Of a stretch of DNA of 64,000 bases, positions 1 through 64,000 are shown piece by piece (the stretch's first letter is position 1; the number at the start of each line of letters is the position of its first letter). The stretch comes from a virus. The stretch spans positions 1 through 64,000 of IMG/VR virus record IMGVR_UViG_3300026189_001009; one strand, written 5' to 3'. The translations under genes were made by a program, and so were the position numbers. The notes under the pieces were generated by a model, which was given only the letters and a program-made list of their open reading frames with translations, was not told where the DNA came from and searched no databases.

Positions 1-1056
1 ATGAACAAAAAATTCAGTGATAAATGGAAAGAAGAACGCGAAGCTAAAAGAGCCGCAAAAGCTGAGAAGCAAGGAAAACCTGCACCAGAGCAAAAAGAAA
101 TGAAGCCTGGCGATAATTTACAAAACGCAATGAGCGGACAAGTTAGAATTAATTTAGAGAAGTTTAAAGGAAGACACTTGTTTATAGCCACTCCGGCATA
201 CGGAGGAATGGTTGGTGAATCATATCTTAAAGCAATGGTAAGAGTTGGAATTTTATTTAAAACTCATAACTTAAACTTTACATTGGCCACGATAGCAAAT
301 GAAAGTTTGATTACAAGAGGTAGAAACACACTGACAGCAATGTTTATGAGTAATCCAGAGTATACTGAGATGATGTTTATTGATGCCGATATACATTTTG
401 AAGCTGAATCAATTATTAAAATGTGGGATAAACTAATTGATGGCGGAGACGATGTTGAAGTTGTCGTTGGAGCATATCCTAAAAAATCAATTAACTGGTC
501 TGGTATTATTAATGCAGTAAAAGATTTAGGTGATAAAGCAACAGAACAAGAAGTATTAAAACATCAAGCATCATATGTTCTTAATGTTAGATCAGATGGT
601 CAAGGACGTATTCCTTTAAAGAATGGTTTACTACCTGTGTATGATGGCGGAACAGGATTTATGATGTTCAGCAGAAAAGTAATACAAAGGATGTTTGACA
701 AATGGCCAGAGTTACATTACAAAAATGATTTAAACACAGATCCAAAACATGATCCATATATGTATGCACTATTCGATACAATAATTGATCCTGCAACTAG
801 GAGATACCTATCGGAAGATTATACTTTCTGTAGAAGATACCAAGAGCTAGGCGGTACAATTTGGATGGATCCTTCGATTGATTTAGATCATCAAGGAGCA
901 TACGTATTCAAAGGCAACATTGCAAATCAGTTTCATTATGGCGGACAAGCATCTAAAGAAGAAGCTGACAAAGTACAACAAGATATTAACAAAGGTGCAT
1001 TACCACCAACACCAAACGAACAAGTGATTGAAAGTGAATCAGATAGATCAGAATAA
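1..1056 (+). CDS. glycosyltransferase-like protein (GT-A fold, phage IATP-YGG family)
   Basis: FIATPAYGG N-terminal motif, NESLITRGRN, DxD motif FIDADI, LSEDYTFC; start lies at the window edge. Confidence 0.7.
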   Translation: MNKKFSDKWKEEREAKRAAKAEKQGKPAPEQKEMKPGDNLQNAMSGQVRINLEKFKGRHLFIATPAYGGMVGESYLKAMVRVGILFKTHNLNFTLATIANESLITRGRNTLTAMFMSNPEYTEMMFIDADIHFEAESIIKMWDKLIDGGDDVEVVVGAYPKKSINWSGIINAVKDLGDKATEQEVLKHQASYVLNVRSDGQGRIPLKNGLLPVYDGGTGFMMFSRKVIQRMFDKWPELHYKNDLNTDPKHDPYMYALFDTIIDPATRRYLSEDYTFCRRYQELGGTIWMDPSIDLDHQGAYVFKGNIANQFHYGGQASKEEADKVQQDINKGALPPTPNEQVIESESDRSE

Positions 1057-1240
1057 AAATTGGCCAACTTGGTCAGTACCTACTGGTATGTTGCCAGATT
1101 ATTTTTTTAAACTTATATTTGTTTTCTGGTTTATTCCAGCATTATTCGGTATGATGTTTACACCACTTGGATTCTTTCTTAATTTTTTAATAGTTGATTA
1201 TATCATCTATATAGGATACAAGATGAAAGGAAAGTTGTAA
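1028..1240 (+). CDS. small membrane protein
   Basis: Two hydrophobic stretches; TAATG coupling to next gene. Confidence 0.55.
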   Translation: MKVNQIDQNKNWPTWSVPTGMLPDYFFKLIFVFWFIPALFGMMFTPLGFFLNFLIVDYIIYIGYKMKGKL

Positions 1241-1608
1241 TGAGTGATATCCTATTGCACAATGTTATGGAATCTTTATGCGAGTTTGCAGAAACAAAAA
1301 TTTTCAAACAATATCCAGACGATATTGTTAAGTCGTTAGAATATCTTAAAGATAATACTAAAGACCTGAAATACGAATACCAAGAACTATACGCAGTATA
1401 CAAATGGTATAAGATTGATAGACCACAAAGAACTATCAAAAAAGACATAGGACTGAGTATAATGTATTACGAGCAAGATAGCAAAATGCTGTCAAGAGCA
1501 GTAGTTATTAGAAAGTTCAGCAATAAACTTTTCAAAGGAGGAGATTATGAACCTATCGAGTTTAATCACGCGACACAAAAATCTGTCAAGAAAGGTAATG
1601 GATCTTGA
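1240..1608 (+). CDS. hypothetical protein
   Basis: 122-aa ORF in a coupled run of genes. Confidence 0.6.
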   Translation: MSDILLHNVMESLCEFAETKIFKQYPDDIVKSLEYLKDNTKDLKYEYQELYAVYKWYKIDRPQRTIKKDIGLSIMYYEQDSKMLSRAVVIRKFSNKLFKGGDYEPIEFNHATQKSVKKGNGS

Positions 1609-1714
1609 GAATCAAAGATCTTATAAAAGGACGTTTGAACACAAATCAAAATTAATTGACTTGAAAAAAGAAAAGTTAAAAATAAAAGAGCAAATAGATA
1701 ACTGGAATGAATAA
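1547..1714 (+). CDS. YdcH/DUF465-like small coiled-coil protein (55 aa)
   Basis: Manual translation MNLSSLITRHKNLSRKVMDLE...LKKEKLKIKEQI; GGAGGAG SD just upstream; stop overlaps next ATG. Confidence 0.6.
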   Translation: MNLSSLITRHKNLSRKVMDLENQRSYKRTFEHKSKLIDLKKEKLKIKEQIDNWNE

Positions 1715-2139
1715 TGTACGAATATAATTGTAAAATACTAAAAGTTGTTGACGGAGATACTGTTGATGTTGACATTGATTTAGGATTTGGAGTATGGATG
1801 CACAAAGAACGTGTAAGAATAATGGGTATTGATACGCCAGAGTCTAGAACCAGAGATACAGAAGAAAAACGATTTGGTTTGGCAAGTAAAGAATTTGTTA
1901 AAACTAAAATGCCAATTGGATCAATGCAAGTGTTAAAAACAGAAATTGATAAATCAGGCAAAGACAAAAAAGGTAAGTTTGGTAGAGTGCTAGGCGACTT
2001 CATTATTGACGACAAACGTTTAACGGACACAATGATAGCAGAAGGTTATGCAGTGGCATACTTTGGTGGTTCAAAAGAAGAGATTCAAATGAAGCACATG
2101 GCCAACAGAGAAAAGTTATTAAGAGAAGGCAAAGTATAA
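1714..2139 (+). CDS. thermonuclease (SNase-like)
   Basis: KVVDGDTVDV, RVRIMGIDTPE, GKFGRVLG motifs. Confidence 0.9.
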   Translation: MYEYNCKILKVVDGDTVDVDIDLGFGVWMHKERVRIMGIDTPESRTRDTEEKRFGLASKEFVKTKMPIGSMQVLKTEIDKSGKDKKGKFGRVLGDFIIDDKRLTDTMIAEGYAVAYFGGSKEEIQMKHMANREKLLREGKV

Positions 2140-2154
2140 CAAAGGCTTCCTTAG

Positions 2155-2406
2155 ATGTCCAGATTAGACTTACATGGATTCACTGTATACGATGCTTGGA
2201 AGAGATTCACAGTTTGGGTGCATGATGCACAAAAAGACAAAAGTATTAAATCAGTCACAGTAGTCACAGGACAAGGAAAAATACACAAAGAACTTCCTAG
2301 ATGGTGCGATAATATGGACTTCATCAGAGACATACAACCACACTTTCACAATGGTGCTTACGAGATTTACTTTTACAAGAATAGGAGAGAGCTTTGGAAA
2401 GAATAG
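2155..2406 (+). CDS. stand-alone Smr/MutS2-type domain protein
   Basis: LDLHG and VVTGQG motifs, NGAY C-terminal motif. Confidence 0.85.
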   Translation: MSRLDLHGFTVYDAWKRFTVWVHDAQKDKSIKSVTVVTGQGKIHKELPRWCDNMDFIRDIQPHFHNGAYEIYFYKNRRELWKE

Positions 2407-3221
2407 ATAAGTTAGTTTTAGTCACAGGTGGGTTTGATCCATTACATTCAGGACATATAGATTATTTCAAAAGTGCCAAGCAACTTGGTGACAAATTAAT
2501 TGTTGGGTTGAATAGCGATGAATGGCTTACTCGTAAAAAAGGTAGACCATTTATGCCATTTAAAGAAAGAGCCGCAATAATAAAAGAGCTGAGTATGGTA
2601 GATGATATTATTGCTTTTGATGATGCTGATGATACATCCTGTGGTGCCATATACAAAACAATGGCCACACGTACTTACAATACACTAATATTTGCTAATG
2701 GCGGCGACAGACAACAAGGCAATGTACCTGAAGAATCTATATATGGTGACAAAGCACAATTTGTTTATGGCGTCGGTGGCACAAATAAAAAGAACAGTAG
2801 CAGTTGGATATTAGAAGATTGGAAAGCACCTAAAACAAGAAGAGTATGGGGCTGGTACAGAGTGCTAGATGATAACATAGGATACAAAGTTAAAGAGCTT
2901 GTTATAGCACCAAATTCAAGCCTTAGTATGCAGAGACATTTTTATAGGGCAGAACACTGGTACGTTCTTAAAGGGCACTGTGCGTTGCGTACAGAAGGAG
3001 TAGCCGGTGTACAAAAAGTGAAGTTATCAAGCAATCAAACTTATTCAATTGATGCAGAAGTCTGGCATCAAGCTATCAATGAAACAAACAAAGACTGCCA
3101 TATTTTAGAAGTACAGTATGGAAGTAAATGTATAGAAGATGACATTGAAAGAAAGTATGGCGGAAGCTATACCACAGAAGAGATTGTTCAAGCCACAAAA
3201 AACCTTCTCGATAATAAATAA
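2394..3221 (+). CDS. cytidylyl/adenylyltransferase (RfaE domain II-like) fused to mannose-6-phosphate isomerase-type cupin
   Basis: TGGFDPLHSGH (HxGH), GLNSD, FANGGDR, KNSSS; C-terminal RVWGWY...SLSMQRHFYRAEHWYV cupin. Confidence 0.85.
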   Translation: MERIDKLVLVTGGFDPLHSGHIDYFKSAKQLGDKLIVGLNSDEWLTRKKGRPFMPFKERAAIIKELSMVDDIIAFDDADDTSCGAIYKTMATRTYNTLIFANGGDRQQGNVPEESIYGDKAQFVYGVGGTNKKNSSSWILEDWKAPKTRRVWGWYRVLDDNIGYKVKELVIAPNSSLSMQRHFYRAEHWYVLKGHCALRTEGVAGVQKVKLSSNQTYSIDAEVWHQAINETNKDCHILEVQYGSKCIEDDIERKYGGSYTTEEIVQATKNLLDNK

Positions 3222-3321
3222 GATTGTGTTAATATTGCACATCTAACATACAATTTTAGCAATACAAATGTCGGTAAATCTGTCATAAATTAGTAGTGAC
3301 AGAATACCATAGGAAAGAAAT

Positions 3322-3492
3322 ATGAAAGCAATAATAGAATTAATAAGAGCTCTGACTGATATAACCCCTGTATCACAAAGAGTCGAAATAGATAAAAGTG
3401 ATCCACTTTGGCAATTGGCAGTTACTGAATATAGTAAAGATGCCGTTTACGCCTATAACCAGATAAAACAAGGAAAGAACCCAAATGCTTAA
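3322..3492 (+). CDS. small hypothetical protein (56 aa)
   Basis: Manual translation MKAIIELIRALTD...; AGGA SD upstream. Confidence 0.55.
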   Translation: MKAIIELIRALTDITPVSQRVEIDKSDPLWQLAVTEYSKDAVYAYNQIKQGKNPNA

Positions 3493-3655
3493 GAAACTAA
3501 TAAAACTAATTTTTGGACCTCATATATCAGCTGAAGAAAAATACCTTTCACAATCAGCTGATCATCAAGACTTAGAGAGACGTCAGCGTGAACTTCAGAG
3601 AAAACAATTTTCTGGCGGTGACTTTAAAAATTTATACAATAAATTTTATATCTAA
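3485..3655 (+). CDS. DUF3563-like small protein (56 aa)
   Basis: EEKYLSQSADHQDLERRQRELQR matches my recollection of the DUF3563 pattern. Confidence 0.6.
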   Translation: MLKKLIKLIFGPHISAEEKYLSQSADHQDLERRQRELQRKQFSGGDFKNLYNKFYI

Positions 3656-3761
3656 ATTTCACTCAAAACCGGTGTTTTAAGGCCCGTATGGTAAATATCC
3701 TTTGTAAGCGGAAATAACATTCTCAATACAATTTTTACAACAATTTAACAAAGGTTTTACT

Positions 3762-3920
3762 ATGAAAGTCACGCATAATCCAGTGGCCAGAGCATTAGTC
3801 AGATTACGTATGTTTTACGCAGATATTCGTGGACACCATGGAAAGAAATGGGACTACGAACCAAGTAAACATTACATGGGAATCCGCCACTCAAAAAAGT
3901 TTGGAAAAAAAGAGCTTTAG
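3762..3920 (+). CDS. small basic hypothetical protein (52 aa)
   Basis: Manual translation MKVTHNPVARALVRLRMFYADIRGHHGKKWDYEPS...; AAAGG upstream. Confidence 0.55.
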   Translation: MKVTHNPVARALVRLRMFYADIRGHHGKKWDYEPSKHYMGIRHSKKFGKKEL

Positions 3921-3923
3921 TTA

Positions 3924-3952
3924 TTGACATCTTGTACAAGTTATCATATAAT
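3924..3952 (+). promoter_or_regulatory. sigma70-type promoter, leaderless to queD
   Basis: TTGACA-N17-TATAAT, ATG 6 nt downstream, no SD. Confidence 0.75.
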
Positions 3953-3958
3953 GAGTAC

Positions 3959-4423
3959 ATGAATGATATTACAAAACATAAATTTTACAGTACAAAAACA
4001 TACGGTCACAACATTGGGTTGAGTGCAGTCTTTAGACAACCAAATGCAGACCATTCACATTGTCATTTATTACACGGATATAGTTTAGCATTTAAATTCA
4101 CGTTTGGTTGTGAAGGTTTAGATAACAAAAACTGGGCAGTAGATTTTGGAGGACTTAAACCTTTGAAGAAATGGCTTGAAGATCAGTTTGATCACAAAAC
4201 TTGCATTGATATAAACGATCCACATAAACAAGATTTTTATGACTTACAAGATAAAGACTTATGTGAAATAAGAGAATTTGATGGCGTCGGTGCAGAGAAG
4301 TTTGCCCAACACGCCTTTGAATACGCAGATGGACTTATAAGAGAAGCAACAAACAATCGTTGTTATGTTGTAAGTGTCGAATGCATGGAGCATGGCGCCA
4401 ATAGTGCAATTTATTCCCGGTAA
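3959..4423 (+). CDS. queD: 6-carboxytetrahydropterin synthase (QueD/PTPS family)
   Basis: HSHCHLLHGY, WAVDFGGLK, FDH, EHGANSA; ATG start chosen at 3959. Confidence 0.9.
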   Translation: MNDITKHKFYSTKTYGHNIGLSAVFRQPNADHSHCHLLHGYSLAFKFTFGCEGLDNKNWAVDFGGLKPLKKWLEDQFDHKTCIDINDPHKQDFYDLQDKDLCEIREFDGVGAEKFAQHAFEYADGLIREATNNRCYVVSVECMEHGANSAIYSR

Positions 4424-4426
4424 ATA
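4421..4426 (+). promoter_or_regulatory. T4-late-type promoter core TAAATA
   Basis: TAAATA 5 nt before ATG 4432; the same motif recurs before several genes. Confidence 0.5.
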
Positions 4427-4431
4427 ATAGC

Positions 4432-6072
4432 ATGATGATGGCTATCTTAACATTGCTATCAGCATTATCAATTAGTGCTGTAGCAATTTATTACTCAATT
4501 GCTGGCTTGGCGGCAATTTTTGCCGGTGCGGCTATACCTATAATGATTATGGGATCTGTGTTAGAAGTTGGTAAACTTGTAACAGCATCATGGTTATATC
4601 AGAACTGGAAAAACGCACCTCGCTTTTTAAAATACTATCTATCAATAGCAGTACTAGTTTTAATGTTTATTACTTCGATGGGTATCTTTGGATTTTTATC
4701 TAAAGCACACGTTGAGCAAACAGCACCGTCTAGTTTAATAGAACAAAAAATAGAACAAATTGATGATAGATTGTTGCGTGAAAATGCTAAAGTTGAGAGA
4801 TTTACTGTTGAGTTAGAAAGACTAAACACAGGAACAAATGTAAGAGTTGACACTTTAGTAGACACAGAACAAGAAAAATTAAATTCAATATATGAAAGAA
4901 TTGATAAAGAAATTGCTGACATCACAGCAATTGCTAATACAAGTATAGAAACGCAAAAACAAAGAATTTTACAAGCCAAAGAACGTGCTGATAGAGATAT
5001 TAAACAAGTACAAGAAAGAATGAAAGGTGCTTTTGGTAAGTCTAAGTTTGATAAAGAAATTGACCAAATTAGAAAAAATGAAGTGGCAGTAGCCGCCGCG
5101 GCACAAAAAGAAATACTATCAATACAAGAAAAATTAAACATTGATATACAAGCAATCAAAGACAAATATCAACCTAGTATAGATGCTCTTACTACTAATA
5201 TATCTAATTTTACAAGTCAAGCTGAAGCTACAACAGGTGAGATAGATACTAAAATTAACGAGATTGAAAGCAAAATAGCATCTTCATATACTATTATTGA
5301 TAGTTTAAATGAAGAAAAATTTACATTAAAAGGCGAAATAAAAGCAATTGAAGTAGAAGTAGGACCAATAAAGTATATTGCAGAATTTATATATGGTAGT
5401 GACCCAACTGTTAATGTATTAGAAGATGCAGTAAGATGGGTGATCATTATTATTATATTTGTATTTGATCCATTAGCTGTATTACTTTTAATTGCGGCCA
5501 ACTATAGTATAACAAAAAGATTTGGTAAAAGTATTGAAGATTTAGCAGAACATAAGTTTGCTAAAGCAAATGACAACACAGGAGTTGAACCAGACGAGTA
5601 TTGGAAAGAAAGATATCAAGACATGAAAGATCAGCTTGATAGATTTAACAAATACAAAGAAACAGAAGATGAACAACCAGATTCTAATCCTATAGTAGAT
5701 GGTTTTGATCCTGCTGAAGTTGAAGGTTATGAAGAGTTTAATAAAAAATACGATGAATCTAGCCCTATAGATGATATTAAAGATTTTGAAAGTGGTAATT
5801 CACATATTAGAGATTTACAAAAACAAATAGATGTTTTCAAACAAAGAGAAATTGATGAAAAGAAAGCACTTGAAGATTATGCCAAAAAAGCTAGAGAAGA
5901 AGATAATGATTGGCAAGAAGAAGTAGTACATGATATGGAATTAGAAAAAGATTTAAAAGAAGTTGAAGAAAAAGTCAAAGAAGATCAGCCCATATTAGAC
6001 GATCCGACCAAAGTCGAAGATATTCAAGTAAATGATTTATCCGATGATGAAGTAAAAAAAAAGACCGAATAA
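4432..6072 (+). CDS. membrane-anchored coiled-coil protein; possibly extended by -1 frameshift to 6296
   Basis: Three N-terminal TM segments, long coiled coil, EVGPIKYIAE...IFVFDPLAVLLLIAAN TM, acidic tail ending VKKKTE. Confidence 0.8.
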   Translation: MMMAILTLLSALSISAVAIYYSIAGLAAIFAGAAIPIMIMGSVLEVGKLVTASWLYQNWKNAPRFLKYYLSIAVLVLMFITSMGIFGFLSKAHVEQTAPSSLIEQKIEQIDDRLLRENAKVERFTVELERLNTGTNVRVDTLVDTEQEKLNSIYERIDKEIADITAIANTSIETQKQRILQAKERADRDIKQVQERMKGAFGKSKFDKEIDQIRKNEVAVAAAAQKEILSIQEKLNIDIQAIKDKYQPSIDALTTNISNFTSQAEATTGEIDTKINEIESKIASSYTIIDSLNEEKFTLKGEIKAIEVEVGPIKYIAEFIYGSDPTVNVLEDAVRWVIIIIIFVFDPLAVLLLIAANYSITKRFGKSIEDLAEHKFAKANDNTGVEPDEYWKERYQDMKDQLDRFNKYKETEDEQPDSNPIVDGFDPAEVEGYEEFNKKYDESSPIDDIKDFESGNSHIRDLQKQIDVFKQREIDEKKALEDYAKKAREEDNDWQEEVVHDMELEKDLKEVEEKVKEDQPILDDPTKVEDIQVNDLSDDEVKKKTE

Positions 6073-6288
6073 GTCCTGAAAAAATTAGTGAAGGTATTGG
6101 TAAAGATAAAAGAAAACTTGACATCCAGGAAGATGTTAATATAAAATTAAGTGAAGTACAAAAGAGTATAAACATGGAAGGCATACACAAAGCAACTAAA
6201 ATAACTTTAGAACATGGTGTAAATTTTACAAATACACATCAAAAAAATAAAGATTGGTTCAAAAATTGGTTAACAAAAAATAACAAAG

Positions 6289-7515
6289 ATGGGTAATAAA
6301 ATAGACATGAAGTGTTCTTTCTGCGATAAGACCAGATCTGATGCTGATAAATTAATTGCTGGACCAAACGAAACATTTATTTGCGATGAGTGTGTCGATT
6401 TATGTCATAATATACTAAAACAAAATAAACTACCAGATTCAGATTCATCAAAAATTAGTATTCCAAATCCAAAAGAATTAAAATCTTACTTGGATGAACA
6501 TATTATTGGACAAGCATCAGCTAAGAAAACAATTAGTGTTGCTGTATATAATCATTATAAAAGAATATCAAACAATTTTAAAGAAGGCAATGACGAAATA
6601 GACAAGTCTAATGTGTTAATGTTAGGTCCGTCTGGTGTTGGTAAAACATTACTTGCTAAAAAAGTTGCAAAGTATGTAGATGTTCCTTTTGCTATTGCAG
6701 ACGCAACTACATTAACTGAAAGCGGATATGTAGGTGATGATGTAGAAAATGTTATTACAAGATTACTTTCCAATGCAGATTTTGACGTTGAACGTGCTGA
6801 ACGAGGCATTATCTATATAGATGAGATAGATAAAAAATCACGTAAATCAGAAAACACTTCCATTACCAGAGACGTTTCAGGAGAAGGTGTACAACAAGCA
6901 TTATTAAAAATAATTGAAGGAACAACTGTCAGAGTTCCTCCACAAGGTGGTAGAAAACACCCAGGTGCTGAAATGATTGAAGTTAATACTGATAACATTT
7001 TGTTTATATGTGGTGGAGCATTTGTTGGTATTGAAAAAATGATGAAGCAAAGAAGTAATTCTTCATACATGGGCTTTGGTAGAAATATTGATGAAATAAA
7101 AACTAACTTTGATGATGTTGAGCCAGATGATTTAATCAAGTTTGGACTGATACCAGAAATAGTTGGTAGACTTCCTGTGCTAGTAGGCTGTCATGAATTA
7201 TCTAAAGATGACTTAAAAAAGATAATGACAGAAACAAAGAACAGTATTATAGATCAAACTAAAAGATTATTTTTAATGGAAAATATTGAATTAGAAATAA
7301 CAGAAGATGTAATTGATTGGGTAGTTGACAATGCTTATAAAAAGAAACTAGGTGCAAGAGGTATAAAAACTATTTTAGAAAAGCAACTATTAGATATTCA
7401 GTATGAATTACCTGCATATAGGACACAAGGTGTAACAAAAATAACACTTAACAAGCAGTCATTAGAAACTAAAGAACCATTCTTAACATACGAGAAAGAG
7501 CAATCAACTAGTTAA
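6289..7515 (+). CDS. clpX: ATP-dependent Clp protease ATP-binding subunit ClpX
   Basis: CSFC...CDEC zinc domain, GPSGVGKT Walker [33 protein letters not shown] loop. Confidence 0.97.
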
Positions 7516-8057
7516 TGAAACAAAGACAAACGCCACAGGAAATTGCCAAAAAGAAAGCACTAGTCAATTATAATATAAAAGCAAAAGAAGTTAGATTAAT
7601 TACAGATAATGGATCAGATATATTGTCAACACAACAAGCAATTGCAATAGCTAAAAGAGAAGAACTAGATTTAGTTTGTATTAACAGTAAGCCTAATCCC
7701 CCAATTTGTAAAATAATGGATTTTGGTAAATTTTTATACGAGCAAAAAAAGAAACAAAAAGAAAATGATAAAAGACAAAAAGCTAACGCAATTGAAGTTA
7801 AAGAAATACAATTTAGACCATCTATTGGCATAGGTGATATAATGGTTAAAGTTAAGAAAATCCAAGAAACTATTGATGGAGGAGATAAAGTGAAATTGGT
7901 AATGAAAATGAGAGGAAGAGAAATTGGAATGAAAGAATTCTGCAATGGCAAGTTCGAAGAATTTGTTGGAAAAGTGGAAAATTTTTCATATGAAACACCA
8001 CCAAAATGGCAGGGAAATAAAGTTCTTGCTATTTTAAAGAAATCTGCTATACTATAG
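7515..8057 (+). CDS. infC: translation initiation factor IF-3
   Basis: IKAKEVRLI, LDLVCI...PPICKIMDFGKF, VKEIQFRP, GDKVK...RGRE. Confidence 0.95.
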   Translation: MKQRQTPQEIAKKKALVNYNIKAKEVRLITDNGSDILSTQQAIAIAKREELDLVCINSKPNPPICKIMDFGKFLYEQKKKQKENDKRQKANAIEVKEIQFRPSIGIGDIMVKVKKIQETIDGGDKVKLVMKMRGREIGMKEFCNGKFEEFVGKVENFSYETPPKWQGNKVLAILKKSAIL

Positions 8058-8062
8058 GTACT

Positions 8063-8443
8063 ATGATGGAAAAAAATACAAAACCAAGAACAAAATATAA
8101 TCCAAAAAACTTTGATACAAAGTCAGGTTTTTCAGATAAGAAAAAGTTTGTTAAAAGACCACAGCCAAAAGGAATGGCAGTGAATGTATACGATGACGAT
8201 GTAATGAAAGCATGGAGAATTCTAAAGCGGAAAGTTACAAATGAAAACCTTATGGGTGAATTGCGTGATAGAAGATATTTCATGAAGCCAAGTGAAAAAC
8301 GTCAAGAAAGACTTAAAACGCAAAAGATCAACGAAAAGAAACGTATGCAAAAAGTTTGTGACAGATACGGTATGACTTGGAAGGATTACGATCCTACAAA
8401 AAACAATACTAGAAGAAAAAAGAAGCCAACCGGTCGTAGATAA
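8063..8443 (+). CDS. rpsU: ribosomal protein bS21 with basic N- and C-terminal extensions
   Basis: VNVYDDDVMKAWRILKRK...ELRDRRYFMKPSEKRQ core. Confidence 0.85.
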   Translation: MMEKNTKPRTKYNPKNFDTKSGFSDKKKFVKRPQPKGMAVNVYDDDVMKAWRILKRKVTNENLMGELRDRRYFMKPSEKRQERLKTQKINEKKRMQKVCDRYGMTWKDYDPTKNNTRRKKKPTGRR

Positions 8444-8463
8444 TTTAAACAGAAGAGGGTACA

Positions 8464-8643
8464 ATGCTTAAATTAACTGGAAAAGAATTAGTAGAACAAT
8501 TAGCTCGCCAATCAGAAGAAAGTAGAGAAGAGTTTGCAAAAACTTTAGTACAGAAATGGCCTGATATGGCAAACAACATAGTAAATATGATTGGCTATGA
8601 AATTCAAGATCAAGATTATACAGTAAATGATTCGGGCGATTAG
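8464..8643 (+). CDS. small hypothetical protein (59 aa), 3' end overlapping tRNA-Val
   Basis: Manual translation MLKLTGKELVEQLARQ...DSGD*; GAGGG SD upstream. Confidence 0.55.
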   Translation: MLKLTGKELVEQLARQSEESREEFAKTLVQKWPDMANNIVNMIGYEIQDQDYTVNDSGD

Positions 8644-8709
8644 CTCAGTTGGTAGAGCATCTCGTTTACACCGAGGGGGTCATTGGTTCGAGTCCAGTAT
8701 CGCCCACCA
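8634..8709 (+). tRNA. tRNA-Val (TAC)
   Basis: GGGCGAT/ATCGCCC acceptor stem, TAC anticodon, GGTTCGA T-loop, encoded CCA. Confidence 0.95.
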
Positions 8710-8710
8710 C

Positions 8711-8786
8711 GGAGCATTAGTGTAGCGGTTAACACGTCGCCCTGTCACGGCGAAGACCACGGGTTCGATTCCCGTATGCTCCGCCA
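8711..8786 (+). tRNA. tRNA-Asp (GTC)
   Basis: GGAGCAT/ATGCTCC stem, TCGCC-CTGTCAC-GGCGA anticodon arm, CCA. Confidence 0.95.
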
Positions 8787-8794
8787 GAAAATAT

Positions 8795-8870
8795 GGGGCG
8801 TTAGCTCAGCTGGGAGAGTGCTTCGCTGGCAGTGAAGAGGTCATCGGTTCGATCCCGATACGCTCCACCA
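8795..8870 (+). tRNA. tRNA-Ala (GGC)
   Basis: G3:U70 pair, CTTCG-CTGGCAG-TGAAG arm, CCA. Confidence 0.95.
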
Positions 8871-8891
8871 TATATAGAGTAAATACGTATT

Positions 8892-10100
8892 ATGTTAAAA
8901 ATTAGAAAACAATTTCCAATACTCAGCAAGAAGCTATCCAGTGGTAATAATTTAGTATATCTCGATAGTGCAAATTCTACACAAAAACCACAACGTGTAA
9001 TTGATAGAATGAGTAAATTTATGGCTGAAGAGTATTCAAGTATTGGAAGAAGTATACATGAACTATCAAATCATGCAACCATGCTTGTTGAAGATAGCAG
9101 AACAGCAGTTGCAAATTTTATTAATGCTAAAGAATCAGACGAAATAGTTTTTACTAAATCAGCTACAGAATCAATTAATATGGTAGCCAAATCTTTCGGT
9201 AGAACAATGCAACCAGGTGATGAAATTATCACAACAGAAGTAGAACATCATTCAAATTATATACCTTGGCATCTAGAAAGAAAGTTTAATGATTTTAAGA
9301 TTAAATTTTTAAAGCTAGATGAACAACATCAAATTAATATTGATGAACTAGAATCACTTATAACAGAACGTACAAAAATTATTGCCATTACGCATTTGTC
9401 AAATACAACAGGACAAGTTATAGATATTAAACGTGTTTGTGATATTGCACACAAACATAATATTGCAGTTGCAGTTGACGGTACACAAGGTGCACCACAC
9501 ATGAAAGTTGATGTACAAGATTTAGATTGTGATTTTTATTGTATGAGCGGTCACAAAATGTATGGACCAAGTGGAATTGGTATAATGTATGCCAAACGTA
9601 AATGGATAGATGAATTAGATCCAGCATTAGGCGGTGGCGGAATGATAACAACAGTTGATCATGACAATGTAAGTTATGCTGAAGGTTCTAAAAAATGGGA
9701 AGCAGGCACATTAGCAGTTACAGAAATTGTTGGTTTACATGAAGCAATAAAATTTTATAACGATAATGGTTTTGAAGAAATGCTTGACCATGAAGAAGAA
9801 GTTATAAATTATGCTTATAATGAAATGAAAAAAATTAGTGGTATAGAGTTTATAGGTACTAGTAATAGAAAAGCAGTAATATCATTTAATATAAAAAATA
9901 TACATCACACAGATCTAGCAGAATTACTTGATGCGTATGGTATTGCCACAAGGCCAGGACACCATTGTACACAGATGTTACATAGACAAATTGGTTGGAC
10001 AGGCTCTTGCAGAATATCTACAGGTGTGTATAATAGTAAACAAGAAATTGATTATTTGATTGAATGTTTAAAAAAAATAAGAAATAAATTTGGAGAATAA
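8892..10100 (+). CDS. sufS: SufS-family cysteine desulfurase
   Basis: YLDSANSTQKP, EHHSN, SGHKMYGPSGIG (PLP Lys), RPGHHC catalytic Cys. Confidence 0.95.
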   Translation: MLKIRKQFPILSKKLSSGNNLVYLDSANSTQKPQRVIDRMSKFMAEEYSSIGRSIHELSNHATMLVEDSRTAVANFINAKESDEIVFTKSATESINMVAKSFGRTMQPGDEIITTEVEHHSNYIPWHLERKFNDFKIKFLKLDEQHQINIDELESLITERTKIIAITHLSNTTGQVIDIKRVCDIAHKHNIAVAVDGTQGAPHMKVDVQDLDCDFYCMSGHKMYGPSGIGIMYAKRKWIDELDPALGGGGMITTVDHDNVSYAEGSKKWEAGTLAVTEIVGLHEAIKFYNDNGFEEMLDHEEEVINYAYNEMKKISGIEFIGTSNRKAVISFNIKNIHHTDLAELLDAYGIATRPGHHCTQMLHRQIGWTGSCRISTGVYNSKQEIDYLIECLKKIRNKFGE

Positions 10101-10499
10101 ATGACAGAAGAAACAAAAAGCAACGAGAACTCAAAACTACAAAAAATTGTAGATGAGCTTTCAACTTTGACCGTTATGGAAGCGGCCGACCTTGCTAAAA
10201 AACTTGAAGATGCATGGGGAGTATCGGCACAAGCGGCCATGGCAACAGCAACAGCACCTGCCGAAGCGGCAGAAGAAAAAACAGACTACTCGGTAATTTT
10301 AAAATCATATCCGGACAATAAAAAGATTCCGGCCATTAAAATTATAAGAGCAGAATGTGATTTAGGTTTAAAAGAAGCAAAAGATTTTGTAGAAGCGGCC
10401 CCTAAAGAAGTTAAAGGTGGACTTACAAAAGAAGAAGCTGACGAACTTAAAAAGAAAATTGTTGAAGCTTGTGAAGGTGCTGAAGTTGAAATTAAGTGA
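10101..10499 (+). CDS. rplL: ribosomal protein bL12 (L7/L12), full length
   Basis: [22 protein letters not shown]-terminal domain, Ala-rich hinge, [11 protein letters not shown]...KEEA C-terminal domain. Confidence 0.95.
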
Positions 10500-10713
10500 T
10501 TTAACTTTAAGACAACTACAAATTGAATCTAGTATTGCTTTACAAATACTGCAATCAGCTGATAACCTATCTTTGAGTAAGATAAATCAAAAAGTAAATC
10601 ATGACAGCACTTTGTTTTATACAAGTGTGTTGGAAGAATTTATTGAACAATATAACTGTTTACCAAGTGAAACAGAACAAGCTAAAGATATAAAGATAGT
10701 TTATCCTAACTAA
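10486..10713 (+). CDS. hypothetical protein
   Basis: ORF after rplL; probable TTG start at 10486. Confidence 0.5.
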
Positions 10714-10717
10714 ATTA

Positions 10718-10828
10718 ATGAAAGACCCATTAAGTTATAAAATTAAAAAAATAGTTGAATGGTTATTGATTCAACAAGTTCCAGCTATTCTGGTAATATT
10801 ATTCCTAATTTACTACTTTTTATTCTAA
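10718..10828 (+). CDS. 36-aa single-TM protein
   Basis: Manual translation MKDPLSYKIKKIVEWLLIQQVPAILVILFLIYYFLF. Confidence 0.45.
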   Translation: MKDPLSYKIKKIVEWLLIQQVPAILVILFLIYYFLF

Positions 10829-10962
10829 TCTTGTTTTTCAATATATTTTTTGTAATATATCGTTAAAGGATTGTTTGGTTGATAGCCATATGGTTCTTTT
10901 TTAGAATAGATAGTTTTACGTTTATTTTTTTTCTTGGCAATCTTCTTAGTAGGAGATGCCAT
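10825..10962 (-). CDS. 45-aa basic hypothetical protein
   Basis: Manual translation MASPTKKIAKKKNKRKTIYSKKEPYGYQPNNPL...; overlaps the end of the upstream minus-strand gene. Confidence 0.45.
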   Translation of the reverse strand: MASPTKKIAKKKNKRKTIYSKKEPYGYQPNNPLTIYYKKYIEKQD

Positions 10963-11695
10963 AATTCTCAGGCATCAAATTCTTTACCTGTTCTTCTTTA
11001 ACTTCAAGAGATTTATTAGGAACAATATCTTTATCCCAAAGATGTGGATTCTTTTCTCTAATTTCTTCTACAGTTTGATCAAACATGAAATGCATTATCA
11101 ATCTTCTTTCAGGTAATGCATCAGCTGAATGAAACTCTTTTCCATTCAACAAACAAGGACCCGAATACTGGTGATTTAATACTTCAACCCATTCTTCTTT
11201 CATTTTAGTTCCATCGTCATTAAACCTTTTTGAGTTAATATTACTAAAGTATCTAATAACAGGACAGCCGCCTATTAATGGAATCACTAGTCCAGTAATT
11301 CTCCAATCATAGTGTTTATGCATAGCCCATCCGGCATCGTGTTGAGCAAAGTCCCAATAATAAGGTCTTGTATCTGGATGAAATTGTTTAACCATTTTGT
11401 TTGGAATGTAATTATCATTATCGATTAAATGTTTCATCCTAGTTAGCTTGATTTCAGGCCATATATTATGTTGTCCATGTGCATCTTTATTCCATGCTTC
11501 TTCGTCCAAGTCGTGTCTGTAAAAAACATTAAGATCCATAGCATTACTACTAGACATTCTCCATATTTCAAGTAGCTTGTCTGTGTCATACTCAAGTTTT
11601 TGTAACTCGTGTATACAAGCTACATCTTCAGTTAATTCTTTATATAGATCTTCTTTCCATTCTTCGATGGTATGTTTTTCTGGATTAAAAGCCAT
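10946..11695 (-). CDS. putative Fe(II)/2OG-type (cupin) oxygenase-like protein
   Basis: HYD...GPCLLNGKEFHS...RR pattern, paralogous to 56766 and 57436; minus-strand ATAAATA (11725-11731) and AAGGAG SD. Confidence 0.6.
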   Translation of the reverse strand: MAFNPEKHTIEEWKEDLYKELTEDVACIHELQKLEYDTDKLLEIWRMSSSNAMDLNVFYRHDLDEEAWNKDAHGQHNIWPEIKLTRMKHLIDNDNYIPNKMVKQFHPDTRPYYWDFAQHDAGWAMHKHYDWRITGLVIPLIGGCPVIRYFSNINSKRFNDDGTKMKEEWVEVLNHQYSGPCLLNGKEFHSADALPERRLIMHFMFDQTVEEIREKNPHLWDKDIVPNKSLEVKEEQVKNLMPENYGISY

Positions 11696-11806
11696 TCTAA
11701 TATATACTCCTTATTATTTTAATGTATTTATTGTCGTTCTTTTTTTCCAACTGCTCTTGACTTTTTAAAAATAATGCTTATATTATATGTATACAGTAAA
11801 AAACTG

Positions 11807-11814
11807 TATAAATA
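11807..11814 (+). promoter_or_regulatory. T4-late consensus promoter TATAAATA upstream of hsp20
   Basis: Exact TATAAATA overlapping the 8-bp inverted repeat TATACAGT/ACTGTATA; a TTGACT...TATATT element lies upstream (11757-11784). Confidence 0.6.
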
Positions 11815-11816
11815 AC

Positions 11817-11880
11817 AATGTAGGTTGCTTTAGATAGGACTTACATTAAAACAATTAACTTGCTTAAAGGAGGAGTTATT
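11817..11880 (+). promoter_or_regulatory. ROSE-like RNA thermometer in hsp20 5' UTR
   Basis: 5' hairpin AATGTAGGT/ACTTACATT, then TAACTTGCTT-AAAG-GAGGAGTTA hairpin pairing UUGCU (bulged G) with the SD. Confidence 0.7.
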
Positions 11881-12318
11881 ATGACAAGAAATCTATCTAT
11901 TTTTAATCAACTAAGACCTTTTACAGTAGGATTCGATGATGTGTTCGACAACTTCGAAAGAATGTTTGACGGAGATGTATTGAATGTTCCATCTGTAAAC
12001 TATCCACCATACAACATAGTAAAGACTGGTGACAACACTTATGACGTTGAACTTGCACTTGCAGGGTTCGGTAAAGATGACATTAATGTTGAATATGCTG
12101 AAAACCAACTTACTATTAAGTCTGTAAAGAAAGAAGAAAAAGAAGAAAAAGACGGAGTTATCCACAAAGGTATTTCTAAAAGACACTTTGTGAGATCGTT
12201 TACTATCGCAGATGATGTGGAAGTGAAAGGTGCAGAGTTGAAAGATGGTTTGCTTACAGTAGCATTGGAAAGAATTATTCCAGATGCGAAGAAGCCTCGT
12301 ACTATTAAAATTAAATAG
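11881..12318 (+). CDS. hsp20: Hsp20/IbpA small heat-shock protein
   Basis: NYPPYNI, ELALAGF, HKGISKRHF, DGLL, RTIKIK; ATG after GGAGGAG. Confidence 0.95.
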   Translation: MTRNLSIFNQLRPFTVGFDDVFDNFERMFDGDVLNVPSVNYPPYNIVKTGDNTYDVELALAGFGKDDINVEYAENQLTIKSVKKEEKEEKDGVIHKGISKRHFVRSFTIADDVEVKGAELKDGLLTVALERIIPDAKKPRTIKIK

Positions 12319-12354
12319 TAAATCAAATAGTACTTAAACCGCTAACAACACCAC

Positions 12355-12390
12355 GGCAGAGGGGGTTACGGCTCCCTCTTCCCTTTTTTA
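12355..12390 (+). terminator. rho-independent terminator
   Basis: GGCAGAGGGGG...CTCCCTCTTCC hairpin followed by T6. Confidence 0.75.
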
Positions 12391-12402
12391 CTAAATAACT
12401 GT

Positions 12403-12939
12403 ATGAAACTTTTCTCTCAGTACAATATTTTTTTAGAGTGGTGGTGGTTCTTTTGTGCTATGATTTTAGCAGTATTCGTAGCCGGCACCTTTAACATTTT
12501 CGAGATAATTTGGATAGCAGATCAAACAAAAATTAGTTTTGCTATACTAACTTTGTTTACAGCCATGTCATTGCTTTGTGGCTATGAGTCTTGGAAACTT
12601 AATCAGATAAGAATTAAAAATTATGAATTGGATTCAGATCATCATAAAAGATATGAATCCGGTTGGTTCACATCTGAAATATGTTTGACATTAGGATTGA
12701 TTGGAACAGTGAGTGGATTTATTTTAATGCTTGTAGGAGCATTTGTAGATCTTAATATATCAGACCCAAACAGTGTATCAGAAAGTTTAAAAAAAATGAG
12801 CTTGGGTATGAGTACTGCTTTGTATACTACTCTCGTTGGTTTATTATGTAGTGTTGTATTAAAGGTACAATTTTTTAGACTTGAAATGCACTTTGATAAA
12901 TTTATAAAAGAGAGAAATAATGAAAAGAGAACGTTATAA
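12403..12939 (+). CDS. MotA/TolQ/ExbB proton-channel family protein
   Basis: LGLIGTVSGFI and GMSTALYTTLVGL signatures; TAAATA 5 nt before ATG. Confidence 0.9.
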   Translation: MKLFSQYNIFLEWWWFFCAMILAVFVAGTFNIFEIIWIADQTKISFAILTLFTAMSLLCGYESWKLNQIRIKNYELDSDHHKRYESGWFTSEICLTLGLIGTVSGFILMLVGAFVDLNISDPNSVSESLKKMSLGMSTALYTTLVGLLCSVVLKVQFFRLEMHFDKFIKERNNEKRTL

Positions 12940-13561
12940 GACATCGATAGCATTTATCGATCTTCTATTCAATATCACTATTGGTATAACAATGCTATTC
13001 ATTATAGCATTTTTATTAATTAATCCTATTGCTAAAAAAGGTGATATAATTATCAATGCAGAATTTGTAATAACAATGAGCTGGCCTCATACAAGTAAAG
13101 ATGATATAGATTTGTATGTACAAGATCCAGCAGGCAATATTGTATTTTTTAAAAACAAAGATGTCGGATTGATGAACTTGGATAGAGATGATCTAGGAGA
13201 TAGAAATGATGTTGTAACAAATAATGGTGTAACGTTTGTAAATCCATTAAATGAAGAACACGTTACTATAAGAGGAATTGTGCCAGGTGAATATATTGTG
13301 AATGCTCATTGGTATTCTAAAACTTCTAAAATATTAGATTCACAAGGTTCAGAATATGTTCCTACAAAATCACTACCGGTTACTATAAAAGTTGAGAAGT
13401 TGAATCCTTACTCTTTGATATATACTGGTCAAGAAGAAGTTACATTCCAAGGCGAAGAGATAACTTTCTTAAGATTCACAATTGATGAAGATGGCAAATT
13501 AGTGTCAGTAAATAAATTAAAGAAACGTCTAACAGGCGCAAAAGATTACGAAGGAAACTAA
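12920..13561 (+). CDS. single-TM partner with MotB/ExbD-like TM Asp and DxDL-type soluble domain
   Basis: AFIDLLF TM helix; WPHTSKDDIDLYV, LDRDDLG, PGEYIVN. Confidence 0.65.
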   Translation: MKRERYKTSIAFIDLLFNITIGITMLFIIAFLLINPIAKKGDIIINAEFVITMSWPHTSKDDIDLYVQDPAGNIVFFKNKDVGLMNLDRDDLGDRNDVVTNNGVTFVNPLNEEHVTIRGIVPGEYIVNAHWYSKTSKILDSQGSEYVPTKSLPVTIKVEKLNPYSLIYTGQEEVTFQGEEITFLRFTIDEDGKLVSVNKLKKRLTGAKDYEGN

Positions 13562-14070
13562 TGTTAACAGGATCAATACTTTTATTACTGGGTGCGTCAA
13601 TAGTTGCTACAATACTAATATTGGTGTTGATAGCATCAAAATTACATATCGCAGTTAAAGTTTCTACAACAGCAATGGTTGTCATAACAGTAATGATAAC
13701 TTACTTTTCTTTAACCATGTTAAATGGTTGGCCATACAAGTCAGAATTTCCAGAAGGCAGGTATAAATTAATTAGTTTTTACCCAGATGAGCAGAATGAA
13801 ATATTAACAATTTGGGTAATTAAAAATGAAAAAGATTTGAATTGGTTCACTTCCTTGTTGACAAATACCAAAAAACCTCGTAGTATAGAACTTGTATATA
13901 ATAAAGAAATGCACGAACAACTACAAAAAATCATGTCAATGGCAAGTGGTCAACCATCACCGGTTAAGTTCCAAGAAGTTGAAGGCAAAAAAGAACAAAA
14001 AAATTGGAATACTGATGATCAAGAAACACTACAATATGTGTTGCCAGACATACAAATAATGGAAAAATAA
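13561..14070 (+). CDS. membrane protein, third gene of the TolQ-like cassette
   Basis: Two N-terminal TMs followed by GWP motif; TAATG coupling. Confidence 0.65.
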   Translation: MLTGSILLLLGASIVATILILVLIASKLHIAVKVSTTAMVVITVMITYFSLTMLNGWPYKSEFPEGRYKLISFYPDEQNEILTIWVIKNEKDLNWFTSLLTNTKKPRSIELVYNKEMHEQLQKIMSMASGQPSPVKFQEVEGKKEQKNWNTDDQETLQYVLPDIQIMEK

Positions 14071-14372
14071 TGTCACAAGAAAAACACGAAAATCAAACAC
14101 AGACCAAGAACCAAGTAAAAGAACCAAGCAGGTTTCAGGTTATTTTTATCAATGACGATTACACTCCAATGGATTTTGTAATACAAGTACTAGTTGAGAT
14201 ATTTTATCACAACAGAGATACAGCACATGAGTTAACTAAACTTATTCATGATAAAGGAAAAGCAGTAGTTGGAACTTACGTGCATGAAATTGCTGAGCAG
14301 AAATCAATCGAAACAACAACAATGGCTAGAAGCAACGGCCATCCTTTACAAGTTGTAGTAGAAAAAGAATAA
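14070..14372 (+). CDS. clpS: Clp protease adaptor ClpS
   Basis: VIFINDDYTPMDFV, IHDKGKAVVG, HPL. Confidence 0.95.
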   Translation: MSQEKHENQTQTKNQVKEPSRFQVIFINDDYTPMDFVIQVLVEIFYHNRDTAHELTKLIHDKGKAVVGTYVHEIAEQKSIETTTMARSNGHPLQVVVEKE

Positions 14373-14374
14373 CA

Positions 14375-15340
14375 TTGTTTAAATTTTTTACAGAAAAAAA
14401 ATGGTTTTTATGGGCCTGGTTAGGTTCATTTATTATCCTCTCATCACTTTGGGTACAAGTTAAAATTGACGTAAAAATTAATGAATGGTTTGGTGTGTTT
14501 TATGACATGATCCAAAAAGCACTTGCTACTCCAAACGCAATCACACTGCAAGAATACTTCGCAAGTTTACTGTCATTTATTACACTGGCAGGTATGTACA
14601 TTGCTCTTTACGTTGCAATTAGTTTCTTTACAGCACACTTTTTGTTTAGATGGCGTACAGCTATGGTAGAATGGTATCACAGTGTATATGATAAAGCTCG
14701 TAAAATAGAAGGTGCATCACAAAGGGTGCAAGAAGATACGATCAAGTTTACAAGAATCATGGAAGGCTTGGGTACAAGTTTTATCGAATCAATAATGGTA
14801 CTAGTGCAATTTGTTCCTATACTGCTTGGATTGTCAATTGGTATACCAATATTCTTTTTTGGTGATTGGCAATATGGTTTGATTACAGGAGCCTTAGTTT
14901 GGACATTGGGCGGAACACTATTCCTAATTGGATTAGGTTGGATACTAAGGTTAGTTGGTGTTGAATATGATCTTCAAAAGAAGGAAGCCGCTTATAGAAA
15001 AATATTAGTTATAGCAGAAGATGATAATACTGTAAGACCAAAAACAATTAATGAACTGTTTGCAGATGTACGTTCTATCCATTTTTTAAGCTATGTGCGT
15101 TACCTATATTTCAATATAGGACGTATGGCATACCTACAAGCTAATGTATTGAGTGCTTATGTATTCCTAGCACCAGCCATTGTGGCAGGTGTTGTTACAC
15201 TTGGTGTCATGCAACAAATAATAAGAGCTTTTGGAAGAGTAGAAGGTTCAATGCAGTATCTATTAAAGGCCTGGCCAACTATTATAGAATTGGCTAGTGT
15301 TTATAAACGTTTAAGAGAATTTGAGAGCAAAATAAAGTAA
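14375..15340 (+). CDS. SbmA/BacA-family peptide transporter
   Basis: INEWFGVFYDMIQKAL, FRWRTAM, IEGASQRVQEDT, EAAYRK, WPTIIELASVYKRLREFE. Confidence 0.92.
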   Translation: MFKFFTEKKWFLWAWLGSFIILSSLWVQVKIDVKINEWFGVFYDMIQKALATPNAITLQEYFASLLSFITLAGMYIALYVAISFFTAHFLFRWRTAMVEWYHSVYDKARKIEGASQRVQEDTIKFTRIMEGLGTSFIESIMVLVQFVPILLGLSIGIPIFFFGDWQYGLITGALVWTLGGTLFLIGLGWILRLVGVEYDLQKKEAAYRKILVIAEDDNTVRPKTINELFADVRSIHFLSYVRYLYFNIGRMAYLQANVLSAYVFLAPAIVAGVVTLGVMQQIIRAFGRVEGSMQYLLKAWPTIIELASVYKRLREFESKIK

Positions 15341-15411
15341 TTCCAATACTAATTAAACTTGACAGAAGTTAAATAGATATTATATAATAACTTAATAATA
15401 AGGAATAGATA

Positions 15412-15975
15412 ATGTTTATACAATCGGAGGCAACTCCTAATCCAAATGCTTTAAAATTTTTACCTGGTCGTGAAATTATGGGTAGCGAAAAACCTAAATT
15501 TTATAGGAAAGATGGAGTAGGTAATCCAGCTGAACGTTCACCATTAGCTGAATCTTTATTTGAAGTTGAAGGTGTTGAAGAAGTATTCTTTGGTCAGGAT
15601 TTTATTACCGTTGGTAAAAAAGCAAGTATTGAATGGCCAATACTTAAAACACCAATACTATCTTCAATTAGTAATTTTTTTATGAGCGATGATAATGCTA
15701 CTGTAATAATTTCTAATGAAGAAAACGACAAAAGCAAAGATGACTTAGATGAAGTTACAAAACAAATTATAAATTTGCTCGACACAAGAGTCAGACCAGC
15801 CGTTGCAATGGATGGTGGAGATATTATATTTCATAGTTACACCGAAGGAGTAGTTTATTTAGAATTACATGGTGCCTGTTCAGGTTGTCCTAGCTCTACA
15901 GCTACATTAAAAATGGGAATAGAAAATATGCTTAAACATTACATTCCTGAAATAAGAAGAGTTGAGGCAATATAA
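15412..15975 (+). CDS. NfuA/NifU-family Fe-S carrier (alphaproteobacterial Nfu_N type)
   Basis: MFIQSEATPNPNALKF, VRPAVAMDGGDI, GACSGCPSS. Confidence 0.95.
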   Translation: MFIQSEATPNPNALKFLPGREIMGSEKPKFYRKDGVGNPAERSPLAESLFEVEGVEEVFFGQDFITVGKKASIEWPILKTPILSSISNFFMSDDNATVIISNEENDKSKDDLDEVTKQIINLLDTRVRPAVAMDGGDIIFHSYTEGVVYLELHGACSGCPSSTATLKMGIENMLKHYIPEIRRVEAI

Positions 15976-16283
15976 TGGAACTAGCAGAAATAAAAGAAAA
16001 GGTTATTGCAAATTTAAGACAAGTCCATGATCCAGAAATATCTATTAACATATATGACTTAGGATTAATATATGACATTGATTATGATACTTTTCCAAAA
16101 GTTACAGTAACACACACATTAACATCAGTATTTTGCCCGGCCGCTGATCAAATAATTGACGATATAAAGATGGCAGTAGAAACAGTTGAAGGAGTACAAG
16201 AGTGTATGATTATAACAACATTTGAACCTCCATTTGGTCCAGAGATGATGAGCGAAGAAGCAAGAATGATATTAAACCTATGA
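15975..16283 (+). CDS. SufT/DUF59 Fe-S assembly protein
   Basis: DPEISINIYDLGLIY, TLTSVFCP, MSEEAR. Confidence 0.92.
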   Translation: MELAEIKEKVIANLRQVHDPEISINIYDLGLIYDIDYDTFPKVTVTHTLTSVFCPAADQIIDDIKMAVETVEGVQECMIITTFEPPFGPEMMSEEARMILNL

Positions 16284-16293
16284 AAGGATAACA

Positions 16294-17901
16294 ATGGCAG
16301 ACACAAAACCAGCACCAAGAATGCCCGAAGGCAAGAAGTTTATAAACAAGTTTAACACAGTTATTGAGAAATACAATATAAAAGATTCTGTTTCACAATC
16401 AGGTGTAGAAGTAAGGACACCGATTAATGGCCAATTCTTAGGATGTTTTATTGAAGATGAGTCAGACCAGTTATCAGATAAAATTAAAAGTTTAAAAGAA
16501 GTTCAAAAAACTTGGAGAAATTATCCTGCTCCACAAAGAGGAGATTTAATTAGACAGTTTGGTAATGCTATAAGAGAAGCAAAAAATGATTTGTCTACAA
16601 TGATTACTTTAGAAAATGGAAAAATATATCAAGAGAGCTTAGGTGAAATACAAGAAGTAATAGACATTTGTGATTTTGCAGTTGGATTATCTAGACAGCT
16701 ATATGGATTAACAATGCCAAGCGAAAGACAAGATCATAGAATGCAGGAGATGTGGAACCCATATGGTATTGTCGGAGTAGTAACAGCATTTAATTTTCCA
16801 GCCGCAGTTTTTAGTTGGAACTTTGCAATAGCAAGTGTTGGTGGTAATGTTGTACTTTGGAAGCCATCACCAAAAACACCATTTATATCAATCTTACTTA
16901 AAGCTATTTGGGATAAAACTTGTAAGGAAGCTAACGTAGAATGGGCTAAAGATGTATTTCAAATGTATATGGGTGGCAATGTTCAAGCAGAAAATATATG
17001 CCACAACGAAGACATTAGAGTTGTTAGCTTAACAGGAAGTTCTGCAATGGGTAAAAAACTAGGTCCTATTGTACAAGAAAGATTTGGTAAACTAATAATG
17101 GAACTAGGTGGCAACAATGCAATGATAGTTACACCTAATGCAAATCAAAAACTAGCACTAAAAAGCATATTGTTTAGTGCAGTAGGCACAGCAGGTCAAA
17201 GATGTACAACACTTAGAAGACTAATTGTTCACAATAGTATTAAAGAAAGTTTTGTTAAAAAACTTGTAAGGTATTACTCTACAGTTACATCAGGTGATCC
17301 ATTTGAATCAGATAAGTTAATTGGTCCACTGATTAGTACAGAATCAGTTAGCAAGATGCAACAGGTTTTGGATCAATGTAGAAAAAATGGACACACAGTA
17401 CATGGTGGTGCAATGCTAACTTCACAATACTATATTATGAAGATGCAGTTCAATTTAGAAAACAAAGAACAAACTGTTGACGACATGGAAAAACAAAATC
17501 AATATGTAGCACCAGCAATTGTGGATTTATCTAGTAAAGATGACATAGTTAAAACTGAAACATTTGCTCCTATACTTTATGTCATGGGATATGATGATTT
17601 AGATGAAGCCATTGCTTTACAAAATGATGTGCCGCAAGGATTAAGCAGTTGTATATTCACTGATAACTTAAAAGAATCAGAAAGATTTATTGGTGCTAAC
17701 GGATCAGACTGTGGTATTGTTAATGTCAATATCGGACCGTCGGGTGCAGAAATAGGCGGAGCCTTTGGTGGAGAAAAAGAAACTGGTGGCGGAAGAGAAT
17801 CAGGTTCTGATGCATGGAAACAATATATGAAAAGATCAACAGTTACCATTAATTACGGAGACGATTTGCCTTTAGCACAAGGTGTGAGTTTTGATGTGTA
17901 A
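16294..17901 (+). CDS. aldehyde dehydrogenase family 7 (alpha-aminoadipate semialdehyde/piperideine-6-carboxylate dehydrogenase-like)
   Basis: AVGLSRQLYG, AFNFP, MELGGNNA, GTAGQRCTT, GAEIGGAFGGEKETGGGRESGSDAWKQYM. Confidence 0.92.
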   Translation: MADTKPAPRMPEGKKFINKFNTVIEKYNIKDSVSQSGVEVRTPINGQFLGCFIEDESDQLSDKIKSLKEVQKTWRNYPAPQRGDLIRQFGNAIREAKNDLSTMITLENGKIYQESLGEIQEVIDICDFAVGLSRQLYGLTMPSERQDHRMQEMWNPYGIVGVVTAFNFPAAVFSWNFAIASVGGNVVLWKPSPKTPFISILLKAIWDKTCKEANVEWAKDVFQMYMGGNVQAENICHNEDIRVVSLTGSSAMGKKLGPIVQERFGKLIMELGGNNAMIVTPNANQKLALKSILFSAVGTAGQRCTTLRRLIVHNSIKESFVKKLVRYYSTVTSGDPFESDKLIGPLISTESVSKMQQVLDQCRKNGHTVHGGAMLTSQYYIMKMQFNLENKEQTVDDMEKQNQYVAPAIVDLSSKDDIVKTETFAPILYVMGYDDLDEAIALQNDVPQGLSSCIFTDNLKESERFIGANGSDCGIVNVNIGPSGAEIGGAFGGEKETGGGRESGSDAWKQYMKRSTVTINYGDDLPLAQGVSFDV

Positions 17902-18989
17902 TGACATGGGTCAATAGATATAACGCTAAAGAAAATCTTCAAACAGTTACTGAAACAAAAGGACCTTGGATAAACGGAAAGTTTGATGCAAGAATGTCTG
18001 GCGGTTGTAACATTTTTGGTTATGATACTACCATATGGGAAAATGTTAAGAAGCAAGAGTTGTTTATGTTTAGCACAGCAGAATATAAAGCTGATCAATA
18101 TGAAGAACTAGCAAAACTATTAAAATACAAAAGCCTTAATGGAGTATACTATTCAGGATCATCAGGAAGTGATGCAGTTGAAACAGCAGTAAGAATAGCA
18201 TTTGATGTTAACAAGAAAAATAAAATTGTTTCAAGACAATCCACATGGCACGGCGGAACTATATTATCTAGTAGTTTAGGCAATCATAGATACTTTAAAA
18301 ATTATGAGTCCATGTATACAACTAATGTTGTACGTAAACCAATGCCTGACAATCCACCATACACTAACCTAAGTGAACTGGTAGCAAGTGATTTAGAGTT
18401 TTTAAAACAGCAAAAAGATGTTAGTGCATTTATTTGTGAACCACTACCAACTTGGAGTCATGGTCTCAAGTATAAATTTGATAGATCTGATTGTTATAAT
18501 GAATTACGAGAATATTGTGATAAGAATGAAATTGTTTTAATTTTTGATGAAGTAATGACAGGATTCAAAACAGGAAAAAGATACTTCACTGAATATCTAG
18601 ATATTGAACCTGACTTATTATGCTTGTCAAAAGGTATTACAGCAGGTGTAATACCGTTCAGCACAGTACTTGGAAGAACAGACTACTTAGAAAAGTTACA
18701 GCACGGACACACATGGTCCGGACATTATTTGGGCGTTGTAGCCGCAATTGAAACTGTAAAACAGGTTAACAAGTGGCAATCTAATATATTAGACATGAAT
18801 AAACAGTATGGACATTACTTTGACAACGTATTAGGGTGTTTTTTTAGCACAGATACTAAGAATGTAAGGTTTAGTGATAAAGTAATATATGTACATAAAA
18901 ATATTACAGGAGCAACAGTATTTACTTTGCCGCTAAATATACAAAAAGAAGACTTTGATTTTTTAGTAAAAGAAGTTATAATACAATAA
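17901..18989 (+). CDS. class III PLP aminotransferase (divergent)
   Basis: SGSDAVETA, WHGGT, IFDEVMTGF, DLLCLSKGITAG, HGHTWSG. Confidence 0.88.
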   Translation: MTWVNRYNAKENLQTVTETKGPWINGKFDARMSGGCNIFGYDTTIWENVKKQELFMFSTAEYKADQYEELAKLLKYKSLNGVYYSGSSGSDAVETAVRIAFDVNKKNKIVSRQSTWHGGTILSSSLGNHRYFKNYESMYTTNVVRKPMPDNPPYTNLSELVASDLEFLKQQKDVSAFICEPLPTWSHGLKYKFDRSDCYNELREYCDKNEIVLIFDEVMTGFKTGKRYFTEYLDIEPDLLCLSKGITAGVIPFSTVLGRTDYLEKLQHGHTWSGHYLGVVAAIETVKQVNKWQSNILDMNKQYGHYFDNVLGCFFSTDTKNVRFSDKVIYVHKNITGATVFTLPLNIQKEDFDFLVKEVIIQ

Positions 18990-19802
18990 ATGAATATGGA
19001 AAAAACAAACTATTTTAAATGGATGCTATTCTTCTCGCAGGTTATTGCACATCTGAGCATAATTCCTATGATTATGTACGGCACATGGATACATTGGACA
19101 ATAGCATTCTTTGTATATTTCATGACAGGCTGTTTTGGAATGACAATGACATTTCACAGATTGTTATCACATAAAAGTTGGAATGCTCCAAAATGGTTTT
19201 ACAAGTTTGGTACACTATGTGGGTTTTATGGACTTACAGGCTCAAGCATTGGTTGGGTAGCAGTACACAGAGAGCATCATCATCATACAGATAAAGAAGG
19301 TGATCCTCATTCGCCTAGACATCACGGATTTTTTAAAGTACAATGGTTGAGTATGTTTGAAACACCAAAACCAAAATATGCGATACATTTGATAAGAGAC
19401 AAGTTTCATATGTTTTTGCACAGATGGTATTTTCAGTTACATCTTTTAATAGCAGGAGTTTGGTTAATGATCGACCCAATGCTATTAGTGGCCGCTTATC
19501 TATTTCCTGCAATGGTGCTTTGGAATGCAGGCTCGTTTATTAATACTTTGACTCATATGTTTGGTTATAGAAATTATGATACAACAGATGATTCAACAAA
19601 TATACCTGTGTTGGGTATATTAATGTGGGGTGAAGGTTGGCACAACAACCACCATGCTAATCCTAATGATCCTAGTTTTAAAAGAAAGTGGTGGGAGTTT
19701 GATGCCGGAGGATTCTTTATTAAATTGCTTTCGCAAGATAAAGTAACAAATGAATTTAAACATAAGAACAATGCTACTGGTACAGGAGAAATAGTAAAAT
19801 GA
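18990..19802 (+). CDS. delta-9-type fatty acid desaturase
   Basis: His boxes FHRLLSH, HREHH..DPHSP, GEGWHNNHH. Confidence 0.93.
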   Translation: MNMEKTNYFKWMLFFSQVIAHLSIIPMIMYGTWIHWTIAFFVYFMTGCFGMTMTFHRLLSHKSWNAPKWFYKFGTLCGFYGLTGSSIGWVAVHREHHHHTDKEGDPHSPRHHGFFKVQWLSMFETPKPKYAIHLIRDKFHMFLHRWYFQLHLLIAGVWLMIDPMLLVAAYLFPAMVLWNAGSFINTLTHMFGYRNYDTTDDSTNIPVLGILMWGEGWHNNHHANPNDPSFKRKWWEFDAGGFFIKLLSQDKVTNEFKHKNNATGTGEIVK

Positions 19803-20536
19803 CAACAGTAAGAAGAAAATATCAGTTACCTAGTGTAGCACCTATTCCTGGAATTAAATTTGATATTGATAAGTTAAGAGAAGAAGTATCTAGATTAAAC
19901 AGTGAATGGGTAAATGTATTCCAAGCTAATAGAGGATTGTGTGCAACACATGAAGAACTAGCCAATGACAACTATCATCATTTTGATCAAGTCAATTTAA
20001 CTTACTATGAAAAATCTTTAACTGATGTACTAGACTTAACTGATCTTAAAAAAGAATGTAAAGTAAGAGCAAACAGTGACGACTTAGGAAAAACAAGAAT
20101 ACAAAAATACAGAACAAAAATTACAAGAGCAGAAAATTTGCCACCTGCTATGAATGAACATAACTGGTATCACCCTTTACCAATATACCAAGGTTCATAT
20201 TTAAAAGAGGCAATTGAAAATCAATTTAATGCAACACCAATTAGAGTTAGACTTACAAGAATACGTGCTGGAAAATACTTAACACCTCATATTGATTATG
20301 GACCAGAATATGCAATTAGAGTCATAGTACCAATACAAGGTACAAGTGGTGTTTATAATAAAGTTTGGCGTAAAGGCGTAGAAGAAGAATATGAAATGCC
20401 TGCAGATGGTTCAGCATACTTTTTAAATGTTGGATTAAAACATTCAGTTGAACACAGAGGAGATGAAGATAGAATTTCGTTGATGTTTTCTTTACCAACA
20501 CAAGAAGATATCGAAACACTAACCTATGAGGAGTAA
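19799..20536 (+). CDS. Asp/Asn beta-hydroxylase-like Fe(II)/2OG oxygenase
   Basis: RVRLTRI...LTPHIDY, ADGSAYFLN...HSVEH...DRISL. Confidence 0.7.
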   Translation: MTTVRRKYQLPSVAPIPGIKFDIDKLREEVSRLNSEWVNVFQANRGLCATHEELANDNYHHFDQVNLTYYEKSLTDVLDLTDLKKECKVRANSDDLGKTRIQKYRTKITRAENLPPAMNEHNWYHPLPIYQGSYLKEAIENQFNATPIRVRLTRIRAGKYLTPHIDYGPEYAIRVIVPIQGTSGVYNKVWRKGVEEEYEMPADGSAYFLNVGLKHSVEHRGDEDRISLMFSLPTQEDIETLTYEE

Positions 20537-20544
20537 TAATAAAA

Positions 20545-21357
20545 ATGATAGTACCGTTAAAGAGTACAGAACAAATACTAGAAGCAACACCAGATAAGTT
20601 AAAAGAAATAGCAACAGCAATTCACAAAGAAGGATGTGCTGTATTCTATGAACAAGAATTTAATGAATCGCAAATCATTGAAATGCAAAAACGGTTTGGT
20701 GAGTGTGAAGCACCCGGTCAGTTTATGAATCCAAAAGATTATCCAGAACTATTTCTAGTTACTGGTAAAAAAGTAGATGGTAAGAAAATTGGAATGTTTG
20801 GAGATACTGAATTAGGATGGCATTCGAATGGTAATTCTAGACACTTGATTGATAAAATTTTAATTAGTCTATATTGTATTACTGAAGATATTAACACAAC
20901 GTTAAGTGTGTGTCATACATCAAAACCATTTTATGATTTAAGTAAAGACGAACAAGAGTACTGGAAGTCAATTAAAATTAGATTGAAATTTCAAAACAAC
21001 ACAATCTATGACTTAGAAGAAGATGATCCAGAATTAGAATTTATGAGTAAGAACAAAGGTAGTATTAGGAATCTTGTCGATAAACACCCTCACACAGGAG
21101 AATACTATTTTTATTTTCCATACCATTTCATCATAAAAGCATGGGAAGGCAAAACATTAATTGATCATAAAGAAATGATTGAAAAACTAAAACCAATTAT
21201 TTTTAAATCAAAATATCAGTATCACCATATATTTAAAAAAGGTGACTTATTGATGATGGATCAGTTTACAAGTCTACATAGAAGAACACCTGTGCTAGAT
21301 AACAACAGATTGTTATGGAGACTAGCATCGGACTTTAAGAATATCTATAAGGACTAA
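20545..21357 (+). CDS. TauD/TfdA-family dioxygenase
   Basis: ELGWHSNG, LVDKHPHTG, GDLLMMDQFTSLHRR...RLLWR. Confidence 0.8.
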   Translation: MIVPLKSTEQILEATPDKLKEIATAIHKEGCAVFYEQEFNESQIIEMQKRFGECEAPGQFMNPKDYPELFLVTGKKVDGKKIGMFGDTELGWHSNGNSRHLIDKILISLYCITEDINTTLSVCHTSKPFYDLSKDEQEYWKSIKIRLKFQNNTIYDLEEDDPELEFMSKNKGSIRNLVDKHPHTGEYYFYFPYHFIIKAWEGKTLIDHKEMIEKLKPIIFKSKYQYHHIFKKGDLLMMDQFTSLHRRTPVLDNNRLLWRLASDFKNIYKD

Positions 21358-21359
21358 TC

Positions 21360-22016
21360 ATGAACGAAATACTATGGCCTAAGATCGATGGCAAGCCAGT
21401 AACTTGGAAAGTTAAAATGAAAAAAGAATATTTCATTGAAGATATGGGATATCTAGATTCTAAAGTTGCAAGACCAATTTTTGATAAACAAGCTGAAATC
21501 ATAATTGAAAACAAGTCAAAAGGCATAGTCGATATTGGTTGTAGAATGGGAATTGTAAATCCATTATTACATAAGCTAGGTTATACTGACTATAACTATA
21601 TGGGATTTGATACATCACCAATACCTATTGATCAAGCTAATAAAGATTGGAAAGATTATAAAAACATCGAGTACAGAGTTGGCACATGGGATGATGAAGA
21701 AGTTTTAAAAGTAAACTTTGATGTTGATACACTAATAATGAGTGGTGTATTAATTTATTGTCAACCATGTCATGAAGAATTTTATGCAGAGTCTGGACAT
21801 CATACAGATCTATTTGATAGATTAGTTAATTACTATAAGCCAAAAAATGTTATTATACAAGAAACACTCGCTGAACAAACAAATATACATGAAGATAATA
21901 AACATGAAACAATTGATTTATCTCATTATAGAAGTTTTGATCATAAGTTTTACGAGTTTGATTTAGATATGTGGCTAGGACATAGAGCAGTGATTGACGT
22001 AAGGATATCTAAATGA
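21360..22016 (+). CDS. class I SAM-dependent methyltransferase
   Basis: IVDIGCRMG, YMGFDTS, SGVLIY. Confidence 0.8.
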   Translation: MNEILWPKIDGKPVTWKVKMKKEYFIEDMGYLDSKVARPIFDKQAEIIIENKSKGIVDIGCRMGIVNPLLHKLGYTDYNYMGFDTSPIPIDQANKDWKDYKNIEYRVGTWDDEEVLKVNFDVDTLIMSGVLIYCQPCHEEFYAESGHHTDLFDRLVNYYKPKNVIIQETLAEQTNIHEDNKHETIDLSHYRSFDHKFYEFDLDMWLGHRAVIDVRISK

Positions 22017-22618
22017 AAACAATAGCATTAGGTTGTAGTGCATCACCTGACAGTATGAATCATAAAGGATTACAGATAATTGACAATTACTGTGAGTTTG
22101 ATAGCATTGATAGTTTAGCAAATTATAATATTCCTGTAATTAATACAAGTGCATCTGATGGAGTTGTACCAAATGAAGTTGATAGATTAATTACAAAATT
22201 ATTTGAATATGATAAGTTTGTATTTGCTGTACCAGAAATGACTGGACAAATGGGTGCGGCATTTAAAAACTTTTTAGATTGGCTGGTAGTAAAAGGATAC
22301 ATGAATTCAAATTTGGGTACAGCATACCCAATTAGTAAAAAAGATATTGTATTATTAACTTTTACTCCTGCAGGTAGTGAAGGTGGATCAAGACATTTCC
22401 CAAAAACAAAAGAAATTTTAATTAAATTAGGAGCAAATGTAGTTTATACGAAATGTTTTAATAATTGTTGGAAAGAATTACTGCCAGAAAATTATGAACA
22501 TTATAAAAAAGACGCAGAAATTATCAAACGATATTTGTCTTATACAAATAAAACAGGTAATGGTTGGCAAACAAAATATTTAGATTGGTTGAATAAATGG
22601 AATACTTTAAAGAATTAA
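22013..22618 (+). CDS. NAD(P)H-dependent FMN reductase
   Basis: FAVPEMTG...FKNFLDW, GG motif. Confidence 0.8.
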   Translation: MKTIALGCSASPDSMNHKGLQIIDNYCEFDSIDSLANYNIPVINTSASDGVVPNEVDRLITKLFEYDKFVFAVPEMTGQMGAAFKNFLDWLVVKGYMNSNLGTAYPISKKDIVLLTFTPAGSEGGSRHFPKTKEILIKLGANVVYTKCFNNCWKELLPENYEHYKKDAEIIKRYLSYTNKTGNGWQTKYLDWLNKWNTLKN

Positions 22619-23184
22619 ATTTAGATTTAGCAAAACAGTTTAATGAAGTATATGACTTCTTAGAATCTTCAAATGAAGAATTTAAAAATGTTAATTATTA
22701 TGGTGAGTTTGGTTATGGTGTTTTTACAAGTTTTTTTAAAGAAAACAACTTCAAAGAACTAGCAGAGTTTTCAGAAAATCATAAAGACTATTTGAGTAAT
22801 TATATGAGAATGTTAACAACAGCACCTGTAGACAGTGATAAAAGAAGTGGATATAGTATACATTTAGAAAAATGGACAGCACATTTAAACTGCTCTATGT
22901 TTGGTATGAATAAAGATGCAGTTAGTTGTTGGTATAAACCAAAAGATATTGAAGTCGTGAAAGAAAAACAAGTAGAAACAGATGAAGCATGGTATTGTCA
23001 AGACAGCAGTTTATTTGAATTGGTCGAAAGTCATGTTTTATTAGATAAGTCTATGTTATTTAGAGCCAATGCATATCACACAGTGCATAATAACAGCAAT
23101 GAAAAAAGATGTGTAGTTAGCTGGCCTTTTAAAGAATTAGACTGGGATAGGATAGTAGAGTATGCAGGAAAAAACTTTAATTAA
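22597..23184 (+). CDS. hypothetical cupin/2OG-like protein
   Basis: HLE...LFRANAYHTVHN...RCVVSW resembles the paralogous oxygenase family. Confidence 0.5.
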   Translation: MEYFKELNLDLAKQFNEVYDFLESSNEEFKNVNYYGEFGYGVFTSFFKENNFKELAEFSENHKDYLSNYMRMLTTAPVDSDKRSGYSIHLEKWTAHLNCSMFGMNKDAVSCWYKPKDIEVVKEKQVETDEAWYCQDSSLFELVESHVLLDKSMLFRANAYHTVHNNSNEKRCVVSWPFKELDWDRIVEYAGKNFN

Positions 23185-24136
23185 TTTAGACGACATCAGC
23201 AATGAAACATTTGGTGTGAGTAAAGCACTACACCCACCGATTGACTCTGTTGTTAAAAATGAGTTATCTTATAAAACTTATGGTGATTATATTGAAAGCA
23301 CCAACGAAAATTCTAAAACTTCATCGTCAAAAAGAAGAGATGATTGGGCTAATTGTCAACTAGAAGTACGTAATTATTTAAAGCCACTAGTTAATTTAGA
23401 AGAGTTTATCTTTTCATATCCTACAAATGGTATACATGAAAGTATTGATTGGATGTGCAATAAAGTAGAAGAGTATCAAGTTTTCAAAGGAGAGTATAGA
23501 TATTCTTCTTTTATTAAGAAGCCAGTTAATATTGCAACAACTGTAGAAGATGTGATGCCGGGTGTTCCTTTGTATATGAGCAATCCTTTTAGTGCTACAG
23601 GTAACTTTGATAAAAGATATGACGAAGTAGGAAAAAGAGGTGATGTACCAATATATTTAGATATGGCATTCGCAGGTACAACAGGAGAACATAATATTAT
23701 ATTGCATAGTAACGTAAGAGAAGTGTTTTGGAGTTGTTCTAAACCATATGGAGTAGGATTGTTGAGAGCAGGAATTAGATTTAGTAGAAAAGAAGAACCA
23801 ATACAGAGAGAACTACAAGGTGTGGGTTATTTTAATCATGCAATGATAGATGTGTTCAATGCAGTAACTTCTACCAGCAGTGTATTTGCAAAGAAAAAAG
23901 AATATAAAGAATTACAAGAGCAAGTATGTAAAAAATTTGATCTTACGCCAAGCGACTCTTATATTGTAGCAACATCAAGAGATGAACAATGGGACAGATT
24001 TAAAAGAGAAAATGGAATTAATAGAATATGTCTTACATCAGCATATGAAAAAATAGCAGACAGCTCAAACGATGAACCAAAAAATAGATTAGAACAAATG
24101 GAAATGCTTGGTGATGATATAGTGATGGGATGCTAA
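23162..24136 (+). CDS. PLP-dependent fold-type I enzyme (aminotransferase I/II-like)
   Basis: YMSNPFSATG, LDMAF, SCSKPYG...RAGIR. Confidence 0.7.
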   Translation: MQEKTLINLDDISNETFGVSKALHPPIDSVVKNELSYKTYGDYIESTNENSKTSSSKRRDDWANCQLEVRNYLKPLVNLEEFIFSYPTNGIHESIDWMCNKVEEYQVFKGEYRYSSFIKKPVNIATTVEDVMPGVPLYMSNPFSATGNFDKRYDEVGKRGDVPIYLDMAFAGTTGEHNIILHSNVREVFWSCSKPYGVGLLRAGIRFSRKEEPIQRELQGVGYFNHAMIDVFNAVTSTSSVFAKKKEYKELQEQVCKKFDLTPSDSYIVATSRDEQWDRFKRENGINRICLTSAYEKIADSSNDEPKNRLEQMEMLGDDIVMGC

Positions 24137-24705
24137 CTATGAATGATTATCCATTTTCAAAAAAATATTTTCAAAAGATTGATGGTATTGATATAGATCA
24201 TAAGAAATTAATTAGAACATATTATGATTTAGATATTGACGGAATACAAAAAAAGTGTGAGTATCAAGTACATATACATCATACAGGTATTGAAGATCCG
24301 GAAAAACAAGTTGCTGATTTTAAAGCCAGTAACGGTGCTCCGGCAATGTTTCAAGAGAATGATTTTATACACATTGCTGATATATTTAAAAATACCTACA
24401 TTGAAACAGTAATTGATAAAGTTTCAGAACATTTCAAAGATGAATTTTTAGTATGTAGAGGTAGATTTATTTCGATGGGACCACAGAAATGTTTATTATG
24501 GCATAACGATCAGTACCCAAGAGTACATATACCTATCTTTTCAAATCCAGGTGCAAGAATGATTATTAATGATGATGTATTTCATTTAGACGTAGGCAAT
24601 GTTTGGTTTACAGATACAAGACAACAACATTCAGCCTTTAATGCAAATATTGAAAGAAGAAGAATTCATGCAGTATTTGTTTTGTATCCAAAGGAGTCTA
24701 ATTAA
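24130..24705 (+). CDS. Asp/Asn beta-hydroxylase-like Fe(II)/2OG oxygenase
   Basis: WHND...RVHIPIFSNP...DTRQQHSAFN...RIH. Confidence 0.75.
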   Translation: MLTMNDYPFSKKYFQKIDGIDIDHKKLIRTYYDLDIDGIQKKCEYQVHIHHTGIEDPEKQVADFKASNGAPAMFQENDFIHIADIFKNTYIETVIDKVSEHFKDEFLVCRGRFISMGPQKCLLWHNDQYPRVHIPIFSNPGARMIINDDVFHLDVGNVWFTDTRQQHSAFNANIERRRIHAVFVLYPKESN

Positions 24706-25343
24706 TGACTGAGTTTAGAGTAGAAAGATATGCAAGACAACGATCTAAATTCAAACATTTGATTGAAGAATTTAGATTAGAAACTTTTAAAGAAGGAAAT
24801 GAGAGTTTATCATATGAGAAATATGATCCTGATTATGCTGACTTAGAAACTTGGATGGTGTTCGCTGACGATAAATTAATATCAATTAGTGCTGTAGAAT
24901 CATCTCACTATACAGGCGACTCACATATTGCGGCAAGAGTTTGTCGATATCATATTTTAAAACCATGGAGATTTACACACTGTGGATTGATGATGGCTGA
25001 CAGTCAAATTGAATGGGCTAGAAATGAAGGCTTCCAAATATTATATTGTACACATGATGTGGCAAATAAAGCCATTAATGCTTTGTATCAAAGAAAAAGA
25101 CAGATGACTGATCCTGCTTTTAAAAAGTGGACAAACACTGAATGGTATATAAACCTACAATTAGAAAAGAATTTTCTATTTAAAGTATCACCTAAAACTG
25201 ATTTCTTACAGTTTGTTTATAGTATTAATTTAAATGACAAAGAATTTAAGTGGAAACCTAAAAAAAACATAGTATGGTATGAACACGATGGTGAAAACAT
25301 CAATCCAGATCATGTTTTAGAAATTGGAAAAGTTGTACATTAA
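24705..25343 (+). CDS. GNAT-like acyltransferase (divergent)
   Basis: KLISISAV, ARVCRYHILKPWR..G, WARNEGF.ILY, N...ALYQ pattern. Confidence 0.5.
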   Translation: MTEFRVERYARQRSKFKHLIEEFRLETFKEGNESLSYEKYDPDYADLETWMVFADDKLISISAVESSHYTGDSHIAARVCRYHILKPWRFTHCGLMMADSQIEWARNEGFQILYCTHDVANKAINALYQRKRQMTDPAFKKWTNTEWYINLQLEKNFLFKVSPKTDFLQFVYSINLNDKEFKWKPKKNIVWYEHDGENINPDHVLEIGKVVH

Positions 25344-25344
25344 C

Positions 25345-25372
25345 TTGACTTTGTACATTTTTCTGTTATAAT
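25345..25372 (+). promoter_or_regulatory. sigma70-type promoter for clpP
   Basis: TTGACT-N16-TATAAT with extended TG. Confidence 0.65.
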
Positions 25373-25396
25373 AATGGAAAGAAGGATATAATAATT

Positions 25397-25987
25397 ATGA
25401 GCAATTTAATACCAATGGTTGTAGATCAAACCTCTAGAGGCGAAAGAAGCTATGACATTTATTCAAGACTATTAAAAGAAAGAATAGTTTTTGTAACAGG
25501 ACCAATAGATGATAATGTTTCTAGTGTAGTTTGTGCCCAATTACTATTTTTAGAATCACAAGATCAAAATAAAGAAATTTTTATGTACATTAATTCACCG
25601 GGCGGAGTTGTAAGCTCAGGATTAGCTATGTACGATACAATGCAGTATATTAAACCAGAAGTATCAACAGTATGTGTTGGGCAGGCCGCATCGGCTGGAT
25701 CATTACTATTAATGGCAGGTGCACCTGGTAAAAGAATATCATTGCCTCATTCAAAAATTATGATACACCAACCATCAGGTGGTTTCTCAGGACAAGCAAC
25801 TGATATACAAATTCATGCACAAGAAATACAAAGAACTAAAAAAACGTTAAACGATTTATATGTTAAACACTGTGGCAAAGATCTTAAAACAATCGAAGAT
25901 GCTATGGAAAGAGACAACTACATGAATCCAGAAGAAGCATTAAAATTTGGATTAATTGATAAAATTGAAACTTCACGTGATGTGTAA
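25397..25987 (+). CDS. clpP: ATP-dependent Clp protease proteolytic subunit
   Basis: [30 protein letters not shown] (Ser), IMIHQP (His), ERDNYM (Asp). Confidence 0.97.
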
Positions 25988-26685
25988 TGTCATACGATAT
26001 ATTTCATTTAAGCTACAAAGAAACCTATGCAGATGATACTTACTCGTCTTTAAAACAAAAGTTCCCATGGGCTAGAAGAGTCAAAGGAGTTAAAGGAATC
26101 TTCAATGCTCATCAGCAATGTTCAAGACAAGCATATACAGAAATGTTTTATGTAGTTGACGCTGATGCTGATTTAAATTCTAACTTTGATTTTTCTTATA
26201 AGCCAGACATATATGATCTAGATAAAATTCATGTATGGAGATGTCAAAATCCAGTTAATAATTTAGTATATGGATATGGTGGAGTAAAGTTATTTCCAAC
26301 AGCACCTTTAAAAAATGCAACAGATTGGCACATTGATTTTACAACATCTGTTGGTGGTAGTAACAAATTTAGGCCAATGCCAGCAGTTAGTAACACAACC
26401 AGGTTCAACACAGATCCTTTTAATACATGGAAAAGTGCATTTAGAGAATGTACTAAACTATCAAGCAAAATCATTGAAGGACAGAAAGATGATGAGACAG
26501 ATGCCCGACTAAATATTTGGTGTACTGAGGGAGAGAGCAAACCACACGGAAAGTACGCAATTCATGGAGCAAAAGAAGGCAGAGATTTCGGCTTGAAATA
26601 TAGGAACGATTCTGCTAAACTAAACTTAATAAACGATTTTGAGTGGTTAAAGGCTCAATTCGAGGAGAAATATAATGCTGACTAA
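25987..26685 (+). CDS. glycosyltransferase-like protein
   Basis: FYVVDADA DxD, NPVNNLVYGYGGVKLF, WKSAFREC. Confidence 0.6.
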   Translation: MSYDIFHLSYKETYADDTYSSLKQKFPWARRVKGVKGIFNAHQQCSRQAYTEMFYVVDADADLNSNFDFSYKPDIYDLDKIHVWRCQNPVNNLVYGYGGVKLFPTAPLKNATDWHIDFTTSVGGSNKFRPMPAVSNTTRFNTDPFNTWKSAFRECTKLSSKIIEGQKDDETDARLNIWCTEGESKPHGKYAIHGAKEGRDFGLKYRNDSAKLNLINDFEWLKAQFEEKYNAD

Positions 26686-27391
26686 TTACGATGAGTTTCA
26701 TGATTTTTTTGAAAGATCTGCAATATTATCTGGAACAGAGTATCATAATGATTATATGAAAACTATTAGGTTTTTTCCTGAAGCCAATTGGAAAGATGCG
26801 TTTAGTAGAGGACAGTTAAGAAGTAAACAATGGATAGTCGACACACTACAACATTTAAATAAACCGCTAGGTACTGTATACCTTTGTGCAGGTTGGTATG
26901 GTACTTTAGCATATATGCTTTTTCAAAGTAATATCAGTGTAGATAGAATTAGAAGTTTTGACATAGATGAGTCTTGTTGGAGAATTGCTGAAAGACTAAA
27001 CAAGAAGTATGTAGATCAGGGTTGGAGATTTAAAGCATCAACAGGTGATATACATGATATAACATATTCAAATCAATATGCAGGTAACAGACATTTTACT
27101 ACTATGAGAAACAATGGCACACCAGTAGCAACATGGGATCCAGGAGATCCAGATACGATTATCAACACTAGCTGTGAACACATTAGAAATTTTAATTCTT
27201 GGTATAATGCTATACCTCAAGGTAAACTTTTAATTTTACAAAGTAATAACTTTTTTAAAATTGAAGATCATGTTAATTGTTACAATAATGTACAAGAATT
27301 TATAACTGATTGTCCTATGTCTGAACTACAATTCGCTGATGAACTTGATTGCGGTGAATACAACAGGTTCATGATCATAGGACGAAAGTAA
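26675..27391 (+). CDS. class I SAM-dependent methyltransferase-like protein
   Basis: LCAGWYG, IRSFDID, IINTSCEH, LQSNN. Confidence 0.75.
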   Translation: MLTNYDEFHDFFERSAILSGTEYHNDYMKTIRFFPEANWKDAFSRGQLRSKQWIVDTLQHLNKPLGTVYLCAGWYGTLAYMLFQSNISVDRIRSFDIDESCWRIAERLNKKYVDQGWRFKASTGDIHDITYSNQYAGNRHFTTMRNNGTPVATWDPGDPDTIINTSCEHIRNFNSWYNAIPQGKLLILQSNNFFKIEDHVNCYNNVQEFITDCPMSELQFADELDCGEYNRFMIIGRK

Positions 27392-28470
27392 TGTACAATT
27401 ACGAAGACATTAGAACAATACATCTTGAAATAACTCAAAAGTGTCAAGCGGCTTGTCCTATGTGCGACCGTAATATGAACGGTAAAGGAATTAATCCTCA
27501 TATCAATCTTAATGAATTAAAATTAGATGATTGTAAAAAAATTTTTACTCCTAGTTTCGTATCTCAGTTGAAGAAGATGTATATGTGTGGTAACTTAGGA
27601 GATCCTATTGTTGCAGACGACACACTAGAAGTATTTGAATATTTCAGGCAACACAATCCAAACATATGGTTGAATATGCATACCAACGGTGGTGCTAAAA
27701 AACCTGACTGGTGGAAACAGTTAGCAAAAGTAATTGGTGAAAATGGCGATGTTACTTTTAGTGTAGATGGATTAAAAGATACTAATCATCTATATAGACA
27801 AAATGTCAATTGGGATATAGTTGATCAATCAATGAGAGCTTATATAGAAGGCGGCGGAAAAGTTAGATGGGACTACTTAATTTTTGATCATAATCAGCAT
27901 CAAGTCGAAGAAGCAAAACAATATGCAGAATCAATTGGAGTACATAAATTCCAAGCAAAAAAAACTGGAAGATTTATTTCAGCAAGTAGTGAAAAGAAAG
28001 ACCAACACCAAGCAGTTAGTAGAAAAGGTAAGGAAACAACGTTACTTAAAAAGCCAGATGAAAAATATCAAAATAAAGAATTATCAAAACAAGAATTACT
28101 AATACAAAAATATGGATCAATGGACAAGTATTATGATAAGGCATCAATATGGTGCAAAGTAAAAGATGAAGGTAGCTTGTATATTAGTGCAGAAGGATTA
28201 GCATTACCTTGTTGTTGGACAGCAGGTCGTATGTACAAGTGGTGGCATAAAGATCCTAAAGTAGAACAAATATGGAATTACATTGACTCAGTAGGTGGTA
28301 AGCAAAATTTAGATGCAACGCAAAATGGATTACAACAAGTTTTTAAATCAGGTATATTTGATCAAATTGAACAAAGTTGGAACATCGATGGTTGCAGTAA
28401 CGGTAAATTAAAAGTGTGTGCAATGAAGTGTGGAACAGGGTTTGATCCGTTCACATCTCAATTTGCATGA
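27391..28470 (+). CDS. radical SAM protein, C-terminal Twitch/SPASM-like
   Basis: CQAACPMC; C-terminal C...PCC...CAMKC. Confidence 0.9.
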   Translation: MYNYEDIRTIHLEITQKCQAACPMCDRNMNGKGINPHINLNELKLDDCKKIFTPSFVSQLKKMYMCGNLGDPIVADDTLEVFEYFRQHNPNIWLNMHTNGGAKKPDWWKQLAKVIGENGDVTFSVDGLKDTNHLYRQNVNWDIVDQSMRAYIEGGGKVRWDYLIFDHNQHQVEEAKQYAESIGVHKFQAKKTGRFISASSEKKDQHQAVSRKGKETTLLKKPDEKYQNKELSKQELLIQKYGSMDKYYDKASIWCKVKDEGSLYISAEGLALPCCWTAGRMYKWWHKDPKVEQIWNYIDSVGGKQNLDATQNGLQQVFKSGIFDQIEQSWNIDGCSNGKLKVCAMKCGTGFDPFTSQFA

Positions 28471-28495
28471 TTTAAAATAAGGTAAGTATAGTAAA

Positions 28496-29962
28496 ATGTC
28501 TAATAAATTACCATCAAAAACTTTTTGTGCTCTACCTTGGATGCACTTATCAACAAGACCAGACGGCAATATGCGAGTATGCTGTACAGCTAATGCAAGT
28601 AGTGTCGGAGCAACCAATGATAAAAAACATGGTGGACAAGTAGGTGTATTAAAGAAAGATGATGGTGTACCTGCAAACTTAAACAATTCAGATTTAATGT
28701 CATCGTGGAATAATGACTACATGAAGAATGTACGTTTACAAATGTTAAATGGTGAAAAGCCACCAGCTTGTTTAAAATGCTTTAAAGAAGAGGACGCAGG
28801 CCATAACTCAAAACGTATGTGGGAAACTGACTATTGGTTACATAGATACAGTATAGATGAAATTATAGGCGAAACAAAAGAAGATGGATCTATTCCACCT
28901 AAGATTAGATATATTGATTTACGTATGGGATCCAAATGTAATTTAAAATGTATCATGTGTTCGCCACACGATAGTTCACTTTGGGTAAAAGATTGGTTAG
29001 ATGTATATCCTACAATTGAAAATAAAAATTTAAAACAAACTATGGGGTGGGATAACAAAGGTAAAGTACATGGCGCCGCTTATAACTGGCACAAAGACAA
29101 TAAAGTATTTTGGGATCAGTTATATGATCAGATACCTCATATGTATCAACTATATTTCGCAGGTGGTGAGTCAACTATTATTGAAGAACACTACACACTA
29201 TTGGAAGAAGTTATCAAACGTGGTTATGCACACAAGATAGAATTACGTTATAACTCAAATGGTGTTGAGATGCCAGATAGATTATTTGAACTATGGAGTC
29301 ATTTTAAAAGAGTAAGGTTTCATTATAGTGTAGACTCAATTGAAGATATGAATCGTTATATTCGTTTCCCAGCAGATTGGGATAACACAGTTAAGCAGTT
29401 TCATTTATTAGATAATACAGATGATAAAGTAGAAGTAACAATAGCCTGTGCAGTACAGGCCTTGAATATACACTACATACCTGATTTTATCAAATGGAAG
29501 TGGAAACAAAATTTTAAGAAGATAAACATATGGCCATTTGGTGCCGGTATGTTAAACTATCACTTTGTTTATTGGCCAGGACAATTAAATGTTAAAGCAA
29601 TGCCACAATGGATGAAAAACAAAACAAAAGAAAAATATGAAGCATTTTATCCGTGGTTAGAAGAAAACTGGCACTTGTCGGGTGCACCGAGCAAAGAAGA
29701 ATTCATGAATGCCAGTTATGGTATAAAAAGATTAAAAGGCATGATTCAGTTTATGATGAGTGAAGATTGGTCTAGACGTATGCCTGAGTTTAGAGAATAT
29801 ATTACAAAGTTTGATAAACAACGTGGAACAGATTTTGCTAAAACTTTTCCAGATATGGCTGGAATGTTAGATGAATCATTAGACTATAGTGTTAAGCCAA
29901 TCACTGGTGAAAGTGTTGATCAAAAAACTGAGAAAGAATTGGAAGATGGCGACACTATATAG
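28496..29962 (+). CDS. radical SAM protein, N-terminal Twitch domain
   Basis: FCALPW...VCC...CLKC; CNLKCIMC; FAGGE. Confidence 0.9.
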   Translation: MSNKLPSKTFCALPWMHLSTRPDGNMRVCCTANASSVGATNDKKHGGQVGVLKKDDGVPANLNNSDLMSSWNNDYMKNVRLQMLNGEKPPACLKCFKEEDAGHNSKRMWETDYWLHRYSIDEIIGETKEDGSIPPKIRYIDLRMGSKCNLKCIMCSPHDSSLWVKDWLDVYPTIENKNLKQTMGWDNKGKVHGAAYNWHKDNKVFWDQLYDQIPHMYQLYFAGGESTIIEEHYTLLEEVIKRGYAHKIELRYNSNGVEMPDRLFELWSHFKRVRFHYSVDSIEDMNRYIRFPADWDNTVKQFHLLDNTDDKVEVTIACAVQALNIHYIPDFIKWKWKQNFKKINIWPFGAGMLNYHFVYWPGQLNVKAMPQWMKNKTKEKYEAFYPWLEENWHLSGAPSKEEFMNASYGIKRLKGMIQFMMSEDWSRRMPEFREYITKFDKQRGTDFAKTFPDMAGMLDESLDYSVKPITGESVDQKTEKELEDGDTI

Positions 29963-31238
29963 TAAAACATTTTGTCCTTTACCTTTTATGCACAGTCATC
30001 ATTCTGTGGCAGGAAAGTTCAAACCTTGCTGTAATGCCGAGTCACCTCCGCACAAAGGTAATCCTTATACCACCAAAGATCATTCATTGTTTTCTTGGTT
30101 TGACAGTGAACCAATGCAACAGCTACGAAAAGATTTATTAAACGGTGTACAAAATCCTATGTGTAGTGTCTGTTGGAAACAAGAAGCAACTGGAGGAAAA
30201 AGCTATAGGCATAGTTCTTTAATCAAAGTAAGTCAAGATAATGGTGCATTCAAACAATCACATTTAAAAGAACCAAAGATTACTTTTTTAGATTTAAAAT
30301 TTAGCAATGAATGTAACTTTGCTTGTAGAATGTGTGACTATACTAATTCTCATCAGATATTGAAAGACATGGTTGCCTTAGAAGATAGCAATGTAGAATT
30401 ACCAAATCACTGGAGAAGAAGTCCTACGCAAGAAAAATATGCTGATCCTAAAACAGGTATATTCAGCTCATTAACTATAGAAGATGTTTTACGAGCATTG
30501 CCAACAGTAAGAATATTAAAAGTGACTGGCGGCGAACCTATGATTAGCAAACCATTTTTAACACTACTTGACCATGCAATTGAAAAAGGTTACACAGATC
30601 AGATTAACTTATATATTACTACTAATGCAAGTAAGTTCAATGATAGAATCATGAAAAAGATTTTGAAGTTTCGTAAGGTATACTTTACTGTAAGTTGCGA
30701 TGGATATGGCACTACATATGACTATATCAGATATCCTTACACATGGAAGATGTTCAGCAAAAGAATAGTTGACTTTCTTGAAGCACATCAAAATAAGCAT
30801 GATACGATACGATTGGGATTTTCGACAGTACCACAAATTTACAATATAGAAAACATACACAAACTCACTCAATGGATAGCTGATTTAGATAAAAAGTATG
30901 GAGCCATGGACGGTGACGGGCAAAGCAAATGTTTTATATCACATCATATACAAACACATTTATGGCCTACAACTTCAGAGCTACAATATTATAATGCACC
31001 ATTAAGCATATTAAAAAATACACATGATGCCTTACAAAAACTTTTAGAGCAAGATACTAGCAGAGACTTTGAAAGTTTCTTGAATTCTTTAAAACACTCC
31101 ATTGACAATTACAGTGATGTATCATCTGAAACAAACAAAGATATTATAAAAACAACAGTTGACATCGATAAAGTTAGAAATCAAGATTACAGTAATCTAT
31201 TAGAAAAGGAAACAGTAAAATGGCTGAACACTCTTTAG
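29946..31238 (+). CDS. radical SAM protein, N-terminal Twitch domain
   Basis: FCPLPF...PCC...CSVC; CNFACRMC; TGGEP; ATG start at 29946. Confidence 0.9.
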   Translation: MATLYSKTFCPLPFMHSHHSVAGKFKPCCNAESPPHKGNPYTTKDHSLFSWFDSEPMQQLRKDLLNGVQNPMCSVCWKQEATGGKSYRHSSLIKVSQDNGAFKQSHLKEPKITFLDLKFSNECNFACRMCDYTNSHQILKDMVALEDSNVELPNHWRRSPTQEKYADPKTGIFSSLTIEDVLRALPTVRILKVTGGEPMISKPFLTLLDHAIEKGYTDQINLYITTNASKFNDRIMKKILKFRKVYFTVSCDGYGTTYDYIRYPYTWKMFSKRIVDFLEAHQNKHDTIRLGFSTVPQIYNIENIHKLTQWIADLDKKYGAMDGDGQSKCFISHHIQTHLWPTTSELQYYNAPLSILKNTHDALQKLLEQDTSRDFESFLNSLKHSIDNYSDVSSETNKDIIKTTVDIDKVRNQDYSNLLEKETVKWLNTL

Positions 31239-33367
31239 ATAAAACACTGTATCAAAACAAACATAGTTCTTTGTATGACTATGAGTTTCAAAAGCATTTA
31301 GCAAAAGCACCATGGAAAGAATGGTTAAGTGAGTCAGGATACTTTGAAGTCAAGACAGAATATCTTGAAGCTATACACAAATGGATTCATAGTACTGAAT
31401 TAAATGAAATAAAAGGTCTTGATCGCTTTAAACATAGAGATATGATTAGCGGAACAACTCAAGCATTTGATGAAGCATACTATAGATATTCAAGAAAACG
31501 ATTGAGAATTTTAAGAGGTGAATATGCTTATCATAAACGAGTTAACAAAGACTCTGTGAAAAATTTAAATATTGTTAATGACTTTGAGTTTCTTGATGAT
31601 GAACAAGGCAATTACATACCTGTAGAAGAAAACGATTGGGTCATTACAAGTTACCCTTTTTGTGGTAACGGTGGTATACCTCCTCATTGGGATACGTTGC
31701 AAGATGATTGTTTGCAAAAACAAGTACCTATTTTATTAGACTGTGCATGGTTTGGAACTTGTAGAGATATTAATCTTGATGTGAACCATTCGGCTATCAC
31801 GGAAGTATGTTTTAGTTTAACTAAAGGAATAGGATTAGGAAATATCAGATCTGGTATAAGATACTCAAATTATGATGACAAGCTACCAATTAGACAGCAG
31901 AATGAATACAATCATTTGCCACTTGGTGCGGCACAGATTGGTCTATGGCAAATGCAAAAGTTTAGCCCTGACTATGTTCAAAACAAATATCATAAAGTGT
32001 ATGAACACGTCTGTCAAATAAAAAGCATAAAGCCAACGAACTGTATTCATATCGGAGTGTTAGACAAATCACATCCTGAATATGAATATTATCTAACCGA
32101 CAGAGTTCATAGCAAAGTTGGTATGCGTAATGCAGTTAAAGATTTTTACAAAAGAAATCCAGATCCTGTTTTTTGTAAAGCACCATTTACTAGCATATAT
32201 TATAAAGGTGGACAAAATTCAGTAGGATTTTGTTGTGCTCAAGAAGAGACAGTTGAACTAAACAAAGAAAAGTCAGATAATTTGCGTGAATGGTGGAACA
32301 GTGATTACTCAAAAAACTTTAGACAACAGTTTATAGATGGCAAGTGGCCATATGAATGTAGAATATGTGAGTGGCAAGAAAATAATGATATAGATAGTGA
32401 TAGGTCTGGTTTCGATCATATAGATATTGAATATATAGACAACGTAACTGGCAACGATCTAAACAAACCTATATACATAGATTACAGACCAGATAACTTA
32501 TGTAATCTAATGTGTACTATGTGTTCGCCTAGTAACAGTAATCTTATTGAAAAAATTTACAAAGCCAACCCTGAAGTATTTGGAGAACAACAAGACTACA
32601 GCTTTCAACAAGAAACACAAGACAAGATTCTTAAAGACAACATGATTGATAGCGATACAGCATTATTAAAAGTGCTAGGTGGGGAACCAACTATCAATAA
32701 AAAAGTTCATCAAGTATTTGACTACTGTATACAAAATGATTATGCAAAAAACATAGATTTAAAAATGACAACCAATTTTACTAACTTGAACAATACATAT
32801 CAAGCAATAGAAAATTTTAAATCTATAAAAATTCAAGCCAGTTGCGATGGTACTGGTCCTACATATGAGTACATTAGAAAACCAGCTCGTTGGAAAAAAA
32901 TTAAAGAGAATATATTAGAATTTTCTGAAAGATATAAAGATGACAAGAGATTTAGATTTGGAATGAACTGTGTGTTCCAGCCAGTTAATGCATTTACAGT
33001 CAAAGACTGGTTACCGGAACTGTTGACTTTGTATTATGATCAAATGAAAGTGCCAATGGGTAATATGAGCATATTAGCAATTACAGGTCCGGATGGAATG
33101 ACATTTGAATCAATACCACCAAAGTTTAGAGAAATAATTATTGCTGACTTACAAGATGTGCAACAACAATTTAAAAATCATTCGAATGAACTTTTAAAAA
33201 AGAATATCACAAGCATGATTTCGTATGTCAATGATTTTCATAGCTACAAGCCTAGAAAGTTAGAAAGATTTAAAATAAAAACCAAAACATTTGATATTGC
33301 AAAGAAAACGGACATCACAACTTTGCATCCATTGTTTACCGAACTACTTAATTACAATGAAAAATAA
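31220..33367 (+). CDS. fusion: PLP fold-type I domain + Twitch + radical SAM
   Basis: LLDCAW, FSLTKGIG...RSGIR; FCKAPF...FCC...CRIC; CNLMCTMC; LGGEP. Confidence 0.85.
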   Translation: MAEHSLDKTLYQNKHSSLYDYEFQKHLAKAPWKEWLSESGYFEVKTEYLEAIHKWIHSTELNEIKGLDRFKHRDMISGTTQAFDEAYYRYSRKRLRILRGEYAYHKRVNKDSVKNLNIVNDFEFLDDEQGNYIPVEENDWVITSYPFCGNGGIPPHWDTLQDDCLQKQVPILLDCAWFGTCRDINLDVNHSAITEVCFSLTKGIGLGNIRSGIRYSNYDDKLPIRQQNEYNHLPLGAAQIGLWQMQKFSPDYVQNKYHKVYEHVCQIKSIKPTNCIHIGVLDKSHPEYEYYLTDRVHSKVGMRNAVKDFYKRNPDPVFCKAPFTSIYYKGGQNSVGFCCAQEETVELNKEKSDNLREWWNSDYSKNFRQQFIDGKWPYECRICEWQENNDIDSDRSGFDHIDIEYIDNVTGNDLNKPIYIDYRPDNLCNLMCTMCSPSNSNLIEKIYKANPEVFGEQQDYSFQQETQDKILKDNMIDSDTALLKVLGGEPTINKKVHQVFDYCIQNDYAKNIDLKMTTNFTNLNNTYQAIENFKSIKIQASCDGTGPTYEYIRKPARWKKIKENILEFSERYKDDKRFRFGMNCVFQPVNAFTVKDWLPELLTLYYDQMKVPMGNMSILAITGPDGMTFESIPPKFREIIIADLQDVQQQFKNHSNELLKKNITSMISYVNDFHSYKPRKLERFKIKTKTFDIAKKTDITTLHPLFTELLNYNEK

Positions 33368-34643
33368 TTTTTGCATATTACCGTTTATTCATTTAAGCAC
33401 TAGAACAAATGGTGCAATGCAATTGTGCTGTCATGCAAATAGTGGCAGTGGACCTGACTACAGAAAGATTGGATGTAATAGAAAAGACACAGGAGAATTA
33501 GTTTATGTTGATCAAGACAAACCATCAGAATACTGGAATACTGAATACTATAAAAATATTCGTAAAAAGTTTTTGGAAGGCAAAGCCCCTAAAGAGTGTA
33601 GGGCTTGTTATAAAGAAGAAGCGTCAGGCTACAGATCAAAAAGACAATGGGAAAATGAAGAGTGGGCAGAAAAGCTATCATTCGATGAAGTACTTGCAGG
33701 AGTAGAATCAGATGGCACGGCACCTTTTGATATCAAGTATGTAGATATGAAACTTGGTAACAAATGTGATCTAGCCTGTTTGATGTGCAATCCAGGTGAC
33801 AGCAGTTTATGGATACCAGATTACAAAAAGCTAATGGAGTCTGATATTAGCGATGAAAGTAAGAAAGTACTAGAATGGAACAAAACAGATGGAAAACTTA
33901 ATTGGTATAAATCAGATAGTGTATTTTGGGAAGATATTAAAAGTAGATTGGATACTATAAAGAACTTTTATATAATAGGAGGAGAACCAACTATCAATAA
34001 AGAGTTCAAATCATTCTTGGAAATGTGCGTCAAATCCGGCTATAGCGACCATATAAACCTCCGTTTTAATACGAACGGGCTAACGGTGTCAGATGAACTT
34101 GCAGGGCTATACAGCCGCTTTAAAACGTGTTTAATCCACCTTTCTTTAGACGGGATAGCAGAGCATTATAACTTGATTCGTTATCCAAGTAATTGGGAAG
34201 ATATGAAAGAGAAATTAAATCATTGGGATAAAGTTTCAGCTAATATTAAAGTTACAATTGATGCAACTGTAAGTGTGCTAAATGTCATGCACATTGACGA
34301 ATTGATAAGATGGAAAGTAATGCAACGATATGACAAAATCAACTGCTATCCAACTAACAATGGATTAATTGGTATGCACTTTTTACATAGCCCTAATTTT
34401 TTAAATATAACAGTATTACCTAAAGAACTTAAAAAAGAAGTTGAACAAAAAATAAGACATTTAAAAAATTGGATTGATGTAATTGGCGGCGAAGGTTATG
34501 CTAAACTTGATGCCTTGGTTAATTTTATGAACAGTAAAGACAACAGTGATCTTTGGCCACAAACTGTAAAGTATTTAGACAACATGGACAAGATAAGAAA
34601 TACTAATTGGAGATCGGTATTAACAGAATATGAAAACTATTAA
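33357..34643 (+). CDS. radical SAM protein, N-terminal Twitch domain
   Basis: FCILPF...LCC...CRAC; CDLACLMC; IGGEP; ATG start at 33357. Confidence 0.9.
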   Translation: MKNNFCILPFIHLSTRTNGAMQLCCHANSGSGPDYRKIGCNRKDTGELVYVDQDKPSEYWNTEYYKNIRKKFLEGKAPKECRACYKEEASGYRSKRQWENEEWAEKLSFDEVLAGVESDGTAPFDIKYVDMKLGNKCDLACLMCNPGDSSLWIPDYKKLMESDISDESKKVLEWNKTDGKLNWYKSDSVFWEDIKSRLDTIKNFYIIGGEPTINKEFKSFLEMCVKSGYSDHINLRFNTNGLTVSDELAGLYSRFKTCLIHLSLDGIAEHYNLIRYPSNWEDMKEKLNHWDKVSANIKVTIDATVSVLNVMHIDELIRWKVMQRYDKINCYPTNNGLIGMHFLHSPNFLNITVLPKELKKEVEQKIRHLKNWIDVIGGEGYAKLDALVNFMNSKDNSDLWPQTVKYLDNMDKIRNTNWRSVLTEYENY

Positions 34644-36129
34644 GGAAAGACACAAATACAAACCAGAAGATTTATACTATCAAAATCTTTCTGAAAAGAA
34701 TGATTCATGGTGTCCACTACCTTGGGCTCAAGTGGCTGTTCATAATTCAGGAGAATACAGAAGTTGTATACAAGCAAGAACTTGTAAAAAAACAAAAGGT
34801 ATTTTGAAAGATGATAATGACAATGTTATGAGAGCAGATACGCATTCAATTGATGATGTAAGAAATGCTCCTTTACTAAAAGATGTTAGGAAGTCTATGC
34901 TTGACGGTGAACGTCATAGTATGTGTGTTCGTTGTAACGATGAAGATGATGCTAAGATGGCCTCGAGAAGAAGAAATGCTATTAGAGAATACTATAACAA
35001 ATATAACTATGATTATTGGAAAGCTGAATCAAGCACAATGCCTGATGGTACTTTAGTTATAGATAAAGCACCTGTCTTAGAATGGGATATTAGATTAGGA
35101 AACCTTTGCAATATAAAATGTAGAATGTGCCATCCTAGTGAAAGTACACAGTGGTACAATGAATGGTTTGACACAATGTTTCAAGGATTTAAAACTGATT
35201 TTACAAGAGTAGAACTGTTCAAAGACAAAAACAAAGTTAAACTAAAAAATGACATATACCAATGGAATGACATACCTTATTTCTTTGATCAATTTGACGG
35301 TTCAGCTTCGGGTACAAAAAAAATATACTTTTCCGGAGGAGAGCCAACACTAGTAGAAAATATGTATACTATGTTACAAAAATTAATTGATGCCGGCATA
35401 TCAAAAGATATGGAACTAGAGTATAACATCAATCTAACCAACATACCCAGAAAAGCAATTGAGCTATGGCACGAATTCAAAAGTGTACAAATTGGTGGAA
35501 GTATTGATGGCATTGGTGAAACTAACGATTTTATTAGATATCCTGCAAAATGGAAAAAGATTCAAGAGAATATAGAATGGCTTGATGTTAATACCAAACC
35601 GAATATTAATATGTTTAATACATTTACATGGCAAATATTAAATGCAACTCAAGTATTTGATCTAGTTAAGTGGCAAATAGAAAACAATTTTGTTAAGTTT
35701 AATAGAACTGTTAACAGTGTTTTCTTTAGTATGCATTTTTTACACTCTCCATCATACTTAAATGTTAAAGCATTACCAAAAGAATTAAAAGAACACGTAC
35801 AACAAGAGTTTGAAAAGTTTGATAACGAATGGTTTAAACCTTGGATAGCAAAAGCTGGCAAGAATTATAGGTTGAAAAATCAATCATATCAGTTTAGTAT
35901 TGATGAATGGAACAAAGGACAGTTATGGGATGATGATCCACATGAATACTATTTAAAATTTAAAGACAAAATGGAATCTATGTTAAAGTTTATGTGGAGT
36001 GAAGATTTATCACATGATTTTAACACATTTATTGAGATAACAACTAAACAAAACGAGTATAGAAAACAAACAGCAATGTTTGAACGATTATATCCGGAAA
36101 TAAGTACATATATAAGAAGGAACAAATAA
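34630..36129 (+). CDS. radical SAM protein, N-terminal Twitch domain
   Basis: WCPLPW...SCI...CVRC; CNIKCRMC; SGGEP. Confidence 0.9.
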   Translation: MKTIKERHKYKPEDLYYQNLSEKNDSWCPLPWAQVAVHNSGEYRSCIQARTCKKTKGILKDDNDNVMRADTHSIDDVRNAPLLKDVRKSMLDGERHSMCVRCNDEDDAKMASRRRNAIREYYNKYNYDYWKAESSTMPDGTLVIDKAPVLEWDIRLGNLCNIKCRMCHPSESTQWYNEWFDTMFQGFKTDFTRVELFKDKNKVKLKNDIYQWNDIPYFFDQFDGSASGTKKIYFSGGEPTLVENMYTMLQKLIDAGISKDMELEYNINLTNIPRKAIELWHEFKSVQIGGSIDGIGETNDFIRYPAKWKKIQENIEWLDVNTKPNINMFNTFTWQILNATQVFDLVKWQIENNFVKFNRTVNSVFFSMHFLHSPSYLNVKALPKELKEHVQQEFEKFDNEWFKPWIAKAGKNYRLKNQSYQFSIDEWNKGQLWDDDPHEYYLKFKDKMESMLKFMWSEDLSHDFNTFIEITTKQNEYRKQTAMFERLYPEISTYIRRNK

Positions 36130-36130
36130 T

Positions 36131-37876
36131 ATGCAACCAAATGATTTATACGATTGGGTACCAGATAAAGGCGATAGAGCACCAAATCATAAAGATATAC
36201 AGCTTTGGAGAGACGAAAAAGGTCGCACTATGTTTGAGTATGGCAGAGTTGATAGACTAGAACTAGAATTTAACAACACTTGCTTTTTATATTGTGGAGG
36301 ATGTGGTAGAACATTCAATCCAAAGATTGAAGCGGCAGGAAAACGAATTATTTCGTTAGAAGATATTAAAAGATTCTTTCCACCGGAGTTTTGTAAACAG
36401 CTAAGATGGTTTTTAAGTTGTGGTAACTACGGAGAACCAGCCGCACACCCAGAAGCATTAGAAATTCTTAGATGGTTTAGAGACAACGGAACTAAAAATG
36501 TTTCATTTAGTTCAAATGGTAGTTCTAGAGATCCTGCATTTTGGAAAGAAGCCGCTGAAATTATTAATGGACCGGGCGGATCTAGAGATAATATTCAAAA
36601 CTACTATGGCGGTAGAGTTACTTTTAGTATTGATGGCTTAGAAGACACTAATCATTTATATCGTATTGGTGCAAAATGGGATAAGTTAATGGCAAATACA
36701 GAAGCATTTATCAATGCTGGCGGTAGAGCAAGATGGCAGTTTATTACATTCAATCATAACTCACATCAATTGCAAAAAGCTAAAGACATGGCTAAAGAAC
36801 TTGGGTTCAGTGAGTTTATTGAGAAGATGAGTTTTAGATTTATACCAGTACGTTTAGGTAAACGTCATGCAGAGCAATTGGCCGACGAGGCGGAAATGGC
36901 AATGATCAAAGAAAAAGAAGCCAGAGTAAGAGCTGAAAAAAATGATCTGCTTGATCCTAGTTCTGGTAGAGTTAAACACAAACAAGAAGAATTAGAAACT
37001 GAACACAAAATGGTTAAAAAAATGGGTGGCGTAACTGAACACGTAATCAACATTGATGAAGAAAGAAAGAACAGACATCCTGACAGAGAAATGTTAGCGG
37101 CACAAAGAGCTAAAGGTACCAAAGGTGTAAAAGGTGTTGACCATTTTTCACAAAAGCATAAAATTGTTTGTCAAAATAGAACAGAACCAAGAATTTATGT
37201 TAGCTTTGATGGTAAGGTTTGGCCTTGCAACTGGTTAGGTGGTATAGAATACTATGAAAGAGATAAAAATCCTTACAAGCAACACTGGCCAATACCTAGT
37301 ATGGTACACCATGGTCCTGAAAACGGTGTGCCTATGGACTTCAATAGTTTGTATGCACAAGATCCAAATGATCCAAGTCCAGTTAAAACAATATTAGAAA
37401 GTCCATGGTACAGTCATTTACTTGAAGAAGACTGGCAAAGATCAGATGATCCTAACGGATCTTTACAACCAGCCAAGTGCAAACAGATGTGTCATACAGA
37501 ATTAGGTACAGGTATATTTGAAAAGATGCGTAGAAACGAACAAAATTTAAAGACTGGCGAGTATAGTGATGTAGCTAAAACACATGGACTGACACCACCA
37601 CAAGGTGGATCAGGATTTGGTCCAGGCTCAGCTATGGAAGTTGATGAAAGCAAAATGTTTAAAGTTGAGGACATTGTTGCAAATGAAAATTATGATACAA
37701 ACGAAGAAGGTAAAATTATTGATGAAGATGATGTTAGATTTTACAAATATTATAAAGAAGTAGCGCCTGGAAAGTTTGTTACAACTAGGGTTGATGATGA
37801 AAGAGGCTATAAAAATTTTGAGAAACATACTCTAGAGAATCACGAGCACAGGCATGATCACGACAAAGATGACTAA
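36131..37876 (+). CDS. radical SAM protein, C-terminal Twitch-like, with insertions and His-rich tail
   Basis: CFLYCGGC; CGNYGEP; VC...WPC...CKQMC; HEHRHDHD tail. Confidence 0.88.
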   Translation: MQPNDLYDWVPDKGDRAPNHKDIQLWRDEKGRTMFEYGRVDRLELEFNNTCFLYCGGCGRTFNPKIEAAGKRIISLEDIKRFFPPEFCKQLRWFLSCGNYGEPAAHPEALEILRWFRDNGTKNVSFSSNGSSRDPAFWKEAAEIINGPGGSRDNIQNYYGGRVTFSIDGLEDTNHLYRIGAKWDKLMANTEAFINAGGRARWQFITFNHNSHQLQKAKDMAKELGFSEFIEKMSFRFIPVRLGKRHAEQLADEAEMAMIKEKEARVRAEKNDLLDPSSGRVKHKQEELETEHKMVKKMGGVTEHVINIDEERKNRHPDREMLAAQRAKGTKGVKGVDHFSQKHKIVCQNRTEPRIYVSFDGKVWPCNWLGGIEYYERDKNPYKQHWPIPSMVHHGPENGVPMDFNSLYAQDPNDPSPVKTILESPWYSHLLEEDWQRSDDPNGSLQPAKCKQMCHTELGTGIFEKMRRNEQNLKTGEYSDVAKTHGLTPPQGGSGFGPGSAMEVDESKMFKVEDIVANENYDTNEEGKIIDEDDVRFYKYYKEVAPGKFVTTRVDDERGYKNFEKHTLENHEHRHDHDKDD

Positions 37877-38964
37877 TGAAGAAAGACAGAATCATATATC
37901 CAAAGTGCATGGACAAGACAAAACCCAAGGCAACGTATATTACACATGATGGTTATGTAAGGCCTTGTTGTTTTTTACATAGGCACAATGCCGTTGAAGG
38001 CGATGAAAGATGGCTTAATGATGATAAGCACAACTTACATTCCGGAAAGTCTATGAAAGAAATATTTGAAACAGAAGAATATATAGATTTTTTTGAAAGA
38101 TTGCGAACTGGTAAAAATATTCCAGAAAGATGTATTGATGTATGTAAGAATTCTAAAAGAAGCTTTAATGTTGTAGGTGGTTCAAACGATACACGTAAAG
38201 AAAGAAAAATTGAAGGACTAGAACAGTATCAAGCATTTCATGATACAAGTGACCACTATGAAGATGAATATAGTGTAAAACATAAAATACAAATCGATGC
38301 TACTCATAGGTGTAGTTTATCGTGTTCAAAATGCAACAGATTTATTAAAGACTTTAAAGATCACTATACTGGTAAGAAACATAAATTGGGTCATCATGTT
38401 CTTTTAAAAGATGAAGTTTCAGTTGAACACTTTACAATGATTATAAAAGAAGTAAGAGCAGTTGCTGACCGTATAGGAAAGCATATACCTGATGTAGATT
38501 TTTGTGGTACTTGGAGTGACGCCATTTATCACCCAGACTTTATTGAGCTTGTCGAGGTAGCAAAGAAACATGACTTCGCAGTTTCGATTGCAACGAACGG
38601 TTCTCGGAAAAAAGACAGTTGGTGGGACAAACTATATTCATTGCTTGATCCTAAGTATGACAGTGTTGTATTTGGAATGGATGGCCTTAAAGACACAGCA
38701 CACATATATCGTAAAAATATTAAATTCGATGATGTTGTATATGCAATGGGCAAAGGTGGCGAACTTGGATTTAGTAAAAACAAATGGCAGTTTATAGTTT
38801 TTAACTTCAATGAGCATCAAGTCAATGAAGCGATACAATTATCAAAACAGCTTGGAATAAAATTTGAAACAATTAAGTCAGCGAGATGGTCAGGACCTGA
38901 CGATCCTTTAATGCCGTCGAAAGCATGGTTACCACAAAGTGTAATAGAGGAATATAATTTGTAA
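37876..38964 (+). CDS. radical SAM protein with permuted (N-terminal) Twitch-like domain
   Basis: PKC...RPCC...CIDVC precede CSLSCSKC; CGTWSD, FGMDG, WQFIVFNFNEHQV. Confidence 0.88.
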   Translation: MKKDRIIYPKCMDKTKPKATYITHDGYVRPCCFLHRHNAVEGDERWLNDDKHNLHSGKSMKEIFETEEYIDFFERLRTGKNIPERCIDVCKNSKRSFNVVGGSNDTRKERKIEGLEQYQAFHDTSDHYEDEYSVKHKIQIDATHRCSLSCSKCNRFIKDFKDHYTGKKHKLGHHVLLKDEVSVEHFTMIIKEVRAVADRIGKHIPDVDFCGTWSDAIYHPDFIELVEVAKKHDFAVSIATNGSRKKDSWWDKLYSLLDPKYDSVVFGMDGLKDTAHIYRKNIKFDDVVYAMGKGGELGFSKNKWQFIVFNFNEHQVNEAIQLSKQLGIKFETIKSARWSGPDDPLMPSKAWLPQSVIEEYNL

Positions 38965-40052
38965 TGTTTAAAACACAAGACATCGATGAAATTATGATTG
39001 AGATTACAAGTAATTGTAATGCTATGTGTTTGGACTGTGGCAGAAACCTTGACGGAGTAAAATTAAATCCAAATTTAAAATTTGGCCATGCAGGTAATAT
39101 GAAACTAGAAGCATTTAAAAAAGTATTTGATCCAGCAGTTTTGCCTAAACTTGGCAAAATACATTTTGATGGAAACTTTGGTGATAGCATGATACACCCT
39201 CAAAGCATGGAGTTCATCAAACACATGGCAGAAAACTTTCCTGGAATAGAATTAGAAATTAATACCAATGGTGGTTATCATAGTACTGATTGGTGGAAAG
39301 AACTCGGCGAAGTAACATCTAAAGCATTTAATGAAGAAACTGAAATTAAGTTTGGTATTGATGGTATTGATAATGAAACACATGACAAGTATAGAAGAAA
39401 TGTTAAGTTTGATAAGATTATAGAAAATGCCAAAGCATTTATTGACGCAGGCGGAAAAGCATCATGGAAATTTTTGGAATTCGATCATAATCATCATCAA
39501 CGTGATGAGGCAGAAAAACTTGCTAAAAAATTAGGCTTTAATAAATTTCGTGTTAAAAAAACGAGATGGAGAGAAAAAGCCATAAGAAAAGCAACTGGCG
39601 AAGAACAATTTATATTTGGTAATGCTAGTAAAAAACATAGCAAAGAAAAATATGGTGGTATTCCAGATACACAACAAGCATACGTAGATAAAGTCAAAGA
39701 GCAGTTAAAACAGTTTAAAGATTTTACAAATGAATGTAAAATAGAATGTCCATGGTTACAAAGACTAAGATTGCAAATTGAATATGATGGTAGGGTATGG
39801 CAATGCTGTCATTTAAGTGGTAGATATGGTAGTGGTACAGGTTTTGCTAACGAGCAGTATCAGTATTATATTGATAAGCATGGAACTGAATGGAACAATA
39901 TTAATAACAACGATCTTGAAACTATACTAAATCATCCATATTGGGATGACCTACATAATAGTTTTGACAACAAAACAACAGATAAAAACAATCCAAGAAT
40001 AGTTAGATGTGCTGAAAAGTGCGGTCAAGGATTAGAAGAGTTAACAAATTAA
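38964..40052 (+). CDS. radical SAM protein, C-terminal Twitch-like
   Basis: CNAMCLDC; GNFGD; C...WQCC...CAEKC. Confidence 0.9.
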   Translation: MFKTQDIDEIMIEITSNCNAMCLDCGRNLDGVKLNPNLKFGHAGNMKLEAFKKVFDPAVLPKLGKIHFDGNFGDSMIHPQSMEFIKHMAENFPGIELEINTNGGYHSTDWWKELGEVTSKAFNEETEIKFGIDGIDNETHDKYRRNVKFDKIIENAKAFIDAGGKASWKFLEFDHNHHQRDEAEKLAKKLGFNKFRVKKTRWREKAIRKATGEEQFIFGNASKKHSKEKYGGIPDTQQAYVDKVKEQLKQFKDFTNECKIECPWLQRLRLQIEYDGRVWQCCHLSGRYGSGTGFANEQYQYYIDKHGTEWNNINNNDLETILNHPYWDDLHNSFDNKTTDKNNPRIVRCAEKCGQGLEELTN

Positions 40053-40053
40053 T

Positions 40054-41364
40054 ATGTCAGATACATTTTGCCCAATACCTTGGATATTTCAAGCAGTAAG
40101 AAACAATGGTGACGTTCGTATATGCTGTCAAGCAAACGTAACTAAGAACCAAGGTGTAGTCAGACACCCAGATGGAACTTCTTACAATGCTGGTAAAGAT
40201 AACATGGCAGATGCCAGAACAGCAGATTTTATGAATGTTGTACGTAAGAATATGTTAGAAGGTCGTTGGAGTGAAGAATGTGGTAGATGTAAAAGTGAAG
40301 AAGACTCAGGGCTAACAAGTAGAAGACAATATGAACAGCACTGGAACTTTAAACTAGAAGATGCAATTAAAGTTACTAACACTGATGGATCGATTAACAC
40401 TAATGACGTACCTTTGGTATATTACGATTTACGTTTTGGTAATCTTTGTAACTTAAAATGTAGAATGTGTGGTCCAACTGACAGTCACAGTTGGTATGAA
40501 GATTGGTTGCAACTGTATGGTGGTGATGGATTTAAAGACACACACGGTTACGTTAAATTACAAAAAAATAAAAAAGGTAGATTAAGCACTACTGATTACG
40601 ACTGGCATACCAGTGAAAAGTTTTGGGATCATATTGAATCAAATATTCCTAGCATGGAACACGTTTATATGGCAGGCGGCGAACCACTTATGATTGAAAG
40701 ACATTATGACTTTTTACAAAAGTGTGTTGATATGGGTCAAGCAGAAAAGATGAGTATCGAATATAATACTAACATGACAACTTTACAACCTAGGGTAATA
40801 GAATTATGGAAACATTTTAAATCAGTTATAATAGGTGCAAGTGTTGATGGTTATGGTCCTGTTGTAGAATATCAAAGATACCCAGCGAAGTGGTCGATGA
40901 TTAATAAAAATTTACAACAGATCGATGAGCTAGGACCAAATATTAGAGCTTGGTTGGCTTGTACAGTTACTACTTTAAATGTATTTCATATACCAGAATT
41001 CATGAAATGGAAACTACAAGAAAGCAACTTTAAAAAAATAAACTCAAGTAAAAAGAATCCTATTCTAACAATACACGTTGCACACTCACCAGCAACAGCC
41101 TGTATACAATCAATGCCTTTGGAAATGAAACAATTAGTTAAAGAAAAATATGATGACTTTAAAGATTGGTTAATCAACGAAGACTTGCCTGAACACGTAG
41201 TACAATCAGGTCTAAAAATAATCAATGATATAGTTACTTTTATGATGAAAGAGGATCGTTCAGAAAAGTGGGATTGGTTTTGTGAGTACACTAGACAGAT
41301 AGATAAGTTAAGAAATCAAAATATATTAGATGTAGTTCCAGAATATAAAAAATATTTTGATTGA
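40054..41364 (+). CDS. radical SAM protein, N-terminal Twitch domain
   Basis: FCPIPW...ICC...CGRC; CNLKCRMC; AGGEP. Confidence 0.9.
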   Translation: MSDTFCPIPWIFQAVRNNGDVRICCQANVTKNQGVVRHPDGTSYNAGKDNMADARTADFMNVVRKNMLEGRWSEECGRCKSEEDSGLTSRRQYEQHWNFKLEDAIKVTNTDGSINTNDVPLVYYDLRFGNLCNLKCRMCGPTDSHSWYEDWLQLYGGDGFKDTHGYVKLQKNKKGRLSTTDYDWHTSEKFWDHIESNIPSMEHVYMAGGEPLMIERHYDFLQKCVDMGQAEKMSIEYNTNMTTLQPRVIELWKHFKSVIIGASVDGYGPVVEYQRYPAKWSMINKNLQQIDELGPNIRAWLACTVTTLNVFHIPEFMKWKLQESNFKKINSSKKNPILTIHVAHSPATACIQSMPLEMKQLVKEKYDDFKDWLINEDLPEHVVQSGLKIINDIVTFMMKEDRSEKWDWFCEYTRQIDKLRNQNILDVVPEYKKYFD

Positions 41365-41388
41365 TTTATTTAAAAAAGTGTGTATAAT
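41361..41388 (+). promoter_or_regulatory. sigma70-type promoter upstream of tRNA-Glu/mtnN/fpr
   Basis: TTGATT-N16-TATAAT. Confidence 0.55.
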
Positions 41389-41397
41389 AAAAACTGT

Positions 41398-41472
41398 GGT
41401 CCCTTCGTCTATCGGTTAGGACAGCGGTTTTTCATACCGCAAAGAGGAGTTCGATTCTCCTAGGGACTACCA
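41398..41472 (+). tRNA. tRNA-Glu (TTC)
   Basis: GGTCCCT/AGGGACT acceptor stem, GCGGT-TTTTCAT-ACCGC arm, GTTCGA, CCA. Confidence 0.93.
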
Positions 41473-41502
41473 AATTTGAAACAGAACTCAGGAGGAAAAT
41501 GA

Positions 41503-42078
41503 GTGTACAACAAAATTGCAGTATTAGTGGCTTTGCCAGAAGAACTAAAAGGGATAGCAAATACTTTCTATACAAATGTAGGCAAAGTAAATGCAACAAT
41601 GAAAACCTTACAAGTAATAAACGAATTTAACCCAGATATGATAATTAACTATGGAACAGCAGGCACAGTAAACAACAAGCATAGTGGACTAGTTGAAGTT
41701 GATGTGATCGTACAACGTGATATGATAACAGAACCACAAGCACCGAGAGGTGTTACTCCATTTGAAAAAGACAATACTGCCGGACCTATAATGTTAAACA
41801 CAGGAACAAATATTACACTTGGAACGGGAGATAGCTTTGTACAAGAACATGATCCATGGTTTGAATATGCTAATATTGACATAGTTGATATGGAAGCATA
41901 TGGAATAGCTAAGGTTTGTCAATTGAACAACACGCCTTTCAAATGTTTCAAATATGTTACAGACTTTGCAGATAAGAATGCAATGGAAAATTGGACAGAA
42001 AATGTTAGTAACGGCCAACAAGCATTTACTGAAAAGTTTAATCAGTATGATGCTCAAATGGAATTATTTGAGTTATAA
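41503..42078 (+). CDS. mtnN: MTA/SAH nucleosidase family protein
   Basis: ALPEE, VGKVNA, INYGTAG, TGDSFV, VDMEAY, KYVTDFAD. Confidence 0.88.
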   Translation: MYNKIAVLVALPEELKGIANTFYTNVGKVNATMKTLQVINEFNPDMIINYGTAGTVNNKHSGLVEVDVIVQRDMITEPQAPRGVTPFEKDNTAGPIMLNTGTNITLGTGDSFVQEHDPWFEYANIDIVDMEAYGIAKVCQLNNTPFKCFKYVTDFADKNAMENWTENVSNGQQAFTEKFNQYDAQMELFEL

Positions 42079-42090
42079 CGAAAGAGAGAT

Positions 42091-42852
42091 ATGGCTATAA
42101 ACAAAGAAACAGTAACAGAAGTCAAGCACTGGTGTGATAAAACTTTTAGTTTTAAAACTACTAGAGATCCTGGCTTTAGATTTAACAATGGTGAATTCGC
42201 AATGATGGGATTAGAACATGAAGGTAAAAAAATACTTAGAGCTTACAGTGTTGCATCAGCTAACCATGAAGAACATTTAGAATGGCTATCAATTAAAGTC
42301 GAAAATGGTGAACTAACATCTAAATTACAAAATTTAAAAGTTGGTGATACAGTATTAGTGAATAGTAAAACAACTGGCACTTTAGTTATTGATTATCTAT
42401 TACCGGGACGTAATTTATATCTAATAGCAACAGGAACAGGACTTGCTCCTTACATGAGTATTATCAAAGATCCTGCAACTTATGATAGATTTGAAAAAGT
42501 AATACTAACGCATACTGTACAACATCCTGAAGAACTTGCATACCATGAAGAGCTTAACTGGTTCAATGAAGAATGGAAAGAAGTAACACAAGGAAAATTT
42601 AGATACTTCAATACATTAACACAACAAGATTGGCCCCGTACAGGTAGAATCACTGAATGGATAAAAAATGGTAGATTGTTTTCAGATACAGCAGGACAGA
42701 GCTTAGATGTAGAAAATGATAGATTTATGGTATGTGGTTCGATGGGACTTAATACAGATTTAATGGAACATTTTAAATCATTAGGAATGAAAGAAGGTAG
42801 CACTTCAACACCGGGTTTTTTTGTAGTAGAAAAAGCCTTTGTAGAAAAATAG
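42091..42852 (+). CDS. fpr: ferredoxin/flavodoxin-NADP+ reductase
   Basis: FSFKTTRD, RAYSVAS, ATGTGLAPY, MVCGS, VVEKAFVEK. Confidence 0.95.
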   Translation: MAINKETVTEVKHWCDKTFSFKTTRDPGFRFNNGEFAMMGLEHEGKKILRAYSVASANHEEHLEWLSIKVENGELTSKLQNLKVGDTVLVNSKTTGTLVIDYLLPGRNLYLIATGTGLAPYMSIIKDPATYDRFEKVILTHTVQHPEELAYHEELNWFNEEWKEVTQGKFRYFNTLTQQDWPRTGRITEWIKNGRLFSDTAGQSLDVENDRFMVCGSMGLNTDLMEHFKSLGMKEGSTSTPGFFVVEKAFVEK

Positions 42853-42860
42853 GAAAAAAC

Positions 42861-43412
42861 ATGAAAATTTTATTGACTGATATTGACGGAGTACTACTCG
42901 ACTGGTCCGGACACTTTAACAAATATTTAAAAACTTATCATCCGGAGTTAGGATTAATGAATCCAACAGAGTTTAATCAACATTCAGATATTGCAAAAGT
43001 AATGCAAAACTTTAATCGATCTGCCTGGCTTGGTTATCTAAAACCTCATAAAGATGCGGCAGAATTATTACCGGAATTTAAAAAAGCAGGGTATGACATT
43101 ATTTGTTGTACTGCTATGGGGCATGATCCTTATTCATATTCTTTAAGAAAACAAAATTTAGAAAATGTATTCCCAGGATTAATCAGTAGAATGGATGTTA
43201 CTGGTTTTGGAGAATCAAAAGCTGAGTGGTTATCTCAATACAAAGGAAGTGGAGCAATTTGGGTAGAAGATAAATGGGCCAATGCTAAAGCAGGAGCCGA
43301 TACGGGGTTAAATACATATTTAATGAGGCATGAATATAATGCCAGCCAGGATTACACTGGTGTAAAGAAAGTTGATAATTGGGTACAAATATATAATGAG
43401 AATGCTATTTGA
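42861..43412 (+). CDS. HAD-family phosphatase/5'-nucleotidase-like (T4 30.2-like)
   Basis: LTDIDGVLLDW, WVEDK. Confidence 0.8.
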   Translation: MKILLTDIDGVLLDWSGHFNKYLKTYHPELGLMNPTEFNQHSDIAKVMQNFNRSAWLGYLKPHKDAAELLPEFKKAGYDIICCTAMGHDPYSYSLRKQNLENVFPGLISRMDVTGFGESKAEWLSQYKGSGAIWVEDKWANAKAGADTGLNTYLMRHEYNASQDYTGVKKVDNWVQIYNENAI

Positions 43413-44301
43413 AAGACAGTTTAAACGATTAAAGCATAACCTTGACATACGATTCTATAAAGGATACTGTGCATATTGTAAAGAACACAAAAAAGGACCA
43501 GTCGATGTTACTGATCGTCATGCAATGATTGTGCCTTTCTTTTCTTCAAATGAGTTGTCAGACTTAACAAGAAAAGATATAGTCAAGTGGATTAGTAGGC
43601 ATAAATTTACTCGTATTGATGCTACTGTAAACAATATAGTGGTATCATGTTTATTTTACAAAGATACATCTACAAATACATATCATATGATTGATCCTAT
43701 TAGAGCAAAAGTAGATGGTTTACGATATTCATTGTATCGTTATTTTCAAGCAACATTAATTTTATTTTTAGCCTCAAAATTAAAAACTAAAGAAAAGAAA
43801 AAAGAGTTTGTAGAATCAATATCTAAAGATTTATCTTCTAATTTCATAGAAACATATTTTGATAAAGATTATCAACTAATTGATGATTGGGATGAGATAT
43901 TAGAAAATGCTGAAAACGGTATTTTGCATAAATGGTTGAGAGAAGAATATAAACTAAATGCACAAGGAAAGTATCAATATAAAAATAAAGTAGTAGACTC
44001 AGAAGCATCAGATAAATCATGGAAATTATTTAAAGATGGACTAATGCCACCGGCTCTAGAAAATCTTAAATTGACAATATCAGATGAAGTGGATTTGCAT
44101 GAAATTTGTAACACAGATCTTTCAACTATAGATTTAAACACTGTAGGTCCTCTTGTGATGGAAAAATTTGAACAATGGTACAATGGACAAGCAAAAGATA
44201 CTGTGATGTGTAATCTATGCTACAATAAAAAAGAAGTAAGAAAATGGGCTAGAAATAGTTTTCTTTTTGCTACTAAAAAAGGTAAAACTCCTAAAAAATA
44301 A
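43402..44301 (+). CDS. hypothetical protein with distant CxxC pairs
   Basis: CAYC near N-terminus, CNLC near C-terminus; start 43396 or 43402. Confidence 0.65.
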   Translation: MLFERQFKRLKHNLDIRFYKGYCAYCKEHKKGPVDVTDRHAMIVPFFSSNELSDLTRKDIVKWISRHKFTRIDATVNNIVVSCLFYKDTSTNTYHMIDPIRAKVDGLRYSLYRYFQATLILFLASKLKTKEKKKEFVESISKDLSSNFIETYFDKDYQLIDDWDEILENAENGILHKWLREEYKLNAQGKYQYKNKVVDSEASDKSWKLFKDGLMPPALENLKLTISDEVDLHEICNTDLSTIDLNTVGPLVMEKFEQWYNGQAKDTVMCNLCYNKKEVRKWARNSFLFATKKGKTPKK

Positions 44302-44314
44302 TCAAAAAACCGAC

Positions 44315-44342
44315 TTGACAAGATTGCTTTTTGTGTTAATAT
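44315..44342 (+). promoter_or_regulatory. sigma70-type promoter, leaderless
   Basis: TTGACA-N16 with extended TG, TAATAT; ATG 6 nt downstream. Confidence 0.6.
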
Positions 44343-44348
44343 TATAAT

Positions 44349-45017
44349 ATGAGCAAAAGCAAAATACATGAATGGAATTTACTTGATGCTATTACTATTG
44401 CCATTGATGTCTTTAAGGCACAAGGGTATTTAAAATGGGCGGAAGATAATAAAATATCCAATAAAGAAGAAGTTAAAAAGAAGTTAGAATTACTATCTGA
44501 CTCTAAATATTGGTTGCCAGATTACTCATCTGACATTGAGTACATATTTGAATTAAAAAAAGAACTAGTTTTTAAAAAATTAAGTGGCACAATTACTGAT
44601 TATGAAGTCAATGTACTAGGAATACTAGAAAAAGCAACAGTTGATGTTAGACATATTGGGCTAGTATCTAGTTTACCGCTTATGGCACAAAATATTCAGA
44701 AGAAAGAAAAGAGAAAACAAAGATTTGAACACTATCAAGAACACAGTAAGTTTCTTGGTATGATAGGTTCTATGTGGAAAGGAACTGCAACAGTATTAGA
44801 GAAGACTGTAAAAACAAGCAAATGGGGTCAGTTCTGGATAGTAGTATTTGACAACGAAGGTAAAAATATTGTTAAATGGTTAACCAACAAAGAACCACAA
44901 TGCGATATTGATGATCAAATAACTTTATCTGGAGTGGTAAAGCAACACACTCAAACTGATTGGTATGGTAGCGAAACAATATTAAAAAACTGTAGGATAT
45001 CTAAATGCACAAAATAA
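44349..45017 (+). CDS. hypothetical protein, C-terminal OB-fold-like
   Basis: SKFLG...ITLSGVVKQH...ETIL pattern. Confidence 0.6.
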   Translation: MSKSKIHEWNLLDAITIAIDVFKAQGYLKWAEDNKISNKEEVKKKLELLSDSKYWLPDYSSDIEYIFELKKELVFKKLSGTITDYEVNVLGILEKATVDVRHIGLVSSLPLMAQNIQKKEKRKQRFEHYQEHSKFLGMIGSMWKGTATVLEKTVKTSKWGQFWIVVFDNEGKNIVKWLTNKEPQCDIDDQITLSGVVKQHTQTDWYGSETILKNCRISKCTK

Positions 45018-46285
45018 TTCAAGAACTAGAAGCAGACAACAGTCGTTTAAAGAAGGAAGCAATCATTAGAAGAGAATCAGATGCTGACAATATTAGATTC
45101 TTTAACGGTGTTGGAATGGCATTAGATGGATTTAGAACATTTGGTATACAGAAAGTTCCTGTATCTAAAGCAGATGGGCCTGGTATCACACAAACAGAGT
45201 TTGATGATATCGTTAGACGTTTAGAAGATAGAACACTCACAGGTAATGAAATGCGAGATGTCATACAAGACTTATGCGATAGATCCAAAATGGAAGAATG
45301 GAATGATTGGTATAGAAGAATATTAATTAAAGATTTAAGATGTGGTGTTACACATAAAACTATTAACAAGCATTCTACAATGAAGGTTCCTGTATTTGAA
45401 TGTATGTTAGCAGATGACAGCAAAAAACATGAAAAGAAAATGACAGGTGAAGTTATTGTAGAGCCTAAACTAGATGGTGTTAGAGTAGTAGTCATTTGTG
45501 ATATAGATAAAGACGAAGTTAAGTTGTTTAGTAGAAATGGTAAAGAGTTATCAAACTTTCCAGAAATTAACAAACAGTTTGATGATATGATGGATCAAAT
45601 GGCAGGCAGTATGGTATTTGATGGTGAAGTAATGAGTGATGACTTTCAAACTCTTATGAGAGAAATACATAGGAAAGCAGGAGCAAAAACACAAGATGCT
45701 ATTTTAAATCTTTTTGATTGTATGCCTTTAGAAGATTTTAAAGAAGGCCAATGCCATCAACCAATCTTAAACAGAAAGCAAATGCTAGAAGGTTTTAAGT
45801 ATGGTCCTAACATACGTCTAGTAGAATATGTTAAAATGAATTTAAGTGATGATGAAGGACAAAAGGAGTTTGCAGACTATAATAAAATTTGTATTGATAA
45901 AGGTTACGAAGGAATAATGGTGAAACCTGTCAAAGGTGTTTATGAATGTAAAAGAAGTTCGTTATGGTTAAAAGTAAAACCATTTATTGAAGTTTCTCTA
46001 ACTGTGAAAGCAGTTGAAGAAGGCACAGGTCGTAATGTGGGTAAACTTGGTGCTCTCATAGTTGAAGGTACTGATGACGGCAAACTTATCAAAACCAATG
46101 TTGGATCAGGATTAACTGATAGCAACAGAGAAGAGTTTTGGAAATTTAAAGATAAACTAATTGGTCAAGTGGTAGAAGTAAGAGCTGATGCTATTACACA
46201 AAATCAAGACACTAAAGATGAATGGAGTTTAAGGTTTCCAAGGTTTCTTCGATTTAGAGGATTTAATCCAGGAGAAAAAATGTAA
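45005..46285 (+). CDS. lig: ATP-dependent DNA ligase
   Basis: EPKLDGVR adenylation motif, FDGE, GYEGIMVK, WLKVK, VGSG, SLRFPRF. Confidence 0.95.
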   Translation: MHKIIQELEADNSRLKKEAIIRRESDADNIRFFNGVGMALDGFRTFGIQKVPVSKADGPGITQTEFDDIVRRLEDRTLTGNEMRDVIQDLCDRSKMEEWNDWYRRILIKDLRCGVTHKTINKHSTMKVPVFECMLADDSKKHEKKMTGEVIVEPKLDGVRVVVICDIDKDEVKLFSRNGKELSNFPEINKQFDDMMDQMAGSMVFDGEVMSDDFQTLMREIHRKAGAKTQDAILNLFDCMPLEDFKEGQCHQPILNRKQMLEGFKYGPNIRLVEYVKMNLSDDEGQKEFADYNKICIDKGYEGIMVKPVKGVYECKRSSLWLKVKPFIEVSLTVKAVEEGTGRNVGKLGALIVEGTDDGKLIKTNVGSGLTDSNREEFWKFKDKLIGQVVEVRADAITQNQDTKDEWSLRFPRFLRFRGFNPGEKM

Positions 46286-46546
46286 ATGGGTAAGCACTTA
46301 AAAACTTCAATGGACGAAAAAATAATAGATTATCTTTCAATTGAACTTCATAGACTTGATCCAGATAATAAAATTTTAAACAAGTTCAAGCAAATGAAAA
46401 ACCATGAAGGTCAAACTATTGCTAAAACAATTAGTGAATTTAAAAAAACTAAAAAGTTTCCAGAACACTATAATACTGATTCTGGCGTTGTTAAATTTAA
46501 TGATTTTATAAAGGAGAACAAATATAATGAAGGACTGGATGATTAG
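46286..46546 (+). CDS. hypothetical protein
   Basis: Coupled ORF. Confidence 0.6.
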   Translation: MGKHLKTSMDEKIIDYLSIELHRLDPDNKILNKFKQMKNHEGQTIAKTISEFKKTKKFPEHYNTDSGVVKFNDFIKENKYNEGLDD

Positions 46547-46901
46547 AACGGCGACCATTCTTTTTGATGATTCAAAGAATGACCTTCGAGCATTACCAAA
46601 AACAGTTAGATTACAACTTTTAACAGTATTAAGTTTTGTTTGGTCTACTGCCTTTACACTTTATATTTGGGGAATACTGAGACCAGATATCTGGACAGGA
46701 TTAGTATTAGGACACATGGCAATTATATTTGCATCTTATTACACATTTAAACAATTCCATAATATTAAAGAACGAAAATATGATTTCGGTGGCTATCATT
46801 CATATGGTCGTGGAAGAGATTACGTTATTCTTAGAGATAAGAAAGGAAACCCTTTTAAATTTAAACTACCAAAATCAGACCCAGGAGGAGAACATGAGTA
46901 A
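46527..46901 (+). CDS. small membrane protein
   Basis: Two TM segments; AAGGAG SD. Confidence 0.65.
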   Translation: MKDWMIRTATILFDDSKNDLRALPKTVRLQLLTVLSFVWSTAFTLYIWGILRPDIWTGLVLGHMAIIFASYYTFKQFHNIKERKYDFGGYHSYGRGRDYVILRDKKGNPFKFKLPKSDPGGEHE

Positions 46902-47022
46902 ATGGATTGATCCAAAAAATCCCCATACTGTAGGTAAGAGTTTTCTAAATTTAGGAAACCATGTTTTACTTGCAGGTTTTGTAGGAGCAATCATATTTGT
47001 GGTTGTAGCAAGTTACGGTTAA
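46894..47022 (+). CDS. 42-aa membrane peptide
   Basis: MSKWIDPKNP...LLAGFVGAIIFVVVASYG; AGGAGGAG SD. Confidence 0.55.
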   Translation: MSKWIDPKNPHTVGKSFLNLGNHVLLAGFVGAIIFVVVASYG

Positions 47023-47048
47023 AACAATAACAACATCATAGGAGAAAG

Positions 47049-47240
47049 ATGAATAAAAAGAAAGCAAGATGGGATATATTTCCTGAAGAATTATTTCAAG
47101 GGCTAAGAACAATACTGCTCATAACATTTGGAGGAATCGCACTATTTTTTGGAGGTTGGAAATTTCCCTATCCAACTGCAATAGTAGTAATGGTCGTTAG
47201 TGTTGGATTTCTAATATGGGCAAGAAAGTGGTTTGAATGA
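47049..47240 (+). CDS. small membrane protein
   Basis: Two TMs; AGGAG SD. Confidence 0.6.
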   Translation: MNKKKARWDIFPEELFQGLRTILLITFGGIALFFGGWKFPYPTAIVVMVVSVGFLIWARKWFE

Positions 47241-47353
47241 TTAAGAAAATGAAAACATTCGCTAAAGAAATTTTAAAAGAGCCGTGGATAATCACAAGCT
47301 GGATAATAATGATAGGTGGCTTGGTTGCTTATGTATGGGGGTCAACACAATGA
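47237..47353 (+). CDS. 38-aa single-TM protein
   Basis: Manual translation; ATGA overlaps at both ends. Confidence 0.5.
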   Translation: MIKKMKTFAKEILKEPWIITSWIIMIGGLVAYVWGSTQ

Positions 47354-47592
47354 ATAATTTGTTTAAAACAATTCTAATTTATGAATTACTTGCATTCGCA
47401 ATATGGAATATAATGGTAAGAACACAATCAGATTATGAAATGTGGTTATTTGAAAATATACATACAACCATTTATACTATTTTAGCATCTTTATTATTAA
47501 TAGCAACAATTGTTTATGTTGCAAAGAAAGTTGGACATAGAATAAAACAGCCAGAAATTTTAGTAAAAGATCCAAGGAGGCCTAATGCATAG
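47350..47592 (+). CDS. small membrane protein
   Basis: Start MNNLFK at 47350; two TMs. Confidence 0.55.
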   Translation: MNNLFKTILIYELLAFAIWNIMVRTQSDYEMWLFENIHTTIYTILASLLLIATIVYVAKKVGHRIKQPEILVKDPRRPNA

Positions 47593-47797
47593 ATACCAAA
47601 TTTGGTACATACCAAGAATACAAGATGAGTTGGCAATAGCTCATTTTGAAGTTGAAGATAAAGCCCATGATGCCATGAATTATCTTAAACACAACAGACC
47701 AAAAGCATATCCACATCATTATATTTGGGACAGTAAAACCAAAAAGAAAATAGAAGTAAAAGAACACTGGGACGAATTTGGATGGTGGGGGAGTTGA
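47585..47797 (+). CDS. hypothetical protein
   Basis: AAGGAGG SD upstream. Confidence 0.6.
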   Translation: MHRYQIWYIPRIQDELAIAHFEVEDKAHDAMNYLKHNRPKAYPHHYIWDSKTKKKIEVKEHWDEFGWWGS

Positions 47798-47822
47798 CAG
47801 ATTACGAAAAGTATAATATAAT
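47794..47822 (+). promoter_or_regulatory. sigma70 consensus promoter
   Basis: TTGACA-N17-TATAAT. Confidence 0.75.
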
Positions 47823-47853
47823 AAAAGAAAAAATAAAATAACCAAGGAGGGTT

Positions 47854-48054
47854 ATGACAAGTGTTGACGATTATGATCACGACAAAACATACGAAAATGA
47901 ACAAAGCATGGTAACTATTCCATTAAAGGAATATGATAAGTTAAGAGAAAAACAAAAATATATTACTGACAAAGATATGATTGCAGTAGTAGATAAAATT
48001 GAAGAACTTGTTAGAGCATTAAGAAAACACATTGTTAGATCGGATTTTGACTAA
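47854..48054 (+). CDS. hypothetical protein
   Basis: AAGGAGG SD; VTIPLKEYDKL coiled motif. Confidence 0.65.
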   Translation: MTSVDDYDHDKTYENEQSMVTIPLKEYDKLREKQKYITDKDMIAVVDKIEELVRALRKHIVRSDFD

Positions 48055-48197
48055 TGAACAAACAACATTGGGATAAGGTAGAAGAAGACAACAAAGATAT
48101 AATGAAAAGAATGCACCCAGCTACACTAATACCAGGATACTTAATTGGTTTGATGGTAATTGTTGGCTGTCTTTTTAAAGGATACATGGGGTGGTAA
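48054..48197 (+). CDS. 47-aa single-TM protein
   Basis: Manual translation MNKQHWDK...LFKGYMGW; coupled on both sides. Confidence 0.5.
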   Translation: MNKQHWDKVEEDNKDIMKRMHPATLIPGYLIGLMVIVGCLFKGYMGW

Positions 48198-48509
48198 ATG
48201 TATAGACCTTTGCCAGATGGGTTAACTATCAAAGAATCTAAAGTACAAGGCTTGGGCTTGTTTGCTACACAAGATTTTGACGCTGATGTAGTGTTAGGTA
48301 TTGTACATATACTAGATAAAAACTTTCCACACGGTGCTATTAGAACTGCCTTAGGAGCATTTTATAATCACCACGAAGATCCTAATTGTAAAAACATAAA
48401 AGGATTTTGGCATCAGAAACCAGTTTGTTATCTTGTAACAATTAGACCAATCAAAGCTGGAGAAGAATTAACTGCGAAATATACATTGTACAATGACTTT
48501 AACGATTAA
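48198..48509 (+). CDS. SET-domain protein
   Basis: GLGLFAT, FYNH..DPNC, RPIKAGEELTAKY. Confidence 0.85.
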   Translation: MYRPLPDGLTIKESKVQGLGLFATQDFDADVVLGIVHILDKNFPHGAIRTALGAFYNHHEDPNCKNIKGFWHQKPVCYLVTIRPIKAGEELTAKYTLYNDFND

Positions 48510-48999
48510 TACAACAGTAAAAGAAGTTTTGAAAGGAAAGCCCAAAGGCACCTTTGTTTATAAAATAATGTATGATGAAAACATTCCTTTTTATGTAGGC
48601 ATGAGCCTAAAAGGAATACAAGCTAGGTTCAAAACACATATGGCAAAATTTTATGGAGAAAAGAAATATCCTGGAAGACCAAATTGCCAAGAGATCATTT
48701 GTGAACACAAAGATTTAAATTTTAAATGTGTTGGAAGACAAACACACGGATATAGAACTATTCGTGAAATATTTAAAAAGAACAAAATAAAATTTGATTT
48801 GTATAATGCAAATGTAAAGTTACAAAGATATTATGAGGAGCCGTTGTCAGAATATGGTACTGAGTTAAGTATAGGAAAAAAATGGCCTTTGACAAATAAG
48901 TTTGTAATCGAACAAGCAGAAAGCCAATTAATAGAAAAAGAAATACCATTAGCAAATGATGAAACAATTCATTTAGCTGAAGAAAGACTAAGGAGATAA
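48493..48999 (+). CDS. GIY-YIG-like nuclease
   Basis: FVYKI...FYVGMS...ARFKTH...AESQLI...PLAN. Confidence 0.65.
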   Translation: MTLTINTTVKEVLKGKPKGTFVYKIMYDENIPFYVGMSLKGIQARFKTHMAKFYGEKKYPGRPNCQEIICEHKDLNFKCVGRQTHGYRTIREIFKKNKIKFDLYNANVKLQRYYEEPLSEYGTELSIGKKWPLTNKFVIEQAESQLIEKEIPLANDETIHLAEERLRR

Positions 49000-49000
49000 A

Positions 49001-50488
49001 ATGAAAATAGACTTTACATCTAATATAAACGAACTAACATCAAGTTGTGAAATTCACTTTTTGTATAAAAGTGGCGATGACTTTCATCTTACAGAATCTG
49101 CAAAGCAAGTAGATGAAAAAACAAACGGATTAATTACTAAAACCATTACTAAAAATAATTATAAAGGTAAGTTCGGTACAGGTTTTTTTATTACAACAGA
49201 TACTTTACAAAGTGACGAAGCATTAATTGTTAGTATAGATGATAAAGATAAATTTAATCAACTTAAAGCAAAAAAAGTAGGCTCAGCAATTTACACTATG
49301 TTACAAGACAGAGGCACAACAGGTAATGTTGTAGTTCATGCTGATGACACTATTGAAAAAAATATGGCTTCTCAAATTGGTTTCGGTTTGTTGTTAAAGC
49401 AATATAGCTTCAACAAATATTTTACTGGTAAAAAAATACCTAAAGTAAATGATTTTGACGTCTATATCAAAGATGACAATGGTCAGTTATTAACCTTTCA
49501 GGCATTATCAAACATGGCTGACAGTATTGCATTTACAAAGGACTTAATATCTGAACCATCAAACATATTATATCCAGAGTCTTATGCTGATAGAATTAAA
49601 GAGCTAGAAAAAATAGGACTAAAGGTTACAGTTTATGGAGAAAGAGAATTAGAAAAACTTGGATTAACTGCTTTGCTATCTGTAGGACAAGGTAGTGCTA
49701 GAGAATCTAAAATGGTTGTAATGGAATGGAACGGTGCACAAGATAATACTCAGCCACTTGCACTAGTCGGTAAAGGTGTCACATTTGATACAGGAGGTTA
49801 TTCAATCAAACCTTCTAAAGGAATGGGCGACATGAAATATGACATGGGTGGATCAGCAGTTGTTGTTGGCACTATGATGTCATTAGCATTAAGAAAAACA
49901 CCAAAGAACGTAGTTGGCGTTGTTGGGTTAGTAGAAAATATGGTATCTAGTACAGCATACAAGCCAGGTGATGTAATTAATTCATTAAGTGGACAAACAA
50001 TTGAAATTGATAACACAGATGCTGAAGGCAGAGTTGTATTAGCAGACTGTTTATATTATACGCAAAGAGAATTTAAACCATCTGCAATGGTTAACTTGGC
50101 AACATTAACAGGAGCAATATCAGTAGCACTAGGAGATCAAATTGCTGGATTGTTTTCCAACAACGACAAGTTAAGCAATGAACTTTTAAAAGCAGGTGAA
50201 ACAACAGGAGAAGATCTTTGGAGATTACCTTGTGATCCAATTGGTGAGAGATATGACACCTATGTAGATTCTTCAGTTGCAGATATGCACAATGTAGGTA
50301 AAGGTTATGAAGCAAGTTCAACAACAGCGGCACAATTTTTACAAAGATTCGTAAATGATACACCATGGGCACACTTAGATATTGCAGGTGTTACATGGAA
50401 TGACAAAGGTTCAATGACAGCATCCGGTGGTGCAACAGGCTGGGGTGTTGAGTTATTAAACAAATGGATAGACAACAAAATTGAATAG
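49001..50488 (+). CDS. pepA: leucyl aminopeptidase (M17)
   Basis: VGKGVTFDTGG, MKYDMGG, NTDAEGR, WAHLDIAG. Confidence 0.95.
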   Translation: MKIDFTSNINELTSSCEIHFLYKSGDDFHLTESAKQVDEKTNGLITKTITKNNYKGKFGTGFFITTDTLQSDEALIVSIDDKDKFNQLKAKKVGSAIYTMLQDRGTTGNVVVHADDTIEKNMASQIGFGLLLKQYSFNKYFTGKKIPKVNDFDVYIKDDNGQLLTFQALSNMADSIAFTKDLISEPSNILYPESYADRIKELEKIGLKVTVYGERELEKLGLTALLSVGQGSARESKMVVMEWNGAQDNTQPLALVGKGVTFDTGGYSIKPSKGMGDMKYDMGGSAVVVGTMMSLALRKTPKNVVGVVGLVENMVSSTAYKPGDVINSLSGQTIEIDNTDAEGRVVLADCLYYTQREFKPSAMVNLATLTGAISVALGDQIAGLFSNNDKLSNELLKAGETTGEDLWRLPCDPIGERYDTYVDSSVADMHNVGKGYEASSTTAAQFLQRFVNDTPWAHLDIAGVTWNDKGSMTASGGATGWGVELLNKWIDNKIE

Positions 50489-50807
50489 AAATATGGTAAA
50501 TGAATATAAAGAAAAACTAGACGATAAGATTAAAGCACTTAACTCTAGTCGTGTCTACAAAAAGATTACACCCAAAGGTGATTTATCTTGGTATGTAAAA
50601 TGGATATCGAGTTTCTTTATTCTCACAGCAGTAGCGGCCAGAAGTGTTGGCACTATACCACTAGCAGATCTTTGGTTAAGTTTATTTGGTACACTAGGTT
50701 GGTTATGGGTAGGATTACTATGGCATGATAGAGCTCTTACTATGTTAAACGGATCATTAGCAACTATACTGTTAGCAGGATTATTTAATTATTACTTTGG
50801 TGTTTAA
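50481..50807 (+). CDS. small multi-TM membrane protein
   Basis: WYVKW...WLWVGLLWHDRAL...NG. Confidence 0.65.
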   Translation: MNRNMVNEYKEKLDDKIKALNSSRVYKKITPKGDLSWYVKWISSFFILTAVAARSVGTIPLADLWLSLFGTLGWLWVGLLWHDRALTMLNGSLATILLAGLFNYYFGV

Positions 50808-50808
50808 T

Positions 50809-51138
50809 ATGACAGATATAGTAGACTTTGAAAAATTTAGAAACAAGAAACTAAAAACAGATAAAAAGAATATTAGAAAAGTTCATCAACTTATACTAGA
50901 AGACTTAATACGATCAATGATAGACAATGGCATTGAAATTAATGAAAGAGTAGAAAAAAGTTTGGTACCAATGATTAAAATTATAGAAAGTATTTTATAT
51001 GAGCAAAACGGTTTATCACATCCACACAGCCAAGACGTTGATAAGTTTATTGAAATGGCGTTTGCAAGAGGTCCTAACGAAGATTATTCAGAAGAGAATA
51101 ATGTTGTTAAGCCAATAAACGATAACGACAATGACTAA
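50809..51138 (+). CDS. hypothetical protein
   Basis: MTDIVDFEKFR start. Confidence 0.6.
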   Translation: MTDIVDFEKFRNKKLKTDKKNIRKVHQLILEDLIRSMIDNGIEINERVEKSLVPMIKIIESILYEQNGLSHPHSQDVDKFIEMAFARGPNEDYSEENNVVKPINDNDND

Positions 51139-51361
51139 AACTTATATACACGTCAATCAACATAAAATTAGGAGTAATAAGAAAAATGGGACTAATGAAC
51201 CTGTTATCACTGTTAAACGTGGAAGTAGGAATGACTATTGTCATGCCGTTAAAATATTGGGTGATAGTGTTGTGCGTTATGGCGGCAATGGTAAGCCTAT
51301 CCTTAGTTGCGGTGCTAGAGTTGTTATAGAAACCGAAGCGGAGGTTCAAATTGTTGAGTAA
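51131..51361 (+). CDS. conserved phage hypothetical protein
   Basis: IHVNQHKIRSN...PILSCGARVVIET. Confidence 0.65.
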   Translation: MTKTYIHVNQHKIRSNKKNGTNEPVITVKRGSRNDYCHAVKILGDSVVRYGGNGKPILSCGARVVIETEAEVQIVE

Positions 51362-51918
51362 TGTTTGAAATTCCAATAATCAAAAAAACTATAGAATTTG
51401 ATAAGAATCGTATTGTAAATTCTATTAGAGATCACGTCCCGGGTTTGAAAATGCCTAATCCATGGTCAAAGCAATCTGATGTAATAACATCAATTGCCGC
51501 CGGGGCTGATGACGCCTGGCAAGATCAAGAACTTTTTCAATCAATGTATCCTGTAATCAAAGAATATATTCAAGAAACAATTGGACAAAACGTAAAAACT
51601 AATTGTCATATGTGGTATAATGTTTATAATACAGGATTTCATCAAGAACAACACAATCATAATGCTATTGGAACACTGGCATCTGGAATAGTGTATATAC
51701 AACTGCCAGAAAAATCAACAGGCACAACTTTCATAAATCCTTTAAAATCACTTTTCAATGCCTGCGAGTATAAACAAGAACTAACAATGATGACACCAAA
51801 GGTAAAAGAAGGTGATTGCATTATTTTTCCTCCATGGTTAGAACACAGAGTTGACAAACAGTATGAAATAGGTGGAACTCGCATAACTGTGGCGTTCAAC
51901 ATCAGCAATAATCCGTAG
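51361..51918 (+). CDS. putative 2OG-Fe(II) oxygenase (TIGR02466-like)
   Basis: WYNVY...QEQHNH, SGIVY, EGDCIIFPPWLEHRV, RITVAFNI. Confidence 0.85.
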   Translation: MFEIPIIKKTIEFDKNRIVNSIRDHVPGLKMPNPWSKQSDVITSIAAGADDAWQDQELFQSMYPVIKEYIQETIGQNVKTNCHMWYNVYNTGFHQEQHNHNAIGTLASGIVYIQLPEKSTGTTFINPLKSLFNACEYKQELTMMTPKVKEGDCIIFPPWLEHRVDKQYEIGGTRITVAFNISNNP

Positions 51919-51960
51919 GTTTAGTAACAATTAAGTAGGTATATTATAAATAAGTGTGTA

Positions 51961-52200
51961 ATGGAACACACTTGTATAGTAATAGACATCAAACACTTAA
52001 TTGAGCAAAACAAAATCAAACGTTATATACGTCAGCAAATACTCGATTTAGGTGTAGATCATCACATAGCAGAAGACTGCACTGTAAATTTTGTTGCTGG
52101 AAAGCCTAACTATACAGGATATCTAGTAGATATTGAAAGTGGTACCTTAATTAAATTAGACCCTGAATACTCTGTTGTAAAAGCTCTGGTTAATCTCTAA
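51961..52200 (+). CDS. hypothetical protein (late)
   Basis: Preceded by TATAAATA at 51945-51952. Confidence 0.55.
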   Translation: MEHTCIVIDIKHLIEQNKIKRYIRQQILDLGVDHHIAEDCTVNFVAGKPNYTGYLVDIESGTLIKLDPEYSVVKALVNL

Positions 52201-52203
52201 AGA

Positions 52204-52211
52204 TATAAATA
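52204..52211 (+). promoter_or_regulatory. T4-late consensus promoter
   Basis: Exact TATAAATA upstream of a virion-type gene. Confidence 0.65.
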
Positions 52212-52281
52212 GTTTTAATAGAATGTACACTCAAGACTATGATTTATCATAGACTGTAGTAATACAGCACTTGGAGAAAAG

Positions 52282-53319
52282 ATGGCAGTAACTTATAACA
52301 TCAAGGGGACTACGAACTCCTCTTTTAAAGTTGGAAAACAGGGTACCGGCACGGTATATGCTGGTTCGGTAGAAGCTAACGACTTACAAGCTACAGGAAA
52401 TTTAACTGTTACAGGTAATTTACTTGTAAGTGGTACAACTACAACAGTATCATCTACTACAATTGATGTAAAAAATTCTTTTAGATTTGAAGGTGCAACT
52501 ACTGACGCACATGAAACAATACTGACAGTTGAAGATCCAACAGCAGATAGAACAGTTACTATACCAGATGCTACAACAACATTGGTAGGTACAGATACTA
52601 CACAAACACTCACAAACAAAACAATAACTGACGCCGCAAGTATATCTATTGCAAATACATCAACAGATGATAGTTTGTTATTAACAACTACAGAAGATTC
52701 AAGTACAGCAGGACCAGTTCTTACACTAAAAAGAAATAGTGCAAGTCCAGATGATGCTGACTACTTAGGACAAATTAAATTCAAAGGTGAGAATGATGCT
52801 GACCAAGAAACAGTATATTCAAAAATCACAGGTAAAATATTAGATGCCACAGACGGATCAGAAGATGGTCTATTAGAATTTGCATTTATTAAAGCTGGCT
52901 CACAAAACATATCTGGTAGGTTTAGAAGTGATCAGTTCCAATTATTAAATGGTACAAGTTTATATGTTGGTGCAGGTGGAGATCTTAAGTTTGAAGGTTC
53001 CACTTCAAATGCATATGAAACAACAATAGCAATTACTGACCCAACAGCAGATAGAACAATTACACTACCTGATGACACTGGAATAATTGTAACAAAAGAT
53101 AGTGCAACTGGTATGATGAACTTACCTGTTGGTACAACAGCACAAAGACCTGGAAGTCCTGTTACAGGCTCGATGAGATTTAATTCAACAACAAAAAGGT
53201 TCGAAGGGTACAATGGAATTCAATGGGTAGCAATGTCACCATATCCAGATGATATCACTACACCACGTGATGGTGATCCAGTACAGCTTGAGCCAGGTGA
53301 TTTAGGATCACTTACATAA
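52282..53319 (+). CDS. virion structural/fibre-like protein
   Basis: Thr/Gly-rich; duplicated FEG....ET...DPTADRT.T.PD repeat; LPVGTTAQRP...MRFNS..FEGY.G.W motif. Confidence 0.75.
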   Translation: MAVTYNIKGTTNSSFKVGKQGTGTVYAGSVEANDLQATGNLTVTGNLLVSGTTTTVSSTTIDVKNSFRFEGATTDAHETILTVEDPTADRTVTIPDATTTLVGTDTTQTLTNKTITDAASISIANTSTDDSLLLTTTEDSSTAGPVLTLKRNSASPDDADYLGQIKFKGENDADQETVYSKITGKILDATDGSEDGLLEFAFIKAGSQNISGRFRSDQFQLLNGTSLYVGAGGDLKFEGSTSNAYETTIAITDPTADRTITLPDDTGIIVTKDSATGMMNLPVGTTAQRPGSPVTGSMRFNSTTKRFEGYNGIQWVAMSPYPDDITTPRDGDPVQLEPGDLGSLT

Positions 53320-53338
53320 AATTAGGAGAAATTAAATT

Positions 53339-53602
53339 ATGTGGAATAAAATAAAATATGACATACCTGAAATGTTAGACAACTGGAGATTAATTCCAAG
53401 ATTGTTAATTTTCATGTATGCAATAGTATTTTACCAAACAATGAATTGGTTTATGCTATTAGAAAACCCAAACAATGCACAGGCAGGTTTTGTTTCTGTG
53501 ATAGTTGGTGCGGGTGCGGCCTGGTTTGGTTTATACGTAAACTCAGGTTCAGGTAAAAAAGTAAGAATCGAAACAACAGGTTCAGGAAGTAAAACTAGCT
53601 AA
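53339..53602 (+). CDS. two-TM holin-like membrane protein
   Basis: DNWRLIPRLL, WFM, AGAAWFGLY; AGGAG SD. Confidence 0.55.
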   Translation: MWNKIKYDIPEMLDNWRLIPRLLIFMYAIVFYQTMNWFMLLENPNNAQAGFVSVIVGAGAAWFGLYVNSGSGKKVRIETTGSGSKTS

Positions 53603-54033
53603 TGACCCCAGACCTTAATACACTGTCAATGGATTTATCAAATATGCTATTGCCATGGATAGGAGTATTGATATCTCTTGTGGTAGCTATTTGGTTCAAA
53701 GACTTTGCTACAGGATTAGCAAAAGGATTGAAGTTTAAATTTGATCCTGCTTTTAATGAAGGTGATGAAGTTTTGCTGGATGGTGAACTAGCAATGATTG
53801 TCAAAATTGGTGCTAGACAAACTGTATTTGGTGTATATTCTGAAAGAGGATACACTTGGAGATATGTTCCAAATGAGAGAATACCTTACTTGAAATTAGA
53901 AAAAGTTATTAAGAAAGATCTTCATGTTGACACAGAAGAAGAAAAAGCTGAAAAAATGAAGACATTGATCGACAAGGCACAAGACAAGCAGATAGCAAAA
54001 AACAAAGAAGCAATTGACAAGCTACAGAAGTAA
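53602..54033 (+). CDS. truncated MscS-like (TM + beta-domain) protein
   Basis: KDFATG...FNEGDEVLLDG...VKIG...VPN. Confidence 0.55.
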   Translation: MTPDLNTLSMDLSNMLLPWIGVLISLVVAIWFKDFATGLAKGLKFKFDPAFNEGDEVLLDGELAMIVKIGARQTVFGVYSERGYTWRYVPNERIPYLKLEKVIKKDLHVDTEEEKAEKMKTLIDKAQDKQIAKNKEAIDKLQK

Positions 54034-54047
54034 CGATAAATATTTGT

Positions 54048-54407
54048 ATGAATAATATTACTCTTAAATTTGAATCATCACTTGATGAAAGTTTGCTAGA
54101 AAATCTTTTTGAAGTAATGGCCGCTGTTTTGCCACACGATGTTTACACTGAAAATAAGATTGTAAATGGCGATGGCGTTGTTACTGATTACAATATAGTA
54201 TATCATGAAACTATGGGATACCATTGTTATGAAATGCCTTGTACAAGACCATTAACAATTGAAGAAGGCAAAGCATTATATTATGTGGTTGACAATGCTA
54301 TTGATGGCAATTACTATTTAGAAATGACAGCAAATGCAAAAGAGTTACAAAATAGATATAAGTTTAATAGTTTTGAAGGGACAATACAGGAGGGAGAAAT
54401 CCAGTAG
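54048..54407 (+). CDS. hypothetical protein (late)
   Basis: TAAATA 5 nt before ATG. Confidence 0.6.
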   Translation: MNNITLKFESSLDESLLENLFEVMAAVLPHDVYTENKIVNGDGVVTDYNIVYHETMGYHCYEMPCTRPLTIEEGKALYYVVDNAIDGNYYLEMTANAKELQNRYKFNSFEGTIQEGEIQ

Positions 54408-55132
54408 TGTTCAAACCAAAGACGGTGCTTGAAAAAAGCGATGACTTTATTGCTCATCATACCAAATTAGAAAAAATAATACAAACAATATTTAATTGGC
54501 AAGATCCACCTTGTGTAGATTATGGAAGAGATCCATATGCAGGAGGTTCGTTATATTATCATCAGTGGAATATTTTATTTAGAATATTACAACCAAAGAA
54601 AATTTTAATATCTGGTGGTTACAGTAATATGGATCTTTTTACTGCTTGTTATGGACTCAACCTAAACTGTGAAGTTAAGATGTATGATCCTTTAGCCCAA
54701 ACAGATAGATGGGCAGGAAATAGTTTAGAGTGGACAAGAAATCAACATGAGAAGCTGAAAGAAATATGTGAGTTTACAGATAGCTATGAACATATTCATG
54801 ATGTTATTCCACAAGGTGGAATATCTGGATACACACCTGATTTAATTTGGCTAGGTTGGGATATTGAAGAGTTTTTAGGAACAAACTACGAAGCTATTAA
54901 TATGATAGCACTACATTCTGGAAAACCAAGAGAAATGTTCAAGAGTCTTTATCAAATAGATAAAGTTTGTAATATGCAAGTTTTCACAGATAGATGGAGT
55001 TTCCATTCCAACAACGACTATGATTATTCTATAATGTCTACTAGGACATTCAGATTTAGAAATTACCTAATTGAAAACGCCAAAGAAAAAGACGTAATCT
55101 GGGCAAGACAAGATATATACCATTCCGAATAG
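54407..55132 (+). CDS. hypothetical protein, possibly degenerate methyltransferase fold
   Basis: ILQPKKILISGG...YDP. Confidence 0.5.
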   Translation: MFKPKTVLEKSDDFIAHHTKLEKIIQTIFNWQDPPCVDYGRDPYAGGSLYYHQWNILFRILQPKKILISGGYSNMDLFTACYGLNLNCEVKMYDPLAQTDRWAGNSLEWTRNQHEKLKEICEFTDSYEHIHDVIPQGGISGYTPDLIWLGWDIEEFLGTNYEAINMIALHSGKPREMFKSLYQIDKVCNMQVFTDRWSFHSNNDYDYSIMSTRTFRFRNYLIENAKEKDVIWARQDIYHSE

Positions 55133-55138
55133 TAAGAC

Positions 55139-55166
55139 TTGACAATTTTTATCAATGTGTTATACT
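55139..55166 (+). promoter_or_regulatory. sigma70-type promoter, leaderless
   Basis: TTGACA-N16 with extended TG, TATACT; ATG 6 nt downstream. Confidence 0.7.
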
Positions 55167-55172
55167 ACTAGT

Positions 55173-55721
55173 ATGAATCAACATATCATGATAGATTTGG
55201 AAACCCTAGCCACTACAATTGACGCCAATGTCTTGACAATTGGTGCATTGAAGTTTGATCCAAGACAAGACTACACTGATTGGAAATGGGGAGACTTTCC
55301 TATTGATCAAGTATTTTATCGTAGGATTAATCCTGAAACTGGCACAGCAATTGGATTAAAAAATGATGATGAAACAATTGGTTGGTGGGCAAAGCAAAGC
55401 GATGAAGTAAAAGCTGAAGCATTTTCCGACGAACATAGATATTCAATTGATGAAGTATTTAGAGATTTTTACAAATTTTGTCTTACTGGAAAGTATTTTT
55501 GGGCTCAAGGTGTTGCATTTGATACTGTGATATGTGAGCAAGTATTTAAAAAACTAAACCGCGGTGCTCCATGGATGTTCTATAACCTGAGAGATACAAG
55601 AACATTATTTGATCTTGTAGATCCGCAAATGCCTAAAGCATTACATCACCATGCATTATTTGATTGCTGGAGGCAAACTATTGGAGTACAAAATGTCTAC
55701 AGAAAATTACAAATCAGTTAA
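55173..55721 (+). CDS. DEDD 3'-5' exonuclease (DexA-like)
   Basis: MIDLETL, WAQGVAFD, RDTRTL, HHALFD. Confidence 0.9.
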   Translation: MNQHIMIDLETLATTIDANVLTIGALKFDPRQDYTDWKWGDFPIDQVFYRRINPETGTAIGLKNDDETIGWWAKQSDEVKAEAFSDEHRYSIDEVFRDFYKFCLTGKYFWAQGVAFDTVICEQVFKKLNRGAPWMFYNLRDTRTLFDLVDPQMPKALHHHALFDCWRQTIGVQNVYRKLQIS

Positions 55722-56769
55722 ACGTATAGGTTTTTGTTGCAAATGGATTAACGACATATCTGAATCTCAAGGTATGAAGATTAATGCTAAAGACAGAGAT
55801 CTAAATGGAAGGTCAACTACTATGCGTTGGCTACGAGAACATAAAGAAGAAGCTGAACAAAGACAATGGGACATTATGAATCATAATGCCACAGCCGCTC
55901 GTAAGATGATTGAACGTGTTGGAACATTACCACTTGAACGAAGAATGGTTAGGTTAGGTAGTGAAATGCTACAAGGTTATACTGAAAAAGATTGGATTGA
56001 TTGGTGGCAACAAAAAGAAGTACAAGATCATTTAGAAAAAATATTTGCACCTGTTGGCGAAGCTTCTAGAAAGCATAATGTAAAAATTAGTTTTCATCCT
56101 GGACAATTTTGTGTACTTGCTAGTGCTACACCTGACATAGTTGAAAGAAGTATACTAGAATTTGAATACCATGCAGATATGGCTCGTTGGATGGGCTTTG
56201 GTAAAAGTTTCCAAGATGGTTGCAAACTTAATGTACATATATCTGGTAAACAAGGCCCAGATGGTATTAAAAAAGCATTGCCTAGACTATCACAAGAAGC
56301 GAGAAATCTTATTACTATTGAAAATGATGAAATGGGGCATGGCTTAGAAAAAAGTTTAGAACTAGAAAAAGACTTGGCTCTAGTATTAGATATACATCAT
56401 CATTGGATACGTGATGAAGAATATATTGAACCTAATGATGATAGAGTTAAAAGAGTAATAGATTCATGGCGTGGACAAAGACCCACTTTGCATTATTCTT
56501 ATTCTAGAGATGAAGCTCTTGCACCTGCACAATTAGGAGATAAGATGCATACAGAAATGCACAATATTAAAGACTTGATAGCTAAAGGTTGCAAGAAACA
56601 AAAGCTGAGAGCACATTCAGATTTATATCCAAACGATAAAGTAAATGATTGGGCGTTGAGCTTCAATGAAAATTTTGATATACAAACAGAATCCAAAGCA
56701 AAAAATTTAAGTGCTGAACAATTATATAATAAATATCTTAGTAATAAAAAAGTAAAAGAAACAGCATGA
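55693..56769 (+). CDS. uvsE: UV damage endonuclease (UvsE/UVDE)
   Basis: RIGFCCK, SFHPGQF, NVHISG, TIENDE, LDIHHH, HYS, RAHSD. Confidence 0.9.
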   Translation: MSTENYKSVKRIGFCCKWINDISESQGMKINAKDRDLNGRSTTMRWLREHKEEAEQRQWDIMNHNATAARKMIERVGTLPLERRMVRLGSEMLQGYTEKDWIDWWQQKEVQDHLEKIFAPVGEASRKHNVKISFHPGQFCVLASATPDIVERSILEFEYHADMARWMGFGKSFQDGCKLNVHISGKQGPDGIKKALPRLSQEARNLITIENDEMGHGLEKSLELEKDLALVLDIHHHWIRDEEYIEPNDDRVKRVIDSWRGQRPTLHYSYSRDEALAPAQLGDKMHTEMHNIKDLIAKGCKKQKLRAHSDLYPNDKVNDWALSFNENFDIQTESKAKNLSAEQLYNKYLSNKKVKETA

Positions 56770-57443
56770 CAGATCAAATTATAAACGATTACATTTTAGA
56801 AGTACCAGAATTAAAAGAGCTTTGTAGCCAAGAAAAACTTCTTAACTTATGGGATAACTTAAAAACTTTTCCATTTGAAAAAGATAGTATTGGTAAAGGA
56901 GCTTGGGATTCAGATTGGGATGGACAAGAATTTATTAGAGTAGAACCAACAATGTTTGATACATTAACTTCTGATAACAAGCAGAACATGGAAAAGTTAT
57001 TTGGCACAATTAATAATGATGTTATGTTTGATAAGCCAGACGGATGGATGGTAATCAAGTATAAACATAAATGGATGAGACCTCATTTGGATCATGAAAG
57101 AAATGCAGTATTAATAATGCCAATAGTACCAGAAGAATATCCAATAACTTACGTAGAAAATAAAGATACTGGTATTAAACAAGCAGACACTGAACAATTA
57201 GAAGATCAACTTGATGGAGGTAAGTGGGGAAATATTTTATATGAACACACTTATACTATGCCTACAATTATTAATGGTAAGATACCTCACACAGTTTTTG
57301 ATTACAAGCAATTAGAAAGAAGATTTTTTCAAATATCATTGTTCTTTAATAGCAGTGATTGGAGCATCAAAGAAGACAAAGGTCCAAACTTTTGGAATGA
57401 ATTAGTTGATTGCTATAAGAAAGGTAACTTGATTAATGTCTAA
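56766..57443 (+). CDS. putative Fe(II)/2OG-type oxygenase-like protein
   Basis: MRPHLD..RNAV, PTIINGKIPHTV, RRFFQISL. Confidence 0.6.
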   Translation: MTDQIINDYILEVPELKELCSQEKLLNLWDNLKTFPFEKDSIGKGAWDSDWDGQEFIRVEPTMFDTLTSDNKQNMEKLFGTINNDVMFDKPDGWMVIKYKHKWMRPHLDHERNAVLIMPIVPEEYPITYVENKDTGIKQADTEQLEDQLDGGKWGNILYEHTYTMPTIINGKIPHTVFDYKQLERRFFQISLFFNSSDWSIKEDKGPNFWNELVDCYKKGNLINV

Positions 57444-58527
57444 TACTAAAGAAGAACATATCAGATATAGACACATCAAAACAAAAGAATATAAAGCTGA
57501 TGATCTAATACTTGATATGCCAGACTTTCACAAAGAATTTCCATTTGATGATTGTCTTAAAATGTTTGATGATGTTTATGCAAACATAGATTTTTCAGTA
57601 TCGTATGATTCAACAGAATATTTGTGTTTAGATTCACATCACGATAATCCTTTACTAACACCTGAAAGCAGAGACCTTATAAGAAGGTTAAAAAATTATA
57701 TAAATTATAATCTATGCTATGGAAAGCCAGAAGTATATGTTCAGTTTTTACCGAAGACGTCATATATGAGAGCACACTTAGACAACGGCAGAAATGCAGT
57801 TGTAAATGTTCCTTTAGTTCCTTTGAACTATGATATAATCTATCATGAGATAATACCAAATACAATGGTCAATCTTCCTACGCCGGAACAAGTAGAAAAC
57901 GAATATCATAATTTAGATCTAGGAGAAGTGTATCATGAACACACTTATACCGGACCATGTATTATTAACGGAAGAGTCCCTCATAAGGTTTGTGACTATG
58001 GGTTAGACAGAAAGCTACTACAAATCAGTCTTCCATTTAAAACAGATACATTTGATCCAGGTTCACAAGAAGGAGAATTTTGGCCACAGTTAAAAGAAGC
58101 ACATGAATCAAAAAAATTATACGATAATGCTTTAAATCATCAAGTTGCTTTTGAAAAAGAAATTGTTATAGATCCAAACTTTAAAGGTGAAACATATGAC
58201 GCTGATTATTTTTACAAACACGTTTGGCAAAGAAAACTTGATGGTGAAGAACCATGGTTTGAAGATTATGCAACAATAGTATTCAAGAGTACTACAACTG
58301 CACTCGAACCTTCTTATACTATATTTGAATTTTTTCCAAAGACAGAACAACTGTCTCCAGGACAAAAGATTTATAGAAAACTATCTTTATGTTTAGAAAA
58401 AGCTGTTAGGTACATTGAAAATAATACAGGACCGGACACTGAGGTTCATTTAAAAACAATAATTAATAATTCTGGAAGAAAAGATTATTACCCACACATA
58501 CTATTAGAGATTAGAAATGACGACTAA
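57436..58527 (+). CDS. paralogous oxygenase-like protein with C-terminal extension
   Basis: MRAHLD..RNAV, PCIINGRVPHKV, RKLLQISL. Confidence 0.6.
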   Translation: MSNTKEEHIRYRHIKTKEYKADDLILDMPDFHKEFPFDDCLKMFDDVYANIDFSVSYDSTEYLCLDSHHDNPLLTPESRDLIRRLKNYINYNLCYGKPEVYVQFLPKTSYMRAHLDNGRNAVVNVPLVPLNYDIIYHEIIPNTMVNLPTPEQVENEYHNLDLGEVYHEHTYTGPCIINGRVPHKVCDYGLDRKLLQISLPFKTDTFDPGSQEGEFWPQLKEAHESKKLYDNALNHQVAFEKEIVIDPNFKGETYDADYFYKHVWQRKLDGEEPWFEDYATIVFKSTTTALEPSYTIFEFFPKTEQLSPGQKIYRKLSLCLEKAVRYIENNTGPDTEVHLKTIINNSGRKDYYPHILLEIRNDD

Positions 58528-59326
58528 TACTAAATTGATTAATGGTATAGAACATACGGAAGTCAGTGAAGGAAATTGGTTACCTACAGAAGGATTAGCA
58601 AGACGTGTTAGAAGAATTGATGATAATGGTAATCCGATAACAATACTACCTGACACATATGATCCACCAGTTGATAGAAAAGAAAAATGGATTGATGCTA
58701 AAAATCATACTAGAACTTATATCAATTCTGAGAAAGCAATTAATGTTACAAGCAGATCTCAAAGAAACTTTACCGACGAAGTTCCTGCAGAAAAAGATAT
58801 AGAAAACTTAATTGAACTAGCAACAAATTCGCCAAGCAGACAAAGAGCATATGATTTAATTGTATCAAAAGATAAAGATTTTGGAAGAACATTATGGGAC
58901 AATATTAATGATGCTGAAGATATTGAACCAGGTGAAGATGAACATCGTCATAGTTTTTCTGGTGCTAGGGCACCTTTGGTATTTGTTTGGACATATAAGA
59001 ATAGCAAACAATTTACACCTTCAGCAATATTTGAATTAGGATTATCTTTAGGAATTACTGCCCATACAGCCACAATGATGGGATATAACGTTGGTATGTG
59101 TTATAGAGCAAGTATAAATCACAAAACAATACTGGGTGAATTAAAGAATAAACACAATATTGATACACAAATAGTGGGTGCAGTGCTTGGAATTGGCAAA
59201 GCTATACCAGGAAAAATGTGGAATAATGACATTTATATACACGAGTTATACCCAGAGTTTAATGAAAACTATCATTACGGTCAGTATCCTATAAGAGAGA
59301 GCCAAGTTATCAGACTTGGTTTTTAA
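58517..59326 (+). CDS. nitroreductase-family protein
   Basis: RSQRNFTD...ATNSPSRQ, APLVFV, MGYNVGMC, LGIG. Confidence 0.7.
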   Translation: MTTNTKLINGIEHTEVSEGNWLPTEGLARRVRRIDDNGNPITILPDTYDPPVDRKEKWIDAKNHTRTYINSEKAINVTSRSQRNFTDEVPAEKDIENLIELATNSPSRQRAYDLIVSKDKDFGRTLWDNINDAEDIEPGEDEHRHSFSGARAPLVFVWTYKNSKQFTPSAIFELGLSLGITAHTATMMGYNVGMCYRASINHKTILGELKNKHNIDTQIVGAVLGIGKAIPGKMWNNDIYIHELYPEFNENYHYGQYPIRESQVIRLGF

Positions 59327-59370
59327 TATACTAATAAATACTTGTTACAACAAACCCTTAAGGAGTAGTT

Positions 59371-59508
59371 ATGGCTGGTATGATAAAAAAAGAGGCACGT
59401 GAAGTCCATAAGAAGGGCACTTCTATTGGTAACGGACGAACTAAAAAAGCTAGTATGAATAAGCATAAAAAACGTAGTTACAAGAAGTATAACGGACAAG
59501 GTAGATAA
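59371..59508 (+). CDS. 45-aa basic phage protein
   Basis: Manual translation ...TSIG...SMNKHKKRSYKKYNGQGR; TAAATA at 59335 and AAGGAG SD. Confidence 0.7.
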   Translation: MAGMIKKEAREVHKKGTSIGNGRTKKASMNKHKKRSYKKYNGQGR

Positions 59509-61668
59509 ATGAAAGCAACAGATTTAAATACGGCCGTTTTTGCCTTTGGTAGACTCAATCCTCCAACAATTGGACACGGCAGACTGGTTGAAATGCTTAA
59601 AAGTCAACCAGGAAAGCCCTATCTATTCATAACACATACTCAAAATCCTAAGAAAGATCCTCTATCATACACACAGAAGGTCAAATATGCAAAAGCAAGT
59701 TTTAATGGTATAAACATAGGTGATCCCAACGTAAAGACCCTTATACAGGCGTTACAGAAGCTGGAATCACTAGGTTTTGCACATATTATCATGGTTGCAG
59801 GCTCGGATAGACAAGCTCAATTTGAGGAGTTTTTACCCAAATATAACGGCAAAGATTACAAATTTGACACTATAAAAGTGGTAAGTTCCGGTGAAAGAGA
59901 CCCAGATTCAGAGGGTGTTGAAGGTATGTCAGCCAGCAAAATGAGAACTCATGCACAGAACAATGACTTTGATAGCTTCAAAGACGGTGTATTAGATCCT
60001 AGCATTGCAAAAGATATGTTTAATGATGTAAGAGCAGGCATGGGGCTAACAGAATATGGTGGTATGGGGTTTGCAACAGTTACTCCAAAGAGACATACAA
60101 TTACACGTAAGGTTAAACCAGAAGATAAAGTAGATACTAGATCAATGCAACAAAAAATTGCAGACAGAAGAAAAGAATTACAGAAAAAATATAGCAGTGA
60201 ACCACGTGACTGGAAAAGTATGAAATGGGTCGAAGGTGTAAAAAAAGAAATAGATGAAGCAATATCAGACTTACCTCTTGTATATGTTGATATGGACGGT
60301 GTAATTGCTGACTTCTTTTCAGCATTAGCAAAATTTAGAGGTGTAGATCATTGGAAAGACGGTGGTGATGATAGTGTACAAGATTCAATTAAAGCAATTG
60401 CAGGTACAAATTTCTTTTCAACACTACCAGTATTTCCAACAGCAAAGCAATTAATTACAATTGTGACAGCATTTACAGGTGGAGCATGGAATATTAATAG
60501 CTCTCCTTTAAGAAACGATCATGAGAATTCTAAAAAACATAAACTTGATTGGTTAAAAGATAATGGCTTTTCTCCTAACGAAATTATTATTACAGGAAGA
60601 AAAGAAAGTTATGCAAACAGAACAGGTAAACCTAATATACTAATCGATGACAAACCAAGCAACATCGAAAGATGGACAGCTAAAAATGGTATTGGTATTA
60701 GATACCAAGCTAACAAAGATTCGTTATCAAAAGTTAGTAATGCATTTAATATAATCAAACAATATATGCAAAGCAATGATGCATGGACACCTGAATTGAT
60801 ACAAAAAGTTAATACAGCAATAGCTACTGGTAAAATAAATGAAGGTGAACTAATACCGTTTCCTGAAAACTCGTTAGTAATAGATGTAGATAGTAAAAGT
60901 GACTTTTATGAACTAACAAAAGACATATCAGATCTGAGTCAAGCAGATGCAAACAAATATGGCACTAAAGGTAAAGCTGATGTAGTTATTACTTTTCAAA
61001 GTCCAGAAGTCAAAGACATGGTAGCAAAACGTATTAAAAAATACACAGGTATGAAATCAAAAGACGCGACAACAAATAATCTTTATCACTATAATAGTAG
61101 CAAAAAGAAAAAGAAAAAAGTTAATGAGCATGGTGGCAGAGTAGTAAAAGGAATCAATACAACACCAGACGTAGGTGTTGATGCAATTAAAAAACAATCA
61201 GGTAAACTAGGATTTAAAGTCAGTAATGATGGTGTACCACCAAAACTTAGAGAAGACGAAAAGTTTAAAAACCAAGATGGCCAGATGAGTTTCATTGGTT
61301 CTAATCCAGGAACAAAAAAATGGAACAAAGCAAAGAAAACATCAGAACCAGGAACAGATGATTGGTTTAAAACTTGGAGAACATTATCTTATCTAACCAA
61401 AGGTAGAAAAAATCATTATATGTTACCTATCAAAGAAAAACTAGAAGTACTATTAAAGGAATATTATAAAATGAAAATAAACGAAGTGGAACAAAAGTTA
61501 AAACCGATAACTGAAGCTGAGTTTGATCAGTTAGCTGAAAAACAAGATGCTTGTTATCATAAAGTAAAATCAAGATATAAAGTTTGGCCTAGTGCGTATG
61601 CCTCTGGTGCCTTAGTAAAATGCAGAAAAGTCGGTGCAAAGAATTGGGGTAATAAGAGTAAAAAGTAA
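59509..61668 (+). CDS. multidomain protein: phage cytidyltransferase-like + HAD 5'-nucleotidase + small basic modules
   Basis: FGRLNPPTIGH, VAGSDR, MSASKMR; YVDMDGVIADF...LIDD; C-terminal DACYHKVK...WPSAYASGALVKCRK. Confidence 0.8.
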   Translation: MKATDLNTAVFAFGRLNPPTIGHGRLVEMLKSQPGKPYLFITHTQNPKKDPLSYTQKVKYAKASFNGINIGDPNVKTLIQALQKLESLGFAHIIMVAGSDRQAQFEEFLPKYNGKDYKFDTIKVVSSGERDPDSEGVEGMSASKMRTHAQNNDFDSFKDGVLDPSIAKDMFNDVRAGMGLTEYGGMGFATVTPKRHTITRKVKPEDKVDTRSMQQKIADRRKELQKKYSSEPRDWKSMKWVEGVKKEIDEAISDLPLVYVDMDGVIADFFSALAKFRGVDHWKDGGDDSVQDSIKAIAGTNFFSTLPVFPTAKQLITIVTAFTGGAWNINSSPLRNDHENSKKHKLDWLKDNGFSPNEIIITGRKESYANRTGKPNILIDDKPSNIERWTAKNGIGIRYQANKDSLSKVSNAFNIIKQYMQSNDAWTPELIQKVNTAIATGKINEGELIPFPENSLVIDVDSKSDFYELTKDISDLSQADANKYGTKGKADVVITFQSPEVKDMVAKRIKKYTGMKSKDATTNNLYHYNSSKKKKKKVNEHGGRVVKGINTTPDVGVDAIKKQSGKLGFKVSNDGVPPKLREDEKFKNQDGQMSFIGSNPGTKKWNKAKKTSEPGTDDWFKTWRTLSYLTKGRKNHYMLPIKEKLEVLLKEYYKMKINEVEQKLKPITEAEFDQLAEKQDACYHKVKSRYKVWPSAYASGALVKCRKVGAKNWGNKSKK

Positions 61669-62285
61669 TGAAAGTAAACGAAGTAATTGGTCCTGACGCA
61701 GAAGATTTATATTGGAGAAGTCCAAAATCTGATGACTTATGGGCGTTAGACAAATTAATACTTTCAAAAAAGTTAGGCTACACTTGTGGTCCTGCAGGAA
61801 TTGATGTGCCAAAGCCAGATTATTATATTGTAAGACCTTGTGTAAATGTTTATGGATTAGGACTAGGTGCAAAGAAAATGTATATTAAAGAAACCACAAC
61901 ACATATTAAGCCTGGCTATTTTTGGTGCGAATGGTTTGAAGGTAGACACCTAACAGTGGATTACGAAAAAGGAAAACAAATTAGATGTGTAGAAGGATTC
62001 AAACCCGAAGACACATTGATTAAATGGGACGCTTGGAAAGTTACTGAAGATGAAATGCCGATGCCTGATTTAATTAAAAAAGAATTTGGTGACAAACCAA
62101 AAGTTAATATTGAATTTATTGGTAATAAAGTTATTGAAATGCATTTTAGACACAATGTAGACTTTGAAGGCGATAGAAAAGAATACTTGCCAGTGTGGAA
62201 AGGTCAAAGTACTGAAGCACCAGAAGGATACAAATACATAGATCATCCAGATGTACATGGAAGAATTGGAGCATTTGTTAAATGA
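61668..62285 (+). CDS. ATP-grasp-like hypothetical protein
   Basis: IVRP...GLGLGA, CEWFEGRHLTVD, NIEF...IEMHFR. Confidence 0.55.
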   Translation: MKVNEVIGPDAEDLYWRSPKSDDLWALDKLILSKKLGYTCGPAGIDVPKPDYYIVRPCVNVYGLGLGAKKMYIKETTTHIKPGYFWCEWFEGRHLTVDYEKGKQIRCVEGFKPEDTLIKWDAWKVTEDEMPMPDLIKKEFGDKPKVNIEFIGNKVIEMHFRHNVDFEGDRKEYLPVWKGQSTEAPEGYKYIDHPDVHGRIGAFVK

Positions 62286-62584
62286 GAATCAACGAAGTTA
62301 TAAACGAAGACCTAAGAGCCTGGTTTGGCAAAGGCAAAAAAGGTGGAGCCGGTGGCGGCGGTTGGGATCGTTACAATACTAAAGGAGAACGTATTGGTAA
62401 ATGCGGTGATTCAAAACCTGGAGAAGGTAAACCTAAATGCTTATCAAAATCAAGAGCGGCAAGTTTAAGAGCTAAAGGCGGCAAGAAAGCAATAGCTCAA
62501 GCAGTAAACAGAAAACGTAGAAAAGATTCAAACCCTGATAGAAAAGGAAAAGCTAAAAACGTTAGCAATAAGTATAAGAAATGA
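62282..62584 (+). CDS. small basic protein with INE leader (internal-head-protein-like)
   Basis: MRINEVINEDLRAWF, CG...KPKC, K/R-rich. Confidence 0.65.
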   Translation: MRINEVINEDLRAWFGKGKKGGAGGGGWDRYNTKGERIGKCGDSKPGEGKPKCLSKSRAASLRAKGGKKAIAQAVNRKRRKDSNPDRKGKAKNVSNKYKK

Positions 62585-63186
62585 AATTAAAAATCTTTAA
62601 CGCAAGTCTGTCACCTACAAAAGAATCCAATACTCAAGCACTAGTGGATTTAGTGACTCAAACTATGAGTGGGCTTGGAGTTACTATTGATGTAGTATAC
62701 TTAAAAGATTTAAAATTTGAACATACAATTAAAAATGTAAAAGATGATCTTACACCACACTTAATTGATATTGTAAAAAATTGCGACATGGTTGCAATAG
62801 CAACACCAATTTGGTGGGGAACACAAAGTTCTTTAGCACAAGGCTTGATCGAAAGATTTGACCCAATTGACACTTGGGGGCAAGATAATGATTATTATGC
62901 TTTATATAATAAAGTGTTTGGATCAATTGTATCTGGTGGCGGAGATGGCTTCCAGCACATTCATGGTAACTTGTTTAACATGGCTACCAATATGGGATTT
63001 ACAGTACCACCTACTTGTAATTTAGAAATTGCAACACAAGGTAGAGAAGAAATAATGAAAGACCAAGATGCAAAAAAATGGGTTAACATATGGTGCAGAA
63101 ATATGGTAACATGGGCAACTATTCTAAAAAAAGCTAACCCGAGCAAATACGTTCAAGAGAATACAGATAGACCAAAGTATATTTAA
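62581..63186 (+). CDS. flavodoxin-fold NAD(P)H-dependent oxidoreductase
   Basis: NASL...SNT, IATPIWWG, IERFD, YNKVFG. Confidence 0.85.
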   Translation: MKLKIFNASLSPTKESNTQALVDLVTQTMSGLGVTIDVVYLKDLKFEHTIKNVKDDLTPHLIDIVKNCDMVAIATPIWWGTQSSLAQGLIERFDPIDTWGQDNDYYALYNKVFGSIVSGGGDGFQHIHGNLFNMATNMGFTVPPTCNLEIATQGREEIMKDQDAKKWVNIWCRNMVTWATILKKANPSKYVQENTDRPKYI

Positions 63187-63187
63187 A

Positions 63188-63844
63188 ATGAGATATGCAG
63201 AACTAACAGAAGAGTGGAGCAAAAAATATAAAAGCTCAATTAATTGTAATAACCCAAAAGGGTTTTCACAAAAAGCTCACTGTGCCGGCAAGAAAAAAAA
63301 TGAATCAGTAGAAGGAACAATTACAGATCAAGATTTACAACAACTTGAAACTTATGCTGATAGGTTGTTTGCTTCACTAGGCATTGATGTAGAATTTTCA
63401 AAACATTTTAAAGACAGAGTAAATGATCCGAGAAATACAAAGCCAATCACAATGGCAGAGCTAACAAGATTATTCAAACAAATATATAAACAACACGGCA
63501 AACCAATTGCACAATTAGGTCCGGACGCAGAAGCAGTGATGAAAGATATGCGAACAGATGTAAACATTCCTTTCGCTCTGCAATGGGATGGTAAAGAATT
63601 AGATCTTGTTGCAAAAACAATTATGCGTAAACCAAATTTCTCAACACCTAACCAGGAGTTTGCAGTAGAAAACTTTGCTGATGGTAAAGTTAAAGGTAAG
63701 TCACGTCCTGGTAGAGTAAAACGTGCAGGTGCAAGTTGTAAAGGATCAGTAACAAGTTTAAGAGCAAAAGCAAAAAAGGCATCAGGTGAGAAAGCAAAAA
63801 TGTATCACTGGTGTGCTAATATGAAGGGTGGCAAGAAGAAATAA
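63188..63844 (+). CDS. modular basic protein (internal-head-protein-like)
   Basis: MRYAELTEE leader; INCNNPKGFSQKAHC; EFSKHFKDRVND.RN...KTIMRK; NFADG...HWCANMK. Confidence 0.7.
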   Translation: MRYAELTEEWSKKYKSSINCNNPKGFSQKAHCAGKKKNESVEGTITDQDLQQLETYADRLFASLGIDVEFSKHFKDRVNDPRNTKPITMAELTRLFKQIYKQHGKPIAQLGPDAEAVMKDMRTDVNIPFALQWDGKELDLVAKTIMRKPNFSTPNQEFAVENFADGKVKGKSRPGRVKRAGASCKGSVTSLRAKAKKASGEKAKMYHWCANMKGGKKK

Positions 63845-63852
63845 ATAATATT

Positions 63853-64000
63853 ATGAAATTAGATGACTTATTAGCACAATCAAACAAATCAATTGAAATC
63901 ACATTAGAAGATGATCAAGACTTCCATGAAGAGTTTGGTTATTTAGGATATCCAGAAGAAGAAATATGGGAAGCTGAATATCAAGGTAGAAAAGTTCCAT
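63853..64000 (+). CDS. partial CDS running off the window (EAEYQGRKV-type phage protein)
   Basis: MKLDDLL...WEAEYQGRKVP; TAAATA 5 nt before ATG. Confidence 0.6.
   Translation, partial: MKLDDLLAQSNKSIEITLEDDQDFHEEFGYLGYPEEEIWEAEYQGRKVP

Follow-up and report, generated by a model that had tools for sequence, protein, structure and literature searches.

A probable programmed recoding site at a conserved nine-adenine run in a membrane-protein family of marine phages

Introduction

Poly-A runs are well-known sites of recoding, with familiar cases in dnaX, IS elements, spa13 and mxiE of Shigella, and tssM. According to the available excerpts of PMC5009743, efficient slippage of bacterial RNA polymerase on nine A's or T's takes place in vivo, and the enzyme's RNA-DNA hybrid is 9-10 bp long. 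Specifically, the tau and gamma products of Thermus thermophilus dnaX are assigned there to transcriptional slippage on a nine-nucleotide A/T run. In Shigella flexneri spa13, slippage adds a C-terminal extension of ~100 residues that overlaps spa32's start and strongly affects spa32 expression (PMC5009743, in the same excerpts). Additionally, transcriptional frameshifting is reported for Citrobacter rodentium tssM1 and Yersinia tssM, with both length variants being made (PMC4256274, in excerpt). For translational recoding, the excerpted texts describe an E. coli dnaX site with a phased A_AAA_AAG, a −1 shift and two products with a common N-terminus (PMC3711429, PMC5009743), aided by an upstream Shine-Dalgarno-like stimulator and a downstream hairpin (PMC3711429). 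The phage tail assembly chaperone G/GT likewise has a short and a long form connected by a −1 shift, and no strong stimulators (PMC3711429, PMC8163748, both in excerpt).

Here, we analyzed a nine-adenine (A9) run near the 3′ end of a gene located upstream of clpX-infC-rpsU in a viral contig. The window, that is, the whole stretch of DNA analyzed, comprises 64,000 nt (positions 1 to 64,000 of IMG/VR record IMGVR_UViG_3300026189_001009). Like Thermus dnaX as excerpted, this locus has a nine-base homopolymer in coding sequence, two predicted C-termini and no dedicated RNA structure. In Thermus dnaX the long form is in frame, with nearby stops in the other frames, a layout matched by those relatives of our gene that carry an in-frame A9; in the window, by contrast, it is the short form that is in frame, a slip would be needed for the long one, and the gene encodes a phage membrane protein rather than a replication factor. 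As in spa13, the extension ends over the start of the gene that follows, here clpX, although the organism and the proteins are different and clpX probably has a promoter of its own within the extension. By analogy with the influence of spa13 on spa32, a slip at the run may affect clpX expression. The resemblance to tssM, again from the excerpted text, lies in an inner-membrane-type gene that stops right after a poly-A tract; in tssM the slip restores a C-terminal domain. However, tssM1 has 11 A's, both forms and their ratio are needed there, and the proteins are unrelated. The phased A_AAA_AAG and the −1 direction are shared with E. coli dnaX, yet there the shift truncates the protein, whereas here it would extend it, and we found no hairpin shared among relatives. 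Finally, an earlier note on this DNA, which had proposed a programmed −1 frameshift, set the gene apart from the classic tail chaperone, and both its family and its genome position do differ: the gene, which encodes a membrane protein, precedes clpX-infC-rpsU and does not lie between those for the tail tube and the tape measure, and its slip site is a conserved A9 and not a varied heptamer.

Results

All features described below lie on the plus strand and are given in window coordinates. The zero-frame ORF (4432-6072) encodes a 546-aa protein from a viral family of unknown function and ends GTA AAA AAA AAG ACC GAA TAA, with the A9 run, the proposed slip site, at 6054-6062 and a G at 6063. The heptamer A_AAA_AAG at 6057-6063 is phased, the zero-frame codons being AAA (6058-6060) and AAG (6061-6063). 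Upstream, the −1 frame is closed by a TGA at 6048-6050, one codon 5′ of the run; downstream, the zero-frame TAA lies at 6070-6072, two codons 3′ of it. These two stops set the limits of the interval open to a shift (6051-6072), such that the run is bracketed within 22 nt. The −1 frame is open over 6051-6293, or 81 codons, 77 of them after the slip, and ends at TAA 6294-6296; the extension proper thus occupies 6063-6296 (77 codons plus TAA), and the trans-frame product is predicted to have 544 + 77 = 621 aa. Its first ATG, GTG or TTG is the ATG at 6174. A frame of 77 codons was open with P = 0.0004 in 20,000 composition-preserving shuffles, and the remaining two frames of this stretch contain 8 and 11 stops; our shuffle controls, for open frames as for hairpins, keep mononucleotide but not dinucleotide content. 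The gene for the 408-aa ClpX (6289-7515) begins inside the 3′ end of the extension, with its ATG at 6289 and an overlap of 8 nt (ATGGGTAA). The coordinates that the earlier note had given for the ORF end, the A run and the phased heptamer were each verified on the sequence, as were the bounds of its −1 frame and the overlap with the clpX ATG, and its statement that this frame has no ATG before 6174 holds for GTG and TTG as well.

The 546-aa protein has hydrophobic segments at residues 1-47, 65-92 and 326-361, with a long coiled-coil-like stretch between, and an acidic tail (376-546). Its Pfam match to Tetraspanin was sub-threshold (E = 3.8e-4, 20.6 vs 32.1 bits), as was its sole NCBIfam match, SlaB, and matches in the ESM Atlas were limited to viral 'hypothetical protein' clusters. 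Neither the zero-frame protein nor the extension had a match in PHROGs. Assignment of the extension to Pfam DUF5855 was rejected, the match being below the gathering threshold (16.5 bits where 28 are required, E = 0.009). An AlphaFold2 model of the extension (14 rows) reached pLDDT 65 and pTM 0.21, with two short helices at 42-54 and 68-78, a quality below what fold searching needs. An uncontrolled complex prediction for the extension with the phage ClpX gave no answer (score 0.00) and is evidence neither way.

The run at 6054-6062 is the only A9 in the 123,631-nt contig, which has 14 A8 and 49 A7 runs; an order-0 model expects ~14 runs of at least nine A's, against the one seen. We compared other sequencing runs as assembled Logan contigs, which hide minor variants. 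One DNA contig (run X3) covers 5784-6608 and matches the window there without differences or gaps, and a second (run X4) covers 4432-6897, differing by 17 substitutions but no gap, so that the A9 stands in two further DNA assemblies. The earlier note had called for a check of read support for the homopolymer, and at the contig level the A9 is supported. Moreover, the in-frame A9 runs of other family members are likewise assembled as A9, so that a systematic miscount is not at work.

We found 210 relatives of the 546-aa protein in viral contigs. In a tblastn search of 80 loci, the 81-aa −1 peptide matched the six loci closest to the window gene (L001-L006) at 41-56% identity (E 5e-17 to 8e-7), in alignments that extend over residues 19-77 and start upstream of the only ATG of the peptide. 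The same split at an A8-A9 run was present in 12 related loci (L001-L007, L085, L089, L090-L092). In all of these but L001, the −1 frame stays open for 70-125 codons after the run (in each of 11 loci, P of an open frame in shuffles was at most 0.002, and the other frames had 4-21 stops), and the zero frame stops 1-7 codons after the run, within 1-2 codons except in L085 (7 codons). The run is A9 in these 11 loci, save L085 and L089, which have A8+G; in L001 it is A8 and the extension is shifted to the +1 frame. In L085, L089 and L090-L092 the bracketing stops lie right beside the run. No ATG, GTG or TTG occurs between the run and the conserved block of the extension in the window, L001, L002/L006 or L004; this block begins at least 17 codons upstream of ATG 6174, and the conserved Met of the extension is absent in L007.

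None of the 12 loci with this extension type has both parts in one frame. We also searched a profile of the extension against 1.84 billion representative proteins (cut-off E ≤ 1e-3). No long fused protein was recovered among the 15 matches, of which 14 were 37-114 aa long and one was a 29-residue stretch of a 4565-aa protein; in-frame fusions of this extension type are thus not known, a point against the recoding reading. A further one is that some of the small matches start with M near the conserved block (P0004, P0006, P0009, P0011, P0014, P0016); for P0004 no relative was found in the viral contig set.

As the sole A9 of its contig, retained in two more assemblies, followed by a startless but conserved −1 peptide and shared by 12 split relatives, the A run with its split is neither chance nor an assembly error. 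We consider the run at 6054-6062 very probably a conserved programmed recoding site, by either of the mechanisms weighed below. The two isoforms that the earlier note had postulated from a frame change at this run are thereby strongly supported by comparison with relatives: the run and the open −1 frame recur in 11 of them, and only L001 departs, to +1.

Across the wider family, an A9 or A10 run was present in the C-terminal half of the gene in 36 of 79 loci, the longest A run in that half being 5 in 2 loci, 6 in 13, 7 in 16, 8 in 12, 9 in 33 and 10 in 3. Among 78 distinct loci (651,652 nt) there were 39 runs of at least nine A's or T's, and 38 lay inside this gene, 29 at its 3′ end and nine elsewhere, with one outside. 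In-frame A9 runs were found in L018, L030, L046, L058, L060 and L062. A second clade has the motif Y.QN.EQ...S.W.K. at the end of the −1 frame that follows its A9 or A10; the unshifted L062, L064, L071, L074, L075, L078, L080 and L021 have this motif in frame 0. This tail and the window-type extension showed no similarity (hhalign probability 0.07%), and we do not treat the two as homologous. A quick IQ-TREE reconstruction, from which L066 was omitted and in which L019 was truncated, placed L065 (A9) as sister to the unshifted L074 and L080, and in both halves of this tree the A9/−1 arrangement was kept in deeply diverged lineages.

Standard decoding would yield the 546-aa membrane/coiled-coil protein, with its stop two codons past the run. 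A fraction of products would instead take one extra Lys-frame step and continue for 77 codons in the −1 frame to the 621-aa form, which would gain at its C-terminus a small module of weakly basic character, the stop codon of which overlaps the start of clpX. In transcriptional slippage, host RNA polymerase would re-align on the 9-bp A:T hybrid and add one A, and the mRNA subpopulation with the extra A would give the long form by ordinary translation. With the long form terminating on the clpX ATG, some clpX translation could be coupled to the slip. We give transcriptional slippage about an even chance of being the recoding mechanism and regard RNA-polymerase slippage as more likely than a ribosomal −1 frameshift; slippage itself, its level and the ratio of forms are what we infer from these patterns in the DNA. 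All three codon phases (0, 1 and 2) are represented among the A runs of relatives, and what is conserved is run length rather than codon phase or heptamer identity, with the exception of L085 and L089 (A8+G). Occurrence in all phases, a length peak at nine and the lack of a shared hairpin fit RNA-polymerase slippage at least equally well.

The foremost alternative, a programmed −1 ribosomal frameshift on A_AAA_AAG (6057-6063) in which ribosomes with both P and A sites occupied by tRNA-Lys slip back one base and the mRNA stays A9, strikes us as possible but less likely. In this reading the nearby zero-frame stop, which is 1-2 codons past the run throughout the clade apart from L085, may assist the slip. 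The heptamer is correctly phased in the window, a conserved overlapping −1 ORF has no initiation site of its own, and a phased A_AAA_AAA or A_AAA_AAG is present in every split relative. Any A9 contains one of these heptamers, making the run compatible with ribosomal slippage; the eight-A loci L085 and L089 still keep a phased A_AAA_AAG and the −1 relation. However, seven phased bases would suffice, yet the runs of split loci are almost always nine (none with seven, one lineage with eight, few with ten). At the four-fold degenerate third position that precedes the heptamer, most lineages have A (background use of A at such positions 45-55%), and many relatives have A_AAA_AAA followed by C and no AAG. 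Across 23 loci, no shared hairpin was found within 70 nt downstream or 60 nt upstream of the run (z −2.4 to +1.4), and no upstream Shine-Dalgarno-like or GGAGG-like element was seen in the flanks, the latter by eye only. Such stimulators (a hairpin or pseudoknot 5-9 nt downstream, or an upstream Shine-Dalgarno-like element) are usual, but not obligatory, for −1 frameshifting. None of the eight tRNAs of the contig is a tRNA-Lys gene. The site is that of E. coli dnaX (PMC3711429, in excerpt), and section 10 of PMC3711429 offers the rule of thumb that a uniform direction of shift points to ribosomal frameshifting: nearly all split loci need −1, apart from L001, L045 and L059, which need the other direction and are possibly off-by-one alleles or assembly errors. 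The ribosomal mechanism proposed in the earlier note is favored by its phased site, by L085 and L089 and by the mostly −1 direction, and weakened by the spread over all phases, the peak at nine and the missing shared hairpin. Termination-reinitiation was also considered and rejected, as no conserved start-like codon was seen at the zero-frame stop of L002-L004 on reading.

Within the extension, a sigma70-like promoter at 6118-6147 (TTGACA, 18 nt, TAAAAT; alternatively 16 nt, TATAAA) scored 11/12 and is probably an early promoter of clpX-infC-rpsU. It did not figure in the earlier note. Promoter-like sites of at least 11/12 number 21 on the plus strand of the contig, 5 on the minus strand and 3.8 in shuffles, and the TTGAC is kept in the window and L001-L004 through the rare, GC-ending codons GAC and ATC. 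At its 3′ end the extension comprises a 40-codon ORF (MEGIHK...NNKDG, 6174-6296), which the internal promoter may express separately. The stop of the extension overlaps or abuts the clpX ATG in 10 of 10 clpX-adjacent loci checked.

These features admit a reading with no frame change at all, which we judge improbable: 6073-6288 would hold a promoter and an independent 40-aa leader ORF (ATG 6174) coupled to clpX, and conservation upstream of the Met would be that of the promoter. Beyond the score, the strand enrichment and the rare codons, this reading is favored by gene callers, which elsewhere start 37-40-aa proteins at this Met (P0007, P0010, P0013), by the joint absence of TTGACA, the Met and an adjacent clpX in L007, and, as a weak hint, by two RNA-library contigs from two studies at depth ~2 (X18, 6182-6332; X20, 6186-6442), both of which start 3′ of the A run. 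However, a small gene starting at 6174 would leave part of the conserved coding sequence 5′ of its start codon; in every locus the frame stays open between the run and the promoter position, over 18 to ~65 further codons, with the low whole-frame shuffle probabilities given above in each of 11 loci; and stops bracket the run. The 117-125-codon extensions of the L007/L090 type lack TTGACA altogether, and A9 is nearly confined to this gene. Promoter and recoding can both be real.

A DNA-level event, either a tract prone to hypermutation (phase variation, in which sub-populations with A10 or A7 would make the long form) or a recent frameshift mutation or assembly error in a continuous gene, is the least probable reading and a very remote one: DNA polymerases also slip on poly-A tracts (PMC3711429, in excerpt), and assemblies of close relatives do carry off-by-one alleles (L001 with A8 against the window with A9; L045 with A8 against L079 with A9 and identical flanks; L059 with A10 against L058 and L060 with in-frame A9), but the A9/−1 state persists across deeply diverged lineages, a one-frame allele of this extension type and a fused protein are both absent from the sets searched, and the A9 is gapless in the two further DNA assemblies.

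Discussion

We found no published recoding in this gene family in searches of full-text literature, although the supplementary frameshift-cluster tables of PMC3711429 may list phage clusters. The device itself is known; here it appears to be deeply conserved in a widespread, unannotated family of marine-phage membrane proteins. This family has both layouts, in that the slip would extend some members and truncate others, with transitions between split and unsplit genes occurring between sister lineages. Gene callers mis-annotate such loci as a truncated gene followed by a gap or a tiny ORF. Additionally, the family provides a natural series with which polymerase slippage can be separated from ribosomal slippage.

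Through its overlap with the clpX start, the extension points to a straightforward means by which a phage could link a chaperone/unfoldase operon's expression to that of the upstream gene. On a broader and decidedly speculative reading, which we think unlikely to hold as a whole, the nine-A run would be a family-wide, tunable isoform switch of abundant marine T4-like (pelagimyophage-like) phages, in which RNA-polymerase slippage would set the ratio of a membrane-anchored protein with and without its C-terminal module. In the clpX-linked clade, 230 nt would then serve at once as the extension, as the early clpX-infC-rpsU promoter and as a 40-aa stand-alone module, and ClpX translation would be partly gated by the slip, as in spa13/spa32.

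A probable slip site at the 3′ end of the membrane protein gene

The membrane/coiled-coil ORF at 4432-6072 encodes 546 aa and ends in GTA AAA AAA AAG ACC GAA TAA, with a run of nine A's (A9) at 6054-6062 and a correctly phased A_AAA_AAG heptamer at 6057-6063, both on the + strand. On the same strand, a TGA at 6048-6050 closes the -1 frame, which is open from there on until a TAA at 6294-6296, 8 nt within clpX, the ATG of which lies at 6289. Because the -1 frame is closed as far as 6048-6050 and the zero frame stops after the run, a change of frame is confined to 6051-6072, a 22-nt window made up mostly of the A run. A slip after codon 544 is predicted to add a 77-residue extension, giving a product of 544 + 77 = 621 aa. 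Rereading the sequence, we found the earlier note's description of the site to be exact, from the ORF end, A9 run and phased heptamer to the open -1 frame and its stop inside clpX. The absence it reported of any ATG before 6174 in the -1 frame applies to GTG and TTG as well, so that the earliest of these three codons is at 6174.

The 77-codon frame was open at P = 0.0004 (20,000 shuffles), and the remaining two frames held 8 and 11 stops over the same stretch. Across the whole 123,631-nt phage contig that includes the window (34% G+C), A runs of 5, 6, 7, 8, and 9 nt numbered 443, 200, 49, 14, and 1, respectively; that at the proposed slip site is thus the sole A9, where a base-composition model predicts approximately 14 runs of at least nine. 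The contig's one other 9-nt homopolymer is a T9 forming the tail of an intergenic intrinsic terminator. This terminator is located outside the window (contig positions 116164-116227), with the stem CGCCCA...TGGGCG and the T9 as U-tract; a perfect TTGACA-17-TATAAT promoter lies immediately after it.

Two further DNA assemblies agreed on the A9. Specifically, an 825-nt contig from run X3 covered 5784-6608 with zero differences, and a 2877-nt contig from run X4 covered 4432-6897 with 17 substitutions and zero gaps; retention of the A9 was read at the level of assembled contigs, at which minor length variants are possible.

Conservation of the extension among relatives

We identified 210 relatives of the gene in IMG/VR contigs and retained 80 of these. 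The 81-aa -1 peptide matched the six closest loci by tblastn (41-56% identity, residues 19-77), and the matched residues lie upstream of the extension's only ATG. The A run before the stop and the open -1 frame recurred in the aligned relatives (L002-L007, L085, L089-L092). In L002-L006, the gene ends in CTA/GTA AAA AAA AAG with a stop two codons on, and the -1 frame is open for 93-111 codons. Using the extension as query, we additionally recovered L085 and L089, which have GTT AAA AAA AAG, that is, A8 with the heptamer intact, as well as L090-L092. The latter three and L007 form one subtype, having AAG/GAG AAA AAA AAA G.. with the run in phase 0 and extensions of 117-125 codons.

Shuffle tests gave P ≤ 0.002 for the open extension frame in each of 11 loci, and the other frames held 4-21 stops. 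In the window, L001, L002/L006, and L004, the stretch from the run to the conserved block has no canonical start, and in L007 the conserved Met is missing altogether. Moreover, in all 10 clpX-adjacent loci examined, the extension stop either overlaps the clpX ATG or lies directly next to it (ATGA, ATGnnTAA, or TAAATG). L001 has A8 and its extension in the +1 frame, as would result from the loss of one A.

Probable recoding and its mechanism

The earlier note had proposed programmed -1 frameshifting by the ribosome; recoding of one kind or the other is, in our assessment, very probable, while the ribosomal mechanism did not emerge as the best fit. Such a run can cause slipping of either the polymerase or the ribosome, and the two are not distinguishable from sequence alone. 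We give RNA polymerase slippage at the A run roughly an even chance. The excerpted text of the review by Atkins et al. (PMC5009743) describes efficient in vivo slippage by bacterial RNA polymerase on runs of nine A's or T's, with a hybrid of 9-10 bp, and Thermus dnaX as relying on such a nine-A/T run, comparable to the A9 here. In favor of the polymerase, the nine-A length is conserved irrespective of codon phase, the bare 7-base site occurs in none of the split loci (those in which the zero frame stops soon after the run and the C-terminal part is in another frame), and many sites have A_AAA_AAA and then C in place of AAG. Most lineages have A immediately before the heptamer, at a third codon position with four-fold degeneracy where background use of A is 45-55%, and no hairpin common to 23 loci was found downstream or upstream of the run.

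The 78 distinct loci searched, 651,652 nt in total, contained 39 runs of at least nine A's or T's; 29 were at the 3′ end of this membrane-protein gene, nine elsewhere within it, and one outside. The longest A run in the C-terminal half of the gene was 5, 6, 7, 8, 9, and 10 nt in 2, 13, 16, 12, 33, and 3 of 79 loci, respectively, a spike at nine.

Ribosomal -1 frameshifting on A_AAA_AAG, for which E. coli dnaX would be the closest system, we consider possible but rather unlikely. The site in the window has the classic heptamer in phase; L085 and L089 keep it despite only eight A's, and the -1 direction is needed in almost all relatives; uniform shift direction is taken as a pointer to ribosomal frameshifting in section 10 of Antonov et al. 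(PMC3711429).

Besides Thermus dnaX, the closest known systems are Shigella spa13, in which the slippage-added extension ends overlapping the spa32 start (excerpt of PMC5009743), as the extension stop here does at the clpX ATG, and Citrobacter tssM1, which encodes an inner-membrane protein in two length variants and has a poly-A tract ahead of its stop (excerpt of PMC4256274). A full-text literature search returned no description of the site, and the pelagiphage papers looked up did not mention 'frameshift' or 'slippage' concerning this gene. Judged from the sequence comparisons, the site appears to be a real, conserved recoding site, at which either the polymerase or the ribosome would slip.

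A putative promoter within the extension

The conserved block of the extension includes a sigma70-like promoter (11/12) on the + strand, with TTGACA at 6118-6123 followed, after 16-18 nt, by TATAAA/TAAAAT to 6147. Sites scoring at least 11/12 for TTGACA-N16-18-TATAAT numbered 21 on the + strand and five on the - strand of the whole contig, compared to 3.8 per strand in shuffles, and TTGAC is kept in five loci via GAC and ATC, codons that are otherwise rare. Given this site, the strand enrichment, and the TTGAC conservation, clpX-infC-rpsU probably has its own early promoter within the extension coding sequence. It appears that the phage uses early promoters of the host type throughout. Perfect 12/12 promoter-like sites start at contig positions 3924, 15359, 47794, and 116200 (+ strand).

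The ATG at 6174 could be the start of a 40-aa ORF on the promoter's transcript. RNA-library contigs from two studies (depth ~2) start at 6182 and 6186, within 6182-6442, a weak hint of such a transcript; both share the T>C variants at 6318 and 6327 with the DNA variant strain of X4. Conservation of the promoter explains part of the extension's conservation, but leaves unexplained both the open frame from run to promoter in every locus and the L007/L090-type extensions, which are without the promoter. We take promoter and recoding to coexist.

Protein and genome context

No named family was found for the 546-aa protein, with only sub-threshold matches in Pfam and NCBIfam and none in PHROGs, and its ESM Atlas matches were viral hypothetical clusters only. 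Hydrophobic segments (residues 1-47, 65-92, and 326-361) are separated by a long coiled-coil-like stretch, and the tail is acidic (56 D/E vs 27 K/R over 171 residues). A GAFGKS motif (5026-5043, residues 199-204) is located about midway along the coiled-coil stretch between the membrane segments. For the extension, which has a mildly basic composition, two short helices are predicted at low confidence. Its constant linkage to clpX suggests a putative interaction.

The contig, with cassettes encoding QueD, ClpX, IF3, S21, and radical SAM, resembles a marine T4-like phage of the pelagimyophage type. The nearest isolate match was Pelagibacter phage Mosig, in which the homolog has 326 aa, lacks the tail, and is downstream of a putative glucosaminidase gene.

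The device in the wider gene family

The same device, with a different tail, is present in other clades. In these, the -1 frame follows CAA AAA AAA ANN (phase 1) or NNA AAA AAA AAG (phase 2) and leads to the C-terminal motif Y.QN.EQ...S(I/V/L)(W/F).K..., which is in frame 0 in the unshifted L062, L064, L071, L074, L075, L078, L080, and L021. In a quick maximum-likelihood tree, split and unsplit forms were interleaved across both halves; for example, L065 (A9, zero-frame stop 10 codons on) was sister to the unshifted L074 and L080, and L036 (A9) to L030.

Approximately 30 codons after the A9 are open in two frames in L020 (5637-5799), and likewise in L022, L023, L033, L038, and L079. Frame 0 encodes the conserved motif NYITKVSNKQ(V/I)R and frame -1 continues into the conserved Y.QN.EQ..SIW.K tail, both of which are in a single frame in the unshifted L064, L071, and L075; the stretch may be a dual-coding overlap with two alternative tails. 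L045 and L079 differ at 5628 by A8 vs A9 with identical flanks, and both conserved tails leave frame 0 in L045, owing either to natural variation in run length or to misassembly.

Second A9 runs, in frame, are present inside the same gene family in L036 (5248) and L051 (5302), and L059 is a frameshifted A10 variant of L058/L060. In-frame A9 runs occur in L018 (5407), L030 (5435), L046 (5128), L058 (5221), L060 (5218), and L062 (5457), where the other frames stop in 0-25 codons, so that a slip would truncate the protein. Together with the split loci, these relatives indicate that the family has both dnaX layouts, the long form being encoded in frame or reached by a slip.

Follow-up and report, generated by a model that had tools for sequence, protein, structure and literature searches.

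Ornithine lipids and other aminolipids are formed and tailored by the Ols enzymes, which include the N-acyltransferase OlsB, the AspH-type hydroxylase OlsC, the di-iron hydroxylase OlsE, and the methyltransferase OlsG. Caprazamycin-type nucleosides are built with a methylation step and carry a fatty acyl group. Tailoring in that pathway involves the beta-hydroxylase Cpz10, the TauD-type dioxygenase Cpz15, and pyridoxal phosphate (PLP) enzymes, according to excerpts of PMC9814697. Marine myophages carry membrane fatty-acid desaturases as auxiliary genes, as described for cyanophages in the available part of PMC5776448, and the hypervariable host-recognition region of pelagimyophages houses LPS-modifying genes (PMC7029224, available part). 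Pelagibacter phage Mosig EXVC030M (GenBank MT647606), a member of the Kyanoviridae that infects Ca. Pelagibacter ubique HTCC1062, has a run of genes on one strand, Mosig_00072-00081, encoding an AspH-like protein, a GNAT protein, a methylase, a TauD protein, an FMN reductase, an “aminotransferase”, a fatty-acid desaturase, and a second AspH-like protein; the record annotates these genes singly, and the available part of the genome announcement does not discuss them (PMC7892664).

The locus analyzed here belongs to a 64,000-nucleotide window (positions 1 to 64,000 of IMG/VR virus record IMGVR_UViG_3300026189_001009), and its source is a huge marine phage. The 123.6-kb record encodes DNA polymerase, DNA ligase, tail-fibre-like genes, and 4 tRNAs and is syntenic with a complete virus record, G004 (328,149 bp, terminal repeats, CheckV 100), which upholds the phage origin proposed in an earlier, sequence-only reading. 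Exactly eleven + strand open reading frames (ORFs) fill positions 16294-25343, with neighboring genes overlapping by up to 23 bases or separated by up to 8, and the ORF listing contains no competing long ORFs on the opposite strand. The co-directional, closely packed block is thus real, and of the eleven family labels that this reading gave to its genes, ten hold. The exception is a 195-aa orphan protein (22597..23184), labeled cupin-like, for which we found no match in Pfam, NCBIfam, PHROGs, or PDB and an hhalign probability of 1% against the AspH-like profile. Upstream, the same + strand run includes two conserved backbone genes assigned by Pfam, an NifU/Nfu-like gene (15412-15975) and an FeS_assembly_P/SufT-like gene (15975-16283).

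The eleven genes are a composite and not a single lysine pathway. The ALDH7-type aldehyde dehydrogenase (16294..17901; P6C/alpha-aminoadipic semialdehyde dehydrogenase-like) lies outside the cassette described below and belongs to the conserved backbone of this huge-phage lineage, together with SbmA, an Fe-S assembly protein, ClpP, and radical SAM genes. It matches the Pfam ALDH family (E=8e-113), scores 689 bits against the NCBIfam L-piperidine-6-carboxylate dehydrogenase model (cut-off 730), has 6dbb, Pcd 6rtr, and human ALDH7A1 as its best solved relatives, and carries a ~25-residue insertion. In G004, the ALDH7 homologue (59% identical) is directly followed by ClpP (77%), and SbmA, FeS_assembly_P, and two radical SAM genes occur in an order matching that of the window. 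The orphan gene and the class-III aminotransferase gene (17901..18989; Aminotran_3, 4.8e-37) are lineage-specific additions: the orphan is a singleton in clustering, common only to the near-identical contig L002, and no homologue of the aminotransferase was found in 5 relatives, G004 among them. It is this missing homologue, along with the ALDH7-ClpP adjacency in G004, that indicates the composite structure. The aminotransferase is BioA-like: among the matches listed (25 of 69 NCBIfam families), BioA is the top curated model (142 bits) and no lysine aminotransferase model occurs, and its named relatives are BioA proteins at identities of 36% or less. Homologues in 5 other viral contigs, 4 of them short, are accompanied by neither ALDH7 nor cassette genes.

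The remaining eight genes make up a copy of a cassette that is specific to phages and travels as a block between marine myophages, one of them a cultured SAR11 phage; in the window it has been placed between ALDH7 and ClpP. The eight predicted products are a delta-9-type desaturase, two AspH-like oxygenases, a TauD oxygenase, a methyltransferase, an FMN reductase, a class I/II-fold PLP enzyme, and a GNAT protein. Through relatives of the GNAT protein, we gathered 80 IMG/VR viral contigs, in which the usual gene order is DES-PLP-TauD-(FMN-Prx-M76-TauD)-MT-GNAT-AspH, and counted members at the 27 loci flanked by 7 kb or more of sequence in each direction. The PLP enzyme is present at all 27, TauD at 25, the desaturase at 24, the methyltransferase at 23, AspH (A/B) at 21, and the FMN reductase at 10, whereas ALDH, the class-III aminotransferase, and the orphan are found at none (0/27 each); across all 80 related loci, neither ALDH7 nor the class-III aminotransferase occurs. 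ALDH7 and the class-III aminotransferase are thus scattered independently in relatives, an outcome that the sequence-only reading had named as counting against its proposal.

Mosig_00072-00081 includes homologues of 7 window genes, with identities of 75% for TauD, 60% for GNAT, 42% for the FMN reductase, 37% for the methyltransferase, 34% for AspH, 32% for the desaturase, and 29% for the PLP enzyme. The Mosig block differs from the window copy in gene order and in content: it contains an additional peroxiredoxin and a 218-aa protein of unknown function, whereas ALDH7, the class-III aminotransferase, and the orphan are missing. It also adjoins tail-fibre genes, and late-type TATAAATA motifs lie upstream of it. 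In two other contigs (L008 and L016), a cassette 60-84% identical to the window copy occupies a different backbone site, flanked by homologues of window genes 53339 and 54048, which points to mobility of the cassette. Its genome sites vary more generally; radical SAM genes adjoin it at many loci, and tail-fibre genes adjoin it in Mosig and at 27 of the 65 loci whose contigs extend far enough downstream. A GNAT relative was found in only 1 of the genome_contigs species genomes, where it stands alone, arguing for phage specificity. Most of the block is a genuine conserved multi-enzyme unit, found again as a block in many SAR11-type phages, and not a chance neighborhood, and it probably constitutes one previously undescribed pathway. 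Consistent with the earlier remark that such clusters are rarely described in phages, the available portions of the literature, including PMC7029224, PMC7892664, PMC9004378, and PMC5776448, contain no account of the cassette as a unit. The available text of PMC5776448 describes no cassette context for the cyanophage desaturases and does not mention pelagi-, SAR11, operon, hydroxylase, or neighbouring/adjacent genes, whereas the window desaturase is a constant member of a multi-enzyme block.

The core desaturase (18990..19802; FA_desaturase Pfam, 4.9e-17; NCBIfam DesA family, 2e-30) aligns with the stearoyl-CoA desaturase SCD1 (4zyo; 4.6e-19) over 230 residues, including the HRLxSH, HRxHH, and HNxHH boxes, and has hydrophobic segments; judged from its sequence, it is a true membrane di-iron enzyme of the acyl-CoA/lipid delta-9 type. 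No hydrophobic segments were seen in the other cassette proteins, the AspH-like pair included. The two AspH-like 2OG/Fe(II) oxygenases belong to one family and match Asp_Arg_Hydrox in Pfam weakly (1e-4 and 1.3e-6, respectively). Oxygenase A (19799..20536), a core member, retains the HxD...H triad and is 82% identical to its counterpart in contig L017 and 34% identical to Mosig_00072, and oxygenase B (24130..24705) is usually located at one end of the cassette. The solved proteins nearest to the family profile, Cpz10 (7v4f; 1.7e-15) and free L-proline cis-4-hydroxylase (1e-10), act on soluble small molecules. The TauD/TfdA-family 2OG oxygenase (20545..21357; TauD Pfam, 5e-20) is the most conserved cassette gene product (75% identical to Mosig_00075), and its PDB matches, 6l86 and ScoE, are weak (4e-5 at best). 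The class I SAM methyltransferase (21360..22016), also a core member, has a weak Pfam match (8e-5, below Pfam cut-offs) and is 37% identical to Mosig_00074. The NADPH-dependent FMN reductase-like flavoprotein (22013..22618; FMN_red Pfam, 8e-14; 42% identical to Mosig_00078) is a frequent accessory and a candidate electron donor.

The other two core members were assigned largely by structure, and both earlier labels withstood this comparison. The protein encoded at 23162..24136, which has no Pfam match, is a short PLP enzyme that adopts the class I/II aminotransferase fold (HisC/CobD/PatB-like): its family profile matches HisC 3ffh (E=2e-4), its AlphaFold model (pLDDT 86) yields Foldseek and VIA matches to this fold with Z of about 20, and the family has the invariant residues N141, P142, D167, K194, R202, N287, and R288. 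Aminotransferases tie with C-S lyases, a decarboxylase, and an oxidase at Z 19-20, so it may catalyze any of several reaction types. The same family also occurs fused to a radical SAM domain and, in a Bdellovibrionales genome, has radical SAM genes as neighbors while the other cassette members are missing, suggesting that its primary partners may be radical SAM enzymes. The protein encoded at 24705..25343 (60% identical to Mosig_00073) reaches the Pfam GNAT family at E=0.004 only, but its model (pLDDT 89) has the GNAT fold, with a C-terminal extension; its family has an invariant CRYHILK motif. Its structural matches are generic acetyltransferases, all tied at Z of about 11-12, with no special likeness to lipid N-acyltransferases among them.

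Two + strand sites, each a consensus match only, may delimit a transcription unit. A sigma-70-type promoter-like site (15359..15388; TTGACA-18-TATAAT, 12/12), located in the gap between the SbmA-like and nfuA-like genes, is a possible start of the unit holding the block, and a second site (25345..25372; 11/12, extended -10 TG), within the 53 bases upstream of clpP, likely marks its 3' boundary. Such sites are not enriched over the whole region (91 found versus 98.9 expected).

We favor the reading that the block is of composite origin and that its cassette encodes a single pathway for an amine-bearing, fatty-acyl-linked compound, likely a modified envelope lipid or LPS component, and assign it a rough probability of 0.4. 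The combination of an acyltransferase fold, an AspH-type 2OG oxygenase, a membrane di-iron enzyme, and a methyltransferase is reminiscent of the Ols system, and the predicted delta-9 desaturase is in line with an aminolipid product. However, we found no sequence or structural link between the GNAT protein and OlsB, the di-iron enzyme is of the desaturase and not the FA_hydroxylase type, the AspH-like proteins resemble small-molecule amino-acid hydroxylases, and the cassette showed no O-acyltransferase (OlsA-like or other), acyl carrier, or flippase. Nor does any family assignment pin down a substrate.

Unlikely, in our estimation, is a soluble product, whereby the cassette would make or tailor an amino-acid- or nucleoside-derived small molecule (an osmolyte, a signal, or an antibiotic-like compound) in actinomycete style, with the desaturase having a target of its own, either host lipids or an acyl side chain. 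The relationship of the AspH-like family to Cpz10 and L-proline cis-4-hydroxylase, the general lack of hydrophobic segments, and the likeness of the GNAT protein to PaiA, ArsN/phosphinothricin acetyltransferase, and streptothricin acetyltransferase would fit, as would the precedent of one nucleoside scaffold being worked on by a TauD-type enzyme, PLP enzymes, and Cpz10 (PMC9814697, in the part available). The likeness to caprazamycin enzymes is, however, at the family level only, and the cassette shows no transaldolase, glycosyltransferase, or nucleotidyltransferase, nor any conserved scaffold-forming enzyme (NRPS, PKS, ligase, glycosyltransferase). Moreover, the presence of a desaturase of predicted membrane acyl type at 24 of the 27 complete loci favors a shared substrate that bears an acyl chain.

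We likewise consider it improbable that the cassette, together with the radical SAM enzymes adjacent at many loci, hydroxylates, methylates, and acetylates tail fibres or a peptide. Such protein modification would agree with the tail-fibre genes beside the cassette, including a homologue of tail-fibre-like gene 52282 in L008, with the T4-late-type TATAAATA motifs upstream of the Mosig cassette and 6 of 46 other loci, and with the extra prolyl-hydroxylase-like oxygenases of some cassette versions. Yet the desaturase and the aminotransferase-fold PLP enzyme, the most constant members, have no obvious protein-modifying role, and no conserved small precursor-like ORF lies within the cassette. The window copy is, furthermore, far from structural genes and behind an early-type promoter-like site, with no TATAAATA at positions 11814-51945.

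Little credence is given to a loose island of independent auxiliary metabolic genes with no common product, as is typical of marine T4-like phages in their hypervariable regions, linked by shared regulation or by needs for Fe, 2-oxoglutarate, or reductant. 2OG oxygenases are abundant in variable regions of marine myophages, contig L095 has AspH-like, 2OG oxygenase, and carbamoyltransferase genes flanking an unrelated aminotransferase, cassette order varies with members duplicated or lost, and the window block interleaves unrelated genes (ALDH7, the class-III aminotransferase, and the orphan). Against this, five families co-occur at 23-27 of the 27 loci at identities down to 46% for GNAT and 29% for PLP, and the set has moved as a block between genome sites and between 141-kb T4-like and >300-kb phages. 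Finally, the sequence-only proposal that a lysine 6-aminotransferase and ALDH7 yield alpha-aminoadipate for the downstream tailoring enzymes, as in bacterial lysine catabolism, is highly improbable: although 16294 is truly of the ALDH7/Pcd type, overlaps the adjoining aminotransferase gene by one base, and is paired with an enzyme that aligns the PLP lysine and aspartate of omega-transaminases, the latter is BioA-like and truncated (362 aa versus ~420-450), and the pairing is kept in no relative examined.

Returning to a single pathway for a fatty-acyl-linked amine, we envisage the following order of steps. The PLP enzyme would install or remove an amino group on a precursor that carries a carboxylate or phosphate, and the GNAT protein would acylate the amine. 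Decoration of the head group would fall to the methyltransferase together with at least three 2OG oxygenases, and the desaturase, receiving electrons via the FMN reductase, would act on a long acyl chain within this molecule. The acyl substrate is suggested by the alignment of the desaturase with SCD1 and its three His boxes, and an amino-acid-type head group by the N, D, K, and R residues and C-terminal NR kept in the PLP family and by the closest relatives of the AspH-like profile. A link to the envelope is suggested by the tail-fibre genes beside the cassette and by the LPS-modifying genes in the host-recognition region of pelagimyophages (PMC7029224, available part). Our best reading, made with moderate confidence, is that the cassette serves the oxidative tailoring of a molecule that bears an amine and is linked to a fatty acyl group, and that may be an envelope lipid; on the pathway envisaged here, the product would most likely end up in the envelope of the infected cell, as a modified lipid or LPS component.

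The 11 plus-strand open reading frames at 16294–25343 (ORF listing) are tightly packed, with junctions that overlap by 1 to 23 bases or leave gaps of 0 to 8 bases. At an estimated completeness of 23%, the 123.6-kb virus record whose first 64 kb make up the window must come from a very large phage. On this record are 4 tRNAs and genes for DNA ligase, a tail-fiber-like protein, DNA polymerase, and a Clp ATPase, and long syntenic stretches are common to it and G004, a complete virus relative (328,149 bp, with terminal repeats); these phage genes, together with the synteny, indicate that the block is phage-borne. A megablast comparison of the whole block with GenBank phages returned no nucleotide match.

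In sequence comparisons, the block resolves into a mosaic: one gene of the phage backbone, additions specific to this lineage, and a mobile cassette. The gene order in G004 is SbmA, FeS_assembly_P, ALDH7, ClpP, a homolog of window gene 26675, and 2 radical SAM genes, with ClpP placed directly after ALDH7. No homolog of the class III aminotransferase was found in this genome, and the homologs of 23162 (PLP enzyme), 19799 (AspH-like), and 18990 (desaturase) lie some 200 kb off, among radical SAM genes. The orphan gene 22597 had no relative in any fetched locus except a near-identical contig edge; searches of Pfam, NCBIfam, PHROGs, and PDB (phmmer, E up to 10) gave nothing usable for it, and neither did hhalign comparisons with the AspH-like profile and 7 unknown cassette families. 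Upstream of the block, the region 12403–16283 holds SbmA-like and Fe-S assembly genes: a gene for an SbmA/BacA-like inner-membrane peptide transporter (14375–15340; Pfam, 5e-134), whose homolog in G004 is 90% identical, comes before the NfuA-like and SufT-like genes for Fe-S assembly.

The sequence-only reading had raised, as a possible core of the block, the conversion of lysine to alpha-aminoadipate by a lysine 6-aminotransferase (17901) and ALDH7 (16294). The aldehyde dehydrogenase 16294 (Pfam, 8e-113) is by similarity of the ALDH7/Pcd type. It scored 689.3 bits against the NCBIfam model of L-piperidine-6-carboxylate dehydrogenase (NF050084; cutoff 730), with the runner-up model at 247 bits, and its closest solved relatives are 6dbb (2e-153), Pcd (6rtr, 2e-148), and human ALDH7A1 (approximately 1e-137), about 100 orders of magnitude better than the next aldehyde dehydrogenase class (2.5e-54). 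The PDB alignments are split into 2 stretches because of an insertion of approximately 25 residues (residues approximately 375–400), which is without counterpart in solved ALDH7 structures. A 636-kb record of an uncultured huge phage (LR756504.1) also encodes an ALDH7 homolog, 47% identical to 16294.

The second enzyme, 17901, is a class III (fold type I) aminotransferase (PF00202, 128 bits; cutoff 30.5), and in its alignment with the omega-transaminase 3hmu the PLP lysine (LSKG/AKG) and the preceding aspartate (FDEV/ADEV) are paired. The protein is short (362 aa), with a shortened C-terminal domain. Its best NCBIfam model, BioA (TIGR00508), reached 141.8 bits, far under the cutoff of 405, and no lysine aminotransferase model was among the best 25 of the 69 NCBIfam families matched; it belongs to a small family of relatives of approximately 360 aa, and those relatives that carry a name are BioA, at no more than 36% identity. 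Scanning viral contigs for a pattern made from the single protein 17901 gave no match, and an alignment-based scan with its family recovered 5 loci, none of which has ALDH7 or cassette genes near the aminotransferase. Pairing of the aminotransferase with the dehydrogenase gene was likewise absent from all 80 cassette loci described below, and G004 has ALDH7 without the aminotransferase, so that the proposed lysine core finds no support in relatives. On the only long contig among the 5 aminotransferase loci (L095, 9191–10950), a gene for a 166-aa AspH-like protein precedes a BioA-like aminotransferase, with a carbamoyltransferase, a PD-(D/E)XK nuclease, and 2OG oxygenases nearby; this neighborhood may be a second small module.

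What recurs is the cassette. The GNAT (24705), PLP (23162), and TauD (20545) proteins were each compared by tblastn with 50,697 GenBank phage records and each hit a single one, that of Pelagibacter phage Mosig EXVC030M; phage HTVC008M had no match to any of the three. In Mosig, genes Mosig_00072–00081 lie on one strand and encode, in order, an AspH-like protein, N-acetyltransferase, methylase, TauD, a hypothetical protein, peroxiredoxin, FMN reductase, aminotransferase, fatty acid desaturase, and another AspH-like protein; 7 of them match window genes (29% to 75% identity). The Mosig block is the closest known counterpart, its genes having been annotated singly rather than as a unit. In the window, genes for the desaturase, PLP enzyme, TauD, methyltransferase, GNAT, and AspH-like proteins form one co-directional run, which also includes the FMN reductase; with the orphan 22597 left aside, the cassette counts 8 genes at 18990–25343. 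Scanning IMG/VR with an alignment of the GNAT family yielded 80 loci in which the same gene set recurs, from a minimal form (desaturase, PLP enzyme, AspH, GNAT, AspH) through a common form (desaturase, PLP enzyme, TauD, methyltransferase, GNAT, AspH) to long forms with FMN reductase, peroxiredoxin, a second TauD, and unknown genes.

Co-occurrence was counted in the 27 loci whose two flanks each reached 7 kb or more (18 distinct GNAT sequences), the other 53 of the 80 being left out because contig ends were too close. The PLP gene was present in all 27, TauD in 25, the desaturase in 24, the methyltransferase in 23, and AspH (A/B) in 21; among the accessory genes, family f10 was found in 16, FMN reductase in 10, M76 in 9, AspM81 in 7, and peroxiredoxin in 5. 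None of these 27 loci contained ALDH7, the class III aminotransferase, or the orphan. The cassette genes recur as a set; ALDH7 and the class III aminotransferase lie outside it. The cassette closest to that of the window (60% to 84% identity; L008/L016) sits between homologs of window genes 53339 and 54048, and related phages therefore carry the cassette at different positions of the backbone. PHROGs v4 had no family for 5 of the 10 window proteins scanned (16294 to 24130, with GNAT 24705 outside the scan). Of 185,579 species genomes scanned, a single Bdellovibrionales MAG held a GNAT relative, a solitary gene surrounded by housekeeping and mobile-looking ones; TauD was not recovered in that MAG with the query used.

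Family assignments differ in depth among the cassette enzymes. The 18990 protein aligned with stearoyl-CoA desaturase 4zyo over residues 19–248 (230 residues; 4.6e-19), including the HRLxSH, HRxHH, and HNxHH boxes, and is classed by this similarity as a membrane desaturase of the stearoyl-CoA (delta-9) type, albeit shorter than cellular members (270 aa versus 318–339 aa in crystals). The AspH-like proteins 19799 and 24130 scored 22.7 and 28.7 bits against Asp_Arg_Hydrox (Pfam; cutoff 22.6) and contain an HxD...H iron triad, with H164, D166, and H215 invariant in the family alignment; neither has a hydrophobic segment in a crude Kyte–Doolittle scan. Their joint profile was closest to Cpz10 (7v4f, 1.7e-15) and L-proline cis-4-hydroxylase, and the PDB matches included no LpxO or OlsC entry, although such enzymes may not be solved. 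Cpz10 has been reported to beta-hydroxylate an amino acid side chain in an intermediate of a nucleoside antibiotic (PMC9814697). The 20545 protein is a TauD/TfdA 2OG oxygenase (PF02668, 72.9 bits versus a cutoff of 27; positions 22–266 of 267) whose matches in the protein atlas were viral TauD clusters only. The 21360 protein is a class I methyltransferase, with weak matches only, and 22013 is an FMN reductase.

No Pfam match was obtained for 23162. Its family alignment has invariant N141, D167, K194, R202, and R288, corresponding to the N, D, K, and R residues of class I/II aminotransferases; its profile search led to HisC, and its AlphaFold model (pLDDT 86) matched HisC 3ffh in Foldseek (E = 2.8e-10) and HisC, CobD/CobC, PatB-type C-S lyases, and others in VIA (Z of 19–20, rmsd of 3.4–4.0 over 266–275 residues). 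The model and the invariant residues place 23162 among PLP enzymes of the aminotransferase class I/II fold (HisC/CobD/PatB group), its subfamily and reaction type not being set by the matches. The 24705 protein fell below the Pfam cutoff for GNAT (17.8 versus 20.7 bits), and its model (pLDDT 89) has the GNAT fold (Foldseek, E = 4.9e-7; VIA, Z of 12.2, rmsd of 2.5 over 138 residues), with equal likeness to many generic acetyltransferases. No OlsB-type N-acyltransferase was among its Pfam matches or listed structural matches. The GNAT-like and PLP labels of the sequence-only reading are borne out at the level of fold by Foldseek and VIA. Representatives of accessory families f10, f12, f18, f21, f25, and M76 lacked Pfam matches, and that of f20 had a single weak one (CAF1C_H4-bd, E = 0.006; 17.2 bits, under the cutoff of 22.7). 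The sole link among the unknown families by hhalign was M76–f25 (71%); in the protein atlas, they matched viral clusters labeled “hypothetical,” f10 also giving a weak lead to AspH.

The sole 2 intergenic gaps around the block hold the 2 best sigma-70-type matches, at 15359–15388 (12/12) and, with a TG, at 25345–25372 (11/12). If functional, these sites would delimit a unit from nfuA to GNAT; overall, consensus matches show no enrichment. The same type of scan, applied to the sequence preceding the cassette in 46 loci, gave mixed results, with best scores of 7 to 11 of 12. The T4-late-type motif TATAAATA occurs 3 times in the whole window, more rarely than the 11.7 expected by shuffling, and each time in an intergenic position: at 11807 and, upstream of tail-fiber-like gene 52282, at 51945 and 52204, with none between 11814 and 51945. 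The sequence directly preceding the Mosig cassette contains it twice, and 6 of the 46 other loci also have it ahead of the cassette. The sole convincing terminator-like hairpin upstream of the block (12358–12379; 9 pairs and a T run) lies between ORFs 11860–12318 and 12403–12939.

In Mosig, the cassette abuts tail-fiber genes; of the 65 loci with enough room, 27 have the same tail-fiber block beginning no more than 3 kb from GNAT. Radical SAM genes are also frequent neighbors. In the window, the 715-aa radical SAM protein encoded at 31220–33367 (plus strand) is homologous over its first 317 residues to the 23162 PLP family (hhalign, 99.1%, E = 5e-19, with the lysine kept), and is, by this homology, a fusion of an aminotransferase-fold domain of approximately 300 aa and a SPASM/twitch-type radical SAM domain; the same record encodes another paralogue at 88745–89614. 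In the Bdellovibrionales MAG, 4 SPASM-type radical SAM genes are clustered with a PLP-family gene (L101, G006:C1:1065000-1084900) and an f11-type radical SAM gene 46% identical to that of the phage, an arrangement which mirrors that of phage loci L004–L007 and lies, by its PLP-family gene, approximately 765 kb from the GNAT relative of the same genome. Divergent from the Mosig cassette, a run at 16991–27306 of its locus (Mosig_00082–00094) contains a nitroreductase-like gene and 3 MoaA-like radical SAM genes, along with a DegT-type aminotransferase, a carbamoyltransferase, and a methyltransferase; it resembles another tailoring set and is not described in the Mosig genome announcement. The hypervariable “host recognition cluster” of pelagimyophages has been described (PMC7029224), and the part of that account consulted notes LPS-related genes, radical SAM cassettes, and, as a core gene, an Asp/Asn beta-hydroxylase. 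That part does not mention the present cassette, the genes of which may be listed in the supplementary protein-cluster and operon co-occurrence tables.

We infer a pathway, a shared substrate, and an envelope role throughout from protein families, conservation, and gene context. The desaturase family would imply a long acyl chain, and the PLP enzyme, whose conserved arginines would bind a carboxylate or phosphate, together with the oxygenases resembling Cpz10 and proline hydroxylase, an amino acid-like moiety; GNAT could N-acylate an amine, the methyltransferase and TauD could add further decoration, and electrons might come from the FMN reductase or from Fpr, which adjoins the desaturase in L004–L007. 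We favor an acyl-linked amino compound as the product, and the travel of the cassette with host-recognition genes suggests an envelope lipid or LPS component. The fullest version of this reading, to which we give a probability of roughly one in four as a whole, is that the phages invented a pathway, not present as a unit in any of the cellular genomes scanned, that yields a new amino compound bearing acyl, hydroxyl, and methyl groups within or on the envelope of SAR11-type host cells during infection. As further parts of the same reading, the surface recognized by the neighboring tail-fiber genes would be changed, resulting in receptor masking or superinfection exclusion, the cassette would travel with the host-recognition region because it alters that surface, and the short PLP enzyme, also found fused to radical SAM, would represent a new reaction class linking radical SAM chemistry to amination.

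The cassette might instead make a soluble metabolite, which we regard as unlikely; the enzyme classes do recall nucleoside-antibiotic tailoring (Cpz10), a likeness of classes that does not imply pathway membership, and among the 11 block proteins the desaturase alone has hydrophobic segments (crude Kyte–Doolittle scan). Similarly doubtful is modification of virion proteins or peptides, for which the tail-fiber and radical SAM neighbors of the cassette would speak. An island of independent genes is improbable, since the strict co-occurrence and joint movement of 5 to 8 genes, across wide divergence and very different backbones, argue for one pathway. Pathways for ectoine, carnitine, dimethylsulfoniopropionate (DMSP), sphingolipids, biotin, arsinothricin, and DNA hypermodification were set aside, as each had only 2 to 4 enzyme classes in common with the block and no curated NCBIfam model in support. 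The enzyme classes also recall aminolipid tailoring by Ols enzymes, again without implying pathway membership. As it stands, the cassette is a phage auxiliary gene cluster without a match to any characterized pathway, and no description of it as a unit was found in the literature consulted, the supplements of which may list its genes.

Phage genes that line up neatly and look biosynthetic can thus combine a gene of the backbone, additions peculiar to one lineage, and a cassette that is mobile. No bacterial group in the sea is more abundant than SAR11, whose myophages are poorly understood. A block of 7 to 10 genes that is present in at least 80 viral contigs and a cultured SAR11 phage has moved between 141-kb T4-like and >300-kb phages, and its recurrence points to phage-specific chemistry on a large scale in infected cells. 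With Mosig and its host HTCC1062 in culture, the function of the cassette is directly testable in a cultured SAR11 system.

Follow-up and report, generated by a model that had tools for sequence, protein, structure and literature searches.

Results

Gene content and organization of the array

The window analyzed here is the whole 64,000-nt stretch of IMG/VR virus record IMGVR_UViG_3300026189_001009 (positions 1 to 64,000), and all features described lie on its plus strand. The segment 27391-41364 codes for ten radical SAM (rSAM) proteins whose genes adjoin or overlap: R1 (27391..28470), R2 (28496..29962), R3 (29946..31238), R4 (31220..33367), R5 (33357..34643), R6 (34630..36129), R7 (36131..37876), R8 (37876..38964), R9 (38964..40052) and R10 (40054..41364). 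Each ORF contains one CxxxCxxC motif (10/10) and junctions between array genes range from -19 to +25 nt; coordinates and motifs match the ten consecutive, tightly packed or overlapping frames of the initial annotation. The ATG starts chosen initially for R3 (29946) and R5 (33357) fit the family-model alignment start better than the longest ORFs. Preceding the rSAM genes are a ClpP protease gene (25397..25987; Pfam CLP_protease, E 2.4e-82), whose stop overlaps the start of a glycosyltransferase-like (GT-like) gene (25987..26685), and a conserved methyltransferase-like (MT-like) gene (26675..27391). The GT-like and MT-like genes and R1 to R10 form one predicted operon, with the inclusion of clpP in question; clpP is probably co-transcribed with the array, but no ClpP homologue adjoins the array in 81 related loci and it is not a conserved partner. 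The sole sizeable intergenic gap upstream of the block holds the best sigma-70-like promoter match (25345..25372; TTGACT-16-TG-TATAAT, 11/12 matches). Across the region as a whole, promoter-like sites are no more frequent than chance predicts (92 found vs 89.2 expected), and this site might be the array promoter. TATAAATA was sought inside the array and not found.

A tRNA-Glu gene (41398..41472) marks the downstream end, followed by a PNP_UDP_1-family nucleosidase-like gene (41503..42078; Pfam E 6.2e-16) and a ferredoxin/flavodoxin-NADP reductase (FNR)-like gene with FAD_binding_6 and NAD_binding_1 domains (42091..42852). The former comes after R10 in two close relatives alone, L002 and L003, and, judging from its family, would remove 5'-deoxyadenosine/SAH; the latter follows the array in L001-L003 and may supply electrons for rSAM cluster reduction. 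A loosely linked upstream block of tailoring-type enzymes (16294..25343) encodes an ALDH, a class-III aminotransferase, a fatty-acid-desaturase-family protein, two Asp/Asn-hydroxylase-like proteins, TauD, a methyltransferase, an FMN reductase and a weak, below-cut-off GNAT match. Homologues of several of these are found close to arrays in some, but fewer than half, of the related loci, and the block is a possible part of the array system.

Two types of rSAM protein

Pfam PF04055 matched nine of the ten array ORFs at E<=2e-5, six of them above the 29.5-bit gathering score. The NCBIfam N-terminal-twitch rSAM model NF033640 (N_Twi_rSAM; cut-off 170 bits), which carries no assigned function, corresponds to type A. 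All six type-A proteins exceed its cut-off (254-422 bits), namely R2 (422.5), R3 (280.4), R4 (254.2), R5 (377.5), R6 (311.4) and R10 (392.5), whereas R1, R7, R8 and R9 score 0-53 bits and constitute a second SPASM/twitch-like type, type B. These are exactly the six and four members that the initial annotation had separated into subtypes from their motifs; it had overlooked that arrays of this type are frequent and known to NCBIfam as NF033640. Every named NCBIfam equivalog scored far below its own cut-off, and none of the array rSAMs maps to a characterized family. In 77 aligned type-A sequences, the auxiliary-cluster residues C24, C76 and C79 never vary and C6 hardly does; C132/C136/C139 and the GGE motif likewise show no variation. 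Each of the ten rSAMs combines the SAM-cleaving CxxxCxxC cluster with a four-cysteine auxiliary (twitch-type) cluster domain. The copies are old paralogues, given pairwise identities of just 20-34% among type-A and 23-30% among type-B members, and the earlier view that they are too divergent for recent duplicates holds.

R1, with 3450 homologues at E<=1e-5, has an N-terminal CxxxCxxC and a C-terminal Cys-rich twitch/SPASM-like domain, while R9 matches PF04055 at 39.7 bits and has SPASM at residues 262-353. R7 is divergent, with CFLYCGGC at residue 51, a long insert of charged residues and a tail rich in His and Asp; it has no Pfam match, matches PHROG 21308 (E 1e-13) and can be aligned to R1 (E 7e-46) and R9 (E 1e-32). 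In R8, SPASM (18-86) precedes rSAM (143-319), and the N-terminal domain is similar to the C-terminal ones of R1, R7 and R9 (z 3.9-6.3) but not to the type-A N-termini (z 0.6-2.4). R8 is a type-B enzyme whose Cys-rich auxiliary domain was moved to the N-terminus by circular permutation, which is reported here for the first time.

In R4 a PLP-aminotransferase-like domain (residues 1 to ~310) is fused to N_Twi_rSAM (316-709). In this genome, the N-terminal part of R4 is homologous to a stand-alone paralogue at 23162..24136 (E 1e-11) and to ORF 88745 (E 5e-39), which belongs to an N_Twi rSAM and PLP-like pair (87438/88745); adjacent pairs of this kind occur in other loci as well. The PLP-like domain of R4 has no Pfam match, and no precomputed Pfam domain was found for the 120 best homologues listed, out of 162. 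The family profile matched fold-type I PLP enzymes in the PDB (3if2, E 5.8e-4; 3ftb, 1e-3; 1lc5, 2.4e-3), and D174 and S199 are invariant with K202 nearly so. The PLP-aminotransferase-like designation, based on E ~1e-3 and the conserved Asp, Ser and Lys, is a putative one.

R10, which served as the anchor of our synteny survey, matched 8913 cluster representatives at E<=1e-3. Its AF2 model (pLDDT 96.0) was closest to anSME (Z 12.7), CteB (11.8), BlsE (11.4), SkfB (11.3), DesII (11.1) and MoaA (11.0). Matches in this range (Z 10-12.7) are generic to SPASM/twitch rSAMs, with peptide maturases scoring as high as sugar enzymes.

GT-like and MT-like genes

The GT-like protein has no Pfam or PHROG match. 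Its AF2 model (pLDDT 91.1) supports a DxD-bearing GT-A fold of the nucleotide-sugar-transferase kind: the listed top Foldseek PDB matches are mostly GT-A/GT2 enzymes (best E 5.8e-5), among them SunS, WrtF, RmlT and PBCV-1 A64R, with sugar-nucleotide pyrophosphorylases (GMPPA/GMPPB) lower in the list, and BFVD matches are mostly viral glycosyltransferases. By VIA-align the model reaches Z 11.2 against B4GALNT1, a score that IspD/MobA-type nucleotidyltransferases equal. All 26 homologues compared keep D58xD60, and in P0234 the GT-like domain is naturally fused to an N_Twi rSAM (43% identity, E 1e-52). The model and homologues support the original glycosyltransferase-like label at the level of fold. 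The methyltransferase label given to the adjacent gene fared less well. The MT-like gene has no Pfam, PHROG or PDB match, and an atlas score of 0.95 to a viral cluster, 21% of whose members carry Methyltransf_31, is only a lead; the product is possibly a Rossmann-type SAM-dependent transferase.

Conservation and distribution of the cassette

DNA near-identical to the array is present in marine metagenomes from 15 studies. Independent metagenome contigs from four studies span all 30 bins across 25300-41600 as well as several gene boundaries, the block being completely covered in four runs. Among natural variants (the best-supported 40 of 282 listed differences), 32 of 39 coding differences are synonymous and 7 non-synonymous. 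The array exists in nature and evolves under purifying selection.

The 81 related viral loci contain 3-15 rSAM ORFs each (median 8), such that rSAM clusters take 674 of 1591 ORFs, and related viral records have 8-23 PF04055 matches. They share a core of GT-like (30/81), MT-like (35/81), R1 (42/81 at >=45% identity), R2 (50/81 at >=55%), R10 and a third rSAM type, which bears out the association with GT and MT genes. Orthologues of R3-R9 occur in 0-6 loci (R5, 6/81; R6, 3/81), with none for R3 at >=45% identity. The array is one instance of a widespread cassette in which the core is kept and accessory rSAM copies, such as R3, R5 and R6, are swapped. A short-chain dehydrogenase (SDR) directly follows R10 in 56/81 loci (PDB profile E 7e-6) and PP-loop-like genes occur in 32/81; neither partner was found in the 123 kb of this phage's genome examined. 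Other neighbors in relatives include GT8-like and HxD..H oxygenase-like genes (both judged by eye only). Besides the GT-like and PLP-like fusions, an rSAM is joined to an FkbM methyltransferase in P0206, and these three fusions are new here.

The closest cellular relatives found, also newly recognized, are Bdellovibrionota genomes, with 8-16 matches each dispersed in their chromosomes. R2 is 64-67% identical to Bdellovibrionota genes, MT-like homologues occur in Bdellovibrionota loci L100 and L101, and the association with GT-like and MT-like genes extends to Bdellovibrionota loci. The core is common to many phages and Bdellovibrionota, and arrays of this kind are common in uncultured giant phages and predatory bacteria. 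A UDP-glucose-dehydrogenase and a PMT_2 gene lie within one Bdellovibrionota array. In five Bdellovibrionota genomes, GT2 or epimerase genes lie <=5 kb from 8/30 N_Twi arrays vs 3.5 expected, although none does at four of the five largest arrays.

The phage origin proposed initially agrees with the virus record and with the PolB and ClpA-like genes, which are closest to the jumbo phages Phosso and Atu_ph07. This resemblance to phages of 0.47-0.49 Mb is new, and the carrier is a giant (~0.5 Mb), uncultured marine T4-superfamily phage. Its genome also encodes a GalE-like epimerase, a GT1-like protein, a flavodoxin and an A-type Fe-S carrier. Cassettes of rSAM genes in marine T4-like phages, likewise overlooked initially, are mentioned with no function assigned in two papers (PMC5332604, PMC7029224).

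Discussion

Of the multi-step modification line proposed initially, one tight block of diverged, intact and selected enzymes is established. With respect to the substrates listed there (glycan, protein, envelope or nucleic acid), the present evidence leans to a sugar-bearing molecule. Stepwise radical tailoring of such a molecule is our best reading, tentatively held. BtrN and DesII, which abstract hydrogen and then form a keto or rearranged intermediate, provide the model. The targets would be sugars in nucleotide-activated form or else a glycan that the GT-like enzyme assembles. Each rSAM would abstract hydrogen from one particular sugar C-H, with the fully ligated auxiliary cluster taking a second electron to yield the keto or rearranged intermediate. 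Fused or adjacent PLP-like proteins could then aminate the intermediate, the SDR of relatives reduce or epimerize it, and the MT-like protein methylate it. The nucleosidase-like and FNR-like neighbors, flavodoxin and A-type Fe-S carrier would keep the rSAM enzymes running. The product may serve as a decoration on the virion or on the envelope of the infected cell, and swapped cassettes would diversify it.

We lean to sugar because of the GT-A fold with DxD; the GT-like (P0234), FkbM (P0206) and PLP-like (R4) rSAM fusions and adjacent PLP-like/rSAM pairs; the SDR (56/81) and PP-loop-like (32/81) genes; the GT8-like and HxD..H oxygenase-like neighbors; the GalE-like and GT1-like genes; and, in Bdellovibrionota, the UDP-glucose-dehydrogenase and PMT_2 genes and the GT2/epimerase enrichment. 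Counting against it are the generic rSAM structure matches, the GT-like tie with IspD/MobA, rSAM scores below the cut-off of every characterized family, the MT-like identity being a lead, the PLP call at E ~1e-3, the absence of SDR and PP-loop genes from 123 kb and the modest enrichment of canonical glycan genes in Bdellovibrionota. The Asp/Asn-hydroxylase-like, TauD and fatty-acid-desaturase-family neighbors fit protein or lipid targets too.

Maturation of a virion protein or ribosomal peptide, on which the rSAMs would install cross-links, epimerizations or oxidations and the GT-like enzyme a sugar, as SunS does for glycocins, is unlikely. Most SPASM/twitch enzymes act in protein or peptide maturation, and anSME, CteB, SkfB and SuiB among the top structure matches, SunS and ThuS high among the matches to the GT-like model, the nearby Asp/Asn-hydroxylase-like and TauD genes, and an SbmA/BacA-like peptide transporter, an M17 aminopeptidase and ClpP in the same phage are consistent with this. 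However, the largest gap of 25 nt leaves no room for a precursor gene in the operon, Pfam/NCBIfam scans of the ten rSAMs gave no PqqD/RRE match, and a ~90-aa N-terminal extension in relatives resembles, by eye, a helical repeat rather than an RRE. A CHxS/RGRR protein is absent among the record's 615 six-frame ORFs, ClpP is not a conserved neighbor, and the GT-A-like, PLP-like and FkbM fusion partners and the SDR and PP-loop neighbors are small-molecule-type enzymes. To our knowledge, ten maturases for one peptide have no precedent.

Synthesis of modified nucleotides or hypermodification of phage DNA, with the GT-A/nucleotidyltransferase-fold protein handling the nucleotide and PLP-like domains processing an appended group, is quite improbable. 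Phage thymidine hypermodification does use rSAM and PLP enzymes, the GT-like fold is tied with nucleotidyltransferases, and relatives have nitroreductase-like and PP-loop neighbors, the latter with a QueC-like Cys motif (by eye). Weak matches to prokaryotic viperin (R3, E 1.5e-7; 31 bits vs cut-off 180) also fit, but their scores, like those for QueE, are far below cut-off; the 87438/88745-type pair lies in other phages inside the array adjoining R10, not next to DpdA; and we would not expect DNA hypermodification in Bdellovibrionota, whose chromosomes carry the same core dispersed.

Ranked just behind, and similarly improbable, is remodeling of lipid or lipid A in the envelope of host or prey, in which radical chemistry would act on C-H bonds of acyl chains or head groups. 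Fatty-acid-desaturase-family and Asp/Asn-hydroxylase genes, the latter of the LpxO-type family, lie near arrays in this window, some viral loci and Bdellovibrionota locus L101; a PMT_2/ArnT-like gene occurs in L096, and a PagP-annotated gene adjoins the rSAM cluster of Vibrio phage K566. Such neighbors are found in a minority of loci, though (Asp/Asn-hydroxylase-like, 13/81), the weak matches to the tetraether lipid synthase Tes that would also fit (R5, E 1.2e-6; 27 bits vs cut-off 450) are far below cut-off, and soluble proteins of transferase and PLP types make up the conserved core and the fusion partners.

That the copies are redundant or decaying duplicates without joint function is scarcely credible: accessory copies do differ between relatives, but all ten frames are intact with their cluster cysteines kept, the low identity points to long independent maintenance, synonymous differences prevail in natural variants, and hundreds of contigs carry core members that are 50-82% identical.

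Array layout and radical SAM membership

The viral record comprises 123,631 bp (~33% G+C), of which the window is the first 64 kb, and nearly all of its genes lie on the plus strand. Thirteen consecutive ORFs fill 25397-41364 with junctions of -19 to +25 nt. These are clpP (25397-25987), an ORF for a 232-aa glycosyltransferase-like (GT-like) protein (25987-26685), an ORF for a 238-aa methyltransferase-like (MT-like) protein (26675-27391), and ten radical SAM (rSAM) ORFs, designated R1 to R10, that begin at 27391, 28496, 29946, 31220, 33357, 34630, 36131, 37876, 38964 and 40054. The rSAM proteins are 359-715 aa long, and CxxxCxxC occurs exactly once in each of the ten. Nine match PF04055, with R3, R5, R6, R8, R9 and R10 at or above the gathering score of 29.5 bits and R1, R2 and R4 just under it (28.0, 28.3 and 25.4 bits, respectively). 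R7 is the sole array member without a Pfam rSAM match and is homologous to R1 (E = 7e-46) and R9 (E = 1e-32).

The initial annotation had split the ten proteins six to four by their motifs, and this division was borne out by the N_Twi_rSAM family model, NF033640 (cut-off 170 bits). The same six proteins, here termed type A, exceed the cut-off (R2, 422.5; R3, 280.4; R4, 254.2; R5, 377.5; R6, 311.4; R10, 392.5 bits), and the other four, termed type B, score 0-53 bits (R1, 50.3; R7, 42.4; R8, 52.7; R9, no match). A seventh type A gene lies outside the window in an ORF at 87438 (87462-88730) and is also above the cut-off, so that the members in this record span 254-422 bits; all have an N-terminal C...CC...CxxC domain followed by CxxxCxxC and GGE. 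NF033640 is a catalog entry whose name gives no function, four of the ten array proteins fall outside it, and our literature search found no paper in which a member was assayed. Since identity within the types is only 20-34%, R1 to R10 are ancient paralogues. Models of characterized SPASM/twitch equivalogs (anSME, BtrN-like, MoaA, PqqE, MftC, BlsE, NirJ, Tes and viperin) gave 15-60 bits against NCBIfam cut-offs of 130-650, and sequence searches of PDB chains with R10 and R9 returned no relative at E ≤ 0.1.

Near-identical DNA was found in marine or seawater metagenomes of 15 studies, two runs of which are possibly the source of the record. No RNA data set was among the runs listed as matching 26001-36000, which carries no information on expression. 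Contigs from four runs (four studies) cover 30 of 30 bins of 25300-41600 and bridge several junctions (e.g., 29623-32506, 33429-36383 and 37495-40464), with the whole block in no single contig. Some contigs of other samples skip 2.9-12 kb between paralogous genes, for example from 27819 to 36702 or from 28975 to 40993. The short anchoring side of these contigs is at most 39 letters, and we treated them as cross-matches between paralogues or relatives; they may also come from relatives with fewer cassettes. Among the 40 best-supported of 282 natural differences, 39 are coding, with 32 synonymous and 7 non-synonymous, and the array is thus under strong purifying selection.

Domain architecture of the radical SAM proteins

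In type A proteins, four cysteines precede the rSAM core (C6, C24(C25), C76 and C79 in R10 numbering). Across 77 diverse members, there is no variation at C24, C76, C79, the three CxxxCxxC cysteines or GGE, and C6 is conserved in at least 90%. This N-terminal pattern has the look of a fully ligated single auxiliary [4Fe-4S] (twitch) site, ligation being predicted from the sequence pattern, and a four-Cys auxiliary cluster would be consistent with an electron-accepting role. Pfam places its SPASM match at the N-terminus in R2 and R5.

Type B proteins R1, R7 and R9 carry the rSAM motif N-terminally and a C...CC...CxxxC domain C-terminally. R8 has a type B core, but its Cys-rich domain is N-terminal. 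When compared against shuffles, this R8 domain is similar to its C-terminal counterparts in R1, R7 and R9 (z of 3.9-6.3) and not to the type A N-terminal domains (z of 0.6-2.4), making R8 a circular permutation within type B. R7 has an additional highly charged insert of ~130 residues between the core and the Cys-rich domain, as well as a His/Asp-rich C-terminal tail (...HEHRHDHDKDD).

R4 possesses an additional ~310-residue N-terminal domain before its rSAM domain. The extra domain is homologous to two stand-alone ORFs of the same genome, at 23162 (E = 1e-11) and 88745 (E = 5e-39), the latter adjoining the seventh N_Twi gene. A profile of this family (27 sequences) searched against PDB matched 3if2 (E = 5.8e-4), HisC 3ftb (1e-3) and CobD 1lc5 (2.4e-3), and fold-type I PLP enzymes made up 12 of the 19 PDB matches listed. 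The alignment spans the region of the cofactor-binding Asp (pyridine N) and the Ser-x-x-Lys of the Schiff base; in the family, D174 and S199 never vary and K202 hardly does. The proteins are ~100 aa shorter than typical fold-type I members. No Pfam match was found for R4 residues 1-310, ORF 23162 or ORF 88745, nor was any precomputed Pfam domain present on homologues among the best 120 of 162 profile matches. Because Pfam finds nothing there, we label the R4 domain PLP-aminotransferase-like, an assignment short of proof. In P0225, the N-terminal part proved not to be PLP-like.

Many members of the family (P0207, P0218, P0219, P0227, P0237, P0245, P0264 and others) bear an N-terminal extension of ~90 residues with a repeated helical motif resembling ER..M..DPDCP..VL...D.D..V. 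It is present in two copies in P0213 and in one copy in P0206, where it lies between the FkbM and rSAM domains.

Leading genes of the array

ORF 25987 matched no Pfam or PHROG family at E ≤ 0.01 and no curated GT family. Its AlphaFold2 model (pLDDT 91.1) retrieved mostly GT-A glycosyltransferases from PDB with Foldseek, namely SunS (E = 5.8e-5), WrtF, RmlT, TarS, ArnC, GtrB and PBCV-1 A64R, with the sugar-nucleotide pyrophosphorylases GMPPA/GMPPB ranked lower. VIA-align gave Z = 11.2 to B4GALNT1 (rmsd 2.7, 134 residues aligned), tied with the IspD/MobA nucleotidyltransferases (Z of 10-11.1). Against viral models, the named matches were mostly glycosyltransferases, and the two best (TM 0.89) are domains of phage proteins of 804 and 1076 aa. 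A putative DxD motif for binding metal and nucleotide-sugar (D58, D60) is invariant across 26 homologues. The model thus predicts a GT-A Rossmann-like fold, which nucleotidyltransferases share. The protein is like the GT-A (GT2-like) enzymes SunS, WrtF, RmlT and PBCV-1 A64R in fold and DxD, but differs from them in TM-scores of only 0.35-0.43, in a C-terminal helical half of its own and in the tied Z-scores with nucleotidyltransferases.

ORF 26675 is without a Pfam, PHROG or PDB match. Its best PDB profile match from the methyltransferase/aminopropyltransferase fold is weak (thermospermine synthase, E = 0.32), and the sole lead comes from the atlas, with a score of 0.95 to a cluster that has Methyltransf_31 in 21% of its members. 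Searches of PDB chains with family profiles of the GT-like and MT-like proteins yielded nothing meaningful.

Distribution and core/accessory structure in phages

R10 has 1544 homologues at E ≤ 1e-5 in a 90%-identity collection and 8913 cluster representatives at E ≤ 1e-3 in a 50%-identity library; R1 has 3450 homologues. For a synteny survey anchored on R10, 80 of the 139 loci confirmed in an IMG/VR pattern scan were retained, and one from a single-protein scan brought the set to 81. Each locus is 21 kb at most, and contig ends truncate many of them. Clusters of rSAM proteins account for 674 of the 1591 non-overlapping ORFs, with a median of 8 per locus (range 3-15). Orthologues of R1 (at least 45% identity) were found in 42 loci and of R2 (at least 55%) in 50, the GT-like gene in 30, the MT-like gene in 35 and a third type of rSAM in 66, but orthologues of R3-R9 in only 0-6. 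The arrays therefore consist of a conserved core and a variable complement. In five related viral records, PF04055 matches numbered 23, 14, 20, 19 and 8, and two of these records (383 kb and 342 kb) are an estimated 100% and 92% complete.

Nishimura et al. 2017 (PMC5332604) described an environmental T4-like viral genome that carries 12 rSAM genes and Fe-S-related genes, and the core/variable pattern fits it. Cassettes of rSAM genes are reported in marine T4-like phages (PMC5332604; Zaragoza-Solas et al. 2020, PMC7029224). The portions of these two papers within our search do not give the family assignment, core/accessory structure, partners or function. In the literature searched, no paper giving these arrays a function was found; the supplementary tables of both papers may list the genes. 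The PolB and ClpA-like proteins of the present record are nearest to jumbo phages of 0.47-0.49 Mb, not to a ~150 kb pelagimyophage.

The family-B DNA polymerase (PolB) shares 52% identity with its counterpart in Sinorhizobium phage Phosso (469 kb) and 42% with the one in Agrobacterium phage Atu_ph07 (490 kb); for the ClpA-like protein, the values are 46% and 44%, respectively. These likenesses and a CheckV completeness of 23% suggest that the record belongs to a T4-superfamily jumbo phage of ~0.5 Mb; its class in IMG/VR is 'provirus'.

Among 50,697 phage records, none had DNA near-identical to 25987-41364. A tblastn search of the same collection with R10 retrieved only four records, all at less than 25% identity; hence, no cultured phage of that collection has close orthologues, although records close to the present genome may be absent from it. 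Cultured carriers of distant relatives are Vibrio phages K566 and K567 and Ralstonia phage RsoM2USA. The 255-kb genome of K566 has four N_Twi-like rSAM genes (CNL(A/E)CR(M/I)C) interleaved with hypotheticals at 160319-175239, a few genes away from one annotated as PagP lipid A acyltransferase. K566 is a possible experimental model.

Fusions, neighboring genes and structural matches

Among the 150 best representatives surveyed for fusions, P0234 is an N_Twi rSAM fused to a 25987-type domain (43% identity, E = 1e-52), and P0206 is one fused to an FkbM methyltransferase. R4 itself is a fusion of the PLP-like and rSAM domains. P0185 has TPR repeats, and several rSAM-rSAM tandems were present.

In 56 of the 81 viral loci, a 184-aa protein is encoded directly 3' of R10. 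It is an SDR by PDB profile (E = 7e-6), with Tyr and Lys invariant at the SDR YxxxK spacing. A PP-loop ATPase-like protein occurs in 32 loci, its assignment weak but consistent (22 of 23 PDB matches are PP-loop enzymes), a nitroreductase-like protein in 21 and an Asp/Asn-hydroxylase-like protein in 13. An HxD..H oxygenase-like family (20 loci) and a GT8-like family (14 loci) were judged by eye only. Of ten neighbor-cluster representatives, Pfam identified only ThyX, a MoxR/VWA pair and, weakly, a nitroreductase. Of the SDR-like, PP-loop-like and five other neighbor families, whose HMMs were run over the 123.6-kb record in six frames, the nitroreductase-like one alone was found (58508-59323).

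In this record, a third-type rSAM gene followed by a flavodoxin gene (69161-70810, flavodoxin at 70361) and the pair formed by the seventh N_Twi rSAM and its PLP-like neighbor (87438-89614) lie apart from the array and outside the window; in most related phages, such an N_Twi/PLP-like pair and the third-type rSAM are inside the array, adjoining R10. The pair stands beside a gene for a GalE-like epimerase/dehydratase (E = 6e-56) and a gene with a weak match to GT1. A weak rSAM-type match lies at 95500. The array is followed, both here and in its three closest relatives, by a nucleosidase-like gene (41503) and an FNR-like gene (42091), and an A-type carrier is encoded at 81805, outside the window. 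Judging from family function, these genes and the flavodoxin might serve by-product removal, electron supply and cluster delivery.

The R10 model (pLDDT 96.0), examined with Foldseek and VIA-align, gave generic rSAM matches only, with no one family standing out: anSME (Z = 12.7, rmsd 4.3, 226 residues aligned), CteB (11.8), BlsE (11.4), SkfB (11.3), DesII (11.1), MoaA (11.0) and others.

Relatives in Bdellovibrionota

A scan of one genome per prokaryote species with R10-specific peptide patterns yielded 15 confirmed cellular loci at 36-52% identity on contigs of up to 3.0 Mb. Fourteen are titled as Bdellovibrionota lineages and one as 'bacterium'; a survey by R10-specific patterns does not weigh other phyla fairly. 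The loci hold multi-rSAM arrays that include the core, with R1, the GT-like and MT-like genes and the third rSAM type present, and their R2 orthologues are 64-67% identical. At least one NF033640 member was found in 26 of 121 sampled Bdellovibrionota genomes versus 0 of 14 control genomes. Five genomes have 8-16 matches each, amounting to 52 over the cut-off in 30 arrays or singletons.

One of the arrays contains a UDP-glucose/GDP-mannose-dehydrogenase and a PMT_2-type gene; another has an Asp/Asn-hydroxylase fusion and a gene of the fatty-acid-desaturase family. Of the 30 arrays, 8 have GT2 or epimerase genes within 5 kb versus 3.5 expected, and four of the five largest have none. In a quick tree of R2, Bdellovibrionota are basal and paraphyletic with viral rows nested within them; a direction of transfer is unsupported, as the root rests on paralogues with a branch length of 10.

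Proposed function

Radical SAM enzymes carry out chemically hard C-H functionalizations. The reading that we favor, albeit tentatively, is that the array performs stepwise radical tailoring of a sugar-bearing molecule. We prefer it because the partners are overwhelmingly small-molecule or sugar-tailoring enzymes (GT-A-like, PLP-like, SDR, PP-loop and FkbM), because three partner types occur fused to rSAM, and because the rSAM/PLP pairing has precedents in amino-sugar and aminocyclitol pathways. Twitch-type rSAM enzymes pair with PLP aminotransferases as BtrN/BtrS in butirosin and DesI/DesII/DesV in desosamine biosynthesis. Here too, an auxiliary-cluster rSAM adjoins or is fused to a putative fold-type I PLP-like protein, and DesII and BlsE are among the structural matches of R10 (Z of 11.1 and 11.4). 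The array differs from those pathways in lacking sequence-level membership (17-18 bits to the BlsE model TIGR04466, cut-off 400), in its N-terminal auxiliary domain and in having ten rSAMs instead of one, and the orphan PLP-like family has its matches in class I/II and not in DegT-type aminotransferases. Under sugar tailoring, the core would build or activate a scaffold and the accessory rSAMs would diversify the product.

Maturation of a protein or peptide is a less likely alternative. The SPASM/twitch peptide maturases (anSME, CteB, SkfB and SuiB) are the best overall structural matches of R10 (Z of 12.7 to 10.4). The array departs from them in its permuted domain order and its lack of HMM-level membership. 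Pfam scans at E ≤ 0.01 detected no RRE or PqqD domain among R1 to R10, and the intergenic gaps of the operon are too small for any ORF that could be a precursor peptide gene. The substrate gene may lie at a distance, or the enzymes may act independently of an RRE. A CHxS/RGRR protein was sought among 615 ORFs of the record and not found. Modification of nucleotides or DNA, with which the tied Z-scores of the 25987 model would fit, seems improbable to us, and lipid remodeling, with a desaturase-family gene in one bacterial array in its favor, about equally so.

A broader and more speculative extension of sugar tailoring, which we consider rather doubtful, is that the arrays represent a previously unrecognized, modular 'radical glyco-editing' system found both in giant aquatic phages and in predatory Bdellovibrionota. 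In this scheme, the scaffold sugar would be made by a fixed core (GT-A-like, MT-like, R1, R2 and R10), and each of the exchangeable rSAM cassettes, part of them joined to PLP, methyltransferase or GT domains, would carry out a C-H functionalization of its own. Virions, or the envelope of the attacked cell, would thereby display surface glycans of combinatorial diversity.

The enzyme family is already catalogued, and rSAM cassettes of marine T4-like phages are in print. New here are the core/accessory structure, the expansion in Bdellovibrionota, the three fusion types, the type B permutation and the jumbo-phage affinity. At 50% identity, the family numbers 8913 representatives; it is concentrated in giant phages and predatory bacteria and reaches up to 23 rSAM genes per phage record. 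Knowledge of the substrate would open a large block of enzymology and explain the use of about one tenth of a 124-kb record. Modified sugars or other metabolites of a new class might also come to light on virions or host envelopes. The GT-like::rSAM, PLP-like::rSAM and FkbM::rSAM fusions, along with the cultured carriers, offer concrete experimental entry points.

Other genes of the record

Upstream of the array, a plus-strand block (16294-25343) encodes an ALDH, a class-III aminotransferase, a fatty-acid-desaturase-family protein, two Asp/Asn-hydroxylase-like proteins, TauD, a methyltransferase, an FMN reductase and the PLP-like ORF 23162; a GNAT match there is weak and falls below cut-off. 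In a minority of related loci, some of these genes have homologues near arrays. The block is preceded by a full-length inner-membrane transporter of the SbmA/BacA family (14375-15337, plus strand; Pfam SbmA_BacA, E = 5e-134). This is an unusual gene for a phage; in bacteria, the family imports peptides and antibiotics.

The phage encodes its own proteolysis set, consisting of a ClpX-like protein (6289-7512), ClpP (25397-25987), an M17 leucyl aminopeptidase (49001-50485) and, further along the record, the ClpA-like protein (104619-106850). A role for ClpP as leader protease was considered but rejected, since related loci do not conserve the gene beside the array. A 719-aa multidomain protein (59509-61665, plus strand) combines an N-terminal match to the PHROG 'cytidyltransferase' (E = 2e-48) with an NT5C-type deoxyribonucleotidase in its mid-region.
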